Source: Candidatus Omnitrophota bacterium | GTDB taxonomy: Bacteria; Omnitrophota; Gorgyraeia; Gygaellales; Profunditerraquicolaceae | Direction of reading: 5' to 3' | Length of the DNA stretch: 40,515 nucleotides | Assembly: GCA_026387385.1 (NCBI GenBank) | Contig: JAPLLU010000087.1 | Location: 1-40,515 of the forward strand | Shown here: positions 1 to 40,515 of the stretch, one piece after another | Position numbering within the stretch: the first letter of the stretch is position 1 | Layout of the letters: each line of letters begins with the position of its first letter | Made by a program: the position numbers and the translations under genes | The notes under the pieces: model-generated | The model's database searches: none | The model's input: only the letters and a program-made list of their open reading frames with translations | What the model was told of the DNA's origin: nothing

Positions 1-3000
1 AGAGTAACTGAAAGTCCGCTCACCCCTGCGGAAGAGTCTGAAATGCTTGCCTACTTTGCAGCACATCCTGAGTTACAGCCTGGCGATATCTTTACCTTGT
101 CAACTGGAAGAATAGTACGTATTGTTGAAGAGCCGCTTACCTCAGAAGAAGAGTCTGAAATGATTGCTTATTTTGCAGCACATCCTGAATTACGGCCTGG
201 TGATGTTTTTATATTGTCCACTGGAAGAATTGTACATGTGGTTAGAGCGGAGAACGGAGATATTATTTTACAACCCGAGACCATTGTTCTCCAACCCGAG
301 ACCATTGTTCTCCAACCCGATACCATTATATTAAAGCCCGATACTATCGAACTAAAGCCGGATACTATTATCTTACAGCCCGATACCATTATGTTAAAGC
401 CCGAAACTATCGAAATAAAGCCCGATACCATTATTGCCAGAGCCGATACTATCGTAGCCAAAGCTGACACCATCAAGGCTAACGCCGATACTAACTTTAA
501 AGAACTGCGGCCGCTAAGCATTGAGTGGACCTTAACCGGGGAAACAGAAGCTTATAAAATAGAAGAATTTGTGTATTCTCAAGTGGCGGATGAACATGGC
601 TTTATTCAGGACGCCGGCAATTATATAAAGACTACTTATATACGCCGAGTAAAAGACAATAAGTTCGTACTTCTGTCACTGGAATTTTATGATAAGGACA
701 ATCTTATTACCGAGGCCATAAAATTTGATGTGGAAGGCTCTGGCGCCATATTCAAAGTGGGCGGATACAATCCTATCTCTTACAATGATTATCTGAATCA
801 AATCAGTTCTTATAATAAGCCGATTTTCAAAGATACAGATAGACAGACCGTTAATCTGGGTGCACTCCAGGGGCATTTAGATGAAATAGGAGTGGAGTTT
901 GAAGGCAGGGATGACGGGTTCAATAAAGAAATCGATAGGCTTATAACCAGCCTTGATGTTCAGGGCGTAGAATCTTTATTAGCCTATAAGAGCATATTCT
1001 ATTCCTATGAAAACGGCGTTCAGAGAGAACATGTAAGATACATCTTATATGATGGAATCTATGCCGAGCCGCGTATTACCGTAGATGATGTTCAGGTAAA
1101 TTTACAGTATCCCGCAGGCACTTATGTGAGAGATATAAAACCGCTTGATTCAAGATATTTTGACCAAATATCTATCTACGCTGCAATCACTCCTGAAAAC
1201 AAAGTGACTGTAGACGGGACTAAAATCAAAATAGGCAATGATGTCTTTATTATTCGCGGCGTTACCTACTCTGTAGTAGCAAAAGGCCAAGAATTAAAGG
1301 ATTTAATTTTGGATGCCGGCACCATAGCAAATATAGAAGATACGCTAACGAATATGCAGCAGTCCGGTATTAACACAGTACGCACCTATTATCCGCCTAC
1401 AGCAAGCCTGCTTGATGCATTTGCCAGACATAACATCAGGGTTATAGTAGGTATTCCTTATTTCGATGACAGAGATAATCCCGGCCCGGATATCGCAACC
1501 GGAACTTATCGCGGATATATTCAGGCTTACAAGAATCATCCGGCTATCCTGATGTGGGAGTTCGGGAACGAATATAATTATAATGAACAATGGTTTGACG
1601 GAGATATAAATAACTGGTATACGAAATTGGAAGAAGCAGCTAAGACTGCTAAATCCATAGATAGTAATCACCCAGTTTCTACTGCGCACGGAGAAGTTCC
1701 TACTGAAGAAGTATTGAAAAAAGTTCCTTCCGTAGATGTCTGGGGCTTAAATATTTATCGCGGGAATAATCCGCAGGGTGCCATAGATGAATTCAGAAAG
1801 ATCTCCGATAAACCTGTATATTTGTCCGAGACAGGCGCTGATTCTTATAATACGGTGACAGGAAAAGAAGATCCAAAAGCGCAGGCTGATGCAGCAGAGG
1901 CGATTTGGAATAATATTAGCGCCAGTATCAATAAAGCCGAATGTTCCGGCGTTACCTTTATGTCCTGGCAGGATGAGTGGTGGAAAGGCGGCAGCGCTGA
2001 CGCCCAGGATTTCACAGGATGGGCATCTTCTTCTTATAATAATCAGGGCGTCTATCCGGATAGTTTTGCTAATGAGGAATATTGGGGCTGGACTACAATA
2101 GATGGTAACCTTAAAGAAGTAGCTCAGAGAATGCAGAAGGTTTGGGGAGTTAACGCAGGGGCTATTGAGTTGAACAAGCAAGAAGTATTATCTAAAGAAG
2201 ATGCAATAAAACAAGGCAGGATAACGGAAGAATATATTACCCCCATGATTCCTAAGGTTACTGCTCAAGTTGTCTTGACCTATTATAATAAACCTCAGCC
2301 TAAACCTGATTTCTTGCCTGCCCCAGGCTCAGTTACTTACCTCGTAGGAACTCGTACTGATTTTGCAGGCTTAAAAATCAGCAGAGGCTATTCCGAGGAT
2401 GTTTCGTCTTTCAAAAATCTTATAAAATTCGGAGTTTATTCTGAAAGTAATGCCTTCGGAGGATGGGTTTATCGCGAACCTGTAGATGTCTTTGGCCGCA
2501 CCCGTATTAAGGCAAATTACAATTTAAGCGAAGTATATATAGTCTTAGAGTTCCAGGAAACGAATATATATCAACCCAAAACAGCCTTAAAACTTATTAG
2601 AGACCAAGATAATCCTGGCCAATATATCGCTGTCCAGGTATTTACTTCAGAGTCAGATTTGGTTTCTTTAGATGATATATTAGCAGGTTATAACCAGAGC
2701 GATATAGATAATGTCAAGGGAGCGATTGGACAAATCAAAGCAAAAAAAGTAGAAGAGCTTGGTCCAGCGGACTTATTGTTAGTAAAAAATACAGTACAAA
2801 TTGAAGGCGAAACTTATACTCAATATGGCGTGCCGGGAGATTATCTGGGCAGGTCAATTATCATTGACCGCGGGCAAACCATATTTATTGCCAAGACATT
2901 TATAGGTATTACTGATACTACCTACGAAGGATATTTTATAGATAAGGCAACCAAGACAACGTTGTTAATGTTAAAGAATACGGATGATAAAGACAACGGC

Positions 3001-6000
3001 CTGTATGGCGATAAAGATTTAGGATATGTCTTAGGGCCTGATTTAAACAGGGATTATTATCGCGTAGGTTACTATAATCCTAACACCGGTGAAGTCTGGT
3101 ATCGTTGGCACTATCCTGTCCACATCTGGGGTGGCTATGTCTATGAAGAAAGAGGGTATTTTGAGGCATTAGGAAGCGAAGAAGAAATAAAGGCTTTGAC
3201 GGAAGAAGCTAAATCAGTTGCAGCATTAATTGAAAAGAAAAGCATAACGGCAGAAGAGCTAAAAGAAATATTAGGCAAGCAAAATATCCGGGCTAAAGAA
3301 GGTAAATCCTATTTCTATATTGATAAATCAGAAAGGATGACTATAGTAACCAAGAGATGGATTCCTGAAAGCCGCCTGCGGGTAGATGAATGGGCAACCA
3401 CGCGCGATGAGCCGTCTAAGACAAAATTTGCATATGTAGTGAACGGTAGAGAATTACTGAAATATACTACAGAGACTACAGAGACTCAAGGCAGAATGCT
3501 TATAAAGGATATAATGACGCCAGAGGTAATAGATGCTTATAATAAGCGGTTCGGAAGAGATTTATGGAAGGATTTAGAGACGATAGGTATCACGCAAGAG
3601 ACAATCCTTACCCAGGTAAAATTAACCCCGATCTTCTGGCAGGGGAGTAAAGATACTGGACTTCAATCAACAAACCGTAGCGGCCCAGCCAGTTATTTCT
3701 ACACCTTACCCAGCGATCCTTTGGGAAGAGAATTATTTAAAGTAGTGCCTACTAGTGAAAATTCCTTTAAATATACCATCAATATGTGGTGGGATACTAA
3801 TGAGGCACGATCACCTTCAGGAGAATTGCTATTAGGGGTATTGCCTAAGAGCTTTACTTTGGATAACGGAGAAATAGAAGTAAGGACATTCAATAGGGCG
3901 GAAAAATATTTAGATTGGTATAATACCGAAACCCAAGAGGTAAAAACAGTTAATATTCACGATTTGCCCGGAGTGAATTATGAATACGTATATATTTACG
4001 ACGTGGTGAATTCTGATTTCAATAAGCTCTTAAGGCAAGAGATAAGATCGCCTTCAGGAAAAATGATCCAACAAATATATGGATATCAGGTGGCAAGGAT
4101 TTTGAACAAGCTGCCTCAGACCATAGGCTTTGAAGTCATACAGTATAATCCTTCTAGTTCATTTGATGAGCCGGTAGTTGCCTTCAACAAAGAAACCGGG
4201 AAATGGACAAAGATATGGAAAGGAATTGAGTATACTGATAATCCTAATGCAGTAGTAATTCATCATACTGTTGAAATTGAGCCATTAGCTCCTTATAGGA
4301 TATCAACCTGGACAAGGACTTATGACCAATATGGTAGAGAGAGCAATAAAAAGGAAGTCATGACCGACTTCATTAATGAAGTTTTGCAGCAATGGCTCTT
4401 GGTGGTGGGAATGACTGTTGCGACGGTCGGATTTTTCGCTGGCCTTATTCTTTTAGGAAAGCGTGCAGAAAAGAAAGCCAGAGACCAAGAGCTAAAAGAA
4501 AAGGCCAAGGGAGTAAAGGGTGGCAACCGTAATCCTGTTAGTGCGCTCTGGAGAGAGAAGAGAAAAGAGAGAGTAAAGGATATCCTGAAGAGCTTCACGG
4601 ACAACCCCAAAGAAATCCCCGCTAATTTAAGAATAATTAATTATGTTGTGAATGCAACATCCAAATTACCTTCCACTTATACCTTAAAAGATATCGAAGG
4701 GAATCTTGCTTATCAGGCAAAAATAAAAGCGTTTAGAGAATGGCTGAAAAGGGTCAGAAAGAGCGAAAATACTAAAGAAGGCCAAGAACTTGAACTCCTG
4801 TTGAAGCAGGCTAAAGTAAGCCCGTTAGAATTTATGGTATTAATTGAAGTAGTCTATAGTTTGGCCAAGGAATTCAGATTCTCTAATCCATCAGTTATCT
4901 GGTATCATCTGGATAAAGCCCTAAGGATGATTCAAAAAAGCGAAAAGAACGTAATAATAGAAGAAATAAGGTCAGATCTAGAAGCTTTAAGGAAACTTAT
5001 CAATCAGTCTTACCCGGTGCAGTCTGCCGCAGGACGGGATAGGCAAGGCAAACCGACAGGCTTGTTCGCCTATTACATAAATAACTTGCCTAAAAAAAAG
5101 TTGGTATCTTTGGTTGTAAAATACATAGGCATCTTTTCAACAGGAAAGATAAGAGAGCTGTTCGGAAATCATATTGCTAAATTGTATAGGGGATGGCCCG
5201 CAGCTTTATTTGAAAAATATAAAGATATCTTATCTATGAAATTAAAAGAAAAGATTATGGAGAATCCGATTAGAAAATACTATGTTACTTTTGAAGATGT
5301 AGAAGATAGGTTTAACGGTCTTAAAAGTAAGGATAGTAACGATATAGATTTCATCAAGCTTTGGGATAGCCTGGAAGGGAAACCCATGGATTATAAAGTT
5401 CAAGAATTAAAAAATTCCGGATTAAAATTTAAAACCTATTCCGATGGCATTGGCTTAAGAAGATATTTAAGAAATATTTTCCCTGTTATCGTTCCTTTGT
5501 TGCCTTCTATGATTTCAGTGATTATCCTGCCGTGGCTTATTCCTGGTTGGCTTGGCTGGGGAATTTCTTTGGCTGTTTCTTTAGGCATTGGCTTAATACC
5601 TGTTATTTCAGGAAATCGCAGTTATTATAAGGCAAACTTTGGCAAAGATAGATTAAGACAAGAAAGGCCAGGAAAAATTATAGAAATAAATAATTTCTAT
5701 AAATTCTTCGGTATCTTCACCTTTGTTTATACCTCCTGGAACTATCTTGCCCTTTCTTTCTCATATCCAGTCATTTTCAATGCTTTAATCTTATCCGGAA
5801 ATCCAGTATTAACAGGCGTAGGCGTTGTCTTATTACCGATTATCTTTGGGTTCTTAATCTTAAGTATCTGGGCAATAGCTTACCCCGTATTAACTATATT
5901 CGGTTATTACCAAGGAAAGAAAGACAGAGTAGGCAAGATTAAGAGCTGGCAAGAGGCATTAAAGTCAACGACTATCAATGAGGCTAAGAAAGGATTTAAA

Positions 6001-9000
6001 GAATTCCTTCCTGTCAGGTTACAAGACCGATGGGAATCGATTTGGGATAAATTCTGCGAAGCATTTGTAGAGAGGTTATTGAAACAGTATAAGATTTCTT
6101 CTGGTGCAAAAGATATTTTACAGAGAGTTCTTAAGAATGGGCAGATAACCGAGGACCAAAGGAAAGATTTAGGAAAAGAGGTTGACGAAGAGGGGTTGGA
6201 AAGAATCCAGCGTTTTATCGGAGCCTGGTATATGAGAATGCCTCAGGCCTTGGATTGGGATGAGCTTCCCAGTCTGACCGCGATTATTACTTGTTTTGAT
6301 GAGCAGGTAATTACTAGTTTTAAAACGTTAAATAAACCTATAAATAAAGAAAATAACAATTTCCTTATTCCTTTAAATTGGTTTATTAGTAGGTATATTC
6401 TTGATTGGATTAATTTTGCGAATCAACAAACAGAAGATATAAGAAATAAATTGCGTGCCAACATAATTATAGACGAAAAAGGAATCAGAATTAAAGACTT
6501 TAATACACCTTTATCAAATGATTTAAGTGAAGATTTAAAAGAAAAAATAGTTGAATGGGCAGGATTACATTTTATTCGTCCTGACAGAAGCATTGCCGAA
6601 GTAAATGAGATATACGAGGTTTATAAATTCTGGGCAAAGATGGCTAATAAAACAGAGGAAGACATAAAAGAAAAACTGCAGATACTTTTAATTTATGAAG
6701 GCTATAAGTTTATAAAGAACAGTATCGATGAAAGTCCGAAAGATCAAAGACTAGCGCTTATCCATGCTTTGTCAAAATATTCATTTGCTGAAGCCTATTT
6801 GGGAGATGGCCCGCTTTACCGGATCAACCCTGAATGGACAGGGAAATCTTATTTGCAGCTCAAAGAAAGCGCAAAATATTTGAAGAGCGAGCAGGATGAA
6901 AGAGATAAATTTTTTGAAGTTGTCCACACTAGTTTAGGCAATTTAGGACCGGAAGCCAAAGATAAACCCGACTCTAATTTAGACAACAGAGCTATCAAAG
7001 GTAAAACTATAGGACAGAATGCCGGTGTTGAATATGCAAGAGGGGATATTGTGCTCTTCTTTGATTCTAATGCCTCAGTAAGATTTGAAGAAGCAATAAG
7101 AATACCTGCCGTCTTAGCAGAATTTAATAAGAGCGATAAATTGGCGCAGGTTTTATTTGGCGAATATATTAATACCAAGAATTACTCCTGGATTGCTGAG
7201 GGGATGGCTTTCGGTGAAGAATCCTGGACACAGGTGATGCAGAGGATTCTGGATCTGTATGGAGCGATCGGATTCTACGGACACAGCGCCTTCATTAGAG
7301 CTGATGCATTGAAAGCAACCGGATTTTTATTGAATTTCTATGCTTCTGAAGATTTATTGGGAGCTATAAGAATGTGGGAGGAAGGCTACGATACGACACA
7401 TAGAGAATATATCTTATTCGGTAAAGGACGCGAGCGCGGTTACATTGCTTCTCATACACCATTGGGAAAATGGTCTGAAGGTTCTGCAGAATTAATCTTA
7501 GGAAGGCAGGTTGAACGTTCATTAAGAAGCGATAAGCTTCATATGGGACAAAAAATGATGCTTATCTTTGCGCTCTCATTTTATACTAAAAAGCCTTTGG
7601 TGGTAATATTAAATTATTTGTATTTGTTCGCCTTTATTTTCTTAGGCATAAGTCCTTTTATAGGATATTCCTTTGGTTTACTTTTTGGAGTAATTGGTAT
7701 ACTTATCTCTCAGGCAATCAATGCTACCGGAATCCTGTATCTTATTGAGCAAAAAGGAATAATTAGAGGCTTGGCTAAGTTTATTCATCTTTTCCCCCAG
7801 CTCTTTGCTCTGTATACTGCCGAAATAGTGGTTTATGCGCAGAGGCTATGGAAGGGCATACAAGGAGCAACGGGATTCGCAATGTCTTTAAGAGGCTTAG
7901 ATTTGGAGTTTCTGTCTTGGAGTCAAATCTGGGGAACAAGTACCCCCCGGGTAATTAAATACTTAGATAATAAAGGAACAGTATTGAAAGAAATCGCAAT
8001 TGGAAAGATTAAATTTACTAAAGATGGGAAGTCAGTGTTTAGAGGCAAGGTTATTAGCGGAAAAGATAAAGGCAAAACAGAAGAACTCAATGCAGATGAG
8101 ATTGAGGCATTAGTTAGTACAAAAGGAGCTAAGTTTGATGATGGTAAAGAAGAGAAAGTAAGCATAACCCCGCTCATAGTAACAATTTTTGCAACAGCAC
8201 TTTCTACTGCGTTTGTATTCTCTTCTTCTGTCATGGTTACTTGGGCAGGAATTATAGGCTTAGCCTTAATTCCTCTTGCGGTAAGCGCAATTTGGCGTAA
8301 AACAGTTTTTGGCCTTGGTGTGAGACTGCAGATGATTTTAGCGATACCAATGGTCGCTTTAATATTTAACGGCGTCTGGTTCTGGGGAAGTATTGCCGGA
8401 AGCCTTATATTATCTGTTTGTTGGGTTGGGTTATTCGCAACCCTGGGGATTTATATCATAGGCAGCTTCATGAATGACAAACGCATCAGCTCCTTAGGCC
8501 TCATCGCATTCTTTGGGGCATTAGTGTCCGTAACTTATTTTCAATCTGCAGTACTCTTATTGTTTATTTTCTCTATTCTCAGCTTAGCTATTCCTCTTGC
8601 CTGGTTATTAATGCCTGTATTCGGTCACCCCAGAATACGCGCTAATTTTAAATATCAAATGAAATCTTTCCTTAATTGGCTGATGAGGCGTAAGGCGGAG
8701 CCGGCTGCTCAGCCAGAAACTCCAAAAGTAACGCCGTCTGCGTCTGGTTCTCAGCTTCCGGGATCTGGATCTCAAAATCCTGGTTCGCAGAGTTCAGCAA
8801 CTGAGATACCATCTGATATCCCACCCACTACACCGTTAAATTTACCCGATTTGTCTAAAGGGAGTTTCAGCGGTAGATTTGAAGAAGCAATTACTAAAGT
8901 TGATGAAGAGCATCCAAATGTAAGGTCTCCTCCGCAGGAGCCCAGCGAAAAAGAGCAAAGCCTCATATCCGGTAAAACTATAGTTATAGTTACTCACAAT

Positions 9001-12000
9001 TTCTTAGCTTCCGGTGGAGTTGAAACATACCTGCCTTCCTTGACTTCCCGCTTAGCCAAAAATAATGCTAACCTTAATTTAATTTTAACCTACCCAGAAC
9101 ATCAACAGTTAGCCACTCAGAGCGAACTACGCCTTGAAAATGGAAGTAAAATTGTCTTCATTCCTTCGGGTTCAACATCTCATGATTTAGAGAATACATT
9201 ACAGAATATTTTCAAGCAAAACAGCGTAGATCTAATAGTCTGCCACGTACCATTTGCTATGGAGAGTACCATTGCCATTAATTTTGCCAATATTCATAAT
9301 ATTCCGATTGTGCTGTATTGGCATGGTGGTCAGATATTGACTCGCGAGGGGCAAGCATATGGAATGGAAGCCCGATTTGCAAAAGCAACTAAGATTGCGG
9401 TTGTAAGCAGGGCGGGCAAAAAACAGATAGAAGATTTCGGTTTATCTGCAGAAGTAGTTGGTCCCATGGTCGAGGTGGCTAACTTCAATCCTATTTTAGC
9501 TAATGGCGAAGAGATAAGGAAAGATTACAATTTAGCAAATAAAGCGGTTATTCTTGCTCCTAATAGAATTCATCAATATAAGGGCTCAAAAGATTTATTG
9601 GAAGCGGCGTCTCAATTGAAGAAAAAAGGTATCAATAATTTTGTAGTGGTTATGATTGGAGATGTACACGAGCAGGCATATCTTAATGAAATTCAGCAGT
9701 ATATCGATAATAATGATTTGAGAGGTAATGTGATAATGAAACCAGTTGCCATTCCTCAAGCAGAGCTTAAAAATTGGTATGCGGCTTGCGATATCGTTGT
9801 ATTACCTACCTACGCCGAAGGCCTGCCACTAGTTCTATTGGAAGCGCAATTAATGGAACGGGTCGCTGTCGCTTATAGGATTGACGGCACACAAGAAGCA
9901 ATGAAGGAAAATGAAACCGGGGTTCTGGTTGACTTGATTGGTAACGACCATAAAATTGCTGATTTGGTCAAGGCTTTACAACAATTAATTCAAGATAAAT
10001 CTCAAAGAGAAACTATGGGTAAAGCAGGCAGGCAGTTCATTTTAGATAACTTTAATCCCGATAAATTAATTGAGCGGCATGTAAGATTATATGCTGAAGC
10101 CATGGCTGAATTTCGTCCGACAGCCGCCACTATTACGATGCTACCTTTGGAAGCCATACCAGTTGCGTACTCAGGGTCTTTAGCTCCAGAATATTCAAAT
10201 AAAGAACAATTGCAAGTAACAGGACAGACCAGAGAAGAGCGCAATAGAGCTAATCTTCTTTCCATTGGCGCAAATCCCAAAACCAAGACCTTTGGTGACC
10301 TTGTCAAATACGGCAACCCTGACTTAATTGAGAAGAAGGTAAATCTTATAAAACAACTTAAGGCAGAGGGAAAGATTAACGGAAGAAATGGCGGCATTGC
10401 CGTAAGTATACTTCGTTATAGCGCAGAAACTATTAAGGCGCGTGCGGAAAATTTGGGAGGATATGGTTATTCTCTTAATGCTGGGAATATAAAATTCAAT
10501 AAATACCAGGAGATAGTCCAGAAACACCAGGAAGTAGCGACCTCATCCATTCCCATAGTTGCTATTAAAGCTAAATTAGCTAACCTGGTGTTTACAGAAA
10601 AGGATATCATAGGTGAAGGTATAGAGTTTGTAGTTTATACAAAAGAAGGTTTGGATTTTGTAGTAAAGCCGCCCAAATTCGGAGTTCTTTATAAAAACTG
10701 TAGCGAAAAAGGTTATTCTCTTGCCGGGGAATTATTACCAGATCTTATAGCTCCTTTTGTTTTAGGAGTGCCGGTTGTTATTATTGATTCCCAGGGAAAG
10801 AAGCATAATGTCCAGGCATTAATCCAAAAGAAAATCACGCCTCTTCCGGAAAGAATAAATAAACTTGTCCAATTAAACGATAAAGAAGCCATAATAGGTT
10901 TACTGAAGAAAAAAGCCGAGCTAGATATAAAAGCCTTAGAGAGAGGTTTATGGATGATGGATAACAGTGTATTTAAAAACTATGGCATAGATGAAAAAGA
11001 AAATGTAGTTTTCATGGATTTAGGCCATATCGCTCGCAAGACTTATAGCGCAGAGTTAATAGTAGAGCTTTGTAAAATTAACTCTTCATCGAGGGATGAA
11101 CTTATATCTTATGGGGTTACAGAAGAGATTATAAATGAGTTTACGATATTTTTCAAAGATAAGCTGGAATGCTGGATAAACGAACTTGAAAAACAAGGAG
11201 CGGGAATAGTCTTTACAAAACTCACAACACCATTAGAAGCTAAAGATGAAATGGAAGTCCGTTTCTTAAAAGGTGGGTATAAACAGGATGGTTACGGCGT
11301 GCCGAATGGCGCTGCAGTAGATGGGTCGCATGCTTTAATAGGAACTCAAGGTTATTATACAGAAGTAGGAAAGAAGATATTCCTGGATACGGTCAACAAA
11401 ATGAAGGGATTCTTCCAGGGGCGTGCGAAGAGAATCGGGAAGCCGATTAAGCTTGTTATCAAGACCGGCATCGGCGGCCAGCATACCCCATTCGCGGGTA
11501 TTGCCAGCGGATTTGAAGTAATAGATTCTCAGACCGGAAAGATTGTCGGTGAGTATGAATTAGGCAAAGATTTTGAGGGGGCAATATCTCAGATTCTTAA
11601 AGAGCTCAACGCTGACTGGACTCAAGTGGCACTTATTCCCAGTTCAAAGTCAGGCTCAACCGATGAAACAATGATAGTCTTTGTTGAGATATTCTATGCG
11701 CTCTTAAAACATATAGCTATGGAGAAAGGTATTAACGGAGAAAAATTCGCAAACAAGATTCTGGATACTTTGCACGAGGTTAATTTTGTTGAAGGCAAAG
11801 AGCGGAAAGGCCAGGATTTATTCAAGGGATTCAGTCTTAAACTGATAAGTGAAAAAACAGGTGTAAGCTACGACCAGGTAAAGGAAATATTCGGGATAGT
11901 ATTAGGCAATATGTTCTTTGAGACCACGGACAGGACTTCGGATAGCCGACTTTCCGCGTTTATCAGAAATTCAGGACTGGATAGAGAACTGGGAGGAGAT

Positions 12001-15000
12001 GCTCCTGGATTTGGCGCGATGTTTGATAATGTAGGAGGCCGCTGGACAGGAGACCTGCATATGATGACGTTCCTGGCTTATTACAATCTTGACGCCGAAG
12101 AATACTGGAATGCCCGTTATGAAGGTATAGATAAAGTGCGCTCAGGGGTTCATACCGGTAATATTTTAGGCAATATGATTCTGGATAATGGCATAACTGA
12201 CATTGCCCTGGTAGTCCCTGACTATCTTTTCTGGTTTGGCAAATCCTGCGAGCAGAATTTCAATGAAAGTATTTGGCAGGGAGGATTTGCTAACCTCGTT
12301 ACCATTAAAGAGAGTAAATGGCAGGCGCAGAGCAAGCATTATGAGAATAAGTCTAATCGCTTGGTGATCAATTTATCAAGCCTCAGCATCCCCGAAGCTT
12401 CATTTAACTTATTCAAAACAGCACAGCCTGATTTTACAAAATTAACCAAGCAGGAATTGGCTGATGCCTTTGCCGGGCTCTTTACCTTATTCTATGGTAT
12501 GACCAATACTGTTGGTTGCCGTTTGATTAACCGGGCATTATTAAAGGAAGGATGTACTGTAGATAATGTGGATATGAATAATTTGGATAAACGTGAGACT
12601 ACGATTGTCCAGAAAAATCTTTTCCTGCGCCAGCCTTATGTGGAATTAGGCAAGGGCCTTCTCGAAGTTAGCTTAAAAGCCTTGCAGGAGGAAGAGGCTA
12701 AGAATCAAGGGGCAATTACTAAAGCTTTAGAAGAGATCCAGCGATTAGCCAGAGAAGGACAACTTAAGACCAATATCATCGGAATTGACGCTCCCGCAAA
12801 TATAAAGAGCCCAGAAGAATTAGCCAGCCTTATTGCTAAAGTTATTGAGTTTGCAAAAGAAAATAACCGCAAATTTGTTCCGTTTATTTATCTGGAAGGC
12901 GATAAATTCTATGCCTTAAGGGATTATTTGATTGACTTAGGGATTGAATGGGTGATGCAGGGGACCGGGGATCAGCATATCAGTTATCAGCAGGTATTGG
13001 CCCAGCCAAAGAAGTATTTACCGTTTATTATATCTTTTGTCCCTGAGCAGCCACTTGCTGCCAAGCCCGCAATTGGTTTTGCCAAAGGATATTTGCATAA
13101 TGTTTCTTCTCATCTGGTGCGCGATTATTTTGGGGAGGCTTCTTATCGTGCTTTAACTGAGTCAAGAGCAGAAGAGGACGGCCTGGGATTATTCATGAGG
13201 CTGATTGACTCTTCAGATGACCACAAGATGTTAAAAGAGGCGTTTAACAGCTTAGAGAAGGCGCAAGAGGAACTGAGTCAGCAGAAGGAACTAAAAGAAA
13301 TATTCGAGGCGCAGCAAAAGAAAGACTGGCTGAAGGTGCAGCGTTCACAGGAGAGATTAAAGCAGCTGCTGCTGGGGATTTACGAGGATAAATTCCAGGA
13401 GCTTCTTTCTCAAAAGCCGGACATCAAGCCTGTTTTTGACCTGGCGAATAAATCACGGCAGTCTCAAACCATAACTCCGCAGATTGCCGATTACTATAAT
13501 TTGAAGGGGCATTATAAGGAATTTGTCTCTAAGGCTAAATTTTCCACAGCAGGAATCCGCGCCTTTATTGATATATTGCACAGCGAGAATCCGGATAAGA
13601 TGTATAACGATATGTTCATGGCACTTCTTATTGAGACAGAGGCGGAATTCTTAAAAGGCGTGCATAAGCAGATTCAAGGGCAATTAGAAAAAATCACCGA
13701 TTTAAAAGAATACTGCAAATCCTTAAGGCAGGAGATGGGCTTAGAGAACGTGAAAAGCATAGAGGAGATCTACGGAATGAGCCTGGAAGAGATACTTTTA
13801 TTCTTAAAAGTTAATATAGTCAAATTGGTGGGCGGCGAAGTAAGGGTGCATACGGCAAAGTACTGTGAGATGGAGGCACGCATCCTTGCGGAGAAGGGCA
13901 TAACCGTAATTGTGCCGCAAAATTACTCTAACAGCACAGCCATATACATATATTCATTCCTTACCTACATACTTGGAGCCTGCGGCGCAACACACTATAC
14001 TTCCAGCCACAGCGCCAACTACCTTTACGGCAGGAAGAATCTCGCTCCCGACGGAGCACAGCTCCTTCCGAATTTATATGAGAAATACATCGATATCTTA
14101 AGCCGCATTATAAATACCGAGATTTACGGGCAGGGCGGGCATACGGTGGTTATGGCCGCGGCAGATGATAAGCGCATATTGAACACTTTAAGTTATAAGC
14201 ACATGGCGAAATTATTTACTTCTATTTTGAACATCACTAAAGAAAACGTGGAGATAATCAATGAAACCGCGAAAAGAGGCCATAAAATTGTTTTGAATTG
14301 TTTGAACGGCTCAACCTGGAAGACTTTTGAGCCGATGCTTGAGGAATTAGGCATAGATAAGGGGGTATTTGATGTCATCTTTTTGGAGGAGGACGCCTTC
14401 TTCAAAGCCGGATACCAGGTTGTTCTTGATAAGCAAACAGGTAAGTATAGCGTCGAGCATTACGGGATTGACACGACGTCTTTTGATAAGGTCGTTCCGA
14501 CGATTCCTTACGTAGACAAATTAAAAGGTTACCCGGTAGGCACGTTTGTGTTCGAATGCGACCCCGACTCCGACCGTTTTGTCGTTAAGCAGATTATGGA
14601 TAAGAGTGCCATACCCTTATTGAACGAATTCGGGGTTGATTATTCCGATTTGCAGGAAGACAGCAAGATATTGGTAATGCCCACACCGAATAAGATATTC
14701 CTGGCCCTGGATATAATAGATAAAGAGAATTTGGAGGCAGCCGGAAAGTGGGGGAATTATACTTCCGTATATTACATTACTTACGTTTCTACCCGTGCCT
14801 GGGCTGAATTTGGCGATGCCCTGTACCCCGGTTTAGTCCGCGTTATGGAGATGGTCGGATTTAAGAATTTAACCGGGATGCAGAGAATCTTAGAAAAATG
14901 GTTGTTTGAAACAAAAGATCATTCTATTTCCTTTAAGGACCAGCTGGGGCGCGAGATTACCCTTAACCGCGATCGGGAAATTAGAATACATTCTAAAGAA

Positions 15001-18000
15001 GAAGAAAGCGGCGGCCGCGTTTCCGGGACAAGCAAGCCCTGTATCAACATTTTAGGACAGCGCGTCCTGGCTATGCCTGAAAAGAGCGCCGCAGATTCAA
15101 CGCTTTCGATGCTTATATTCGCGGCTAAGGAGTACCTAAATAATAAGAATTCCGGCCAGGAGGGAATGTCTAATAATTACTTAGTAATGAACTTCTTAAA
15201 AGACCGTTTCAATAAATACGGGCTGAAGTCCAAGATTGATACCCGCCTTGACCTTGTACATGCTGAACAGGGCCCCATCGCTGCTTTGCCTTATGCGGAA
15301 CAGCAAAAGGCCATGGATATAGCAGGGGTAAAGAAGTCAAACTTTAATAACCTCGCCTTCTCGTTAGGCAAGGCTGTGCGTGACGGTAAAATTAGCATAG
15401 TTCAGGCTATTGAGGTTCTTGTGAAGATTATGCCTAAATACGAAGAGACCTGGAGATGTTTAAGCGAAATAACCATGACTGAAGAGGAAGTGGTGGGCGG
15501 GGAAATGAGGCCTGAGGGTGTGCCTATGTTATTTAAGCCGAAAAATGGCCGCACGCCGTTATTTACAGAGCTTGATTTTCGTCCTTCGGGGACAGATCCC
15601 TTAAAGAGCAAGATTTACATTCACGCTGAGGCCCTGACTCCTGAACAAAAAGCAGAAATGAAGGCTTACTTTGAGAGCCTGATAGAATATAACTTTTATC
15701 CTGCGCTGGAATATTTTGGCATAGAGCCTGTGACATCCAAGAGCCCCTTGGTCGATAGGATAGGACTGCGCGCGTTAGAGTTTATGGCAGGGCCTAATCC
15801 ATCCAGCCTCCAAGGTAAGCATACGACAAACACTCCTAATGCAATTAAACAAAACCTTATTGAAAATGGCCAGAATTCAGAAAAGGCGCGCCTACTAAAT
15901 ACAAATATCATCAATACAGATGATTTGAAGGTGAAGGGAGTCGATGAGAAGGAGCGTATAGCAGTTAGCCGGGAGGAACCCGCGGTTTCTTCGTTAGCAT
16001 ATTTACGTTCGCTAGTTAAAAAATATAACCTTAATCTCTTTGGGGAGGTAAAGGCTGAAAGAGGTCCTCCAGTACTTATTAGCGAAAATCACGGCTGGGC
16101 AGAAGTTTTCTGGGGGCTAATGTGGGCAAGAAAAAAGGTTAGGGGCAAAGGCATTTTAGTTAATTTTGATCTGCATTCCGATATTGATTTTACTGGCGCT
16201 ACTTCAAGAAGTACGCTTCTGGGTGGCAATGATAATACATTTGAGCTGAGGAATAATGGGCACGTAGAGTTTATTGTTTCAGGAATCGTCAATAGACATT
16301 CAGGAATCGTCAATGGACATCAAGTAACCGTCAATGGATATATAGATGAAATTTACTGGGTAGTGCCTCATGATAATAGGGTTTATTATGGGGGCAGGAA
16401 AGAAGTAATACTATATGTTGCTTCCTATGAAGCTGATCACGGCGTTTCAGTGTATGTTTCTGAAAACAACTCAGAAGATCCTTCTGAAGGTAAAGAAAGC
16501 CTTAAGCCTATAGTAAAAACTGAAGTTAAATTGCACATAGTAACTTCTAATAACATGCCTAGTTTTGCGAATGAATCCAGGCCAGTCTTTATTAGCATAG
16601 ACGCTGATTATTATACAGCGCGCTACTTGGAATATTACAATCATAATATATTCTTGAAAAATAAAATGAATAATCCCCTTTATCAGCTTCCGGAAGGCGT
16701 AGAAACTATGGATTACCGGGCTATGATTAATTGCATTAAGGAAGAAGCCAGAAAAACTGCAGAAGCTATAAAAGCAATAAATCCGGCTTTGATAACCTTT
16801 AGTTTCTCTACGTCATCCGAGGCATACGAAAATAAATTTACCCTGAATGAGAAAACCCGTTATGCAAATGGCTTCAATGGTTACTTGCCTTTTGAATTCA
16901 GGGATAAAGTATTTTACTTTATTTTTAAGGAATTAATCGAGCAGGATGTCTTAAGGTTTGGATTTTCTCTGGAAGACTTTGAAAATGAATTCTCAGATTT
17001 TTCTGATACGGGAATAAATGTAGAAACCAGTCGTTTCCCCGATGGTGAGTGGTATTTGAGGATTTTAAATCCCGGTATAGTCAAGGGTGCCAAAGTGAGA
17101 GTGTTGCATTCTCTCGAATCCGCTGACGATTTAGTGAAATTAGTTTTATTAATGGATGCGCTGCGCATGTACGGTGCCGCATATATCCAATTAGTCTTAG
17201 ACAAGCCATACACCATTACCAATGGCTTAGATGAAGTATTGCGTTATCTCTGTAATAGTATAGCTTATCGTGATGGGGAAGAGATTAGAGAGCTTGATGT
17301 AGCTAGGCTAAAGCCTATAGAACAAATGAGGTCCTGTGTTTGGGTACATACAGTATTATATCAACATGCCCGCCTAGAGGACGATGCTAAAGAGGCAGCA
17401 AGAAACGTCAATGCCGAGTGCGCAAGGATCGAGATTATCAACAAAGGAGAGGATAATCCTTTAAATTGGAAGATATCTTTGCCAAAAGGCTTAAAAGATA
17501 AAAATGTGGTTCTGGTTCATAGCACCGAGAATAACTTCGACATTGCCGAGTTATGGCTTATGCTTATTGCTTTACGCCAAGCGAATGTAGCATGTATTTC
17601 TCTGATTGAAACCTATTCTGGTTATTCCAGACAGGATAAGAAATTTAAAGAAGGAGAGGGCGTTAGCGCAGCGACGATGTTAAAAATGATAGATGCCCTT
17701 GTGGATAAACATTTGACCTTGAATATCCATTATGGCAAGAAGAGCGGCATAGTCCAGTTAAATGATTACCCTTATCAGTTGCACAATCTGAACGCTTTTG
17801 TCCAAGTGGCAGAGAAACTGTTTGATTGGGTAGCAGGACAAGCAAAGCAAACAGGCATAGATAATCTTGTTGAGGAATTTAGTAAACATCCCCTGCTCGT
17901 ATTAGGCCCTGATGACGGAGCATTCAATTATGTCCAGGAAGCAGCAGAGGTATTAAAGAGATATATAAAAGTTAAGTACGGTGTCGAAATAGATACACAT

Positions 18001-21000
18001 TGCGGTTATATGGATAAAGTCAGAGTCAGCGCTACGCAAGTGGAGATACCAGCGTATATATTAGGCGAAAATGGCCAAAAAATTACCAAGGTAAAAGATG
18101 TAGATGTAAAGGATTGTTGGGTATTTATTATTGATGATGAAACATCCACAGGAGGAACATTATTAGCTGCAACTTACGTATTAGTAAGAGAGATGGGAGT
18201 CTCTTGGTCAAGGATTCTGACTGGCGTAGTTCACGGCAAGCTAGGAAAGGGTCTTGAACCATTTAAGACAGATCTGAATGAGGAAGAGATAAGAGCTGCT
18301 ATAAGAGATGGAATAGGCATAGAGCCAAAATCAGAATACATAAATGAAGCCAAAAAATTAATGCCTTCTCGACTATTGGTGGCTACAAAGTCAGTGGATT
18401 TAGCTTTACGATGTGAATTCCCAGAAGAACAAAAGGTTCTTATCGATCTACTTATCAGCCATGCGGTCAAACGTTATATAGGTGAGAGTATTGCTAAGCC
18501 TTCCGACACAAACACAGACTTGCCTGCTAACCAATCCAATAAATTCTATTCCTTCTTTCCTTTTACTTTCTTATCTGTTGGCTCTATACCGGTAATTTCG
18601 GATATTATTAATTGGATCTCAAATAATCCAGTTTGGGCTGGATTGATTGGGTCAGGTGTTGTGGGGTTAGGTATTGGCCTATTCTTTGCTGTTTGGCGGT
18701 ATATATTCCCGGTGAGTTGGTATCTTTGGAGACTAAAAAGTCCACGCTCTGATGCCCGCTCATCCGCAGCCGAAGCCTTAAAGAAATTAGGTGTAACTAA
18801 AGACCAATTAATAGAAGGTTACATTAAGGCATTATCATCCCGAAACTCTGATGCCCGCTCCTGCGCAGCCGAAGCCTTAAAGAAATTAGGTGTAACTAAA
18901 GACCAATTAGTAGAAAGTTACATTAAGGCATTATTATTATTCCGAATCTTTGACTCTAATGCCCGCCCCAGCGCAGCCAGAGTCTTAGGCGAATTAGGTG
19001 ACTCTAGAGCAGTCGAACCTCTGATAGAGAGATTAAACGATCCAGACTACTATGTTCGCTCCTGCGCAGCCAAAGCCTTAGGCAAATTAGGCGACTCTAG
19101 AGCAGTCGAGCCCTTGATAGAAAGATTAAGGTACTCATACTCTGATGTCTTCTTCTCCACAGCCGAAGCCTTAGTCCAATTAGCTGACAAGAGAGCAGTC
19201 GAGCCCTTGATCGAAAGATTAAGCGATTCAGAATGCTATGTCCGCACCTACGCAGCCAGAGCCTTAGGGGAATTAGGCGACTCTAGAGCAGTCGAGCCCT
19301 TGATCGAAAGATTAAGCGATTCAGGTTGCCGCACCTACGCAGCCAGAGCCTTAGGGGAATTAGGTGATGCCAGAGCCATTGCGCCCCTAGAAGACTTATT
19401 ATCTCGCACTTGGGAAAGCCGAGAGGAAGATGACTATGGGCCTTATGGAGAGCGTTGTGGGTCGCATACGGAATATAATTCTGAATATACTGAAATTTCA
19501 GAAATTATTAAGATGCTTAGAGAGAAGAATATGAATCAATCCACCAAATTCTATTCCTTCTTGCCCCTTGCCTTCTTATCTGCTGGCTCCATACCGGTAA
19601 TTTCGGATATTATCTTAACTTTACAGAATATAATTCAGCCTTTAATTAGCCTTCCGTTCTGGTGGCAATTTGCCATTTGGATAACCGCTCCTTATGTTTT
19701 ATCTTTAACTGTATATGCAATAAAGAATATTATAAGGACCAACAAATTGACTAAAAATTTCGGGTTTAATATAAGGAATAGATTTTCTATAGTTATTTCT
19801 TCAATGTTTAAAGGGTCATTAAGCAAAGATAAAAGTAGTTTTGGCATAAGCGCACTTGGACTAGCCGCTTTTTCAGTATTGGTAATATCCTTAAAATATA
19901 CAGGTGAACCCTTAGTAATAATATGGGGTTATTTTGGTTCCTTATTAGGGTTATTGATTAATTATATTGTTTTTGTTTTCGGAGTATATAGCCATTATAG
20001 TTTAGAGGGAAATTATATCATCCCGGCTATAATGGAGCGCGTAAAGAGGTGGGAGGCAGAAGATAAAAATAGACTGAAGACAATTTCTATAGAGAAAGTT
20101 TTGGAAATGCTATCAGATAATGATATACAAACTAAAAAGGCAGCCGAGGCGATATTGCAAATAAGCGGAGTCCCCAGAGAAGAAGCGATAAACGGCTACC
20201 TCAAGGCTTTATCCAACCCATACTCGTCTGTCCGTATCTACGCCATCCGGGCCTTAGTTAAAATTGGATATGAAAGGTCAGTTGAGCTCTTAAAGGAACT
20301 TTTAGCCGGGACCCCGCAATATATTAAGGAGGATATCTATGGGCCTTATGGAGAACTCAGTGGAACATGCATAAAAGAGAATCCTGAATATATAATTTTG
20401 AAAGCCCTTAATGAGCCTCAAGAACAAAAGCCGATAATCAAGAGAGAGCGTCCTTCGCCCCCCAAAGGATTAAATATTGAACTGGTTAAGAAAGCGCTTA
20501 ACACGGGTAAGGTAAATCTTGAAGATATAAAAGATCCAAGAGTGAGGGATTTCTTAACATTCTTAAAAGAAAATGGTCTTAGTTATATACTAGTTATTGG
20601 CGGAGCGGTTAGGAGTATCTTCTTTGATGAGAATGTCTATGATTTTGATATCAGTATCGGGGCAGACCTTACAGACGGAGAAAGGAAATCCTTTGCTGAA
20701 TCAGATAGCCAGATAAACCAAAGAGTTTTGAAGCATGCTTTAGATACTTTAACCAAGTTTGCGGTTAAGCGGGGTTTCAAAGTTTCCGATTTCTTGCCTC
20801 CCCATAGAGGCCGGGCAGGAGCTTTTCAAGGACTGGAAGTAGATTATTTCGGCCCGGTAGAGAATAAGAGGATTAAGAGGCCGGTTTTTGATATTCAAAC
20901 CAAACAAGGGTATTTTATGCATGACGGACCGGCTATCTTACAAATAGCAATGGATGCCGAAGGCAATCTCTATGGGCCAATTGGGAGCTTAGAAGATTTA

Positions 21001-24000
21001 TTACAAGGAAGGATTTCTATTCTTGGAAATGGACTCAATTTTGGGATTAATGATATTTTGAGGCTGTTAAGATTAAAGTACCAGTATGGTTTAGAGATTG
21101 ATCCTCAAACTTACCATTTGATGGAAAGGGTTATTGAAAAATACTTAGAGCCAACTTATGTTTTCCCTTCCCGTGTGTTAGATATTACAGAAGAATTATT
21201 TGAGAAACTTATTCGTAGAGCTATCTCTCGCGATTTAGCATACATGGAATTGGAAGATCTGGGCGTAATTTCAGTCATTGAAAAAATGCGCCGGCAAGTT
21301 AATAAGAATCTTGAGTTTGATAAGGTATCCGCATCCGTCTCTTTCCAGGGACGTCATTCTCCTGAAGACCACATAAAAGTCGACGCAGAAATACAAGAAG
21401 CTAGGTTATCACTGCATGGCTGCCTGTTATCCGGCTCAATCGCAGGCTGGCAGATGCCGTGGTGCGCGCAGGATTTAACCCAGTTTACTACAGCTAGAGA
21501 ACTTACCAAAGGTTTAGTCGCTAAACTACCGCAGGCCTTAGGACAGGTAGATGTTTATGAACTCCTAAAAGCAGCCAATGTTGTATTGATTGTTAACCGC
21601 AACCGTTCTCCGTGTAACATAGATGCGCATGTAGGCAGAGAACGTAATTCTATCTACATCCTTGTTCCTTCCGAAGAAGAGTTCCTTAATCTTCCTGTCC
21701 CAGAATTAGCCAAAATCTTAGTTCATGAGAGCGTAGAACTTGCCACCAAACTAGAATCCTCCAAAAAGGGTATAGATTGGGATTCTTTGGTGGAAGATGC
21801 CCATAAAGTTGCCTTAGAATTTGTAAAAGAGATTCAGCAAATTGTTGCTCACCGTAATGACCGTATGTTGATGAGGACTGATATGCAGCTTGCTTTTGAA
21901 GAGGGCTGGCGGGTAAAAAAGATATACCAGACCGCCTTTAATGATGTTCAGGCTAAGATGTTTGGAACTCAGATTAAGCTTATGGATTATCCTAAAGACA
22001 CCATGGTCATCCCTCTGCCAGACCCCAGTCCTTATAGGGAGAGAATAAGGGTCAGAGGCAATGGTATAGCTAATTTAGGCATTATCAGGACCCTGGTGGA
22101 GCAATTAGTACTGAGACGAGACTTAGAACCGGGGACCCATAATCTGATTGAACTATTAGGTAATAATCTCATTGTAGGTTTACACGGCGGTGGCCAATCA
22201 TCGCGCAATCCTAAATATACCCAGATAGGTAAGTTTAATGGCTATCTTCCGATAAGAAGTTTAAGACAAGACCTGCCTGCTTCATTACAGGAGGAACTTT
22301 TAGTTCCCGCGGCTGTCTTAAGTAAAATATATCCAGAGAATCTTCCTGCCTATATCAATACCTACGGCGATGCCTTGATCACCTTTAATCCCAGCGAAAC
22401 ACAGAAGATACTTAATACTAATCCTGAAATGGCTCAAGGTATGATGATCTTTTTAAGAAAAGTCCCTGCCCGGGAAGCTCCTTGTTGGGGCACCGCGGCA
22501 ATAGATGAGAAAGGCCTGATTAAGCAATTTGTAGAGAAGCCTCTGAGGGACACCGGTGAAGTAGCGCAAGGCATTGTCAGGATAAATGAACAGCTATTTG
22601 TCATCGATGAAGACTTAGAGAAAGCCAAAGAGATCCTCGCTAACAAATACAACCTCTTAGTAGATAATGAATACGTATTGATGAACACCGCCTTTGCAGT
22701 ATTAGGCCCGGCTATTTTAGTGCGCTGGGCAATCTTAGCCGGCATTGAGATAGATATTAAAGGTAACTTCACAGTAAAAGAAAAAGGCAAGGTGCCCTAT
22801 AATTCTGAAAGCCTCTACGACAAGATATTAACCTATGGCGGAGACCTGGACACCTTTGGTGATTTAGTGCCTCCTATGAACAGAGACTTAAACATTATTG
22901 AATTCATTTTTGGGAAAGGCATCAAACAAATAGAAGATGCGAAGAAAAAAAACAATAATAAAGAAATCTTGGAAGATATTCAGACATGGCTTAATGACAG
23001 GCGCGAAGACCTGACAGGAGAACGAATCTCCTTAACTGAATTAGACCTGGCCCTCAGAACATTATCCCAATTCTTAGAAAAGAGGCTTCAGGGAACCCAG
23101 GCTAAAGATGAATTTGATGCTTTAAATCTCTGCTTATCTGTTACAGTTCAGATTTTGATGCGTGAGATATTAATCAGCGTCTTACGCTCACCCGGGCCGG
23201 GTTCTAAAGCCTGGGCAGTGCCTATAGAGAGCGAGTGGTTAGATACAGGCAGGACCGTAGAAGAATCTCAGATAATATTAGGCCAGGGTAAGGCCAACAG
23301 ACAGTTAGGTTTAGTTTTTGACTTTGAAAGGACCATTGGCTCAAAGGCCGCTGTGAGAAGTTTTAGTCTTGCCAGCATCATTGAAGACCAGCCTGGCTCC
23401 CATGTCGCTCCTGATTCCATTCAGATTGCCTCCCATCTTCGCGGGAAAATCTATATGGACGCTGAATCGCAAGTCCATATGGTAGACTGGCCAGGAGACC
23501 TGCATCTTTATCCTCAGGTAGTAATGTCAGAGGCAGCAGTGACCCATCAGAATAGGAATTGGGTGGTGCATATAATCTGGAGTTTACAGGATGGCGAGAC
23601 CAATAAGATTAAAACCCATATGAACCGTTCGTTAGAAGATTGGTTTAATGAACTGCGTATACTTGAGCCGCGTATTGACATAGATAAAATCTGGGCTCCC
23701 GGGACAGCCCATCTTCTGAGTACTGCCAGGATATTCCCGGGTTTAAGCCAACAAATTCTAGAAGAGGCTCTCCCCATAGATGAGCTTGACAAAGAACTTT
23801 ATGATTCCATGTATGAGATACGGGGTTTCTTACAGGGGCATACTTCTCCTGCTCCCAAGGCATGGTTAAAAGCATTGGAACAGGAGCGTCTCTTCTCTAT
23901 AGAAGATGTATACAGAAAACCCGCAACCGAACTCTTATTGCAAAGAAGAAAAAGAATGATGGAGAAGTTAGGGAAAGCAAGTTTACCAGAATCCACTCCT

Positions 24001-27000
24001 TCAACCCCAGAACCTCAACCTCGACCCTATGCTCTGCCAGTGCCAGAAGAATTCAAGGCAAAAGCAGAAGGAATATTTGGTAAAGATTGGATATCGCAGG
24101 TATTTTCCATAGAGGATTTTGAAACATTAAAGGTAACTCAAGAGATTAAGGAAAGATTCGCTAACCTAGGTATAGACCAGGAAAAATTAAAAGAAATCCT
24201 TCAAGGAATTATAAGCCGTGCGCCTCCTGGGTCTAAATTTGTATTTACCACTAATGAAGAATATTTAAAAGATACTAAAGGAAGAATCCGCGTCATTGCT
24301 TTCAATGCGGCTGAGAACATCTTCTATATCCATCCTTGGTATTTAGAATTATCCGCTAATCCTGCCCTAAAACCCCTGATTGATGACCTCTGGCGCCACG
24401 AATACAGCGAATTTGGAAATAAAGGCCTTTCTCAAGAAGCTGCCCACGCCGCAGCCTGCCAGGCAAGTTATGATTATTTCAAAACCCACCAGAAGGAATT
24501 AGAGCAATTCTTAAAAGCAGTCAAGCAATTTAGCATAGAACTGGATGAAAATTATCTGAGTGTATTGCAAGGCATCCTTGTTTCTTCTAAAGTGATCAGC
24601 GGCAAGAGACAAACCACCACCTCAGCAATTAAGACTGATAATAACTCATCTCTGCTTAACGATGGCGGTATTCCTGTAAAGAGCGAATGTGATAATTTAG
24701 TAGCAAAAATACAGGAGGCATTCTCCGGTATACCGGGGAAATTAGCTAAGGATTTGTTAGAATCTAACCTTGAATTCTGGAAGGAAGTATTCAATAAGCA
24801 CGGCAAGGTTATCTATATCGGAAAATCTAATATCAAACAATTAGAAAAAGATTATCCTAAAACATGGATGACTATCCTGAAGATTTTAAGAGAAAAAATG
24901 CGGGTTACATTTAAAGGCGTCTCTATGCTTGAGCTGCAAAAGATGGCCACTGACTGGCCAAAAATATTACTGTTTATCTTCAAAGACGAAAAAGAATTCG
25001 AGGATATTGAGGCAAAACTGGCTTATGATAGTAAGGGTATTCCATTGGAAAAAGTTAAATTAGAATCAGATATATTAAAAATCCAACAATTTCTCTTAGA
25101 AAATAATTTGGAGGGATTAAAGAGTGTTGTCTCTACTCATAATTATCCCGTAGTTTTAGAAGTGGCTAAGACAATTAAGGCACTCTCTAAACCAGAAATC
25201 CGTAAAATAGCTATGAGATATTATTTTTACAACTGGATAGATGTTCTCAAGACCTTAATGCAGATAAGAGAGATTCAGGAACTAATTGCAAATGGTCAGT
25301 TAGAGCAAATAAAAGTTAAATTCCCGCAGATTGCCTCTGAGGTTATAGAATTAAAGGGGAAAATTAAATCTTTATCTGATACCGACATCTGGGAATTAAT
25401 AACAGAGCATTATTATAGTGCCTGGTTTAAAGTTTTAAAAGATAGAAATCCGCACAAGACAACCTTAGTTGGCGGGAAAGAAAATACCCGGAAAGACCGC
25501 AACACAACTATGCTAACCGATGGCGGCACAAGCAAAAACTCTTTTATGGCAGATACCAAACTCATCCTGGCTGAACTTGATAAATTAATGAAGGATGAGG
25601 TAAATACATTAGTTAAAACTTCCGAAGGATATGATATTAAGATATTTGGCATAAGGGGAGTAGGTGCAATGCTGGTTCCTTCTGAGTTTGGCATTGAATT
25701 CCGGAAAGATAAGGCAGTTCTCTTTATGTCTAAAGAAGTCATTGATTTATTTACATCAATAATACGAAAGAATAGAAAGTTCTTTATGAGTCTCTCCCGG
25801 GAAACTAGATTAGGAATCCAGGGGGCAGATGAATTTAAAGGACCTATTTCACCGCTAGTTCATAAAAAACGAGCTATTTTAACACTTATTCGCGAAAGGA
25901 TGGATATTGTTTCAGAGAAGTTACCCGCATATTATCCTATATTCGCCGCTTTAGCCGAAAGGGATCTGCCTATAGTTGAAATTAAAAAGATGCAAGAGTT
26001 AGCCGGTATGAGTTCGACACGGAAGCTTATTTCTTTATATCAACCAGCTAAGTTTACATTTGATTTGCAGGCAGAAGATGTCCCGATGCTTGAGATAGCA
26101 AAGAGGCTGCTTGTGAAATTTGAAGGCGAGGGCGACATAGTATATTCGCTGCAGGCTCACGGATTATGGTTATTAGAAAAATTATATAAAGGCGTAAGGT
26201 ATGAACAGAAACAAAAGGAAACGCATAATTCTATTGAATCCTTTATTGGTGAATATATCCAAAATAACACAAATATCAAAGATGTAGTAGAGGCATTTAA
26301 AGCGCAAGCCGCGTTTAAGAGCCAATCAGCATTCAACGCCCATGTCATTAGTACTCAAAGCATAAATAATAGGGAGTTCATAGACGAATTAATGGAAAGA
26401 TACCCTGAAGAAGCAAAAAGCCTGCAGTGTGCGCTTTATGCGCTCGGATATTCAACACTATGCGATTTGCTTTTAGGGGCTACTTATGAAAGGAATCAGA
26501 AAGAAAGGCATAGGTCTATAGAAGAGTTTATTGTCGAATATGTTCAGCAAATAACAGACATTAAGGACGTAAAGTATGCATTCAAGAAACAATCAGCATA
26601 CGGTGCTTTATCCAAATTTATTACTCACTTTATTAACCTAGAGAAAGTTGATAAGAGAACATTAACAGATGCGTTAATGAAGGAATACCCGAATTTAAGG
26701 AGTTTGCAGTTGGCCCTCAGGTATCTCGGATATACAAGTTTATACAAACTTATTGTTGGCGCGGTATTCGAAGAGAAACAGAAAGATAAAGGAAGATCTA
26801 TCGAGCAGTTCATTAAAAATAAAGAAGGTAAGGATAAGAAGGCTTTAGTAAGAGAGTTAGTTAATGCTTATCCTCAAACATGGAACTTTGAATATGCATT
26901 GCGCTATTTAGGACGATATGACCTAATACACTTTCTCCGAATCTATAAAATTGATAATCATGCCGGAGAATTTATTAATCAAGCACTCGATGGCGGGAGG

Positions 27001-30000
27001 ATACAGAATATTTGGCGTAAGTTCGATGAAGGCTCAGAAGCCATTATTTATGTTGGAACGCCGGGTAAGGTTGAAGCGTACGAAAAGGCCATCAGCTTGC
27101 CTGAGTCTTTGCGAGTGGCAAAACGCGTGCATTGGGGTAAGACTAAAGCAGGATACGCATCATTCTTAAAACACCTCATTTTACGCGTATTGGACGATTA
27201 TTTTGTGCAGAAAGGAACGTATAGTGTAAATCATATTCCTCAGCCGTTGGGGTTCTTTGATACTGGTTATTACTACATTTTTGTTGAAGGAGTAGAAGCG
27301 TTTTCATTGGATAGGATAGATAATGGCTTTAGGAAGTACCCGATTAGGATAAAAGAAGAAAATATTTTTACATACAACTTCGCAGGGTTTGGTTTTAAGT
27401 TATACGTCGATGAGGTTAATACTGAAGATAATATTGCACAAAATATTATTCATGAGGATTGTAAAGATGAAGATTTACTTTCCGAGCACTGGAAAAAGAT
27501 AGATTTTGGTTCTCAGAGTACCGTGTTTAACATAGGCCAGTTCTTAAAAACCCTTGAGGATTACCGCGATTCTCTGCAGGAAATTTTAGGATGGAAATAC
27601 GATTTGGTTAAATTAGCAGGCCAATATCTTAAGGTTCAACATGCAATTAGTGAATCTGTGGTCGATTCTGATAGACAGGAGTTGCATAATTTAGTAAGCA
27701 GATATTTAGATGAAACAGCCGATAAATTAAGAGCAAAGCAGGACGGCGGCAATATAATCCTGCCTCCAAGCACCACTATCCCCAGCCTCAGCGGTTACAA
27801 TAAAGCCAACTTTAAAGGTAAAATCATCTTTATAAGAGTAGATTTCAATGTCTCAGATGAGACCGGCAAGATTAAATCCGTAAAGAGAATACTTGAGGCT
27901 ATGCCTACCCTGGTTTATTTGATGGAGGCAGGTGCTACCATAGTCCTGGCCTCACACAATGGCAGGCCTTCTGGTAAGGTCGTCCCTGAACTCTCCATGG
28001 GCCCGGTAGCGATTAAACTAGCTGAACTCTTAAAGGAAAAAGGATATCAAATAGAGGTAAACTTCTTAAGCCAAAGCATCACCGAGAGCGGTTTAGCCGA
28101 AGGCCTAAAGGAAAAGATCAAGCCAGGAGCGATCAATGTCTTAGAGAACACCCGCTTCTTTAAAGGGGAAGAGAAGAACGACGCAACATTTGCCAGGCAG
28201 CTTGCAGAACTGGTAGATAACCAGATCTTCCTCTTTGATGCCTTTGGTACAGCTGAGCGGGTGCATAGCTCTACCGGTGGAGTAGCTAATTACACTAAAG
28301 AGATCCTCCTGGGCTTCCTGATGGAAAAGGAGTTCAGATATTTACAGGGCGCATTGGATAGCCTCTATGGCCTGATTATAGGCGGCGGCCCCAAGGTCAG
28401 CGAGAAGGTGCCTGTAGTCAAGAACGTCATCAAAAACATTGCCAAAGGCGGCTTCATTGTTATCGGCACCGGCCCAGCTCCGGCCTTCTTAAAGAATCTC
28501 TACAACATAGATCTTGCCCAGAAACCCAGCGATGCTGACTTAAAAGATGCCCAGGAGATAATCACTCTGGCCAAAGAAAAAGAAGTAAGGGTCATCTTAC
28601 CAGAAGATTTTGTCTTAATCGATAAGAGCCTCCTGGATAAGGCGGATGGAGAAAAGAACTATATCGACCTCAAGAAACTCCCCGCAGGCGCAAAAATATA
28701 TCGCTTAACCCTGGAACAACTGAAAACCGGCAAGTTCATTGATGATACTGCTACAGAAGTCTTAGTCAGCAGCCTCTACATCTATGATATAGGTAAGCAA
28801 AGCGAGGTCTCCTTAAAAGAAATCATCCTCAATACCCCAGCAACTCACGCCGTCTTCTACAACGGAAATGTGGGAGTAGAGGAGCTCTTGGAATTTAGCC
28901 CTGGCTCAAAGGCTATTGCCCAGGCCTTGGCAGAGGCCACCGCAAAAGGAATAATCACAGTCATAGGTGGAGGAGACACCACCAAGTCCGCAGAGAAGAA
29001 CAAGGTTGATACCAAGGTCACCCACTGTTCTACCGGCGGCGGCGCCTCAGCTGCCTTCTTAAAAGGCGAACAGCTGGCAGTGGTAAAAGAATTAGAGCGG
29101 ATCATCAGCGAGAGAAAATCCGCTCCCGCCAAACTCTTATGCGACGGCGGCAATATAATTCTACCTCTAAGCACCACTACCCTCATACTCAGCGCTTACA
29201 ATAAAGACAACGAAGGTAAAGAGACTTTGAGTAATATAGAAAAATGCTCCTTACTCAAGAATAAGTTTTTTGACGGTGATGATGCTAAAATTCTCGCTGC
29301 CTTCATTCAGTGGTTGAAGGAATATAGAGCAAAATTAAACCAGCGGCTTTCCTACGAGGTATTATTGGATAAAGAATACCTCATGGTAACTGATGAAAAA
29401 GGCAATTATTCAGGCGCAATCAGGCCAAGAGAACTTTGCCACATAGACGGAACCTGGCATAGGTCAGTGTTTGTTTTCGTTATAGATAAAGAGGGCAAGA
29501 TATTACGGCAACAGCGTTCTTTCAAAAAGGAATTATATCCCGGAGCCTATGACATTTCTGTAGGAGCGCACATCTGTTGTTTTGATGCGGATTCACGCTC
29601 AGCAGCAGCAAGAGAGTTGCTGGAAGAACTTTTCTCGGGAGAATGTTGGATTGATAAATCACGTTTAGTCCAGATAACGCAAGATGGCGAAATAGTACAT
29701 CAAATGGTCTATGCTTCGGATAGGCAGAATAATGAGCGCGCCACAGTATTCGTTTTTCATATCCAAGAAGAAGAAAAAAATAAAATTAAGTATCAGGAAG
29801 AAGAAGTTTTGGCTTCCGGGTGCAAGTGGGTTGATCTTGAAAGTGAAAGGATTGAATTTGAGAAACATCCTGAGCTGTATGCAGGCGCTTTCCAGAGAAT
29901 GTTTACAGAAAATGGTAGTAGCGATTTGCATTTAAGGGTAATGTCCCGCTTAAATAAAATAATTGATTTGATAAAACAGGGCGGGGTTGAGCAGATAGGA

Positions 30001-33000
30001 GAATTGGATATAGACAAAGATAGAGTGAATATTGGAAAAGTTGAGGGAAAACTTGATGGCGGTAAGGAGGAATTTAAGCAGCTGGCAGATATTATTGCTG
30101 AGAGGTTAACGGCCGACATTAAAATTGATAATGACAACTACATACGGCTAGAAGAATTAGTGGGCGGAGAGCTGACAGCGGAATCAATTGATTTTTCTCC
30201 TGCTAAGGAATGGCTTATCTACCCAACATATGATGATAAAGTAATCATATATGAAACTGTAGGTAAGAGAGTTTTAACGGAACAGGAGCTGGATCAGGTA
30301 ATTAAGATGTTAACAGGCATGAACCTAAAGACAACCATTGTTCTCGTAGAAAAGGACAAGAAAACAATAGTTATAGATTTAGATTTTGCCACAATCGAAC
30401 GTTATGCTAAAGCCTTAAATCTCTTAGCCGCACAGCTTGATGAACGCTTGGTAGAAGCCATTGACAACATACACGATATTCCTTATCGGGATGGCAGTAT
30501 CATCAAAATGAAATTAATGAAACTGCCATTTAGGAATTTTAAATTTCCTGATGAGCTAATTAATTTCTTGGTTAGATTTTTTAAAGTAAGGACAGCTACA
30601 TCGCCGTTATCCAAAAAATCCCTTGATTGGCTGATAGATCAATACATGCAAAAAGAAAATTATGGCCTAGATGTGCAGTCAGTATTAAAAGAGGGCAAGA
30701 AAGAATGTCAGAAGAAGTTAGCTGCTATAGAGGAATCAAAAGCAATAGCTGCTGATCCGCATTTAATGCCGGAACAAAAGGTCGGACAATTAGGTGTGGG
30801 TATTATCTATAGTGAAGAAGAAACAAACAAAGAGCTGGATATTATAGATTATCTTTTCGAGATGTTCCTCCCAGAGAAAACATTGCTTACGTTAAAGGCC
30901 TTAAGTAAATTGCAAGAAGAAAGAAATATCGTTGAATCGGTCAGAGGAGATCAATATTACTTAGATTTTAATTGCGGTATCAAAGCCATTAACGAGATAT
31001 GCGAGCATAAACCACTATTGAGTGAAGTGGAGATAGTAGATGGAAAAGGCACAAGATTAGATATTGAGGAACCCGATGAGAAAGTATTAGAAAAATTACT
31101 CGAGCAACATAAAAAAGAGATAATGTATGACTTATTAGAACAAAGTTATCCTGTTAAATTCTTAATTTCTCTTAAGAATTTCAATACAGGTGAGAAATTC
31201 TATGGTGCATATTATGAAGGGCATATTGATGAGGAAGGCAATATCTGGATTGAAGAAGTTAATTTCTTGATGTTAGGAAGAGGTCTGTTTAAAGCCATAA
31301 GTGCACTCATCTCTAAATACCTTAAACAGCTCCCACATAATATTAAGGTTAAGCTGTACATTTGGGAATTGAATTCTCTCATTGAGCTGGCAGAGAGCTG
31401 TATTAATTTTACAGATACCTGTGAGGAAAAAATTAAAGAAAGGTTGTCAAATCAAGAATGCAAGGAAGCGCTGTATAATTTACGTAGCAATATACCTTTA
31501 TGTAAAGAAATCAGAGACAGTCAGCTTGCATTCGGCTTTGGCTCAGAGCGCAGAGAGTGCATTTTAACCATGTTAGATAACCTGTATGAACTTCTGTTGG
31601 CTTGCGAGAAATCGCCATGTGACCCTGATAAAACATTATGGGGGCATATCTACATAGACTATATGAATTTATTCAATGTAGAAATAAAAGCAGTTAAGGA
31701 TGAACATGGGCAGAAGTCATTGCTATTAGTTGGTGATACAAATCCGGGCAGGTCTCTTGAGGGATTAGAATCCATAGGGCCAGAACATATAAATCCGAAG
31801 CCAGAAGAAGCGTTTGACGGAGGCAAGAAAGAGAAGGCCAAGCAAGTAAATAAATCCCAGAAAAACGATGGCGGAAATATTAAGCCTGCTAATATTGAGG
31901 TCGATGATTTAATAGATGAACTGAAAAACAAAGGAAAAATTAAGATTCGCGCCAATGACGGAGTAGAGTTTGAGTTTAGATTAAGAATCTTATGGGATGG
32001 TATGTACACTATAGAAGTTTACAAGGGAAGGGATAATATAGGTCGCGTTGACTTTGAGCTGGGAGGCATAGGTTATAGTAGTTTTGAACGCGCTCTCTCG
32101 GATAATGAACCTATAAAAGTTACAGAGAAAAATTATAAAGGTATAGGCAGGGCTTTAGTTTCGTTAGCACTTGGCCTATCAAGAGAAGAAGGTTTAAAAT
32201 GCTTTATTGCGTGGATGTCAGTAGCAGATTCATTTTGGTTAGGTTTAGGTTTTGAAAGAATAGGTGATTCATCTAATTTTAAATTCGACCTGATAAACAA
32301 AATCATACCTCCTATAGAGATAGTCGCAGAGAATACCATCTATCCCATTCCTGTCCTCCGTGGCCGGTGGGAAGAGGCAACTGTTTTCTCCCCGCGAGGC
32401 TTAAACTCTAACCAGGTCTTTTCTTTTGTCTCCGATGAGAAAACGCTTACAGACGGTGGAAGGCAATATTCTCAAGAAACGCCTCAGGAGAAATATGCAA
32501 GAATTACACATAATTTGGATAAATTAAAAGATGATGGAATTTTAATATTAAAGTTAAGAAGAACCGTTAAGCCATATAGGCTAGATATCTACTCTGCTGT
32601 ATATCTGCCGATTAATATAGCTATTTATTATAAAAATAAATCTCTCTTGGATGTTGCAAAGATAGTAATAGAAGTAGAATCTGATGGATACAATCGCCCC
32701 GTTTACTTTAGAGAAGTACCTGCCGAGAATATTTCAATACTTAATGTTGCTTTAAGCAGAGAAGTAAAGTTTGATAGTTTAGCATTACAAAATATTTCTT
32801 ATGTTGAGAAAAATAGTAGATTTGATATTGCGTTCAGTAAAGATTTCTTGCAGTCCTTCGAAGCTCTTGGAATACCAAAATATTATGCATTTAAATATGG
32901 CTCTTGCAGATTTGTTGCTCAGCCTGAAGCAGAACAAAAATTATTACTTGATGGTGGTCAAAAAGATAAAACTGCAGTTATTGCTTTAGGCGGTAATGCC

Positions 33001-36000
33001 TTCTTTAAGGAGATAGGTGGAGAGCCATATAATAAACAGTTAGAGAATCTCTCCCAGATGCTTGAGCCTGTAGTAGGGCTCATCAAGAATGATTACCAGG
33101 TAGTGATAACCCATGGTAACGGACCTCAGGTGGGAGATAGAATGCTGGAGAACGAGCGGTTTGTTGAGGAGAAAGGTAATGTTAAACGCCTGCCTCTTGA
33201 TGCACTTGTGGCTGAGACTCAGGGTGCAATGGGGTATATGATAGAGATGGCCTTACAGAGGTTGCTTATAAAGGAAGGCCTTCAGCGAACTACCGCTACT
33301 GTGCTTACTCAAGTAGTCGTGGATAAAAATGACCCAGCCTTTAATAATCCGACAAAGCCAGTTGGCCCCTATTATTCCCAAGGGCAGGCGGAAAAATTAA
33401 TAAAAGAAAGAGCCTGGAAAATGGTAGAAGTCCTGAACCGAGGCTGGAGAAGATTAGTCCCATCGCCAGCTCCAAAAGAAATCGCCAGCCTTAGCGTGAT
33501 TGAGAGGTTATTAAGAGACAATTGCGTTGTTATTGCCTGTGGTGGCGGCGGCATACCGGTTTATAAAACAGAAGGGAAGTCTCAAGAGGGAGTAGAAGCA
33601 GTAATTGATAAGGATCGGGCCTCCAGTTTACTTGCAGTTAAACTCAACGCCGATAAATTTATCATTTTAACTGAGGTAGCCGGCGTTTACTTAAATTTCG
33701 GTAAAGAAAATCAGCAAGCACTTAATGAAATAAGTATCGCCCAAGCAGAAAAATATTTGTCTGAAGGCCATTTCCCAACAGGCAGCATGGGACCTAAAAT
33801 TGAATCTGCCATTGCCTTTGTCAAAGCTACCGGCAATAAAGCTATTATTGCAAACGAGAAGAGTATTCAAGACGGATCATATACTTCAATTGTAGAACAA
33901 TTCAGTCAAACTAGACTCATGGCGGATGGAGGCAATAGCCAGCAGACAAAACTTTCTTCTGTGATTGAAGAACTCAAGTCCAGCTCTAAGTTCGTGCGTC
34001 AAACGGCATTATCCTTTGTTAAAGAATATATTCTTAAAGACAGACCGCAAATCCACCGATATCCCGAAGAGAAATATTATGAATTGATTGAAATGCTCAA
34101 TAGTCTGATTGAAGACGAACGGATCAATACCAACAATATTCTCTTAGCTAATCAAGTGAGTGAGTTCTATGATTGGTTGATAGATATATTCGTCCAAAAA
34201 GAAGATTTCATTACGGTCATCGCAGATAACAAGTCAACTTTTGATAAGGAAAAATCCAGATTAATTGAGAGCCATATTTCAGGCTTCAATCTTTCCTTCC
34301 AACAGGGATTAATAAAAGAGGCGTTTAATTCCAAGATGGTTATCATCTCTAATGAAAAAGGAAAATATTCTTCAGAAAGCATAGCTAAATTTGTAAGAAA
34401 AGCTCCTAAGGACATTTTGATAGTTATCCATCAAGGGGCCAGTTTTGACGACAACTATATTCCGTTTATTAAAGGTACGCAGAAAATTATTATCCTGAGC
34501 ACATTTCCGCAAGGGCTTAAGCTGGCAGGAGAGCCTTTAGCTTATTCTATTTCCAGGAAAGATATTAGGGAACTTCTGCTTAAAGTTAAGAACCCTTTCA
34601 ATATAAATATTATTGATCTTTTAGTTGCGTTACACGTTATTGCAGAGTGCGTCACAGAGCCTATTAAGGAGGCAAAAGCCAAATTTATAGTTGAGGAGGA
34701 TGCTTATCAGATAGAATTACGCTCTATGATAAGAGCGGCTATCCAGAATCCCGGGCTTCAACCCTATATCCCTGGCAAGGGACCAAAAGAAATTTGGACT
34801 GAATTAAATGAGCTGTATCCTAGGAAATACAAACCTGAAGATATCGGCAAACTATCCTCTAATGAAAATCCAGAGATTCTTCCCTTAAAGGCAAGAAAGG
34901 CTTTAGTAGGGTTATTGCTGTCTGCGATGCAAGGAAAACCTTTTGATTACCAGAGAGAATTACAAAAAACCAAGGAGATTATCTCCCGGCAGTTAGGTAT
35001 TGAAGACAGACAGATTTTCTTAGGCAACGGCGCATCCGAGGCAGTGGGAAGAATTATCTCTGCCTTAGCTAAGGAAGGAGACACTATAGTTTTCCCTGAG
35101 AAGACATTTACGCTATATCCTTTAGTAGCAATGGCTCAAGGGTTGAATATGATTATGGTCAAAAACAAGATGAATCTTGAAGAGGGATATATTGATACTG
35201 ATTTTGAAGGCCTTTTGAAAGCAGTTAGCAATAATAAACCGCGATTATTAATATTAGTCAATCCCCGCAATCCCCTCGGGTTGGTAATCACTAGAAAAGA
35301 ACTGAATAGCTTTATTTCCCAAGTTAAAGCAGCCTCACCGAGTACTATAATTATCATTGATGAGGCGTATTATGAATTTGCAAAATATCAAGCAGGGCAA
35401 GAAGGCTGGGAATACCCAAAGACCATACGAGACTATATTAGAAAGAATGATAAAAACATTATTGTAATCCGGAGCTTCTCAAAAATATTAGGCCTTGCAG
35501 GTATGCGCGCGGGTTATGCCATAGCGCACGCCGATATTATTAAGAAACTCGAGAGAATAAAACGATCCTACAATGTTAACGCCTGGGCCTTGCCCCTGAT
35601 TAGAGAAGGCATAAGACAAAAGGCCTGGATTAAAGAGCAGTGTAAAAGCAACTATGAGAATAGGCAGTATCTTTTAGAGAACCTTAAAAATCATCCTCAG
35701 CTCGATTACATTAGAAAAAAGAGAACCTCAGGTAATTTCTTATGTCTATGGGTAAAATCCGGCTATGATGTTAAGGAAGTTATGAATAAAATTAAAAAAG
35801 AGGGCCTGATTATCCGTCCTGTTGGGGAGCGGTTTATTCGGGTAAGCCTGGGTGGGACCTGGCAGCAACTGGGCAGATTAGTTGCTTCTGAGTCGGATTT
35901 AATTCTGGTGGTAACCCATGACAAGCCAAAACGCAAAACCCATAAAAATATATCTTTACTTTTGGACAGTCATGATGTGTTCATCAACAAATTTATTATT

Positions 36001-39000
36001 ACTAATTGTTATTATCCAGGAGAAGAAATAGTATTTGGTGTAGAAAAGAAAGATGTCAAACCTACAGAATTCCAGTCATATTGTTTACTTAATAGAAGCG
36101 GAATAGTTCTGGTTGGTGAATACTTAGAATGCTGTATATTCACCGCCTTTAAGACTTGTGTGACACAAAAATTAAAGCATCACTTGAAAGCAAAGGTTAA
36201 TATTATTAGGGATGCCACTACGATGCGCCTGGAGGAGTATAAGGATAAAGACAAAACCGTCCCCGTTGTTAAGCGCTTACCGGTTGCGGCAGAATATCCC
36301 TACCGCACGGAAAATGAATTTAACACCTTCCTGAGAGAATTTCACATAGAGCATCCCGATATCAGAAAAGAACCCATAAGCTTTGAAGTTCTTATTGATG
36401 GCTATCCATTTTTTAGAGAAGGTAAAGGAGAGCCCGAGATCAGGCTGCACTGGATTTCAAGTACCGATAAATTCTTAAGGCAGCGCAGAAATAAAATTGG
36501 TTCAGCGGAAGCGGATAATATTCAATTTGATGGAGGCAGTAGCGCTGGATTATTAACAGAAGACGGCCGATTAAAATCCGATGTCTTAGAATATGTTTAC
36601 AATATCGATAAGCTTATTAACTTCGTCCACGATAAATCCGCTTTTAGTGAAGATCAGTTGCGTATGGAAATACGGAAGTATTGTAAACAGGCAATGAGCG
36701 AGAGATTTGTTAGGGCCTATAGAAAGGGTAAGATTATAGTTATGGTACCTGATCTGTCAGACCTTGACTTCATGGGGCTGGGCGATTACTTGGCATACAG
36801 TGGATTAATGAAAAAAGATGCTGAATATGTCCAGAATCATGAAGAGGAGATTGAAGAAATCCTCAAGTCTGGTACGCGAATATTGACTTTTAGAGCAAGA
36901 GATAAACAGGAAATACAGGCATCGCAATCGTTAAGAGATACAGAGATTATACCCCACAGACAGGCCTATGCAGGGTTATTTGCTGCTACTTTTGGCAAAG
37001 GCCTCGATCGTAACGCAACCTTAAATTTAGGTTATGAAGGATTTGATAAAGAGGCTTTGGGCTTGAAAGATATGCAGATGAAATTATACGATAATGCCAA
37101 CATGAGGTTAAAACAATTTATAAACTATATAGCAAGTAAGGATTTGATTAAGATTGAAGGCATGACTGAAGATGGCCAGCCTATTAGATTATATATATCC
37201 AGATCAGATTCTAAATCAGAAATATTTGCTTATCTCTTCAGGTTACAATTTAAGGTTTCCCAGGATTTCACTAAAGACAAAAAACCAATTATCCTTTTCT
37301 TTGCTCCAGAGTTGACGAACAATGCCTCAAGATACCTTTTCTTAGACCAGGGCGTTGGTTTCTGCTACGGGAAGGATTATTACGGAGAGATTACCGATAG
37401 TATTAAAATTTTAGCTCAACATAGGAACAAAGAAGCAGACATAGGTCAAGTGAGTTCCCATATAGAAGATTACTATAGCTTAGCGATTAACAGAGATTAC
37501 TTTGTTGATGACGATGGTTTGTTCCATCTGGAAGGAAAACAGTGGCCACTTATCGGAGCATTAGATTTTGACTTCCATCCGTATCTGGGAGATAAAGTTC
37601 TGACGCCGCAAGATAAGCTACATTATTCGCTAAATAAGGTTTTGGGTAATTTGGAACACTTCGCATCCAGGTGTGACGATTATACCCAGAAAACAATGAC
37701 TGAACTCAAAAGTATTGTTAAAAAATACTCGACACAAGTAATGAGCGAGGAATTTATTAGGGTAGCAAGAGAGGGTAGATACGTTGTGCTCTACAAAGAT
37801 CAACTTAGTTTTGATCGGGTTAAGGATTATATAAGGCTAGAAAAATTTGTATTAATGAAGGCTCGCGATATACAGAACAATGAAGATAGGGTATTAAAGA
37901 TATTATCTGAGGATAAGATAATTATATTAGATTGTAAGGCTAAGTTTTCGCCTGAAAATTTTGTACCGTTTACACGCCAAAAGGCCTATGCAGGAATCAT
38001 GGTTCCTTCAAACAGGAAATCTCGAGACAAAGAGCATACCATACATTTACCTTCCAATTTTACATTTGAAGATTATCTTAATCATCCTACTAAAAAGATG
38101 CTCTATTCTGAGGCGGACACAAGAATTAAAGAATTCACCAAATACATCCTCACCAAGGACCTTGTTAAGATTGAAGGTAGCCTGGGCGGGATTTTCCCGA
38201 TAAGACTTTATATCTCTAAGGCTGACCCCAGAGCTGAGAGATATGCCTATTTCTTCCGTTCGCAGTTTAGGGCACCGCTTGAAAAATTACCTAAAGGCAT
38301 GATGATGATGCAGCCATTAACGTTAGTTTTTGCACCCGAATACAAGACTAACGAGGCTTCCAAATATATGTTTTTGGAACAGGGACTGGGTTTGTGCTGG
38401 GGCATGGATTATGGCGGTGAGATCAAGAAAGGTTTCTTGACTATGGGTAATTACGAAGCGCGTAAGCTTGATTGGTTAGGTTTACACGCTGGCTTAAGGA
38501 TGGTTACCTTAAGACATAAAGTCACAGGAGAGATTCTAAGGTTAACACAGGTATTCTTTGGCTTATCCGGCTCGGGTAAGACTACCTACTCAACGAGTGA
38601 ATTAGGATTAAATGAGGCATTAAGAAAACAGTATTCTGATTGGGAAATCGTTGTTGACGAAACCGGACTGGTCAATGACGACATGCTCTATTTAGTAACG
38701 AAAGATACAGAATTCAATGGCAAACTATATAAGAAAGGCCAGATTGTCGGAACAGAAACCAATGTTTTTGCTATTATCTCTAAGCTTAAACAGAAACAGC
38801 AGCCTGAGGTTTGGGATGCAACCTTTAATAATTACTTCTGCTATCTGGAGAATGTGGACTACACAATTGGCTCAGATGGTTTATATACTGTCAATGTGAT
38901 GAATGATATTCCTTCCGGTAACATGCGCGTAACAGCGGTAAGAGACGCTATAAACACAAAAGCCCAAAAATCATTACCCTTGGAGACTCCATCATTTGAG

Positions 39001-40515
39001 GAAAAAGCTAGAATTCAATTTATATTTTTATCGCCAATGATTAACAATTACATACAAGACCCATGGATGGATGGATTACCTATTCAAAAGCTTACTCCTG
39101 GACAGGCAGCCCTTGCTTTGATTGCCGGCATATCTGTGAAAACTCCTGCCTCAACCCACATTGTAGAAAACTGGGGTAAGTCAGCTATTTCACGCTTCTT
39201 CAATCCATTTACACATGGAGACCCAGTACTATACGTCTCAGATTTTTACAACTTCCTACAGGAAAACCCTGATAGAGTCAGTGCCTGGATAGTCAACACC
39301 CGCGCAGGGCAAAAAATGAATGAAGATGGTTCTTTCGATTCAGCCCACAGAATTCATATCCCCCAGAGCGTGCGAAACGTCTTACACGCCACATTGGAAG
39401 GTTTAGGTTTAGAAAAATTAAACTATAGGCAACACCCAGTGATGAGAACGCTCATTCCCGAAATCAAAGATAATGATTTAAGCGGGCTTAAAATAGGCGA
39501 ATTCAGCCAAGAAGAGAGATGGCGTTCTCCCGATGATTTCCGAAAAAGAATTATTGTCTACGCCAAGAAGAATTTCCCTGGATTGCCAATAGAGGTACTT
39601 AATGCCTTTGGAAAGGAAGAACAAGAGGAAAAGAATGATGGTGGAAGAGTAGGTTACGGGTCTCAGGCCGCAGGCTACAGGTATCAAGAAGATGTTCGAT
39701 ACGATGGCGGTATCCCAATTGAAAAACTCATTGCCCACAGAATAGAAAGTAAAGAGCAGTTAGAAGACGCCGTCAAAAACGGTATAGAGAGAGTAGAAAT
39801 TGATGTGCAGCTAACCAAGGATAATGAGTTAGTAGCTTTCTGGGGAAAATTAAAAGACGGGTTTGTTTATGATTATACATCGCAAGAATTAGAAAAAATG
39901 TTAGAAAAAAATTTACTCAATTTAGAAAGGGCTTTCAAAGTTGGCAAGGAAGAAAATCTTAAGTTCAATTTGGATATTAAAGATTGGGCCTCTGAAAAAT
40001 ATATTGAATATGAAGAAAAAGTGCTGGATAAAATTAAAGAATTGATAGAAAAATATAATCTTCAAAATCAAGTATCAGCGGATTCATTCAATTGGGGTTA
40101 TCTGGGAAGATTAAAGCAGCTAGCCTCTTACGTAAACACATACTTGGGCACTGAAAAGGAATTCAAGGATTTAGAAGTGATAATTAAAGAAGCAAAGAGG
40201 ATGAATGCTTCTGGTGTATGGATTTATTCTGAAAATTTGTCCCTCGAGCTCACAAAGAGATTACATCGAGAAAATTTAAAAATAATCACTAATTTTGAAG
40301 GCCTAAGGGAGGAATTTAAAGCAGAAGTAGATTTAATAGTCAAAAATTTTGTTAACGAGAGAGAATCCGCTCCCGCCAGGCTCTTACCTGACGGCGGCAA
40401 TATAATCCTACCTCCAAGCACCACTATCCCCAGCCTCAGCGGTTACAATAAAGCCAACTTTAAAGGTAAAATCATCTTTATAAGAGTAGATTTCAATGTC
40501 TCAGATGAGACCGGC
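1..40515 (+). CDS. Giant multidomain membrane-anchored protein, partial at both ends (at least 13,505 aa, frame +1)
   Basis: Frame +1 reads RVTESPLTPAEESEMLAYFA... through ...RVDFNVSDETG with no stop found in line-by-line translation. The ORF track has no frame +1 ORF despite an ATG at 43, as expected if the frame never terminates. About 20 recognisable domains all lie in this frame. Confidence 0.96.
16..243 (+). repeat. Two copies of a 39-aa (117-bp) coding repeat, probably continuing upstream
   Basis: PLTPAEESEMLAYFAAHPELQPGDIFTLSTGRIVRIV (from 16) vs PLTSEEESEMIAYFAAHPELRPGDVFILSTGRIVHVV (from 133). Confidence 0.92.
262..492 (+). repeat. 11 x 21-bp tandem repeat encoding the heptapeptide I-x-L-[QK]-P-[DE]-T
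   Basis: IILQPET IVLQPET IVLQPDT IILKPDT IELKPDT IILQPDT IMLKPET IEIKPDT IIARADT IVAKADT IKANADT. Confidence 0.95.
1201..2148 (+). other. Domain: clan GH-A TIM-barrel glycoside hydrolase (GH2-TIM/GH158-like)
   Basis: IRGVTY, GINTVRTY, HPAILMWEFGNE (acid/base Glu at 1570), KPVYLSETGAD (nucleophile Glu at 1828), WQDEWWK, NEEYWG. Confidence 0.85.
4393..4455 (+). other. Transmembrane helix followed by a basic stop-transfer segment
   Basis: WLLVVGMTVATVGFFAGLILL then GKRAEKKARD. Confidence 0.8.
4720..8690 (+). other. Domain: FKS1/callose synthase-like 1,3-beta-glucan synthase (GT48) with FKS1_dom1-like region and two TM clusters
   Basis: Collinear FKS/CalS-like motifs: AKEFRFSNPSVIWY, TFEDVEDRF, KTYSD, TM cluster (~5480-5900), ERIQRFIGAWYMRMP..LPSLTAIITCFDE, GKTIGQNAGVEYARGDIVLFFDSN..FEEAIRIPAVLAEF, FYGH, SEDLLG, HREYILFGKGRE, TM cluster (~7560-8620), LMPVFGHP..FLNWL. 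Confidence 0.88.
8971..10104 (+). other. Domain: GT4 (GT-B) glycosyltransferase
   Basis: SGGVETY, WHGG, NRIHQYKG, CDIVVLPTYAEGLPLVLLEA (EX7E at 9817-9843), ETGVLV, MGKAGRQ. Confidence 0.93.
10594..11190 (+). other. Domain: protein-kinase-like fold (1)
   Basis: IGEGIEFVVY (Gly loop), VVK, GLWMMDNSVFKNYG (catalytic loop-like), FMDLG (DFG-like). Confidence 0.65.
11260..13250 (+). other. pgi: Domain: glucose-6-phosphate isomerase-like with an extra C-terminal SIS-like domain
   Basis: GIGG (11467), SKSGSTDET, VGGRW, EQNFNES, QPYVELGK (12631), GTGDQH (12961). Confidence 0.82.
13531..15720 (+). other. Domain: alpha-D-phosphohexomutase (phosphoglucomutase/phosphomannomutase-like)
   Basis: FSTAGIR, TSSH (phospho-Ser loop, 13999), DPDSDR (metal loop, 14560), VGFK, EESGG, FRPSGTDPLKSKIY. 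Confidence 0.9.
16066..16940 (+). other. Domain: UPF0489-like (arginase/deacetylase-fold) putative metallohydrolase
   Basis: PVLISENH, LVNFDLHSD, EIYWVVP, ISIDADYY, ITFSFS, GYLP. Confidence 0.65.
17014..18480 (+). other. prs: Domain: ribose-phosphate pyrophosphokinase with a duplicated N-terminal domain
   Basis: RFPDGEWYLRI, YSRQDKKFKEGEGVSA, LNIH, GPDDGA, DKVR, IIDDETSTGGT, VHG. Confidence 0.88.
18529..19614 (+). repeat. 81-bp direct repeat pair (18529-18609 and 19534-19614) starting two TM+HEAT modules
   Basis: NQSNKFYSFFPFTFLSVGSIPVISDII vs NQSTKFYSFLPLAFLSAGSIPVISDII, clearly similar at the DNA level. Confidence 0.88.
18730..19404 (+). repeat. About 7 PBS-lyase-type HEAT repeats (31-33 aa)
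   Basis: Consensus VRxxAAxALGELGDSRAVEPLIERLxD with near-identical DNA units; about 2 more diverged units at ~20090-20300. Confidence 0.93.
20536..21290 (+). other. Domain: class II nucleotidyltransferase (CCA-adding/poly(A) polymerase-like)
   Basis: LVIGGAVRSIFFDENVYDFDI, LEVD, LEDLLQGRI, ILRLLRL, GLEIDPQT. Confidence 0.75.
21343..21840 (+). other. Domain: zincin-like module 1 (HExxE ... H)
   Basis: AHVGRERNSIYI beta-strands, KILVHESVE (21724), EDAHKVALE (His at 21802). Confidence 0.5.
21961..23970 (+). other. Domain: fucose-1-phosphate guanylyltransferase-like sugar-phosphate nucleotidyltransferase
   Basis: LPDP..VRGNG, LHGGGQSSRNP..GK, YGDALITF, WGT, FVEKP, DTFGDLV, WLDTG, TARIFP, RLFS; no GHMP kinase domain follows. 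Confidence 0.72.
24100..24570 (+). other. Domain: zincin-like module 2 (HExxE ... H)
   Basis: RAPP, IAFNAAENIFYIHP, LWRHEYSE (24397), EAAHAAA (His at 24445). Confidence 0.5.
26191..26930 (+). repeat. About three copies of an unrecognised ~95-aa helical repeat (third internally shortened)
   Basis: Units start at 26191, 26476 and 26758: GxxYExxQKExxxSIExFI...L(M/V)xxYP...L/F(Q/E)xALxxLG. Confidence 0.8.
27001..27735 (+). other. Domain: protein-kinase-like fold (2)
   Basis: FDEGSEAIIY, VAKR, HIPQPLG, YYYIFVEG, AQNII, KIDFG. Confidence 0.65.
27742..27867 (+). repeat. 126-bp direct repeat (DGG linker + PGK start), copy A
   Basis: Matches 40390-40515 except for one synonymous change (ctg/cta); a diverged partial copy starts at 29143. 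Confidence 0.95.
27808..29100 (+). other. pgk: Domain: phosphoglycerate kinase
   Basis: RVDFNV, SHNGRP, LENTRF, DAFGTAER.H, GFLMEKE, IIGGGPKVSEK, DIG, YNGNVGVEE, GGGDT, HCSTGGGAS. Confidence 0.95.
29110..29205 (+). repeat. Linker cassette copy B (ERKSAPAKLLCDGGNIILPLSTT...YNK)
   Basis: DNA similar to 40357-40452 (ERESAPARLLPDGGNIILPPSTT...YNK) and, from DGG onward, to 27742. Confidence 0.9.
29371..29910 (+). other. Domain: Nudix hydrolase / type 1 IPP-isomerase-like
   Basis: RELCHIDGTWHRSVFVFV, QQRSFKKELYPGAYDISVGAH, AAARELLEEL, YQEEEV. Confidence 0.88.
31969..32310 (+). other. Domain: GNAT acetyltransferase-like
   Basis: IGRVDF, YKGIGRALV (acetyl-CoA motif A), ADSFWLGLGF. Confidence 0.7.
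32965..33897 (+). other. arcC: Domain: carbamate kinase
   Basis: VIALGGNA, THGNGPQVG, ETQGAMGY, DPAFNNPTKPVGP, GWRRLVPSP, GGGGIPV, EAVIDKD, GSMGPK. Confidence 0.96.
33991..34645 (+). other. Domain: degenerate HisC-like large domain lacking the PLP lysine
   Basis: IHRYP, NILLAN, IVIHQGA (in place of IIDEAY), STFPQGLKLAGEPLAY (in place of RSFSKxxGLAGxRxGY), NPFNIN. Confidence 0.72.
34726..35886 (+). other. hisC: Domain: histidinol-phosphate aminotransferase-like (fold I PLP enzyme)
   Basis: PYIPGK, KLSSNENP, GNGASE, NPRNPLG, DEAYYEF, RSFSKILGLAGMRAGY (Lys at 35482), SGNFL, IRVSLG. Confidence 0.92.
35893..36480 (+). other. Domain: isochorismatase/cysteine-hydrolase-like (divergent)
   Basis: IVLVGEYLECCIFTA and VNIIRDAT resemble the catalytic-Cys segment of this fold. 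Confidence 0.45.
36580..37560 (+). other. Domain: degenerate duplicate of the PEPCK N-terminal lobe
   Basis: Parallels 37640-38450 (QAYAG/KAYAG, KDLIKIEG/KDLVKIEG, PIRLYIS, FAPE, FLDQG/FLEQG) but has DYYGEITDS in place of DYGGEIKKG and no P-loop. Confidence 0.82.
37642..39612 (+). other. pckA: Domain: ATP-dependent phosphoenolpyruvate carboxykinase
   Basis: KSRD, YGGEIKKG, LHAG, FFGLSGSGKTT, VNDD, GTE, LENV, GNMR, FFNPF, VNT. Confidence 0.9.
39724..40350 (+). other. Domain: glycerophosphodiester phosphodiesterase-like
   Basis: LIAHR, VEIDVQLTKDNELV, NLDIK, SFN, VDLIV. Confidence 0.8.
40357..40515 (+). repeat. Linker cassette copy C + start of a second PGK domain, truncated by the window end
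   Basis: ERESAPARLLPDGGNIILPPSTTIPSLSGYNKANFKGKIIFIRVDFNVSDETG; 40390-40515 matches 27742-27867 bar one base. Confidence 0.93.

What the first reader, a model, noticed from the sequence alone, without database searches (positions are those of the whole stretch)
1..40515. A single ORF longer than 40 kb encoding a polyprotein of about 20 unrelated enzymes
Seen: frame +1 is open end to end, with no intergenic gaps, and strings together glycan, central-carbon, nucleotide and amino-acid enzymes plus membrane segments. Known: giant genes usually encode repetitive adhesins or NRPS/PKS; non-repetitive enzyme mosaics of this kind have been reported in Omnitrophota such as Ca. Velamenicoccus. Inference: this is such a gene, effectively an operon encoded as one chain, and its true length exceeds 13,505 aa.
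Basis: partly seen in the sequence, partly recalled or inferred. Interest (0 to 1): 0.9.

Follow-up and report, generated by a model that had tools for sequence, protein, structure and literature searches.

The report
Giant Omnitrophota gene with punctuated enzymes
This window is a real, stop-free piece of a giant gene of the kind already described in Omnitrophota bacteria, and its last 40% is a string of complete enzymes separated by a short conserved "DGG" motif that may mark where the giant protein is cut into working pieces.

Summary
Frame +1 is open for all 13,505 codons, and the next-longest frame on the contig is 175 aa. Exact contig-end overlaps place the window at residues ~9,741-23,245 of an ORF of at least 23,245 codons that is still open at its 3' end. 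That ORF begins with a hydrophobic anchor and a C39 peptidase domain and passes through a SecA-like domain. This matches the published "Archaeovorin" / "multi-enzyme metabolic" giant proteins of Omnitrophota, so the gene is a new member of a known kind. Eleven enzyme families pass Pfam's cut-offs in the window, not about twenty.

What I did not find in the three main papers is a junction motif. From residue 8,221 onward the chain is punctuated by "hydrophobic-x-DGG": 15 sites against 3.2 expected. The motif is set at protein level, 0 of 31 sites fall inside a Pfam domain, and the sites flanking the carbamate-kinase module map to the start and stop of stand-alone homologues. Relatives carry analogous lineage-specific motifs (DNG, DNGG, SSP). 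My best reading is a polyprotein cut at these junctions (about 50%). Cleavage itself is not shown, and the protease is unknown.

The parts
1..40515 (+). Internal part (residues ~9,741-23,245) of a giant ORF of at least 23,245 codons
   Evidence: No stop in frame +1. Joined to C75 and C110 by exact overlaps of 141 and 113 nt with the frame kept open.
271..491 (+). Short tandem repeat of 21 nt (7 aa, 'PDTIxLK'-like)
   Evidence: TRF; translation.
1516..1884 (+). Glycoside hydrolase TIM-barrel (Glyco_hydro_2_C-like), aa 506-628
   Evidence: Pfam 26.6 bits, cut-off 21. Paralogues on C104 at 25-28% identity.
4381..8628 (+). Membrane part: 13 hydrophobic segments (aa 1461-1970 and 2519-2876) around a glucan-synthase-like glycosyltransferase (aa 2334-2542, nt 7000-7626)
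   Evidence: Hydropathy scan. Glucan_synthase 49.4 bits, cut-off 37.2.
9013..10035 (+). GT4 / group-1 glycosyltransferase, aa 3005-3345
   Evidence: Glycos_transf_1 92.8 bits, Glyco_transf_4 33 bits.
17467..18273 (+). PRPP-synthase-like module, aa 5823-6091
   Evidence: Pribosyltran_N 57.6 bits (cut-off 25). Pribosyltran 26.2 bits, just under its cut-off of 26.3.
18553..20328 (+). Five hydrophobic segments (aa 6185-6233 and 6520-6665) interleaved with HEAT repeats (nt 18747-19364 and 20089-20328)
23362..23745 (+). Fucose-pyrophosphorylase-like domain, aa 7788-7915
   Evidence: Pfam 45.7 bits, cut-off 34.
24661..40398 (+). DGG-punctuated enzyme array with no convincing transmembrane segment. 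The 15 DGG sites start at aa 8221, 8507, 8997, 9248, 9715, 10019, 10606, 10623, 10818, 10984, 11309, 12177, 13213, 13235 and 13464 (first codons at nt 24661, 25519, 26989, 27742, 29143, 30055, 31816, 31867, 32452, 32950, 33925, 36529, 39637, 39703 and 40390)
   Evidence: 15 observed against 3.19 +/- 1.70 in 500 shuffles. Glycine codons vary. DGG is the top enriched tripeptide. 0 of 15 sites lie inside a Pfam envelope.
27802..29070 (+). Phosphoglycerate kinase module, aa 9268-9690, between DGG 9248 and DGG 9715
   Evidence: PGK 277.8 bits over profile positions 3-379 of 379. Keeps 100 of 172 columns invariant in 10 stand-alone PGKs. A separate PGK lies on C99 at 36% identity.
29458..29847 (+). 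NUDIX module, aa 9820-9949, between DGG 9715 and DGG 10019
   Evidence: Pfam 28.6 bits. Homologues at 38-40% identity inside the giant frames of G011 and G034.
32968..33855 (+). Carbamate-kinase-like module (AA_kinase), aa 10990-11285, between DGG 10984 and DGG 11309
   Evidence: Pfam 97.6 bits over profile positions 1-234 of 234. Start and stop of 26 stand-alone homologues map 2 aa after and 6 aa before the flanking DGGs. Confident fold over query residues ~168-470.
34849..35886 (+). Class I/II aminotransferase, aa 11617-11962, in the module from DGG 11309 to DGG 12177
   Evidence: Pfam 129.9 bits. Paralogue on C40 at 30% identity.
38350..39462 (+). ATP-dependent PEP carboxykinase domain, aa 12784-13154, in the module from DGG 12177 to DGG 13213
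   Evidence: Pfam 84.3 bits. No second copy found by tblastn.
39754..40284 (+). Glycerophosphodiester phosphodiesterase, aa 13252-13428, between DGG 13235 and DGG 13464
   Evidence: Pfam 38.1 bits.
40411..40515 (+). The last 105 nt repeat nt 27763-27867 exactly (the stretch just after the DGG that precedes PGK, running into the start of the PGK module); the contig breaks here
   Evidence: tblastn.

Best explanation
The window is an internal piece of a real giant gene of an Omnitrophota bacterium, of the published Archaeovorin / multi-enzyme type. Shown: the ORF has at least 23,245 codons. It starts on contig C75 directly behind two T2SSF (TadB/C-like) genes. It opens with a hydrophobic anchor and a C39 cysteine-peptidase domain, runs through a SecA-DEAD-like domain (C110), and then enters the window. 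The first ~6,700 residues of the window mix transmembrane segments with glycan enzymes and HEAT repeats. From residue 8,221 the chain becomes an array, free of transmembrane segments, of protein-sized modules. Many are complete cytoplasmic-type enzymes (PGK, NUDIX, carbamate kinase, aminotransferase, PEPCK, GDPD). Each module is separated from the next by a short exposed junction with the consensus polar(4)-[L/I]-[L/A/M]-[L/T/F]-D-G-G-[N/K/T]. The motif is conserved in the protein, not in the DNA, and it lies where the stop codon, spacer and start codon of ancestral separate genes would have been. Inferred: the chain is translated as one polyprotein and cut at these junctions by a sequence-specific peptidase, which releases ordinary-sized enzymes, as in viral polyproteins. 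Candidate peptidases encoded in the same or sister chains are the N-terminal C39 domain (a family that cuts after Gly-Gly) and several HExxH zincin-like modules, including an M54 archaemetzincin. My odds: real Omnitrophota giant gene of the known type, about 0.95; DGG is a selected module-junction signal, about 0.85; the junctions are proteolytic cleavage sites, about 0.5; the C39 domain is the enzyme that cuts them, about 0.2. The confidence figure below is for the statement as a whole, including cleavage.
For: ORF and extent.

Type: there is a single C39 hit in the genome, inside the giant frame (37.1 bits), with Cys (NYCGVYAL) and His (EHFIYV) present and conserved in 8 of 8 aligned giant-ORF N-termini. 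The only PDB sequence hit is 6mpz, 'Double Glycine Motif Protease domain' (E 0.04). SecA_DEAD is on C110 (58.4 bits). Two T2SSF genes lie upstream.

Junction motif: 15 DGG against 3.19 +/- 1.70. Density is 1.1-1.3 per 1000 aa in C45, C7 and C116 against 0.14 in 974 background frames. DGG is the top enriched tripeptide in each of the three pieces and in the pool (35 against 8.66). Glycine codons are mixed and only 3 of 15 sites spell GGAGG. The positional profile of 32 unique sites shows 3-9% hydrophobic residues at -7, -6 and -4 (19% at -5) and 53-59% at -3 to -1. 0 of 31 sites lie inside Pfam envelopes that cover 16-33% of the array spans (by my arithmetic about 5e-5 by chance). 6 of 6 Pfam-bearing modules in the window hold one enzyme family.

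Boundaries: in 26 full-length stand-alone carbamate kinases the Met maps to query residue 168 (23 of 26 within 165-172) and the last residue to 483 (range 479-489), with DGG at 164-166 and 489-491. Stand-alone proteins begin M-x-K-..-ALGGNA where the giant reads DGG-QKDKTAVIALGGNA. The confident AF2 fold begins just after the first DGG and ends before the second.

Generality: analogous top-ranked motifs occur in relatives' giant frames. G034 has DNG 34 against 3.5. G010 has DNGG 15 against 0.64. G011_C1 has SSP 69 against 6.1. G031 has SSSP 20 against 0.45. G019 has SSSP 9 against 0.2. In G034, 11 of 11 distinct Pfam best-stretch places lie between consecutive DNG sites (mapped by hand).

Embedded proteases: HExxH occurs 6 times against about 0.7 expected in the G000 pieces, including the M54 signature HELGHTFGLGH.

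The PGK module keeps its core motifs.
Against: No result here shows a cut; everything about cleavage is inference from sequence. C39 with intact Cys and His is also present in lineages whose motif is SSP (G011_C1, G031, G019) or where I saw no clear motif (G021, G008), so the peptidase does not co-vary with the DGG motif. No C39 was found in G034, which is 94% complete and has the DNG motif. The DGG context (hydrophobic at -1 to -3) does not fit the double-glycine leader consensus as I recall it, whereas a better fit lies about 40 residues after the C39 domain itself, which suggests that C39 may only self-process the N-terminus. The C39 domain follows a signal-anchor-like segment, so it could lie on the other side of the membrane from the array; topology was not resolved. 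The first 8,220 residues of the window hold several enzymes but no DGG. Four of the nine relatives' frames (G021_C5, G008_C1, G011_C8 and, weakly, G020_C22) show no comparable motif. No orthologue close enough to test site-by-site conservation was found. Among the 40 listed strain differences, 14 are synonymous, 25 non-synonymous and 1 creates a stop, which is only a weak sign of constraint.
Confidence: 0.5

Rival explanations
1. Uncut mega-enzyme. The chain stays intact as a membrane-anchored multi-enzyme scaffold, and DGG (DNG or SSP in relatives) is a conserved hinge, docking or folding-insulator element between modules, not a cleavage site.
For: Published readings treat these proteins as membrane-anchored giants (passages). 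No cleavage has been shown. The motif is rich in glycine or small residues, as flexible linkers are. Part of the chain has no motif at all, so at least some enzymes must work while fused, if they work.
Against: Plain linkers seldom keep one exact tripeptide with a hydrophobic patch in front of it. The motif sits exactly at ancestral protein termini. The arrays include small proteins that normally act as free units, such as HPr and response-regulator receivers in G034, which is an inference. Several peptidase domains are embedded in the chains.
Confidence: 0.3
2. Self-cleaving or chemically labile junctions. Asp-Gly (DGG) and Asn-Gly (DNG) are the classic succinimide-prone dipeptides (established chemistry, recalled), so junctions could break or isomerise without a dedicated protease.
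For: Two of the three motif types share [D/N]-G.
Against: The SSP-type lineages do not fit. Succinimide chemistry at Asn-Gly mainly deamidates and does not cut the chain (recalled). The conserved hydrophobic residues at -1 to -3 suggest recognition by a protein.
Confidence: 0.07
3. The DGG motif is a nucleic-acid signal (an in-frame Shine-Dalgarno GGAGG for internal initiation, or a recombination scar), so modules are made by internal translation starts.
For: GAT-GGA-GG would contain GGAGG, and DGG lies where start codons once were.
Against: Only 3 of 15 sites spell GGAGG; the codons are GGC, GGT, GGA and GGG in mixed order. As a rule no Met follows within a few residues. There are no stop codons to end upstream products.
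Confidence: 0.02
4. Assembly artefact. The 40.5-kb open frame is a chimeric join of unrelated genes.
For: The public runs hold only short, low-depth contigs, and none spans a long stretch. The contig ends in a 105-nt internal repeat.
Against: A chimera would not keep one frame stop-free for 13,505 codons while the other five frames close within 175 aa. GC is even at 0.37-0.45. Independent assemblies of relatives carry frames of 68,606, 57,756 and 42,913 aa on contigs of 196-510 kb. X1 has depth in 30 of 30 bins, although X1 may be the source sample.
Confidence: 0.03

Closest known systems
Archaeovorin-type giant proteins of Omnitrophota (West-Roberts et al. 2023, bioRxiv 10.1101/2023.11.21.568195; passages and section 8 read)
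   Same: Omnitrophota host; N-terminal C39 peptidase near a signal-like segment; many transmembrane regions; divergent SecA DEAD domain; HEAT repeats; GT1/GT5 glycosyltransferases; glycolytic-type enzyme domains; secretion-system genes upstream.
   Different: That paper states that information on cleavage points is lacking and, in the text I searched, names no junction motif. Here a specific junction motif is defined. The length shown here is at least 23,245 aa, below their 30,000-aa class, because the assembly is broken.
'Multi-enzyme metabolic cluster' class of very long Omnitrophota proteins (Nielsen & Lui 2026, bioRxiv 10.64898/2026.06.07.730766; passages read)
   Same: Many distinct Pfam families tile the chain and none dominates. 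NUDIX, kinases and sugar-metabolism enzymes are present, and the chain is membrane-anchored.
   Different: Their text, searched for 'motif', 'proteoly', 'processing', 'double-glycine' and 'cleavage', has no hits on junctions. Their largest example is 147,155 aa.
39,678-aa giant ORF of Ca. Velamenicoccus archaeovorus LiM (Kizina et al. 2022; paper not held, known here only through passages)
   Same: Same phylum. A giant ORF with transmembrane helices and glycan-active domains, expressed according to proteomics.
   Different: I could not read the paper or the sequence, so I do not know whether it carries a junction motif.
Viral polyproteins with conserved short cleavage motifs and cis-encoded proteases, such as papain-like proteases cutting after LxGG (recalled, not tested)
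   Same: One translation product; whole functional proteins in series; a short conserved lineage-specific motif exactly at protein borders; proteases encoded in the same chain.
   Different: This is a cellular bacterium, the chain is tens of thousands of residues long, the cargo is housekeeping-type metabolic and signalling proteins, and cleavage is not demonstrated.
C39 double-glycine peptidase domains of PCAT/AMS bacteriocin exporters (PF03412; PDB 6mpz)
   Same: Pfam match over the cut-off; Cys and His motifs present; a double-glycine-like site lies about 40 residues downstream.
   Different: It is not fused to an ABC transporter and sits at the head of a giant ORF. The sequence match to solved structures is weak (E 0.04). 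Its substrate is unknown.

Membership tests
Archaeovorin-type Omnitrophota giant protein | Encoded in an Omnitrophota genome | tested here: met
   Homologous modules lie on records titled Ca. Omnitrophota bacterium and Ca. Gygaella obscura. These correspond to kin of the same family and order.
Archaeovorin-type Omnitrophota giant protein | Giant single ORF (their class: 30,000 aa or more) | tested here: inconclusive
   At least 23,245 aa, open at the 3' end. A further 13,014-aa chain (C116-C7-C101) ends in a stop but is not linked to it.
Archaeovorin-type Omnitrophota giant protein | N-terminal C39 peptidase domain near a signal-like segment | tested here: met
   PF03412 at ORF residues 219-350, 32-37 bits against a cut-off of 22. 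A hydrophobic N-terminal segment is present.
Archaeovorin-type Omnitrophota giant protein | Divergent SecA DEAD helicase domain | tested here: met
   SecA_DEAD 58.4 bits on C110, which joins C75 to the window.
Archaeovorin-type Omnitrophota giant protein | Numerous transmembrane regions | tested here: met
   About 18 convincing hydrophobic segments in the window. This is a hydropathy scan only, not a dedicated predictor.
Archaeovorin-type Omnitrophota giant protein | HEAT repeats and GT1/GT5 glycosyltransferases; no dockerin | tested here: met
   HEAT and GT hits. No dockerin family appears in any Pfam table.
Archaeovorin-type Omnitrophota giant protein | Secretion-system genes upstream | tested here: met
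   Two T2SSF genes at C75 11690-13421, directly before the ORF start at 13441.
Multi-enzyme metabolic cluster class (Nielsen & Lui 2026) | Many distinct Pfam families tile the chain with none dominating by copy number | tested here: met
   11 enzyme families plus HEAT in the window, and more in the sister contigs.
Proteolytically processed polyprotein | Short conserved motif exactly at the borders of whole proteins | tested here: met
Proteolytically processed polyprotein | Protease encoded in cis | tested here: met
   C39 is on the same ORF. M54 and other HExxH modules lie on the sister chains. None has been tied to the motif.
Proteolytically processed polyprotein | Chain is actually cut at the motif | not testable with these tools
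   This needs proteomics or biochemistry.
C39 double-glycine peptidase (PF03412) | Catalytic Cys and His present | tested here: met
   NYCGVYAL and EHFIYV. Both columns are conserved in 8 of 8 giant-ORF N-termini. The His motif aligns to 6mpz. That these are the catalytic positions rests on recalled knowledge of the family.
C39 double-glycine peptidase (PF03412) | Cuts after Gly-Gly in a leader-type context | not testable with these tools
   A leader-like E..[IV][LM]G[AG] stretch follows the domain. The DGG junctions fit the recalled consensus less well.

The most novel reading that the evidence does not exclude
Omnitrophota giant genes are true bacterial polyproteins. Dozens of ordinary cytoplasmic enzymes and signalling proteins are translated as one chain and released by site-specific proteolysis at lineage-specific 'punctuation' motifs: DGG here, and DNG, DNGG or SSP in other genera. 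These motifs replaced the stop codon, spacer and start codon of once-separate genes. They give the first concrete predicted cleavage sites, which can be checked at once in existing proteomic data.
Probability: 0.45. Interest if true: 0.85.

Novelty: new member of a known kind. Interest (0 to 1): 0.6.

Why it matters
Giant Omnitrophota genes are already known, so the ORF on its own adds one more example. The published open question is whether these products act as one chain or are cut, and where. West-Roberts et al. write that the lack of cleavage-point information blocked their analysis. A short, statistically strong, protein-level motif that lies exactly at the borders of whole enzymes, with analogous motifs in other genera, turns that question into a testable one. 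The motif predicts specific neo-termini to look for in existing proteomes. It gives natural cut points for structure prediction. It also defines minimal constructs for cleavage assays. If the cuts are real, this would be a cellular counterpart of viral polyprotein expression, applied to central metabolism.

Tried and rejected
Shine-Dalgarno or internal-start reading of DGG: rejected on codon usage.

DGG as a universal motif: rejected. It is not enriched in G011_C8, G034 or G010 (1, 2 and 4 sites against 3.1, 3.6 and 12.9 expected), and an unbiased k-mer scan then showed other motifs there.

A simple 'C39 cuts DGG' link: weakened, as set out under evidence against.

Complex prediction of the C39 domain (171 aa) with a 46-aa junction peptide: verdict 'no answer', score 0.01. 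This counts neither for nor against.

RNA evidence: no RNA holder was listed.

Read laying: only short Logan contigs from freshwater sediment metagenomes, with no long spanning piece. Several short-sided 'joints' at 90% likeness are uninterpretable. It is not decisive on chimerism.

Synonymous versus non-synonymous counts from the 40 listed differences (362 more were not shown): weak.

'RAPP/RGPP' as ribosome-arrest signals (a recalled analogy to SecM- and ApdA-type peptides): most copies sit inside a recurring conserved domain, so I do not read them as isolated arrest sites.

PGI and PGM assignments: PGI has no support and PGM is below cut-off.

Unannotated modules: no Pfam family of note at E <= 0.5. 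The Atlas look-alike search for the 584-aa module scored 0.75, which is uninformative.

Closer orthologues for site-by-site conservation: the metagenome scan returned only stand-alone carbamate kinases at 34-54% identity. The protein-database search returned one weak hit (34% identity over 6% of the query) and none among proteins of 3,746-5,000 aa. Proteins longer than 5,000 aa could not be searched this way.

Rows dropped before the count: of 34 loci, 3 (L107-L109) gave no row. Of the 31 rows, I left out L079 (its frame touches the locus edge) and L096, L099, L104 and L106 (partial or short alignments). Where several Met were possible, I picked by hand the one nearest upstream of the alignment start.

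Literature limits: Kizina et al. 2022 is not held. The statement that the motif is 'not in print' rests on the following. searched 'Omnitrophota' with 'polyprotein' (0 papers) and a five-term search including 'cleavage site' (0 occurrences in the three main papers). Searches made in-text searches for motif, double-glycine, linker, processing, proteoly, cleavage and polyprotein.


Full report
OBSERVATION. Frame +1 of the window is open from base 1 to base 40515, giving 13,505 codons with no stop. No other frame on the contig stays open for more than 175 aa. The window is the whole of contig C45 in a 1.57-Mb assembly of 149 contigs, scored 98.1% complete and 2.4% contaminated. GC is even at 0.37-0.45. 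The sequence is essentially non-repetitive: only a 21-nt repeat at 271-491, a small one at 16278-16335, and HEAT repeats at 18747-19364.

Eleven enzyme families pass Pfam's curated cut-offs: a GH2_C-like TIM barrel, glucan synthase, GT4/GT1, the PRPP-synthase N domain, fucose pyrophosphorylase, PGK, NUDIX, AA_kinase, aminotransferase I/II, PEPCK_ATP and GDPD. HEAT repeats pass as well. PGM is below cut-off. A PGI-like stretch that I also read by eye has no support. About 18 convincing hydrophobic segments lie between residues 1461 and 6665, and none is convincing after that.

EXTENT. The contig ends overlap other contigs exactly and uniquely: C75(+) to C110(-) by 141 nt, and C110(-) to C45(+) by 113 nt. 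Joined in a script, they give one open frame of 23,245 aa that starts on C75 at nt 13441 and is still open at the end of the window. The window is therefore residues ~9,741-23,245 of that ORF.

A second chain, C116(-) to C7(-) to C101(+), gives 13,014 aa running into a stop. It carries PFK, arginase, an M54 archaemetzincin, iPGM, CheR, HATPase domains and HEAT repeats. I could not link it to the first chain. The last 105 nt of the window repeat nt 27763-27867, the stretch just after the DGG that precedes PGK and running into the start of the PGK module, which probably explains the contig break.

Public runs hold the sequence only as short, low-depth contigs from freshwater sediment metagenomes. 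One run has depth in all 30 bins, but it may be the source sample. A frame kept open over 13,505 codons, together with far longer frames in independent assemblies of relatives (68,606, 57,756 and 42,913 aa), makes a chimera very unlikely.

WHAT IT IS. The ORF start on C75 lies directly behind two T2SSF-family genes on the same strand. The product opens with a hydrophobic anchor and the genome's only Peptidase_C39 domain, at residues 219-350. C110 contributes a SecA DEAD-like domain and an RHS repeat.

Relatives in the same family and order have giant frames. Fifteen of the 30 C39 matches among 41 genomes lie in open frames of at least 5,000 aa. Records holding homologues of the window's NUDIX module are titled Candidatus Omnitrophota bacterium and Candidatus Gygaella obscura, which belongs to the phylum Ca. 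Omnitrophota.

All of this matches the 'Archaeovorin' description of West-Roberts et al. 2023: N-terminal C39 near a signal peptide, transmembrane regions, SecA DEAD, HEAT, GT1/GT5, glycolytic-type domains, and secretion genes upstream (passages and section 8). It also matches the 'multi-enzyme metabolic cluster' class of Nielsen & Lui 2026 (passages). Seymour et al. 2023 report giant ORFs over 20 kb in many Omnitrophota, and the 39,678-aa ORF of V. archaeovorus (passages).

THE JUNCTION MOTIF. Reading the translation, I saw 'DGG' recurring between enzyme blocks. It occurs 15 times in the window against 3.19 +/- 1.70 in 500 shuffles (maximum 9), and all 15 lie in residues 8221-13464. Its density is 1.1-1.3 per 1000 aa in C45, C7 and C116, against 0.14 in 974 background frames of the same genome. 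In an unbiased scan it is the most enriched tripeptide in each of these three pieces and in the pool (35 against 8.66).

The glycine codons vary freely and only 3 of 15 sites spell GGAGG. The motif is therefore conserved in the protein, and it is not a ribosome-binding site.

Thirty-two unique sites give this profile. Residues at -7, -6 and -4 are polar (3-9% hydrophobic; 19% at -5). A hydrophobic patch follows at -3 to -1 (L/I, then L/A/M, then L/T/F). Then comes D-G-G and a polar residue, mostly N, K or T.

None of the 31 sites in C45, C7 and C116 lies inside a Pfam envelope, although envelopes cover 16-33% of the array spans (about 5e-5 by my arithmetic). In the window, each of the six modules with a Pfam hit holds one enzyme family. 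DGG ends 3-17 aa before PGK, carbamate kinase and GDPD, and starts 23-35 aa after them. On the sister chain, PFK, arginase, iPGM, an HATPase domain and CheR are framed in the same way.

BORDERS EQUAL NATIVE TERMINI. A metagenome scan with the stretch 'module, DGG, carbamate kinase, DGG' returned 34 loci, all carbamate kinases at 34-54% identity. In 26 full-length stand-alone frames, the start Met maps to query residue 168 (23 of 26 within 165-172). The last residue maps to 483 (range 479-489). The DGG sites are at 164-166 and 489-491 (the dropped rows are listed under Tried and rejected).

The stand-alone proteins begin M-x-K-...-ALGGNA, while the giant chain reads DGG-QKDKTAVIALGGNA. An AlphaFold2 model built on this alignment is confident for query residues ~168-470 (block means mostly 82-95) and poor around both DGG sites. 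The alignment covers only the kinase, however, so low confidence outside it was to be expected.

The PGK module keeps 100 of the 172 columns invariant in 10 stand-alone PGKs, including the motifs I recognise from memory as the family's signature. The genome also has a separate PGK, PFKs and an aminotransferase. tblastn finds no second copy of the carbamate kinase, PEPCK, iPGM or arginase modules.

RELATIVES. DGG itself is not enriched in three relatives' frames. The same unbiased scan puts other short motifs at or near the top there:
- Ca. Gygaella (G034): DNG, 34 against 3.5.
- G010: DNGG, 15 against 0.64, in the context GSVDNGGS.
- G011_C1: SSP, 69 against 6.1.
- G031: SSSP, 20 against 0.45.
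- G019: SSSP, 9 against 0.2.

All occur at spacings of about 100-1000 aa. In G034, all 11 distinct Pfam best-stretch places lie between consecutive DNG sites; they include guanylate kinase, two NUDIX, GPI, trehalose synthase, NDK, a receiver domain, HPr and methyltransferases (mapped by hand). Four frames (G021_C5, G008_C1, G011_C8 and, weakly, G020_C22) show no comparable motif.

MECHANISM. Shown: a protein-level, lineage-specific motif marks the borders of whole proteins in part of these giant chains. Inferred: the motif is a recognition site for proteolytic processing, so the chain is a polyprotein. The arguments for this are as follows:
- The motif is exact and has a hydrophobic patch in front of it, which plain linkers usually lack.
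- It lies at native termini.
- The arrays include small proteins that normally act as free units.
- The motif differs between lineages, as cleavage sites of viral polyproteins do (a recalled analogy).
- The chains carry peptidase domains. These are C39 with Cys and His conserved in 8 of 8 aligned N-termini, an M54 metzincin, and HExxH motifs at 6 against about 0.7 expected in this genome's pieces.

C39 peptidases cut after Gly-Gly. This is family knowledge, and the only PDB sequence hit is titled 'Double Glycine Motif Protease domain'. That makes C39 an obvious candidate, but the evidence is mixed. C39 is equally present in the SSP-type and no-motif lineages. It was not found in G034. The best leader-like site, E-A-K-x-[IV]-[LM]-G-[AG], lies about 40 residues after the C39 domain itself in all eight ORFs, so its role may be N-terminal self-processing only. 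Its side of the membrane relative to the array is also unknown. I therefore give about 0.5 to cleavage at the junctions and about 0.2 to C39 as the enzyme.

The main rival, at about 0.3, is an uncut scaffold in which the motif is a hinge or docking element. Spontaneous Asp-Gly or Asn-Gly chemistry, an RNA-level signal and an assembly artefact are minor rivals.

NOVELTY AND VERDICT. The giant ORF and its enzyme mosaic are already described for this phylum. I did not find the junction motif in print. 'Omnitrophota' with 'polyprotein' gives 0 papers. 'Cleavage site' occurs 0 times in the three main papers. In-text searches of the two giant-gene preprints for motif, double-glycine, linker, processing and proteoly gave nothing relevant, and one of them states that cleavage points are unknown. 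I could not see supplements or the original Velamenicoccus paper, so this negative is limited.

Noticed in passing
L003 (G000:C75) ORF residues ~350-400; same region in G010, G021, G031, G011_C1, G008, G019, G020: About 40 residues after the C39 domain, all eight giant ORFs have a conserved E-A-K-x-[IV]-[LM]-G-[AG] stretch (KSVWGG in G000). It resembles a double-glycine leader cleavage site as I recall the consensus, and may be a self-cleavage site of the C39 domain.
   Followed up: partly
G000 C75, C116, C96 and window aa 5354 and 8073; G021, G011, G010, G008: R[AG]PP is strongly enriched (for example RAPP 12 against 0.31 in G021). It mostly lies in a recurring conserved domain (..LLGRAPPEL..W.L..TTDL..TQGNV, or ..RGPPE..IFEGHEFYH). 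It resembles known ribosome-arrest motifs (recalled), but here it looks like part of a repeated domain family.
   Followed up: partly
G000 C75 (ORF aa 5638, 5946, 6654), C116 aa 496, C7 aa 4864, C96 aa 24; relatives: HExxH zincin-like motifs are about 5-10 times over expectation in the giant ORFs (G000: 6 against about 0.7; G010: 10 against 1.2). The window itself has none.
   Followed up: partly
G000 contigs C116(-), C7(-), C101(+): A second giant chain of 13,014 aa ends in a stop. It carries PFK, arginase, M54 archaemetzincin, iPGM, CheR, HATPase, a response-regulator receiver (below cut-off), HTH domains and 16 DGG junctions. It may be the 3' part of the same gene or a second gene.
   Followed up: partly
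G000 contig C38, 3,328-aa ORF: An unrelated repeat protein with 10 DGG inside an Ig-like repeat (..KLEYSTDGG..YPN..). This is a different use of the tripeptide, and I left it out of the junction counts.
   Followed up: no
window 40411-40515 and 27763-27867: The last 105 nt of the contig are identical to the stretch just after the DGG before PGK, running into the start of the PGK module. A similar linker follows PGK at aa 9706-9740. This implies a second PGK-like module downstream or a repeat-induced assembly break.
   Followed up: partly
window aa 11312-11620 (nt 33934-34860) and aa 12180-12780 (nt 36538-38340): The aminotransferase module has an N-terminal extension with faint aminotransferase similarity (E 0.0094; second HSP to C40). 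The PEPCK module has an N-terminal extension of about 600 aa that looks internally duplicated by eye, which I did not test.
   Followed up: no
L009 (G000:C75) 11690-13421: Two adjacent T2SSF (TadB/TadC-like) genes lie immediately upstream of the giant ORF on the same strand. Further upstream are several ORFs with no Pfam hit and a TPR protein on the opposite strand.
   Followed up: partly
G000 contigs C33 and C96: C33 is open edge to edge (2,198 aa) with glycogen-metabolism domains (GDE_C 370 bits, GH77, alpha-amylase, starch synthase) and one DGG. C96 holds another giant-frame 3' end (2,221 aa to a stop). Neither is linked by end overlaps.
   Followed up: no
window 20516-40515, runs X1-X3: Related contigs in three freshwater sediment metagenome runs from two studies are 90-99% alike. 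One of the 40 listed differences would create a stop codon.
   Followed up: no

What the first reader, a model, noticed from the sequence alone, without database searches (positions are those of the whole stretch)
4720..8690. Apparently full-length eukaryote-type beta-1,3-glucan synthase (FKS1/callose synthase, GT48) inside a prokaryotic giant protein
Seen: motifs match FKS/CalS in order. GKTIGQN..ARGDIVLFFDSN..FEEAIRIPAVLAEF corresponds to [42 protein letters not shown]; FYGH to HYGH; SEDLLG to the catalytic [NS]ED; HREYILFGKGRE to HCEYYQCGKGRD. The N-terminal FKS1_dom1-like segment (AKEFRF, TFEDVE, KTY) and both TM clusters are also present. Known: GT48 is characteristic of fungi, plants and some protists, while characterised bacterial curdlan synthases are GT2. 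Inference: a divergent prokaryotic GT48 lineage that could bear on the origin of the family.
Basis: partly seen in the sequence, partly recalled or inferred. Interest (0 to 1): 0.93.

Follow-up and report, generated by a model that had tools for sequence, protein, structure and literature searches.

The report
Bacterial GT48 glucan synthase in giant protein
A giant protein of an uncultured Omnitrophota bacterium contains a complete-looking copy of the beta-1,3-glucan (callose) synthase previously described only in fungi, plants and protists, and its bacterial relatives are so diverse that the eukaryotic enzyme may have come from them.

Summary
Window bases about 4560-8610 encode a GT48 (Fks1/callose-synthase) module inside one open frame of at least 13,505 aa that fills the whole contig.

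- **Family:** Pfam Glucan_synthase scores above its curated cut-off. A profile of the window's own subgroup hits yeast Fks1 at E 7e-19, against 1e-5 for cellulose synthase BcsA.
- **Active site:** The Fks1 residues shown by mutagenesis to matter are present, including the GT48-specific D-x-N (here DSN) in place of the GT2 D-x-D. They stay invariant across 46 bacterial and eukaryotic sequences.
- **Host:** The genome is bacterial (1.57 Mb, 98% complete). Close relatives are labelled Candidatus Omnitrophota, and 38 of 401 sampled genomes of the phylum carry the module, mostly in giant frames up to 74,522 aa.
- **Product:** A GH158-like beta-1,3-glucanase domain with both catalytic glutamates lies about 1,700 aa upstream, probably outside the cell. 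The pairing recurs, which independently points to a beta-1,3-glucan product.
- **Evolution:** All sampled eukaryotic GT48 form one clan and the Omnitrophota sequences lie outside it. GT2-outgroup rooting places eukaryotes inside the bacterial diversity, but the AU test does not reject the alternative (p 0.089).

No paper found reports this.

The parts
1..40515 (+). Single giant open reading frame (13,505 codons, open at both ends) of the 'multi-enzyme' type. The whole contig is one frame.
   Evidence: no stop codon. Searches find many enzyme domains: GH-A TIM barrel, GT48, GT4, PRPP synthetase, HEAT repeats, fucose-pyrophosphorylase-like, PGK, NUDIX, amino-acid kinase, aminotransferase, PEPCK, GDPD.
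1345..1830 (+). GH158-like (beta-1,3-glucan-specific retaining glycosidase) TIM-barrel domain, giant residues about 449-610. The candidate acid/base is E524 in 'FGNE' (bases 1570-1572) and the candidate nucleophile is E610 in 'YLSE' (bases 1828-1830).
   Evidence: phmmer against PDB, best hit 9oro GH158(Pro), E 1.4e-11, 47.1 bits. Both catalytic Glu align, given that chain numbering is offset by 8 from Glu143/Glu229 named in PMC13195107. Pfam sees it as GH2_C (28.1 bits).
4381..4455 (+). Single predicted transmembrane anchor (giant residues 1461-1485) between the outside-facing N-terminal part and the GT48 module.
   Evidence: The 30 residues after it hold 10 K+R, against 5 in the 30 before it, so the positive-inside rule puts the C-terminal side in the cytoplasm.
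4558..5439 (+). N-terminal cytosolic region resembling FKS1_dom1 / the Fks1 accessory domain (giant residues about 1520-1813). It holds AKEFRFSNPSVIWYHL, VTFEDVEDRF and KTYSD.
   Evidence: hhalign of 34 prokaryotic against 10 eukaryotic N-terminal regions gives probability 83.7%, P 8.1e-6, 152 columns. Reversed control P 0.32; five column shuffles P 0.37-1. One search shows the motif line-up with plant sequences. Pfam FKS1_dom1 itself gives no hit.
5485..5880 (+). Transmembrane cluster A (giant residues 1829-1960, about 4-5 helices) preceding the catalytic domain.
   Evidence: hydropathy scan; the K/R-rich loop at 1870-1905 holds 8 K+R.
5881..7554 (+). GT48 catalytic (GT-A) domain, giant residues 1961-2518. 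Window residues and their Fks1 equivalents: E2101 (E851), K2335 (K1082), D2355-S-N2357 (D1102-A-N1104), E2388 (E1155), H2428 (H1195), S2449-E2450-D2451 (N1220-E1221-D1222), K2475 and R2477 (K1246 and R1248), K2490 (K1261).
   Evidence: Residue-by-residue alignment to 7xe4. Invariance in alignments A1 and A3. Roles of the residues from PMC10499315 and PMC12715860.
7555..7707 (+). Transmembrane cluster B (giant residues 2519-2569), the conserved first helices after the GT domain.
   Evidence: Columns P843, V845, Y852, G860, S862 and F864 are invariant in A1.
7708..8163 (+). Charged soluble loop between TM clusters B and C (giant residues 2570-2721). It is variable among relatives.
   Evidence: 23 K+R and 17 D+E.
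8164..8607 (+). Transmembrane cluster C (giant residues 2722-2869, about 6-7 helices), the end of the GT48 module. It is followed by a K/R-rich stretch and a Ser/Gly/Gln/Pro-rich linker.
9013..10035 (+). GT4 glycosyltransferase domain directly downstream in the same frame (context only; probably cytoplasmic).
   Evidence: Glycos_transf_1 92 bits, Glyco_trans_1_4 72 bits..

Best explanation
Window bases about 4558-8607 encode a true member of glycosyltransferase family 48, the family of fungal Fks1 and plant callose synthase. It is one module of a membrane-anchored giant multi-enzyme protein of an Omnitrophota bacterium.

Shown: it is homologous to GT48 rather than to GT2; the Fks1 catalytic set is conserved; the layout is Fks1-like (N-terminal soluble region, TM cluster, GT domain of about 560 aa, further TM clusters); the host is bacterial; the module recurs across the phylum.

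Inferred mechanism: the cytoplasmic GT-A domain takes UDP-glucose, adds glucose processively to a beta-glucan chain without a metal ion (D-x-N in place of D-x-D), and pushes the chain through a channel formed by the flanking TM helices. The product is most likely beta-1,3-glucan. The part of the polypeptide N-terminal to the single TM anchor lies outside the cytoplasm. It carries a GH158-like beta-1,3-glucanase or transglycosylase domain that could trim, release or remodel the emerging chain. That would make a synthase-plus-remodeler pair on one polypeptide.

Evolution: the window belongs to a distinct, GT2-like subgroup of a large and old Omnitrophota GT48 radiation. This radiation lies outside the single clan formed by all sampled eukaryotic GT48.
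For: - **Family:** PF02364 scores 49.4 and 55.8 bits against a cut-off of 37.2. Relatives' modules score 81-296 bits. A profile of the window's own subgroup scores Fks1 at E 7.3e-19 (70 bits, about 450 positions) and BcsA at 1e-5. A canonical Omnitrophota profile hits plant callose synthases at about 285-300 bits with 31-36% identity.
- **Active site:** K, D-x-N, E, YGH, D of the ED motif and K/R of GKGR are invariant in 46 sequences, 5 of them eukaryotic. The E851- and E1221-equivalents are conserved in at least 90%. The residue mapping comes, and the residue roles from PMC10499315. D-x-N, the E1155-equivalent and GKGR are absent from all five GT2 proteins aligned alongside; YGH occurs in one of the five.
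- **Layout:**
- **N-terminal homology:**, P 8.1e-6 with clean controls.
- **Bacterial host and recurrence:** (6 of 61 genomes; 24 loci; 38 of 401 over the cut-off; 0 of 14 control genomes).
- **Product:** the upstream domain hits GH158 at E 1.4e-11 with both catalytic Glu conserved. The same pairing occurs in G043's 42,913-aa frame and in 9 of 31 database proteins that have enough upstream sequence to judge.
- **Trees:** a eukaryotic clan of 37 rows has SH-aLRT 99 and the window-type clade has 100.
Against:
- Pfam FKS1_dom1 does not hit the window.
- Four Fks1 functional positions differ: D1080 is K, N1085 is G, K1172 is G and Y849 is F.
- The Q of the 'EQ' that canonical and most eukaryotic GT48 rows show before the conserved Arg (QI in one amoebozoan-type row) is L in the window.
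- The window's subgroup is the most GT2-like part of the family: 35.6 and 30.4 bits to two GT2 proteins, against 11.6 and 9.6 for canonical modules. Two subgroup members pass Pfam Glyco_trans_2_3.
- The ESM Atlas feature search returns only GT2-type clusters (0.90-0.92) and no GT48.
- Linkage specificity cannot be read from sequence.
- The GH158-like pairing is found in only 9 of 31 proteins.
- No expression data exist.
- Whether the giant frame is translated or processed as one protein is unknown.
Confidence: 0.72

Rival explanations
1. It is an active processive membrane glycan synthase of the GT2/GT48 superfamily, but its product is not beta-1,3-glucan (for example cellulose-like beta-1,4, mixed-linkage, or another sugar polymer). 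The window's subgroup would then be functionally closer to GT2 enzymes.
For: The window-type profile scores GT2 proteins highest. 'KW' is retained where GT2 has the 'RW' of QxxRW. PF13632 passes its cut-off in L014 and P0004. The ESM Atlas neighbours are all GT2. N1085, a UDP-Glc contact in Fks1, is not conserved.
Against: All the GT48-specific catalytic features are present: D-x-N, E1155, YGH and GKGR. Fks1 outscores BcsA by 13 orders of magnitude. The fused GH158-like domain belongs to a family strictly specific for beta-1,3 linkages at subsites -2/-1 (PMC13195107), and the pairing occurs in both subgroups.
Confidence: 0.17
2. On the evolutionary question: Omnitrophota acquired GT48 from an early or unsampled eukaryote by horizontal transfer. 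The gene then diversified quickly inside fast-evolving giant genes, and the window-type subgroup drifted back convergently towards GT2-like motifs. Under this reading the bacterial lineage says nothing about the family's origin.
For: GT48 is broadly distributed in eukaryotes. Outside them it was found only in Omnitrophota and in a few MAGs with other labels, and its presence within the phylum is patchy at about 10%. The AU test does not reject a single Omnitrophota clan (delta lnL 11.9, p 0.089). The outgroup is very distant and treekit flags long-branch risk.
Against: The bacteria are not nested in any sampled eukaryotic lineage. The eukaryotic clan has support 99, and Omnitrophota plus plants/greens is rejected (delta lnL 131, p 0.002). 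The GT2 outgroup attaches inside Omnitrophota both with and without the window-type clade. Similarity to GT2 falls stepwise from window-type to canonical to eukaryote. The bacterial side has the deeper structure.
Confidence: 0.4
3. The module is a catalytically dead or structural relic inside a giant adhesin-like protein.
For: Giant Omnitrophota ORFs are described as poorly conserved and of unclear function (PMC10066038, passages). There are no expression data.
Against: All the catalytic residues stay invariant over sequences that are only 17-25% identical overall. There are no stops in 13,505 codons. The module is conserved across many families of the phylum.
Confidence: 0.05
4. The contig is eukaryotic contamination of a bacterial bin.
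For: One other 'bacterial' locus, L033 in a MAG labelled Gammaproteobacteria, does look eukaryotic.
Against: An uninterrupted frame of 13,505 codons fuses typically bacterial enzyme domains. The nearest relatives are Omnitrophota MAG proteins. The same architecture is found on contigs of 510 kb and on a 3.36 Mb record titled as a chromosome. The window falls in a bacterial clade of the tree.
Confidence: 0.01

Closest known systems
Eukaryotic GT48 beta-1,3-glucan synthases: yeast Fks1/Gsc2 (PDB 7xe4 and others) and plant callose synthases
   Same: Same Pfam family, above its cut-off. Same catalytic set: K, D-x-N, E, YGH, (S/N)ED, GKGR(E/D), and the Lys matching Fks1 K1261 in interface helix 2. 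Same order of parts: FKS1_dom1-like N-terminal region, TM cluster, GT-A domain, TM clusters.
   Different: The module is shorter, about 1,350 aa against about 1,900 aa. It is only 17-19% identical to plant and green-alga rows over the whole core. It is not a free-standing protein but a module of a polypeptide of at least 13,505 aa. There is no Pfam FKS1_dom1 hit, and plant-type PF25968/PF04652 domains were not detected. D1080, N1085 and K1172 are not conserved. It keeps 'KW' like GT2. Regulation by Rho1 is not expected in a bacterium. It lies outside the eukaryotic clan.
Bacterial GT2 processive synthases: cellulose synthase BcsA (PDB 4hg6, 5ej1, 7lby); curdlan synthase is also GT2 (PMC6821405, abstract in a search listing only)
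   Same: Membrane-embedded processive GT-A synthase with an (S/T)ED motif and TM channel logic. Weak but real sequence similarity (26 bits). 'KW' matches the 'RW' of GT2, and 'GK..G.N' resembles the GT2 'K.G.LN'.
   Different: D-x-N rather than D-x-D. It has the GT48-only E1155, YGH and GKGR features. Pfam Glycos_transf_2 is below its cut-off. Fks1 scores far better than BcsA. It has an N-terminal FKS1_dom1-like region.
Omnitrophota giant proteins of the 'multi-enzyme metabolic cluster' class (bioRxiv 10.64898/2026.06.07.730766, section 8 read; West-Roberts et al. 2023 and Seymour et al. 2023, passages only)
   Same: A giant ORF tiled with many different enzyme Pfams, including sugar-metabolism domains, GT group 1, NUDIX and internal HEAT scaffolding, in a small Omnitrophota genome.
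   Different: None of the three papers' main texts mentions glucan synthase, GT48, callose or FKS. Their supplements could not be read and may list PF02364.
Fungal glucan synthase plus wall-remodeler pairs (Bgs3 with the GH16 protein Ghs2, PMC13612389, abstract in a search listing only; GH72 Gas/Gel enzymes, role recalled)
   Same: A GT48 synthase functionally coupled to an extracellular glycoside hydrolase or transglycosylase acting on the product. Two Omnitrophota relatives even carry a PF03198 (GH72) annotation beside PF02364.
   Different: Here the two activities are fused in one polypeptide and the hydrolase is GH158-like, not GH16. The coupling is inferred from fusion and topology and has not been shown.

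Membership tests
GT48 (Pfam PF02364 Glucan_synthase) | Scores above the family's curated Pfam gathering threshold | tested here: met
   49.4 bits (window 4600-8799) and 55.8 bits (window 4441-8700) against a cut-off of 37.2. The whole-genome scan gives 45.8 bits. 0 of 14 control genomes hit.
GT48 | Closer to solved GT48 (Fks1) than to GT2 synthases | tested here: met
   Subgroup profile A6: Fks1 E 7.3e-19 (70 bits) against BcsA E 1e-5 (26 bits). Single sequence: 4e-4 against 0.01.
GT48 | D-A-N type motif (D-x-N) in place of the metal-binding D-x-D of GT-A/GT2 (Fks1 D1102, N1104) | tested here: met
   The window has D2355-S-N2357. D and N are invariant in 46 sequences. The five GT2 rows have D-x-D or D-x-E. 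Motif role from PMC10499315 and PMC12715860.
GT48 | Catalytic ED motif (Fks1 E1221, D1222) | tested here: met
   S-E2450-D2451. D is invariant and E is conserved in at least 90% of 46 sequences.
GT48 | Acceptor and product-site residues H1195, K1246, R1248, E1155, E1173, K1261 | tested here: met
   H2428, K2475, R2477, E2388, E2406 and K2490 align. H, K, R and E1155 are invariant. E1155 and GKGR are absent from the GT2 rows.
GT48 | UDP-Glc contact residues Y849, E851, D1080, K1082, N1085, plus K1172 | tested here: inconclusive
   E851 (E2101) and K1082 (K2335) are conserved. Y849 is F (conservative). D1080 is K, N1085 is G and K1172 is G.
GT48 | N-terminal cytosolic FKS1_dom1 / accessory domain | tested here: inconclusive
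   Pfam PF14288 gives no hit in the window and 15.4 bits (below the cut-off of 27) in one relative. Profile-profile hhalign gives probability 83.7%, P 8.1e-6, with null controls.
GT48 | GT domain inserted between an N-terminal and a C-terminal bundle of TM helices | tested here: met
   Hydropathy: TM cluster 1829-1960, soluble 1961-2518, TM clusters 2519-2569 and 2722-2869. The helix number was not resolved.
GT48 | Fks1-like three-dimensional fold (cellulose-synthase-like core plus accessory domain) | not testable with these tools
The ESM Atlas holds no model.
GT48 | UDP-glucose-dependent, metal-independent synthesis of beta-1,3-glucan | not testable with these tools
   Biochemical. The only indirect support is the fused GH158-like domain.
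GT2 processive synthases (BcsA/CrdS type) | D-x-D metal site and QxxRW motif; Pfam GT2 models above their cut-offs | tested here: not met
   DSN rather than DxD. 'GKW' stands where GT2 has 'RW', with no preceding Q. PF00535 scores 18.1 against a cut-off of 23.3. Two subgroup members do pass PF13632.
GH158 (upstream domain, window 1345-1830) | Sequence similarity to a characterised GH158 and conservation of the acid/base and nucleophile glutamates | tested here: met
   9oro E 1.4e-11, 47.1 bits. E524 and E610 align with the enzyme's Glu143 and Glu229 once the constant numbering offset of 8 is allowed for. CAZy's own family model was not available, so formal family assignment is untested.

The most novel reading that the evidence does not exclude
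GT48 arose in bacteria. A GT2-type membrane synthase evolved within, or near, Omnitrophota into the window-type intermediate, which has D-x-N, YGH and GKGR but still keeps 'KW'. That gave rise to the canonical Omnitrophota form. A single transfer from such a bacterium, from a lineage reported in the literature as attaching to larger cells in a predatory or parasitic way, then gave eukaryotes the ancestor of all fungal Fks and plant callose synthases. The window's subgroup would then be the closest living relative of the GT2-to-GT48 transition, and the echinocandin target would have a bacterial origin.
Probability: 0.4. Interest if true: 0.92.

Novelty: new variant of a known kind. Interest (0 to 1): 0.8.

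Why it matters
GT48 makes the main structural glucan of fungal walls and is the target of echinocandins and ibrexafungerp. It also makes plant callose and the storage laminarins of algae. In every paper I could read it is treated as a eukaryotic family, and the characterised bacterial beta-1,3-glucan (curdlan) synthases belong to GT2.

A diverse bacterial GT48 radiation, found in about one in ten sampled Omnitrophota genomes, matters in several ways:
- It makes the origin of the family testable.
- It offers small, intron-free, Rho1-independent homologues for biochemistry and structure work on the catalytic and translocation mechanism.
- It gives the first concrete functional handle on part of the enigmatic Omnitrophota giant proteins: making and trimming a beta-1,3-glucan at the cell surface.
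- It warns that dbCAN/Pfam GT48 counts in metagenomes are not a clean marker of eukaryotes.

Tried and rejected
**Closed or failed tools**
I named clades by scoring representatives against solved Fks1 and with my last homologous-protein search.
- The search for related loci with the 8-sequence alignment A1 failed because it had no conserved stretch. I repeated it with the 4-sequence canonical alignment A2. That scan therefore looked for canonical-type patterns only and may under-count window-type modules.
- The first deep profile job (A4, with full-length eukaryotic rows) failed at more than 1,200 profile positions and was not counted.
- One search was a malformed request, split into.

**Weak or empty results**
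- The ESM Atlas feature search gave only GT2-type clusters and no GT48, and the Atlas holds no model. Full-length GT48 proteins may be missing from that cluster set, so I treat this as weak.
- Expression: no RNA holder is listed for window 6175-7983. This says nothing either way.
- Read laying on window 1000-9500 with two freshwater-sediment DNA runs gave only contig pieces of 215-675 bases, many identical to the window. They cover 28 of 30 bins in each run, and no piece spans the module. Table 5c lists one X2 record joining 3545 to 6330 with four extra letters, but table 5 lists no joint. I left this unexplained and did not use it.

**Points on the analyses**
- Sugar-nucleotide supply inside the same polypeptide is not supported. 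PGM_PMM_II (19.4 bits) and NTP_transferase (18.1 bits) are below their cut-offs, and only the fucose-pyrophosphorylase domain passes.
- The outgroup rooting used only five GT2 proteins from relatives and 240 columns. It is suggestive, not decisive.
- Tree groups (plant/green, fungal-type, and so on) were named after the FastTree had been seen, which weakens the AU p-values.
- For the trees I dropped most plant sequences (7 of the P0036-P0127 series kept), three others by name (P0001, P0027, P0030), 7 exact duplicates, and every sequence covering less than about 85% of the GT-core profile (220 of 277 kept). The 71-row set was then a hand-picked subset of the 129 rows.

**Literature**
- 'GT48' with 'Omnitrophota' gave 0 papers, and 'GT48' with 'Omnitrophica' gave 0.
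- 'glucan synthase' with 'Omnitrophica' gave 1 paper. From its listing it is a salt-lake microbiome survey, and I did not open it.
- Three broader searches listed nothing that looked relevant by title or abstract.
- CAZy itself could not be consulted. I have an uncertain recollection that CAZy or InterPro lists a few bacterial GT48 entries.

Full report
**What is there.** The 40,515-base window is a whole contig (C45) of a 1.57 Mb genome in 149 contigs, 98.1% complete and 2.4% contaminated. It consists of a single open frame of 13,505 codons with no stop, open at both ends. Pfam places the region in PF02364 Glucan_synthase at 49.4 bits (E 3e-13), or 55.8 bits with a slightly longer cut, against a curated cut-off of 37.2. 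The GT2 model PF00535 stays below its cut-off at 18.1 against 23.3 bits. Among all solved structures the best match of the single sequence is yeast Fks1 (E 4e-4), ahead of cellulose synthase BcsA (E 0.01).

**GT48 or GT2?** The window's score is modest, so I looked at relatives. In 61 related genomes, 6 have PF02364 above the cut-off, with scores up to 276 bits, in open frames of 11,193 and 42,913 aa. The cut-out modules score 81-296 bits. The window is 33% identical over 915 aa to the module of G056 and 22-30% identical to the others. There are thus two subgroups: a 'window-type' one and a 'canonical' one.

A profile built only from the window-type subgroup (5 sequences) hits Fks1 at E 7.3e-19 (70 bits) over about 450 positions (Fks1 residues 809-1275), and BcsA at E 1e-5. 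The canonical profile hits Fks1 at 5e-66 and plant callose synthases at about 285-300 bits with 31-36% identity.

**Active site.** Passages of the Fks1 structure paper (PMC10499315) and section 12 of a 2025 review (PMC12715860) name these functional residues: E851, D1080, K1082, N1085, the D1102-A-N1104 motif that replaces the GT-A D-x-D, E1155, K1172, E1173, H1195, N1220-E1221-D1222, K1246, R1248 and K1261.

Reading the HMMER alignment gives the window equivalents:

| Fks1 | Window |
|---|---|
| E851 | E2101 |
| K1082 | K2335 |
| D1102-A-N1104 | D2355-S-N2357 |
| E1155 | E2388 |
| E1173 | E2406 |
| H1195 | H2428 |
| N1220-E1221-D1222 | S2449-E2450-D2451 |
| K1246, R1248 | K2475, R2477 |
| K1261 | K2490 |
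| D1080 | K (differs) |
| N1085 | G (differs) |
| K1172 | G (differs) |
| Y849 | F (conservative) |

In a 46-sequence alignment (41 bacterial modules and 5 eukaryotes) the only invariant columns are K, D and N of D-x-N, the E1155-equivalent, YGH, the D of ED, and the K and R of GKGR. The E851- and E1221-equivalents are conserved in at least 90%. Aligned beside five bacterial GT2 proteins, D-x-N, the E1155-equivalent and GKGR(E/D) are present in all GT48 rows shown, the window included, and absent from the GT2 rows, which carry D-x-D or D-x-E. YGH occurs in one of the five GT2 rows. Invariance of exactly these residues across sequences that are about 20% identical argues for a working enzyme.

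**Architecture and topology.** A hydropathy scan finds these features along the giant ORF:
- a single TM at residues 1461-1485;
- a soluble stretch, 1486-1828;
- a TM cluster, 1829-1960;
- a soluble catalytic stretch of about 560 aa, 1961-2518;
- a TM cluster, 2519-2569;
- a charged loop;
- a TM cluster, 2722-2869.

This is the Fks1 order of parts. Pfam FKS1_dom1 does not hit the window, and one relative reaches only 15.4 bits. However, hhalign of 34 bacterial against 10 eukaryotic pre-TM regions gives probability 83.7% and P 8.1e-6 over 152 columns. The controls are clean: a reversed control gives P 0.32 and five column shuffles give P 0.37-1.

By the positive-inside rule the stretch after the single TM (10 K+R in 30 residues, against 5 before it) and the stretches flanking the GT domain are cytoplasmic. 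That puts the first 1,460 or so residues outside the cytoplasm.

**An independent pointer to the product.** In that outside part, residues 449-610 match a solved GH158 enzyme (9oro) at E 1.4e-11. Passages of PMC13195107 describe GH158 as a retaining family strictly requiring beta-1,3 linkages at subsites -2/-1, with Glu143 as acid/base and Glu229 as nucleophile. With a constant numbering offset of 8, both align with glutamates of the window: E524 in FGNE and E610 in YLSE.

The pairing recurs:
- In G043 the GH158-like domain lies in the same 42,913-aa frame, about 1,860 aa upstream of the GT core (about 1,730 aa in the window).
- Among 31 bacterial-type database proteins whose GT core starts after residue 1,300, 9 have the domain by BLASTP at E ≤ 1e-5. 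In 8 it lies 1,125-2,179 aa upstream and in 1 it lies downstream. The partial protein P0006 also has it.
- Two of these proteins are also annotated with PF03198 (GH72).

In the other four relatives searched, the best GH158-like matches are separate ORFs of about 800 aa. So the fusion is frequent but not universal. I read it as a synthase-plus-remodeler arrangement. This is inference.

**Host and distribution.** The four closest database relatives are partial proteins labelled Candidatus Omnitrophota or Omnitrophica; a fifth hit is labelled 'archaeon GB-1867-035'. In an even sample of the phylum, 38 of 401 genomes have PF02364 above the cut-off (44 at E ≤ 0.001; 42 of 341 high-quality genomes). 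They are spread over many families, in frames of 1,542 to 74,522 aa, and 0 of 14 control genomes hit.

A pattern scan of one genome per prokaryotic species gave 24 confirmed loci:
- 14 are labelled Omnitrophota or Omnitrophica.
- 1 is Candidatus Aceula lacicola.
- 5 are Planctomycetales or Planctomycetia.
- 2 are labelled 'bacterium'.
- 1 is Elusimicrobia.
- 1 is Gammaproteobacteria.

At least two of the 'Planctomycetales' labels are misleading. L015 is the G014 contig, which is in the same family as G000. L026 has the same contig number, coordinates and frame length as G333, which is in the same class. L032 lies on a 3.36 Mb record titled as a chromosome, and its coordinates coincide with the 74,522-aa frame of the one-contig genome G402. 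The 'Gammaproteobacteria' locus is a false lead (see below). A profile search of 1.84 billion cluster representatives found 2,201 proteins at E ≤ 0.001 and 611 at E ≤ 1e-30.

The rest of the window's frame carries GT4, PRPP synthetase, HEAT repeats, PGK (280 bits), NUDIX, amino-acid kinase, aminotransferase, PEPCK and GDPD domains. This matches the 'multi-enzyme metabolic cluster' class of Omnitrophota giants in a 2026 preprint (section 8 read).

**Phylogeny.** From 277 sequences with a GT-core hit I kept the 220 with near-full coverage. I reduced the plants, three other named rows and the exact duplicates to 129 rows for a FastTree. I then hand-picked 71 rows for IQ-TREE (LG+C20+F+G4 PMSF, quick search, SH-aLRT only, 549 columns).

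Clades were identified as follows:
- Plants and a green alga, by their database names.
- A fungal-type clade, because its member P0247 matches Fks1 over residues 262-1815 at 1,269 bits.
- An early-branching group, as eukaryotic, through Planoprotostelium fungivorum (Amoebozoa) and a EukProt transcript.

All 37 eukaryotic rows form one clan (SH-aLRT 99). Fungal-type, plant and other eukaryotic rows form an inner clan of 31 (100). The window-type clade of 10 has support 100. The canonical Omnitrophota rows form several deep clades between them. Forcing Omnitrophota together with the plant/green clade costs 130.7 log-likelihood units (p-AU 0.002; the groups were named after a first tree was seen). 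The bacterial genes are therefore not a recent capture from plants. They also lie outside the fungal-type clade, though I ran no AU test for fungi.

**Polarity.** Three observations lean the same way.
1. Over identical columns, two GT2 proteins from relatives score 35.6 and 30.4 bits against the window-type profile, 11.6 and 9.6 against the canonical profile, and -10.0 and -6.8 against the eukaryotic profile. Against the PDB, both bacterial profiles still detect BcsA (26 and 24 bits), while a 12-sequence eukaryotic profile detects no GT2 at E ≤ 10. Those last profiles differ in length.
2. At the position of the GT2 'RW', the window-type has 'KW', the canonical type 'KF', and eukaryotes 'KI', 'KL' or 'KT'.
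3. With five GT2 proteins as outgroup (240 columns), the root falls at the window-type group. The split of GT2 plus window-type against the rest has support 98, and the eukaryotic clan (96) sits deepest inside canonical Omnitrophota. With the window-type clade removed, the outgroup still attaches among Omnitrophota clades and not on the branch leading to eukaryotes.

Against this, treekit flags long-branch risk, only SH-aLRT support from quick searches is available, and the AU test does not reject a single Omnitrophota clan (delta lnL 11.9, p 0.089). The direction of transfer is therefore open, with a bacterial origin somewhat favoured.

**Novelty.** None of the three papers on Omnitrophota giant genes mentions glucan synthase, GT48, callose or FKS in its main text. 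No paper in the searched library contains GT48 together with Omnitrophota or Omnitrophica. The GT48 phylogenies I could read contain only eukaryotes, as far as the passages show (PMC7965971; PMC3797821). The Pfam annotation is, however, already attached to these proteins in public databases, and supplements and CAZy could not be checked. I rate this a new variant of a known kind: a known enzyme family in a new domain of life, in a new fused architecture, with a GT2-like intermediate subgroup.

**False lead.** L033, from a MAG labelled Gammaproteobacteria, has a 1,691-aa ORF scoring 627 bits and sits inside the eukaryotic clan next to metagenomic eukaryote-type proteins. Its FKS1_dom1 is split across a frame change, and the neighbouring GST gene is split into N- and C-terminal ORFs by about 40 bases. 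Both look like short introns, so this contig is probably eukaryotic DNA in a bacterial bin.

**Verdict.** The finding stands. This is a bona fide, probably active, bacterial GT48 glucan-synthase module. Beta-1,3-glucan is its likely product. The family has a broad and deep Omnitrophota radiation that bears directly on its origin.

Noticed in passing
L033 (G444:C1, about 5454-12740 of a 294 kb contig): A MAG labelled Gammaproteobacteria carries a eukaryote-type GT48 (627 bits, inside the eukaryotic clan). FKS1_dom1 is split at a frame change, and the adjacent GST gene is split into two ORFs by about 40 bases. Both look like introns, so the contig is probably eukaryotic DNA mis-binned into a bacterial genome.
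   Followed up: partly
L015, L024, L026, L030, L037; P0011, P0020, P0022, P0031, P0007: Several GT48-bearing records carry NCBI labels other than Omnitrophota: Planctomycetales/Planctomycetia, Patescibacteria, Parcubacteria, Endomicrobiaceae, Njordarchaeales, and 'archaeon GB-1867-035'. L015 and L026 belong to genomes in the same family or class as G000, so at least some of these labels are unreliable.
   Followed up: partly
G056:C3:46387-50109; G053:C38:30610-34026; G014:C53:15151-18440; G058:C215:3018-6499; G043:C2:333671-336884: Each of five relatives has a stand-alone GH158-like ORF of about 800 aa, with a second GH158-like ORF of about 420-475 aa some 2-3 kb away. This is a conserved two-gene beta-1,3-glucanase-like locus separate from the giant genes.
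   Followed up: no
P0013, P0014, P0024, P0025: Other Omnitrophota proteins combine PF02364 with RHS/DUF6531 and Peptidase_C39 domains (P0013, P0014), or with PF03198 (GH72) plus PF02836 (P0024, P0025). The GT48 module is shuffled among different giant-protein contexts.
   Followed up: no
window 1-560: The frame begins with two copies of a unit of about 40 aa (…LTPAEESEMLAYFAAHPELQPGDIFTLSTGRIVRIVEEP…). A run of short 'IVLQPETI/IILKPDTI'-type repeats follows.
   Followed up: no
window 8650-8799: A Ser/Gly/Gln/Pro-rich low-complexity linker (…PSASGSQLPGSGSQNPGSQSSA) separates the GT48 module from the GT4 domain that follows.
   Followed up: no
window 27800-29070 and 38350-39460: Central-metabolism enzymes sit inside the same frame: a near full-length phosphoglycerate kinase domain (280 bits) and an ATP-dependent PEP carboxykinase domain (84 bits). 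An aminotransferase, an amino-acid kinase, NUDIX and GDPD domains are there too.
   Followed up: no
window 3545-6330: One contig of run X2 is listed (table 5c) as joining 3545 to 6330 with four extra letters, although the joints table lists none. It could be a strain variant lacking this stretch, a relative, or an assembly artefact.
   Followed up: no
G009:C65:3856-6851 (L043) and G041:C78:2166-5786 (L042): GT2 (Glyco_trans_2_3) domains also occur inside long frames (2,283 and 2,398 aa) in relatives. L043 is the GT2 protein most similar to the window-type GT48 profile (35.6 bits).
   Followed up: partly

Follow-up and report, generated by a model that had tools for sequence, protein, structure and literature searches.

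Double-glycine leaders, which occupy single N-terminal sites, are hydrophobic at positions -4, -7 and -12, with an acidic side chain at -8. Viral polyproteins are processed at short repeated sites, such as LXGG (coronavirus papain-like protease) and GG-X (adenovirus and asfarvirus proteases). MARTX and large clostridial toxins release effector arrays at linker sites by means of an internal cysteine protease domain; the site in these toxins is essentially a single Leu in the linker, cut by a C80 domain. The enzyme that processes nematode cuticle collagens of the SQT-3 kind is an astacin metzincin. In nematode cuticle collagens resembling SQT-3, a 'DGG motif' is described at putative C-terminal processing sites in the accessible part of the source. 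As for the proteins of 30,000-85,000 residues in Omnitrophota, the accessible part of the preprint by West-Roberts et al. 2023 treats it as an open question whether these act whole or are cut; cleavage is suspected there and the cleavage points are given as unknown. The punctuation motifs described below are unmentioned in the accessible parts of this preprint, of Seymour et al. 2023 and of a 2026 complete-genome preprint, and no cleavage points or linker motifs for these giant proteins were found reported in the searchable literature.

The DNA analyzed here, a stretch of 40,515 nt from an Omnitrophota bacterium (the window), is a single stop-free ORF of 13,505 codons in frame +1 that runs off the stretch at either end. 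Its TM-like-segment-rich part (Table 1) contains glucan-synthase/GT2, GT4, PRPP-synthetase, HEAT and fucose-pyrophosphorylase domains (Pfam), and a crude Kyte-Doolittle scan gave 20 hydrophobic segments in the window. The giant-gene contigs of this genome encode PGK, PFK, iPGM, GH and GT domains, SecA_DEAD (on contig C110) and, among their units, DNA-binding HTH units and response regulators. We infer that these contigs are pieces of one gene, the link from contig C33 to contig C116 being backed by synteny in the related genome G044. An N-terminal C39 domain, TM segments, a SecA-like domain, glycolytic and carbohydrate domains and an Omnitrophota host, the features that define 'Archaeovorin'-type giant ORFs, are all found here, and the likeness to the ORFs of this type in the accessible part of West-Roberts et al. 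2023 extends to a C39 domain near a signal peptide, TM-like segments, and SecA-like, glycolytic and carbohydrate-active domains. Omnitrophota or Omnitrophica account for 59 of the 80 related loci.

The tripeptide Asp-Gly-Gly (DGG) recurs in this gene, and each of the systems above resembles it in part. All 91 DGG sites in three genomes have the Gly-Gly core of the C39-cut double-glycine leaders (LahT, ComA, PCAT1), and, as in the PCAT/AMS systems, a genuine C39 domain, its Cys and His invariant, stands at the N-terminus of the giant gene. Unlike double-glycine leaders, the DGG sites are internal and repeated, with an invariant Asp at -3 and genome-dependent flanks: in this genome L or F occupies position -4 at 16 of the 34 sites, R, K, N and T predominate at -7 and -8 shows no acidic preference, and in G044 position -4 is K or R in 26 of 39. 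Nor do C39 peptidase and DGG go together across lineages. The analogy to double-glycine leaders drawn in an earlier note on this DNA thus holds for the Gly-Gly core and for a genuine C39 in the same gene, but not for the canonical leader context. With viral polyproteins the giant ORFs share a short, strict and lineage-dependent motif that recurs at whole-protein boundaries in one huge ORF, together with short spacers between double sites, but the host is bacterial and the cargo is dozens of metabolic enzymes and regulators. With MARTX and large clostridial toxins they share an array of enzyme modules, unstructured linkers and a very large bacterial protein with a cysteine protease domain; the modules, unlike those of the toxins, are of housekeeping type (PGK, PFK, iPGM, carbamate kinase) and include no recognized toxins. 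For the SQT-3-type collagens DGG itself has been put forward as a site of proteolytic processing, in the accessible part of that source, although there it is eukaryotic, extracellular and present once per protein; this parallel suggests that metzincin cleavage just before Asp would be chemically plausible. A metzincin-type M54 domain occurs in the giant gene of this genome and was not found in the other DGG-type genomes.

DGG punctuates linkers between complete enzyme units

Exactly the 15 DGG motifs listed in the earlier note are present in the window, all of them in frame and beyond residue 8220; residues 1-8220 have none, as the note had observed, versus 2.0 expected. The comparison with composition which the note had proposed reveals a strong enrichment, with 15 versus 1.23 expected in residues 8221-13505 (Poisson 5.5e-12), a mean of 1.22 and a maximum of 6 in 5000 shuffles of this region, and DGG as its most enriched tripeptide (runner-up P = 3e-4). 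Two other giant-ORF contigs of the genome are also rich in DGG (C7, 10 versus 1.17 expected; C116, 6 versus 0.98). Among 1294 ordinary ORFs of the genome it is not enriched (58 versus 83 expected). An avoidance test, in which ordinary ORFs had 47 DGG with an O/E of 0.62, and 0.55-0.70 for NGG, KGG and EGG, showed no specific avoidance. The motif is strict, as the near-variants DNG, NGG, EGG, DSG and DAG all occur at chance in the genome. The codons vary in the window, with GAT (10) and GAC (5) for Asp, GGC (9), GGA (3) and GGT (3) for the first Gly, and GGC (7), GGT (4), GGA (3) and GGG (1) for the second. This rules out a nucleotide-level signal at the sites and implies selection on the peptide, the conclusion that the note had drawn. 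Over the 91 sites of three genomes, the residue following Gly-Gly is never Pro (0 versus 3.3 expected, P = 0.034) and seldom hydrophobic (15 versus 32.5, P = 4e-5), and the median DGG spacing is 348 aa.

Table 1. Coordinates of the giant-gene fragment, its domains and its DGG sites in the window.
Feature	Position (nt)	Strand	Residues (aa)	Remarks
Contig-filling ORF	1..40515	+		Giant multi-enzyme gene fragment, Omnitrophota bacterium
TM-like-segment-rich part	4396..23130	+	1466-7710	DGG absent
DGG site 1	24661..24669	+	8221	SSLLN-DGG-IPVK; first site, opens zone without TM-like segments
DGG site 2	25519..25527	+	8507	TTMLT-DGG-TSKN
DGG site 3	26989..26997	+	8997	INQAL-DGG-RIQN
DGG site 4	27742..27750	+	9248	PGK 18 aa downstream; then repeated linker NIILPPSTTIPS
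Phosphoglycerate kinase unit	27802..29070	+	9268-9690	Pfam PGK; DGG 18 aa before, 25 aa after
DGG site 5	29143..29151	+	9715	SAPAKLLC-DGG-NIILPLSTT; 25 aa past PGK
NUDIX domain	29458..29847	+	9820-9949	DGG 103 aa before, 70 aa after
DGG site 6	30055..30063	+	10019	70 aa past NUDIX
DGG site 7	31816..31824	+	10606	Double site, first member, 17 aa apart
DGG site 8	31867..31875	+	10623	Second member of site 7/8 pair
DGG site 9	32452..32460	+	10818	
DGG site 10	32950..32958	+	10984	Precedes carbamate kinase unit
Carbamate-kinase-type AA_kinase unit	32968..33855	+	10990-11285	DGG 4 aa before, 24 aa after
DGG site 11	33925..33933	+	11309	TRLMA-DGG-NSQQ; after carbamate kinase unit
Class I/II aminotransferase domain	34849..35886	+	11617-11962	Within 868-aa DGG-to-DGG unit
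DGG site 12	36529..36537	+	12177	
PEPCK_ATP domain	38350..39462	+	12784-13154	Partial profile match; DGG 605 aa before, 59 aa after
DGG site 13	39637..39645	+	13213	59 aa past PEPCK; double site, first member, 22 aa apart
DGG site 14	39703..39711	+	13235	GDPD 15 aa downstream
GDPD domain	39754..40284	+	13252-13428	DGG 15 aa before, 36 aa after
DGG site 15	40390..40398	+	13464	36 aa past GDPD

The sites avoid domains and fall between them. All 31 DGG in the three DGG zones of the genome fall outside the Pfam envelopes (29.8% coverage; P = 1.8e-5), in agreement with the note, and 14 of the 17 gaps between consecutive domains contain DGG, against a random mean of 7.9 and with 14 reached in none of 20,000 randomizations; the proposed test against predicted domain boundaries thus came out positive. 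The three gaps lacking DGG are HisKA-HATPase_c, HTH-Zn ribbon and TrmB-wHTH, of which the first is normally a single protein and the other two are plausibly one protein each. The domain bracketing described in the note was recovered for PGK, NUDIX, carbamate kinase, PEPCK and GDPD, but its 'kinase 2' (aa 8221-9248) and 'GNAT' (aa 10626-10983) had no Pfam match even at E <= 1, and its list omitted the aminotransferase.

Comparison to free-standing enzymes places the sites close to native termini. When mapped on the window, 29 free-standing carbamate kinases have their initiator Met about 3-4 residues past site 10 and their C-termini about 6 residues upstream of site 11. The PGK of the window is an extra copy, as the genome has its own 393-aa PGK on contig C99, which aligns to the window unit over residues 10-384; PGK, PFK and aminotransferase units, the three of 25 units which had a testable paralogue, cover these paralogues almost end to end. 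The DGG-to-DGG units are complete proteins; DGG typically precedes the native N-terminus of the following enzyme by a few to about 20 residues and trails the end of the one before by about 6-80. DGG is a peptide-level-selected punctuation that lies only in the inter-unit linkers of the TM-free multi-enzyme arrays of this giant gene. From site 15 to the contig end the DNA almost repeats positions 27742-27870, i.e. the linker and the start of the PGK unit, and homologues of the NUDIX module are present in other giant ORFs. The punctuation is incomplete: C96 ORF1 (Rpi, GNAT) is without DGG, about 4,000 aa with several enzymes between residue 1042 of C33 and residue 2829 of C116 contain none, and in the fragment P0117 NUDIX, starch synthase and HEAT domains succeed each other with no intervening DGG.

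Motif types and candidate proteases in related genomes

At least two related Omnitrophota genomes are of DGG type. G044 has 39 DGG versus 5.1 expected, of which none falls within a domain envelope (random mean 9.1), the occupancy of inter-domain gaps being 14 of 22 and not significant (P = 0.11). G045 has 18 versus 2.4 in total (13 versus 1.8 and 5 versus 0.6), and a HAD domain begins directly next to one of its DGG. The iPGM units of this genome and G044 are 63% identical and have DGG at both flanks, at non-aligned positions, and in the linker after GDE the DGG is kept in both genomes with a shift of about 9 columns. The linker comparison across homologues suggested in the earlier note thus gives a motif that is retained in orthologous linkers while its position moves; two of the G044 sites lack an equivalent in this genome. 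The position before DGG (P4) is L, T, F or N in this genome and K or R in G044 and G045. Other Omnitrophota carry other motifs, namely SSP (69 versus 6.1 in G011), DNG (34 versus 3.5 in G034) and DNGG (15 versus 0.64 in G010). Lineages differ in having DGG, DNG/DNGG, SSP[L/V/I] or none, and the motif is a genome-wide trait, the same one occurring in every giant-ORF piece of a genome. A strict motif was not found in the related giants of G008 and seven library fragments, including P0010, which has no DGG excess and is presumed to be the sole available fragment of G042, as it gives an identical module match and its ORF is within one residue in length; five relatives at family level that carry the same C39 domain show no DGG excess either. 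Genomes vary greatly in module content, which implies that modules are gained and lost. In the search for close relatives of the window that would allow site conservation to be followed, protein searches gave only one and two distant matches, a metagenome scan yielded 34 loci, all of them stand-alone carbamate kinases and most no more than 49% identical, a first scan of genome contigs gave no match, and the last 2900 aa of the window matched only stand-alone aminotransferases in G041-G045.

The C39 domain (PF03412, 37 bits) lies within the giant ORF at C75:14095-14490, at aa 219-350 and after a hydrophobic N-terminal segment. All 10 sequences compared retain its Cys25 and His114, and the predicted model (pLDDT 85.6; best PDB match 6mpz, E 2.8e-7, TM 0.72 on target) is closest in fold to LahT150, PCAT1 and ComA. 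A conserved double-glycine-like site is situated directly downstream of the domain in 11 of 11 aligned giants and fits the leader pattern. The presence of this leader-like site suggests a simpler role for C39, that of N-terminal self-processing. As an apparent signal peptide (by eye) precedes the domain, C39 may also be located across the membrane from the cytoplasm-type enzymes. A complex prediction of C39 (residues 1-160 of alignment A1) with a 40-aa DGG linker scored 0.01, a value that weighs neither way on C39 as the reader. Giants of DGG, DNGG, SSP, RAPP and no-motif type have N-terminal C39 domains that resemble one another (ten and eleven domains in two comparisons), and a function of C39 as the DGG reader is unsupported. 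A closer clade (this genome and G041-G045) has in common a Gln before the C39 Cys and a true GG at the downstream site. The members of this clade include G042, the fragment of which shows no DGG excess.

An M54 archaemetzincin occurs in giant ORFs of three genomes that belong to the D-[G/N]-G type, namely this one, G010 and G034. M54 was rejected as the reader, since G011:C5 has M54 inside an SSP zone (16 versus 2.3), contrary to the D-[G/N]-G prediction; M54 was not found in G041-G045, thus neither in DGG-type G044 nor G045. A CHAT protein (clan CD; about 740 aa), which is conserved and shows no N-terminal hydrophobic segment, is present in 24 of 24 same-family genomes, all with an intact His/Cys dyad, as well as in 33 of 41 relatives and four of five closer genomes. 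Its similarity is not grouped by motif type, and it was not found in the SSP-type G031 (96% complete). The CHAT protease is a candidate only for the DGG reader. Ulp-like C48 and caspase C14 domains had no match in the genome, the one S8 domain is in an ordinary ORF, C80 (PF11713) had no match among general Pfam scans of giant ORFs, and on C75 no evident protease (by eye) is encoded upstream of the giant gene. Among the three families examined, C39, M54 and CHAT, none co-varies with motif type.

Cleavage and other readings of the DGG punctuation

The best explanation of these data, to which we give an even chance, is that DGG is a cleavage signal. An endopeptidase would recognize a short linear site with DGG at its core and so divide the giant precursor, a bacterial polyprotein, into its separate enzymes and regulators. 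The scissile bond could be situated after Gly-Gly, in the ubiquitin-like or double-glycine style, or before Asp, in the metzincin style. The putative protease may be the in-cis N-terminal C39 Cys/His peptidase, the CHAT protein or an unrecognized enzyme; that C39 does the cutting is doubtful and takes a small share of the total probability. Of the cleavage or recognition site proposed in the note, a boundary signal on protein-sized units with native termini stands, but none of the three protease families examined co-varies with it and some boundaries lack DGG. The evidence for selection and boundaries suits any trans-acting reader equally, and the absence of a co-varying protease also agrees with a non-proteolytic factor that would read DGG for docking, chaperoning, sorting, translocation or per-unit modification of a giant protein that stays intact; the SecA-like domains and many glycosyltransferases of the giant gene could act on linkers. 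However, no candidate for such a reader was found, and sites a few residues from native termini, delimiting whole proteins such as HTH units and response regulators, are what a release of the units would call for. The two double sites of the window (DGG pairs 17 and 22 aa apart) are also easier to understand as spacer peptides. A non-proteolytic reader is thus unlikely, if still worth keeping in sight. We regard as improbable that DGG is a passive structural element, i.e. a flexible hinge, turn or domain cap whose lineage forms arose by drift and linker copying. D, G, N, S and P are residues commonly met in linkers and turns, the punctuation is incomplete and absent in some lineages, and three window linkers (27742, 29143 and 40390) have long near-identical DNA, meaning that linkers do get copied. 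Yet a passive hinge should tolerate the near-equivalents that are at chance here, most sites have varied codons and no common flanking sequence, the motif is kept at shifted positions in orthologous linkers that are about 55-63% identical, and one tripeptide recurs in three genomes amid different flanks.

The ribosome forms peptide bonds poorly with Asp, Gly and Pro, and DGG, DNG and SSP are all made of residues slow in peptidyl transfer. This would fit a programmed translational slow-down that lets each enzyme fold before the next, as would the many sites 16-36 aa past the upstream domain end, near the length of the ribosomal exit tunnel. The native C-terminus of carbamate kinase is, however, only about 6 aa before DGG, so that the pause would come with this domain still inside the tunnel; ribosome chemistry is universal and a different strict tripeptide in each lineage is therefore not expected, and the varied codons speak against a rare-codon pause, all of which makes a slow-down very unlikely. 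That units match whole genes end to end and that modules come and go between genomes would also be expected if DGG were a functionless relic, either a gene-fusion scar (an intergenic or Shine-Dalgarno sequence read as Gly-Gly) or a joint of cassette recombination, and GGAGG is indeed found in 8 of 10 C7 sites. It occurs at only 3 of the 15 window sites, though, where all four Gly codons are used and no in-frame former start codon was found after the sites. Moreover, decay would be expected of a functionless scar, but the tripeptide stays invariant amid diverging flanks and reappears at shifted linker positions, and a Shine-Dalgarno relic leaves the SSP-type lineages inexplicable; an origin as a relic is accordingly highly improbable.

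Returning to cleavage, the DGG sites are the first concrete candidate cut positions for giant multi-enzyme proteins, and a strict, lineage-specific motif at native enzyme ends makes the question of intact versus cut proteins directly testable. The motif predicts the exact termini to seek in existing metaproteomes and splits the giant proteins into units fit for structure prediction, and its type is a trait that can be correlated with gene content in order to find the reader. With somewhat less than even confidence, the giant ORFs of Omnitrophota may be true bacterial polyproteins, each lineage having its own tripeptide punctuation at which a dedicated, unrecognized protease cuts. To our knowledge, polyprotein expression at this scale would be without precedent in cellular organisms. 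If true, the motif supplies a map of the cleavage points, and a gene of 100 kb or more would be expressed like the genome of an RNA virus, releasing dozens of proteins.

The giant gene and its pieces

The genome to which the window belongs (G000; 1.57 Mb in 149 contigs, 39.7% G+C, completeness 98%) fills contig C45, the window itself, with a single open frame of 13,505 codons which is closed at neither end. A crude hydropathy scan found 20 hydrophobic segments in the N-terminal ~8,000 aa of this frame and none in the C-terminal 5,285 aa. In architecture the gene agrees with the 'Archaeovorin' giant genes as described in the available text of West-Roberts et al. 2023. When the conserved N-terminal region was used as a query, 80 loci were retained, 59 of them labelled Omnitrophota or Omnitrophica.

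Coordinates and domain content of the giant gene, its pieces and candidate reader proteins
Feature	Location	Content
N-terminal part of window ORF	~8,000 aa	glycoside hydrolase, glucan-synthase/GT2, GT4, PRPP-synthetase, HEAT-repeat, fucose-pyrophosphorylase (Pfam)
C-terminal part of window ORF	5,285 aa	PGK, NUDIX, carbamate-kinase-type AA_kinase, class I/II aminotransferase, PEPCK, GDPD (Pfam)
Similar giant frames filling other G000 contigs	C7 (7,572 aa), C116 (5,390 aa), C33, C110, C96	
Giant-ORF start	C75	hydrophobic N-terminal segment, then sole C39 peptidase domain of G000
Conserved site ~25 residues past C39	C75:14095-14640 (L062), and 10 other giant N-termini (11/11 aligned)	[D/E]-[A/T]-K-x-[I/V]-[L/M/W]-G-[G/A/S]
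Peptidase_M54 (archaemetzincin)	C7 aa 4795-4907 (L059)	at end of C7 DGG zone
CHAT protein (clan CD, caspase-like), ~740 aa	C108:7-831	single-copy, intact His/Cys dyad, without N-terminal hydrophobic segment

PGK, PFK and the aminotransferase all have stand-alone paralogues in G000, and the giant gene therefore duplicates core metabolic enzymes and does not replace them. Its PGK (window aa 9251-9717) is a second, diverged copy, with 36% identity to the PGK on contig C99 (BLASTP). The last ~125 nt of the window (40390-40515) nearly repeat 27742-27870, which comprises a linker and the start of the PGK unit, and the linkers at 40390 and 29143 also match each other in their upstream halves. A second PGK-like unit probably begins at 40390, and it is probably this repeat that broke the assembly. 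Contig C33 (L064) ends, and C116 (L061) begins, within a starch-synthase unit (GT5 then GT1). Since their homologues are continuous in the closer relative G044, where the counterpart of C33 1046-2198 passes directly into that of C116 1-409 (contig C152, aa 14981-16530), these contigs are neighbouring pieces of one gene. Directly upstream of the giant gene, C75:5300-13421 holds a tandem run of six small genes whose N-termini resemble Flp pilins (KGQNIAEY), followed by larger membrane proteins and a ~285-aa pair, and by eye it looks like a Tad/Flp pilus locus.

DGG between the enzyme units

An earlier note had counted 15 copies of the tripeptide Asp-Gly-Gly (DGG) in the frame and seen none in its first part. 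The number and the positions are exact, all copies are in-frame and there are none before residue 8221. In the C-terminal 5,285 aa DGG is by a wide margin the top-enriched tripeptide, with 15 copies against 1.23 expected from composition (Poisson 5.5e-12), and the highest count in 5,000 shuffles was 6. Codons for Asp and Gly both vary, as the note had also claimed, and the constraint thus lies on the peptide. DGG is similarly enriched on C7 (10 vs 1.17) and C116 (6 vs 0.98). The ordinary ORFs of G000 (1,294) show neither enrichment (58 vs 83) nor specific avoidance. DGG alone is used, as DNG, NGG, EGG, DSG and DAG are all at chance. A wider context, roughly [R/K]-[L/I]-[M/L/A]-[L/T/F/N]-D-G-G-[polar], is common to 34 sites, a few of which may be chance copies since ~7 are expected over these 35,002 residues. 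A separate large protein, the 3,328-aa ORF of C38, contains 10 DGG and 20 NGG in 'KLEYSTDGGxTYP' and 'xPDGGExW' repeats, which look like structural Asp-box/BNR-type elements unrelated to the linker motif.

The suggestion that DGG lies outside domains and at their boundaries held when computed. In the three DGG zones of G000 all 31 sites fall outside the Pfam envelopes, which cover 29.8% (P = 1.8e-5), and 14 of the 17 gaps between consecutive domains are occupied (random mean 7.9; 14 reached in none of 20,000 randomisations). The 'kinase 2' and 'GNAT' units named in the note found no Pfam support. DGG-free gaps separate HisKA from HATPase_c, a pair normally within one protein, and HTH from Zn ribbon and TrmB from wHTH, each plausibly one protein as well. 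The units between DGG sites are whole proteins. For carbamate kinase, the initiator Met of 29 complete free-standing homologues maps 3-4 residues past DGG 10984, and their C-termini map ~6 residues ahead of DGG 11309. Among paralogues in G000, by which 3 of 25 units were testable, residues 10-384 of the 393-aa PGK on C99 align inside the window PGK unit, and those of PFK and the aminotransferase are also covered near end to end. Across three genomes the median DGG-to-DGG spacing is 348 aa, with 9 of 82 spacings below 60 aa.

Motifs in related giants

An exhaustive HMMER search with window residues 9715-10900 was followed by examination of the 37 proteins of at least 800 aa among the best 150. 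Two are enriched in DGG (P0117, 13 vs 1.8; P0007, 5 vs 0.6) and several in SSP; seven of nine further-screened fragments lack any strict motif. The lengths of P0117 and P0007 are those of open frames in the closer relative G045, where a HAD domain has a DGG abutting its first residue and the C39 region is 45% identical to that of G000. DGG again ranks first among tripeptides in the 18,307-aa frame of G044 (39 vs 5.1, P = 1e-21), with most copies reading [K/R]DGG, so that the motif recurs in three genomes with different flanks. None of these 39 copies lies within a Pfam envelope (random mean 9.1), and gap occupancy (14 of 22) is not significant (P = 0.11). In both G000 and G044 the iPGM unit (63% identity between the two) has DGG on either side, at different alignment columns; past the GDE unit DGG is kept but shifted by ~9 columns, and two G044 sites have no G000 counterpart. 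Short linear motifs under functional selection typically behave in this way, being retained while their positions turn over.

Five same-family giants with a C39 domain (30,624 to 68,606 aa) show no DGG enrichment (5 vs 18, 10 vs 13, 13 vs 17, 4 vs 8.5, 4 vs 7), and parallel strict motifs occur among the relatives instead. SSP enrichment, mostly of [A/S/T]SSP[L/V/I], is seen in G011 (69 vs 6.1; second ORF 16 vs 2.3), G013 (27 vs 1.6), G023 (19 vs 1.8), G019 (18 vs 3.1), G020 (16 vs 3.0) and G031 (36 vs 7.1). The enriched motif is DNG in G034 (34 vs 3.5; second ORF 7 vs 1.6), DNGG in G010 (15 vs 0.64) and RAPP in G021 (12 vs 0.31), while G008 has no strong motif. Within one genome all giant-ORF pieces share its motif, clustered in long zones with few TM-like segments. 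As RAPP is enriched in G011:C5 (5 vs 0.08) as well as in G021, two or more marks may occur in one genome. In the G011 giants (L049-L053, L085-L087) SSP is often paired 15-18 aa apart, flanking a conserved peptide ('SSP-LGALxCT...-SSP').

Candidate readers and the meaning of DGG

The only region conserved among all giants compared is the N-terminal ~600 residues. In its C39 domain one Cys and one His are invariant, the confidently predicted fold (pLDDT 85.6) is closest to those of the double-glycine proteases LahT150, PCAT1 and ComA, and the form is similar across lineages with differing motifs. The conserved site past it, which fits the canonical double-glycine leader pattern, is probably the domain's own cleavage site. 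With C39 alike across motif types and followed by this site, N-terminal self-processing is its simplest role. M54 likewise occurs within the D-[G/N]-G zones of both G010 and G034 and was not found in the closer genomes G041-G045. It was rejected as the reader when the M54-bearing ORF of G011, predicted to be of D-[G/N]-G type, proved SSP-type. Giant ORFs with an embedded M54 occur in G000, G010, G011 and G034, and three other relatives encode it as a short gene of its own; among control genomes it is mostly archaeal. The CHAT protein is present in 24/24 same-family genomes, 33/41 relatives, 4/5 closer genomes and only 1/14 control genomes, its similarity does not follow motif type, and G031, of SSP type, gave no match. 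Neither C48 nor C14 domains were found in G000.

Cleavage of these giants has already been proposed in print; the marks, as far as the search reached, have not. Among the papers searched, none treats cleavage sites in connection with Omnitrophota or with giant proteins, and 'cleavage site' occurs zero times in the main texts on Omnitrophota giant genes. 'Cleav' and 'polyprotein' are both absent from Seymour et al. 2023, and the available parts of two preprints on these genes mention neither linkers nor DGG. In the accessible portion of the literature searched, 'DGG motif' together with cleavage led only to SQT-3-like nematode collagens.

The enrichment of DGG, its confinement to linkers and its retention with turnover are direct observations; that it is a proteolytic processing site is inferred, and we give this about an even chance. 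Against this count the lack of a co-varying protease among the candidates examined, the DGG-free C96 ORF1, a DGG-free stretch of roughly 4,000 aa from C33 into C116, the unpunctuated NUDIX, starch synthase and HEAT of P0117, and the relatives without any motif. That DGG is instead recognised without proteolysis seems unlikely, and that it is a passive hinge slightly more so; a translational pause is improbable, and a relic of fusion or recombination very improbable. Of the readings, cleavage is the most economical, since native termini are only a few residues away from the sites, and it is supported also by the fact that Pro never follows GG (0 vs 3.3 expected). It is further favoured because DGG separates HTH regulators, response regulators and other units which would be expected to work better free.

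Follow-up and report, generated by a model that had tools for sequence, protein, structure and literature searches.

A predicted single-chain pseudo-heterodimer of a HisC-type aminotransferase within a giant reading frame of a Candidatus Omnitrophota bacterium

Results

Positions 33934-35886 of the window probably encode a HisC-type aminotransferase (class I-beta, fold-type I) that is built as a pseudo-heterodimer on one chain and is predicted to be active. The window is the whole stretch of 40,515 nucleotides that was analysed, and it is an entire contig (G000:C45) of the genome; the module and its parts are on the forward strand. The 651-aa module has a dead front half (33934..34725, module residues 1-264) and a live back half (34726..35886, residues 265-651). 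In folding against the back half, the dead large domain would take the place that the partner subunit has in a HisC homodimer. The front half would lend Tyr43 (HRYP) and Pro221-Phe222 (PFNIN) to a sole PLP site around Lys517, and the back half would retain every cis-acting residue. The outcome would be one active site per chain, with a second giant chain unnecessary as a partner. The motif pattern, its conservation in relatives, selection on the dead half and the joint AF2 fold all agree with the pseudo-dimer reading of the initial annotation, and we infer dimer-like packing, PLP binding and transamination by the module.

The whole window reads as one frame of 13,505 codons without a stop, and in the ORF listing neither end of this frame is closed. 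The giant gene is split over contigs and this length is that of the window alone. The opposite strand has just two short ORFs across the module, of 82 aa (34167-34415) and 73 aa (35136-35357). A domain search finds many enzyme-like domains in the giant frame, which contains HEAT repeats, glycosyltransferases (GT), NUDIX and sugar-phosphate enzyme domains. The features of an archaeovorin-type protein were found, namely a giant frame with transmembrane segments, a peptidase of the C39 or S8 type, and domains of the HEAT, GT, NUDIX and glycolytic types; a C39 peptidase domain (G000:C75:14095-14490) is located near the start of a different giant frame of the same genome. Carbamate kinases are a family of homodimers. 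The adjoining carbamate-kinase-like module lacks a partner copy in cis, so the giant context by itself does not force a pseudo-dimer. A further tandem duplication lies just downstream of the HisC-like module, ahead of a PEPCK-like core; tandem copies are thus nothing unusual here.

The module is bordered by DGG tripeptides at 33925..33933 and 36529..36537. The window contains 15 DGG, every one within aa 8221-13464 (shuffles: mean 3.4, maximum 10). The live half is followed by a tail of 214 aa (35887..36528) without a family match: nothing is over the Pfam threshold, and in the Atlas the top score is 0.87, while an isochorismatase-like lead scores 0.81. The initial annotation gave the tandem as 33991..35886. 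The tandem itself was observed again, with corrected borders: it is read from 33934, directly after the first DGG, and the meeting point of the copies lies near 34726. The sequence MIRAAIQNPGLQPYIPGK belongs to the live copy as its N-terminal arm; with the border near 34726, the dead copy therefore lacks an N-terminal arm and a C-terminal small domain. Direct alignment between the two copies is limited to 63 residues (32% identity, E 5e-6).

The same tandem was found in four other sequences: P0002, P0003, P0004 and L043. Two of these are stop-free pieces of giant frames, one is on a 7.8-kb contig and one is a complete 667-aa protein. The first three are 3 of the 151 matches at E<=0.001 in a HMMER search of 1.84 billion representatives, and L043 is one of 80 loci. 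After the HisC part the sequences of P0002, P0003 and L043 are unlike that of the window, and P0004 stops there.

The live half is a complete HisC-like domain that includes both the N-terminal arm and the C-terminal domain, and it has the motifs of a HisC-type enzyme. The region 34792-35886 scores 206.8 bits against TIGR01141 (E 4e-61), below the equivalog cut-off of 276.55, and 122.6 bits against Aminotran_1_2, above its cut-off of 19.7. The motifs SSNENP, GNGASE, SGNFL and FIRVSLG are intact, and the alignments place NPRNPLG at 35260-35280 and DEAYY at 35359-35373. The stretch SFSKILGLAGMRAGY (35473..35517) retains the PLP lysine (35482-35484) and the phosphate-binding Arg. All of the HisC residues looked for are present, with K517, D476, Y479, N446 and R525 as the Lys, the DEAY Asp and Tyr, the NPxNP Asn and the phosphate Arg. 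The live half also has R628 and R636, the C-terminal pair of substrate-phosphate arginines, and the N-arm tyrosine Y278; these three roles are taken from PMC4703992 and are matched to the residue numbers of that paper by motif position alone. The predicted fold aligns with 3get_B over 342 residues (VIA-align, Z 40.1, rmsd 2.0) and with 8bj1_A (Foldseek, TMt 0.89). The substrate pocket of the live half is HisC-like, although the score is below the hisC equivalog cut-off.

The entire module is unlikely to be a pseudoenzyme without catalysis, in which a two-lobed unit of giant proteins, descended from HisC, would be conserved for binding or structure. Both halves of P0004 lack the lysine, and its second half also lacks the NPxNP Asn and DEAY (SFSF; NPGIQTG; DESL), so the architecture is able to persist without catalysis; this protein is nonetheless conserved and is predicted with a pTM of 0.88. 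The genome also has a housekeeping hisC (G000 C40:1164-2228; TIGR01141 368.2 bits in a profile search of the genome), with hisD and hisB likewise elsewhere and apart from the module, which makes the module copy dispensable for the histidine pathway. Among named sequences, those closest to the housekeeping HisC mostly carry the title Candidatus Omnitrophota or Omnitrophica, the others being titled uncultured Planctomycetales. The giant frame carries many further enzyme-like domains of only putative activity (West-Roberts 2023), which would also suit a pseudoenzyme. Against this, the cis catalytic and PLP-binding residues of the second half are complete in the window, P0002, P0003 and L043, and those four share 123 invariant positions out of the 387 of the live half. 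The initial annotation suggested selection for real catalytic activity. This does not extend to every member, P0004 being the exception.

The front half has the opposite pattern. Residues 29-239 of the translation of 33934-34791 match positions 38-256 of 349 in TIGR01141 (E 2.2e-11), at 43.2 bits, far below the cut-off of 276.55. The Pfam Aminotran_1_2 (PF00155) score of 15.7 bits is below the gathering cut-off of 19.7. The dead half consists of a large PLP-type domain and a connecting helix. Both the N-terminal arm and the C-terminal domain are missing from it, as are SNENP, NPxNP, DEAY, the PLP lysine and the phosphate arginine. In the alignments, NPNNPTG is replaced by SNEKG (34348-34362), DEAY by HQGA (34429-34440) and TFSKA by TFPQG (34501..34515), in which the serine has become proline and the catalytic lysine glutamine; the proline is found in all five dead halves. 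LAGEPLAY replaces LAGLRxGY, an Arg to Pro change. No cis catalytic position (Lys, the Asp and Tyr of DEAY, NPxNP Asn, phosphate Arg) is retained. The missing C-terminal 'fingers' domain would roof solely the dead half's own site.

Two motifs of the dead half are kept. The first is HRYP (34054..34065), in which Tyr43 is conserved in 5/5 dead halves. The second is PFNIN (34594..34608), the second trans-donated loop, with Pro221 and Asn225 conserved in 5/5 and Phe222 in 4/5. The alignments thus bear out the earlier description of an upstream copy that has lost DEAY, NP-NP and the PLP lysine while HRYP and PFNIN are present. Tyr55 of E. coli HisC contacts the PLP phosphate of the partner subunit. 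In structures of M. tuberculosis HspAT and ArAT, the RYP Tyr and a Pro-Tyr/Phe loop reach in from the adjacent protomer, and the trans residues of ArAT are Tyr54, Pro245 and Phe246 (PMC4703992). A phmmer alignment of the genome's HisC with chain 4r2n_A maps these onto the NRYP Tyr and the PFxV Pro-Phe. Donation of the RYP Tyr by the partner subunit, which the initial annotation took as known, agrees with the solved HspAT and ArAT (PMC4703992).

The live half has changed where the dead half has not. GKPFDYQ (34933..34953) takes the place of NRYP, with changes at the Pro and at the position of the canonical Tyr; depending on the alignment, RYP falls on GKP or on PFD. Tyr339 is located 2-3 residues past this place and is invariant in 5/5 second halves. 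The earlier statement that FDYQ stands where RYP is expected is therefore essentially correct, with the qualification that the live copy does have a Tyr nearby. Tyr339 may be a working equivalent of the RYP Tyr, and its invariance would be unexpected if it served nothing. In the live copy's trans loop, RSYNVN (35563..35580), the Pro of PFNV has become Ser, and the counterparts in relatives are DSLS, ESIS and DSLS. These trans-donated residues of the back half would have drifted because the site that they served no longer exists.

The halves were also compared at the 47 columns that reach a conservation of 85% or more among 57 ordinary HisC. Y62, P63, L70, N89, E93, P252, N254 and N256 are retained by each of the three closer dead halves (window, P0002, P0003), which are all without SNENP, NPNNPTG, DEAY, Ser-Lys, Arg232 and every C-terminal Arg. 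The columns that deviate in all three live halves are Y62, P63, L70, S91, N162, T165, T221 and P252. The retained and the deviating sets have 4 columns in common against 1.4 expected (hypergeometric P 0.020, the sets having been picked post hoc). As judged from the alignments, the motif pattern is reciprocal between the halves and conserved in relatives.

AF2 predicts the 651-aa module with a mean pLDDT of 92.2 and a pTM of 0.92 (five models, 87.8-92.2; dead half, block pLDDT 71-97), and P0004 with a pLDDT of 87.2. In the models the two halves are confidently placed in one joint body with a fixed contact. AF2 may, however, join two HisC-like halves as a dimer merely through resemblance to known structures. 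Of the 50 PDB chains listed for each model, 7 start their alignment at or beside the RYP-equivalent stretch of the dead half, and these are the same 7 in both: the starts are at module residues 35-46 (HRYP 41-44) and at P0004 residues 55-69 (HKYN 63-66). These range ends faintly hint that the RYP and PFN stretches may lie against the live domain. With regard to two-lobed chains, all 50 PDB matches listed are single-domain HisC, leaving no place for chains of the P-protein kind.

A different arrangement, in which the live halves of two chains or released modules pair as an ordinary homodimer and the dead half is an accessory domain (scaffold, regulator or docking site) on another face, is quite unlikely. 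The invariance of Tyr339 would fit it, as would the aromatic residue that the window's live half still has in its own loop. The old pocket of the dead half has new invariants in the four closer lineages (N73, Q74, S76, E77, D104, E106, S139, N140, P192 and K196), and these could serve a new ligand. However, the live halves have lost the trans-loop Pro in 4/5 cases and the aromatic in 3/5 (P0002, P0003, L043), and the canonical RYP has disappeared. What is retained in the dead half is precisely the set of trans residues, which would have no purpose on a different face, and the pTM of 0.92 implies a fixed contact between the halves.

Conservation and strain variation argue for a role of the dead half in the pseudo-heterodimer. 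Dead halves share 31-48% identity and live halves 48-58%; the dead-half identity to P0004, the most distant relative, is 17-22%. Across the four closer sequences 45 of 264 dead positions are invariant. Terminal branches are 0.68-0.88 for dead and 0.44-0.56 for live halves, with a median of 0.75 over the 67 tree rows (57 ordinary HisC). The tree is compatible with the single tandem duplication that was first proposed, although the branch uniting dead and live halves has a support of 0. Strain variants were evaluated from 40 listed of 316 differences. Those in the dead half comprise 19 synonymous and 9 non-synonymous changes (neutral synonymous share 0.215, P 1.9e-7), and all three listed in the HRYP region (aa 40, 42 and 44, from the preceding codon through the Pro) are synonymous. 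Purifying selection acts on the dead half.

The upstream copy could be read as a decaying, role-less remnant of a recent duplication, having lost all catalytic residues and two sub-domains in a frame with another tandem duplication just downstream, but its conservation in five lineages and the strain variants contradict this, the high AF2 pLDDT also stands against it, and it is very improbable.

A word-index search with the dead half, at near and longer lengths, gave no match at E<=1e-5, whereas HMMER did find relatives. In a metagenome scan none of the 80 loci listed spans both halves, ordinary HisC filling them, and a search of genome contigs with P0004 found no related locus. Among 40 relatives (dead-half query) and 400 genomes of the phylum (profile), only ordinary HisC frames were found outside G000. 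A 706-aa frame at G292:C42 matches the second half of the profile only. The DNA records that carry the stretch are freshwater and sediment metagenome contigs, and no RNA records carrying it are listed.

Discussion

An obligate dimer that is part of a chain tens of thousands of residues long makes a good test case for the function of the enzyme-like domains in giant Omnitrophota proteins. A conserved and selected built-in dead partner favours an aminotransferase domain that is used as an enzyme over one that is ballast. At 651 aa the module is also a small construct that is suited to bench work.

The DGG borders are candidate cleavage points of the giant protein; the authors of the giant-gene preprint describe the cleavage points of giant proteins as unknown (West-Roberts 2023). 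The giant frame might be a self-processing polyprotein of soluble metabolic enzymes. A C39 double-glycine peptidase of its own would cleave it at hydrophobic-DGG borders and free, for example, 33934-36528. Fusion would then let an obligate dimer leave a one-copy precursor ready-made and stoichiometric, and the pocket in the dead half (NQxSE, SNE, INEG, FPxG), remodelled yet conserved, may be a new ligand or regulatory site. We regard this extended scenario as doubtful.

The context of HEAT, glycosyltransferase, NUDIX and sugar-phosphate domains matches that of the 'archaeovorin' giant Omnitrophota proteins (West-Roberts et al., bioRxiv 10.1101/2023.11.21.568195). The text of that preprint contains the word 'aminotransferase' 0 times and mentions neither a pseudo-dimer nor a cleavage motif; its supplements may list domains. 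The text of a 2026 Omnitrophota preprint has the word once, in the context of a phosphoserine aminotransferase and phosphatase; there, hisC is also counted with the complete histidine genes in an ordinary biosynthetic role. A literature search for tandem or single-chain HisC found none. The dead-partner design as such is already known from SerTA (Ser4/Ser5) and LCB1/LCB2, and what is probably new is the HisC lineage and the single-chain form.

The homodimeric I-beta enzymes HisC, HspAT and ArAT (3get, 8bj1, 4r2n) have the fold, the cis residues of the live half and the two trans elements in common with the module. They are symmetric dimers with two sites, whereas in the module the roles would be split between unequal halves of one chain. 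The P-protein of glycine decarboxylase is an alpha/beta heteromer in some bacteria and one fused chain in others. Like the module, the fused chain has two homologous fold-type I halves with PLP on only one; unlike it, the P-protein is a distant, ancient family and part of the glycine cleavage system.

The LCB1 subunit of serine palmitoyltransferase is without the PLP lysine. Serine palmitoyltransferase consists of LCB1 and LCB2, and coccolithoviruses have it as a fused single gene (PMC5371807, PMC3794620). It resembles the module in being a fold-type I PLP enzyme with two paralogous subunits, one live and the other dead, which are fused into one gene in viruses, but the enzymes are alpha-oxoamine synthases, eukaryotic or viral, and membrane-bound. 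In SerTA (Ser4/Ser5) of Serratia sp. ATCC 39006, whose structure is solved, each heterodimer has one active site at the interface, the enzyme is active only as the heterocomplex, and activity requires residues of the inactive partner (PMC11726168). In the alignments, the module has the sequence signature of such a dead/live design (PMC11726168). SerTA is made of two genes and two chains, forms a heterotetramer, belongs to a sugar-aminotransferase lineage and acts on a substrate bound to a carrier protein (PMC11726168). In contrast, the module, known here from sequence and models, would be a single dead-then-live chain that belongs to the HisC lineage and is embedded in a giant protein.

The HisC tandem

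The HisC-like module (33934-35886, 651 aa) consists of a dead front half followed by a live back half, and this tandem is confirmed. The two-copy description in the initial annotation stands, with the border between the copies moved to near 34726. The front copy (residues 29-239 of 33934-34791) matches positions 38-256 of 349 of TIGR01141 hisC with an E-value of 2.2e-11. The stretch 34792-35886 matches nearly all of TIGR01141 (E 4e-61) with 206.8 bits, which is below the curated 276.55, and scores 122.6 bits on Pfam Aminotran_1_2.

Both halves were aligned with the genome's own HisC and the HisC of relatives. The front half keeps HRYP (34054-34065, + strand) and PFNIN (34594-34608, + strand) and is without SNENP; NPNNPTG is changed to SNEKG, DEAY to HQGA, Ser-Lys to Pro-Gln (34501-34515) and the phosphate arginine to Pro. 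HQGA, SNEKG and Pro-Gln bear out the claim that the upstream copy lost DEAY, NP-NP and the PLP lysine while keeping HRYP and PFNIN. The front half is also missing the N-terminal arm, and its end falls in the long connecting helix, so the C-terminal small domain is missing as well. The back half has its full length, N-arm (MIRAAIQNPGLQPYIPGK, starting at 34726) through FIRVSLG, and retains all of the SNENP, NPNNPTG, DEAY, Ser-Lys and phosphate-arginine elements. The reported alteration of the back copy at RYP is real; depending on the alignment, RYP falls on GKP or on PFD, and 2-3 residues further on there is a conserved Tyr. The motif account was correct but incomplete, because the back half's own PFNV loop is also changed (RSYNVN, Pro changed).

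In four closer lineages, the front half has its own invariant residues (NQxSE, DxE, SN, FPxGLK) at the former PLP pocket, corresponding to module aa 73-77, 104-106, 139-140 and 192-196 (nt about 34150-34521). From its sequence, this vestigial pocket seems to have been reshaped and not just worn away.

Relatives carrying the tandem

A HMMER search of 1.84 billion representative proteins with the front half resulted in 151 matches at E up to 0.001. Three proteins, P0002 (744 aa, E 4.6e-46, 39% identity to the front half), P0003 (2,199 aa, E 1.3e-35, 33%) and P0004 (667 aa, E 5.1e-14, 25%), stand far above the remaining matches, which are all at E 4e-9 or weaker, and all three have the front-plus-back tandem. 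The remaining matches that were aligned (57 in the motif table; 61 in the alignment that includes ordinary HisC) are ordinary HisC; most of the others are of ordinary HisC length, about 330-400 aa, and a few are 500-584 aa. A scan of species-representative genomes gave 80 loci, one of which, L043 (43% identity), spans both halves and is a fifth tandem. L043 lies inside a 4,625-codon stop-free stretch. P0003, which NCBI names 'partial', takes up a whole 6.6-kb contig; P0004 (JGI) is a complete stand-alone protein whose contig measures up to 132.8 kb (132,840 nt). The module has different neighbours in the window and in L043; therefore, the tandem travels as a unit. It was not found in the genomes of 40 relatives (front-half search) or in 400 sampled genomes of the phylum. 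The second half of P0004 is also without the lysine (SFSF), the NPxNP Asn and DEAY; this protein may be a descendant that has lost catalysis altogether. A further HisC match (G292:C42:5656-6711), from a different genome of the phylum, sits in an open frame of 706 aa, roughly double the normal length; this match covers the second half of the search profile only.

Trans-donated residues

Nasir et al. (PMC4703992) give Tyr54, Pro245 and Phe246 as the residues that ArAT receives from the adjacent protomer. When the genome's HisC is aligned by phmmer to chain 4r2n_A, whose index is the paper numbering plus 1 (shift verified at Tyr15), these residues fall on the NRYP Tyr and the Pro-Phe of the PFxV loop. 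The proposed donation of the RYP Tyr by the partner subunit thus agrees with solved relatives, and by comparison with these the motifs kept by the front half are the trans-donated ones. In the same paper the N-terminal lid forms the dimer interface together with the palm and thumb domains, and the C-terminal 'fingers' domain roofs the active site. Compared with the HspAT/ArAT domains, the front half still has its palm and its thumb helix but no longer the fingers.

Conservation, tree and strain variation

All five front halves share Tyr43, Pro221 and Asn225, and in each of them the Ser preceding the lost lysine is Pro. Among the window, L043, P0002 and P0003, the front halves are 31-48% identical and the back halves 48-58%, with 45 of 264 front and 123 of 387 back positions invariant. 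The motif table contains 47 columns in which 57 ordinary HisC show conservation of at least 85%. At 8 of these columns the back halves of the window, P0002 and P0003 all depart from the HisC consensus, and at 8 the front halves all keep it. The two sets, which were picked after viewing the table, share 4 columns (Y62, P63, L70, P252) compared to 1.4 expected (P 0.020). The back-half loop at the PFNV position is DSLS in P0002 and L043 and ESIS in P0003, more diverged than in the window. Such a pattern of reciprocal loss is as predicted by a split of labour: the part of the back half serving the vanished site would be free to drift, and the part of the front half serving the surviving site would be held.

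In the tree, four front halves form one clade (SH-aLRT 96) and three back halves another (100), both on long stems and distant from the genome's own HisC. Terminal branches are 0.68-0.88 for the front and 0.44-0.56 for the back halves, with a median of 0.75 over 67 rows (57 ordinary HisC). The best tree joins front and back copies in a single clade, compatible with the suggested tandem duplication, but the support for this clade is 0.

Contigs from four metagenome runs were aligned to the module at a likeness of at least 80%. Among the 40 best-supported of 316 differences, the front half has 19 synonymous vs 9 non-synonymous (neutral synonymous share 0.215, P 1.9e-7) and the back half 5 vs 7; the contigs may stem from more than one relative. 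The third-position excess in the front half is plain despite the use of best-supported differences only and the possible mixing of relatives.

Predicted structure

AlphaFold2, run with an alignment of 65 rows, gave the 651-residue module a mean pLDDT of 92.2 and a pTM of 0.92 (five models 87.8-92.2; front-half block means 71-97). A pTM this high over domains of 264 and 387 residues indicates confident relative placement of both. P0004, the most distant relative, reached a pLDDT of 87.2 and a pTM of 0.88. The back half resembles 8bj1_A (Foldseek TMt 0.89) and 3get_B (VIA-align Z 40.1, rmsd 2.0, 342 residues). Judged by range ends only, 7 of the 50 listed chains, the same ones in both models, have alignments that begin at or next to the front-half RYP-equivalent stretch. 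The 4m2j_A alignment begins 15-16 residues ahead of the PFN loop in both models (206, 229), and in the window model those of three more chains begin 7-16 residues ahead of it. This is a weak hint that the front-half RYP and PFN stretches are packed next to the back domain, at the place taken in other aminotransferases by their own N-terminal segments. AlphaFold2 may reproduce dimer packing by likeness alone.

The giant frame and its DGG borders

The window is a single stop-free frame of 13,505 codons and spans one entire contig (C45) in a 1.57 Mb genome (149 contigs, rated 98% complete). Since it is open at both ends and six further contigs are mostly or wholly one open frame (2,198 to 7,572 codons), the window is a piece of at least one giant gene. 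Its last 126 bases (40390-40515) are a 99% copy of 27742-27867 and match 29143-29268 at 60%; this repeated module start probably broke the assembly at the contig end. The repeat is the start of a phosphoglycerate-kinase module (DGG NIILPPSTT...). Pfam domains along the frame include a GH2-like barrel and a glucan-synthase-like part, GT4/GT1 glycosyltransferases, PRPP-synthetase domains, HEAT repeats, a fucose-pyrophosphorylase-like part, phosphoglycerate kinase, NUDIX and carbamate-kinase-type domains, and PEPCK and GDPD. This make-up fits the 'Archaeovorin' giant proteins of West-Roberts et al. (bioRxiv 10.1101/2023.11.21.568195). Among named sequences, those nearest to the genome's ordinary HisC come mostly from MAGs labelled Candidatus Omnitrophota or Omnitrophica (60-79% identity); others are, by title, uncultured Planctomycetales.

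A DGG tripeptide (33925-33933, + strand) directly precedes the module. DGG, usually with hydrophobic residues before it, occurs at the borders of soluble enzyme modules: the final 5,285 codons hold 15, between aa 8221 and aa 13464 (nt 24661-40398), and the first 8,220 hold none. The density in the final part is 2.84 per 1000 aa vs 0.157 per 1000 in the genome's other ORFs. G000:C7 has 10 vs 1.2 expected and G000:C116 has 6 vs 1.0 expected, and a Peptidase_C39 (double-glycine protease) domain is located near the start of the giant frame on C75 (G000:C75:14095-14490). The DGG borders are candidate self-processing sites; cleavage points are stated as unknown in the giant-gene preprint (bioRxiv 10.1101/2023.11.21.568195), and L043 has no DGG.

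All 20 strongly hydrophobic 19-residue segments (Kyte-Doolittle mean at least 1.8) are before aa 7729 (aa 1466-7728 vs 7729-13505 compared); downstream, the enzyme modules bounded by DGG run on uninterrupted by any of them. The live HisC half is followed, up to the next DGG, by a 214-aa tail (35887-36528) that matches no family and is absent from the relatives' modules. The module right after the HisC module has a second tandem duplication ahead of its PEPCK-like core (about 300 aa, 27-39% identity).

Overall reading and comparison with known systems

The best explanation of the HisC module, and one we consider probable, is a single-chain pseudo-heterodimer in which the dead front half lends trans residues to the back-half PLP site. 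Several results count against it. Tyr339 of the back half does not vary among the five tandems, the back half is under the hisC equivalog cut-off, and the neighbouring carbamate-kinase-like module has no partner copy. The failure to find the tandem in the 40 relatives and the 400 sampled genomes also weighs against it. Duplication is also common in this frame, as in 36550-37440 vs 37597-38472. P0004, which has no lysine in either half, counts against this reading, and the suggested selection for catalytic activity cannot extend to every tandem. At other places the genome carries a proper hisC (368.2 bits), hisD and hisB, so the histidine pathway does not depend on this copy. The function of enzyme domains in giant proteins becomes testable on a small construct.

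A literature search found no published description of a tandem single-chain HisC. Serine palmitoyltransferase (SPT; LCB1/LCB2) and the glycine-cleavage P-protein are the same kind of design, and by analogy the module would work like these and like SerTA of Serratia. The coccolithovirus SPT, fused in a single gene, is also of this kind (PMC5371807). The closest solved case is SerTA (PMC11726168), which pairs a full aminotransferase, Ser5, with a shortened, lysine-less Ser4 that is mostly large domain; each heterodimer has a single site, and activity requires residues of the inactive chain. Unlike SerTA, SPT and the P-protein, the module is a single chain in dead-then-live order, belongs to the HisC lineage and lies inside giant proteins.
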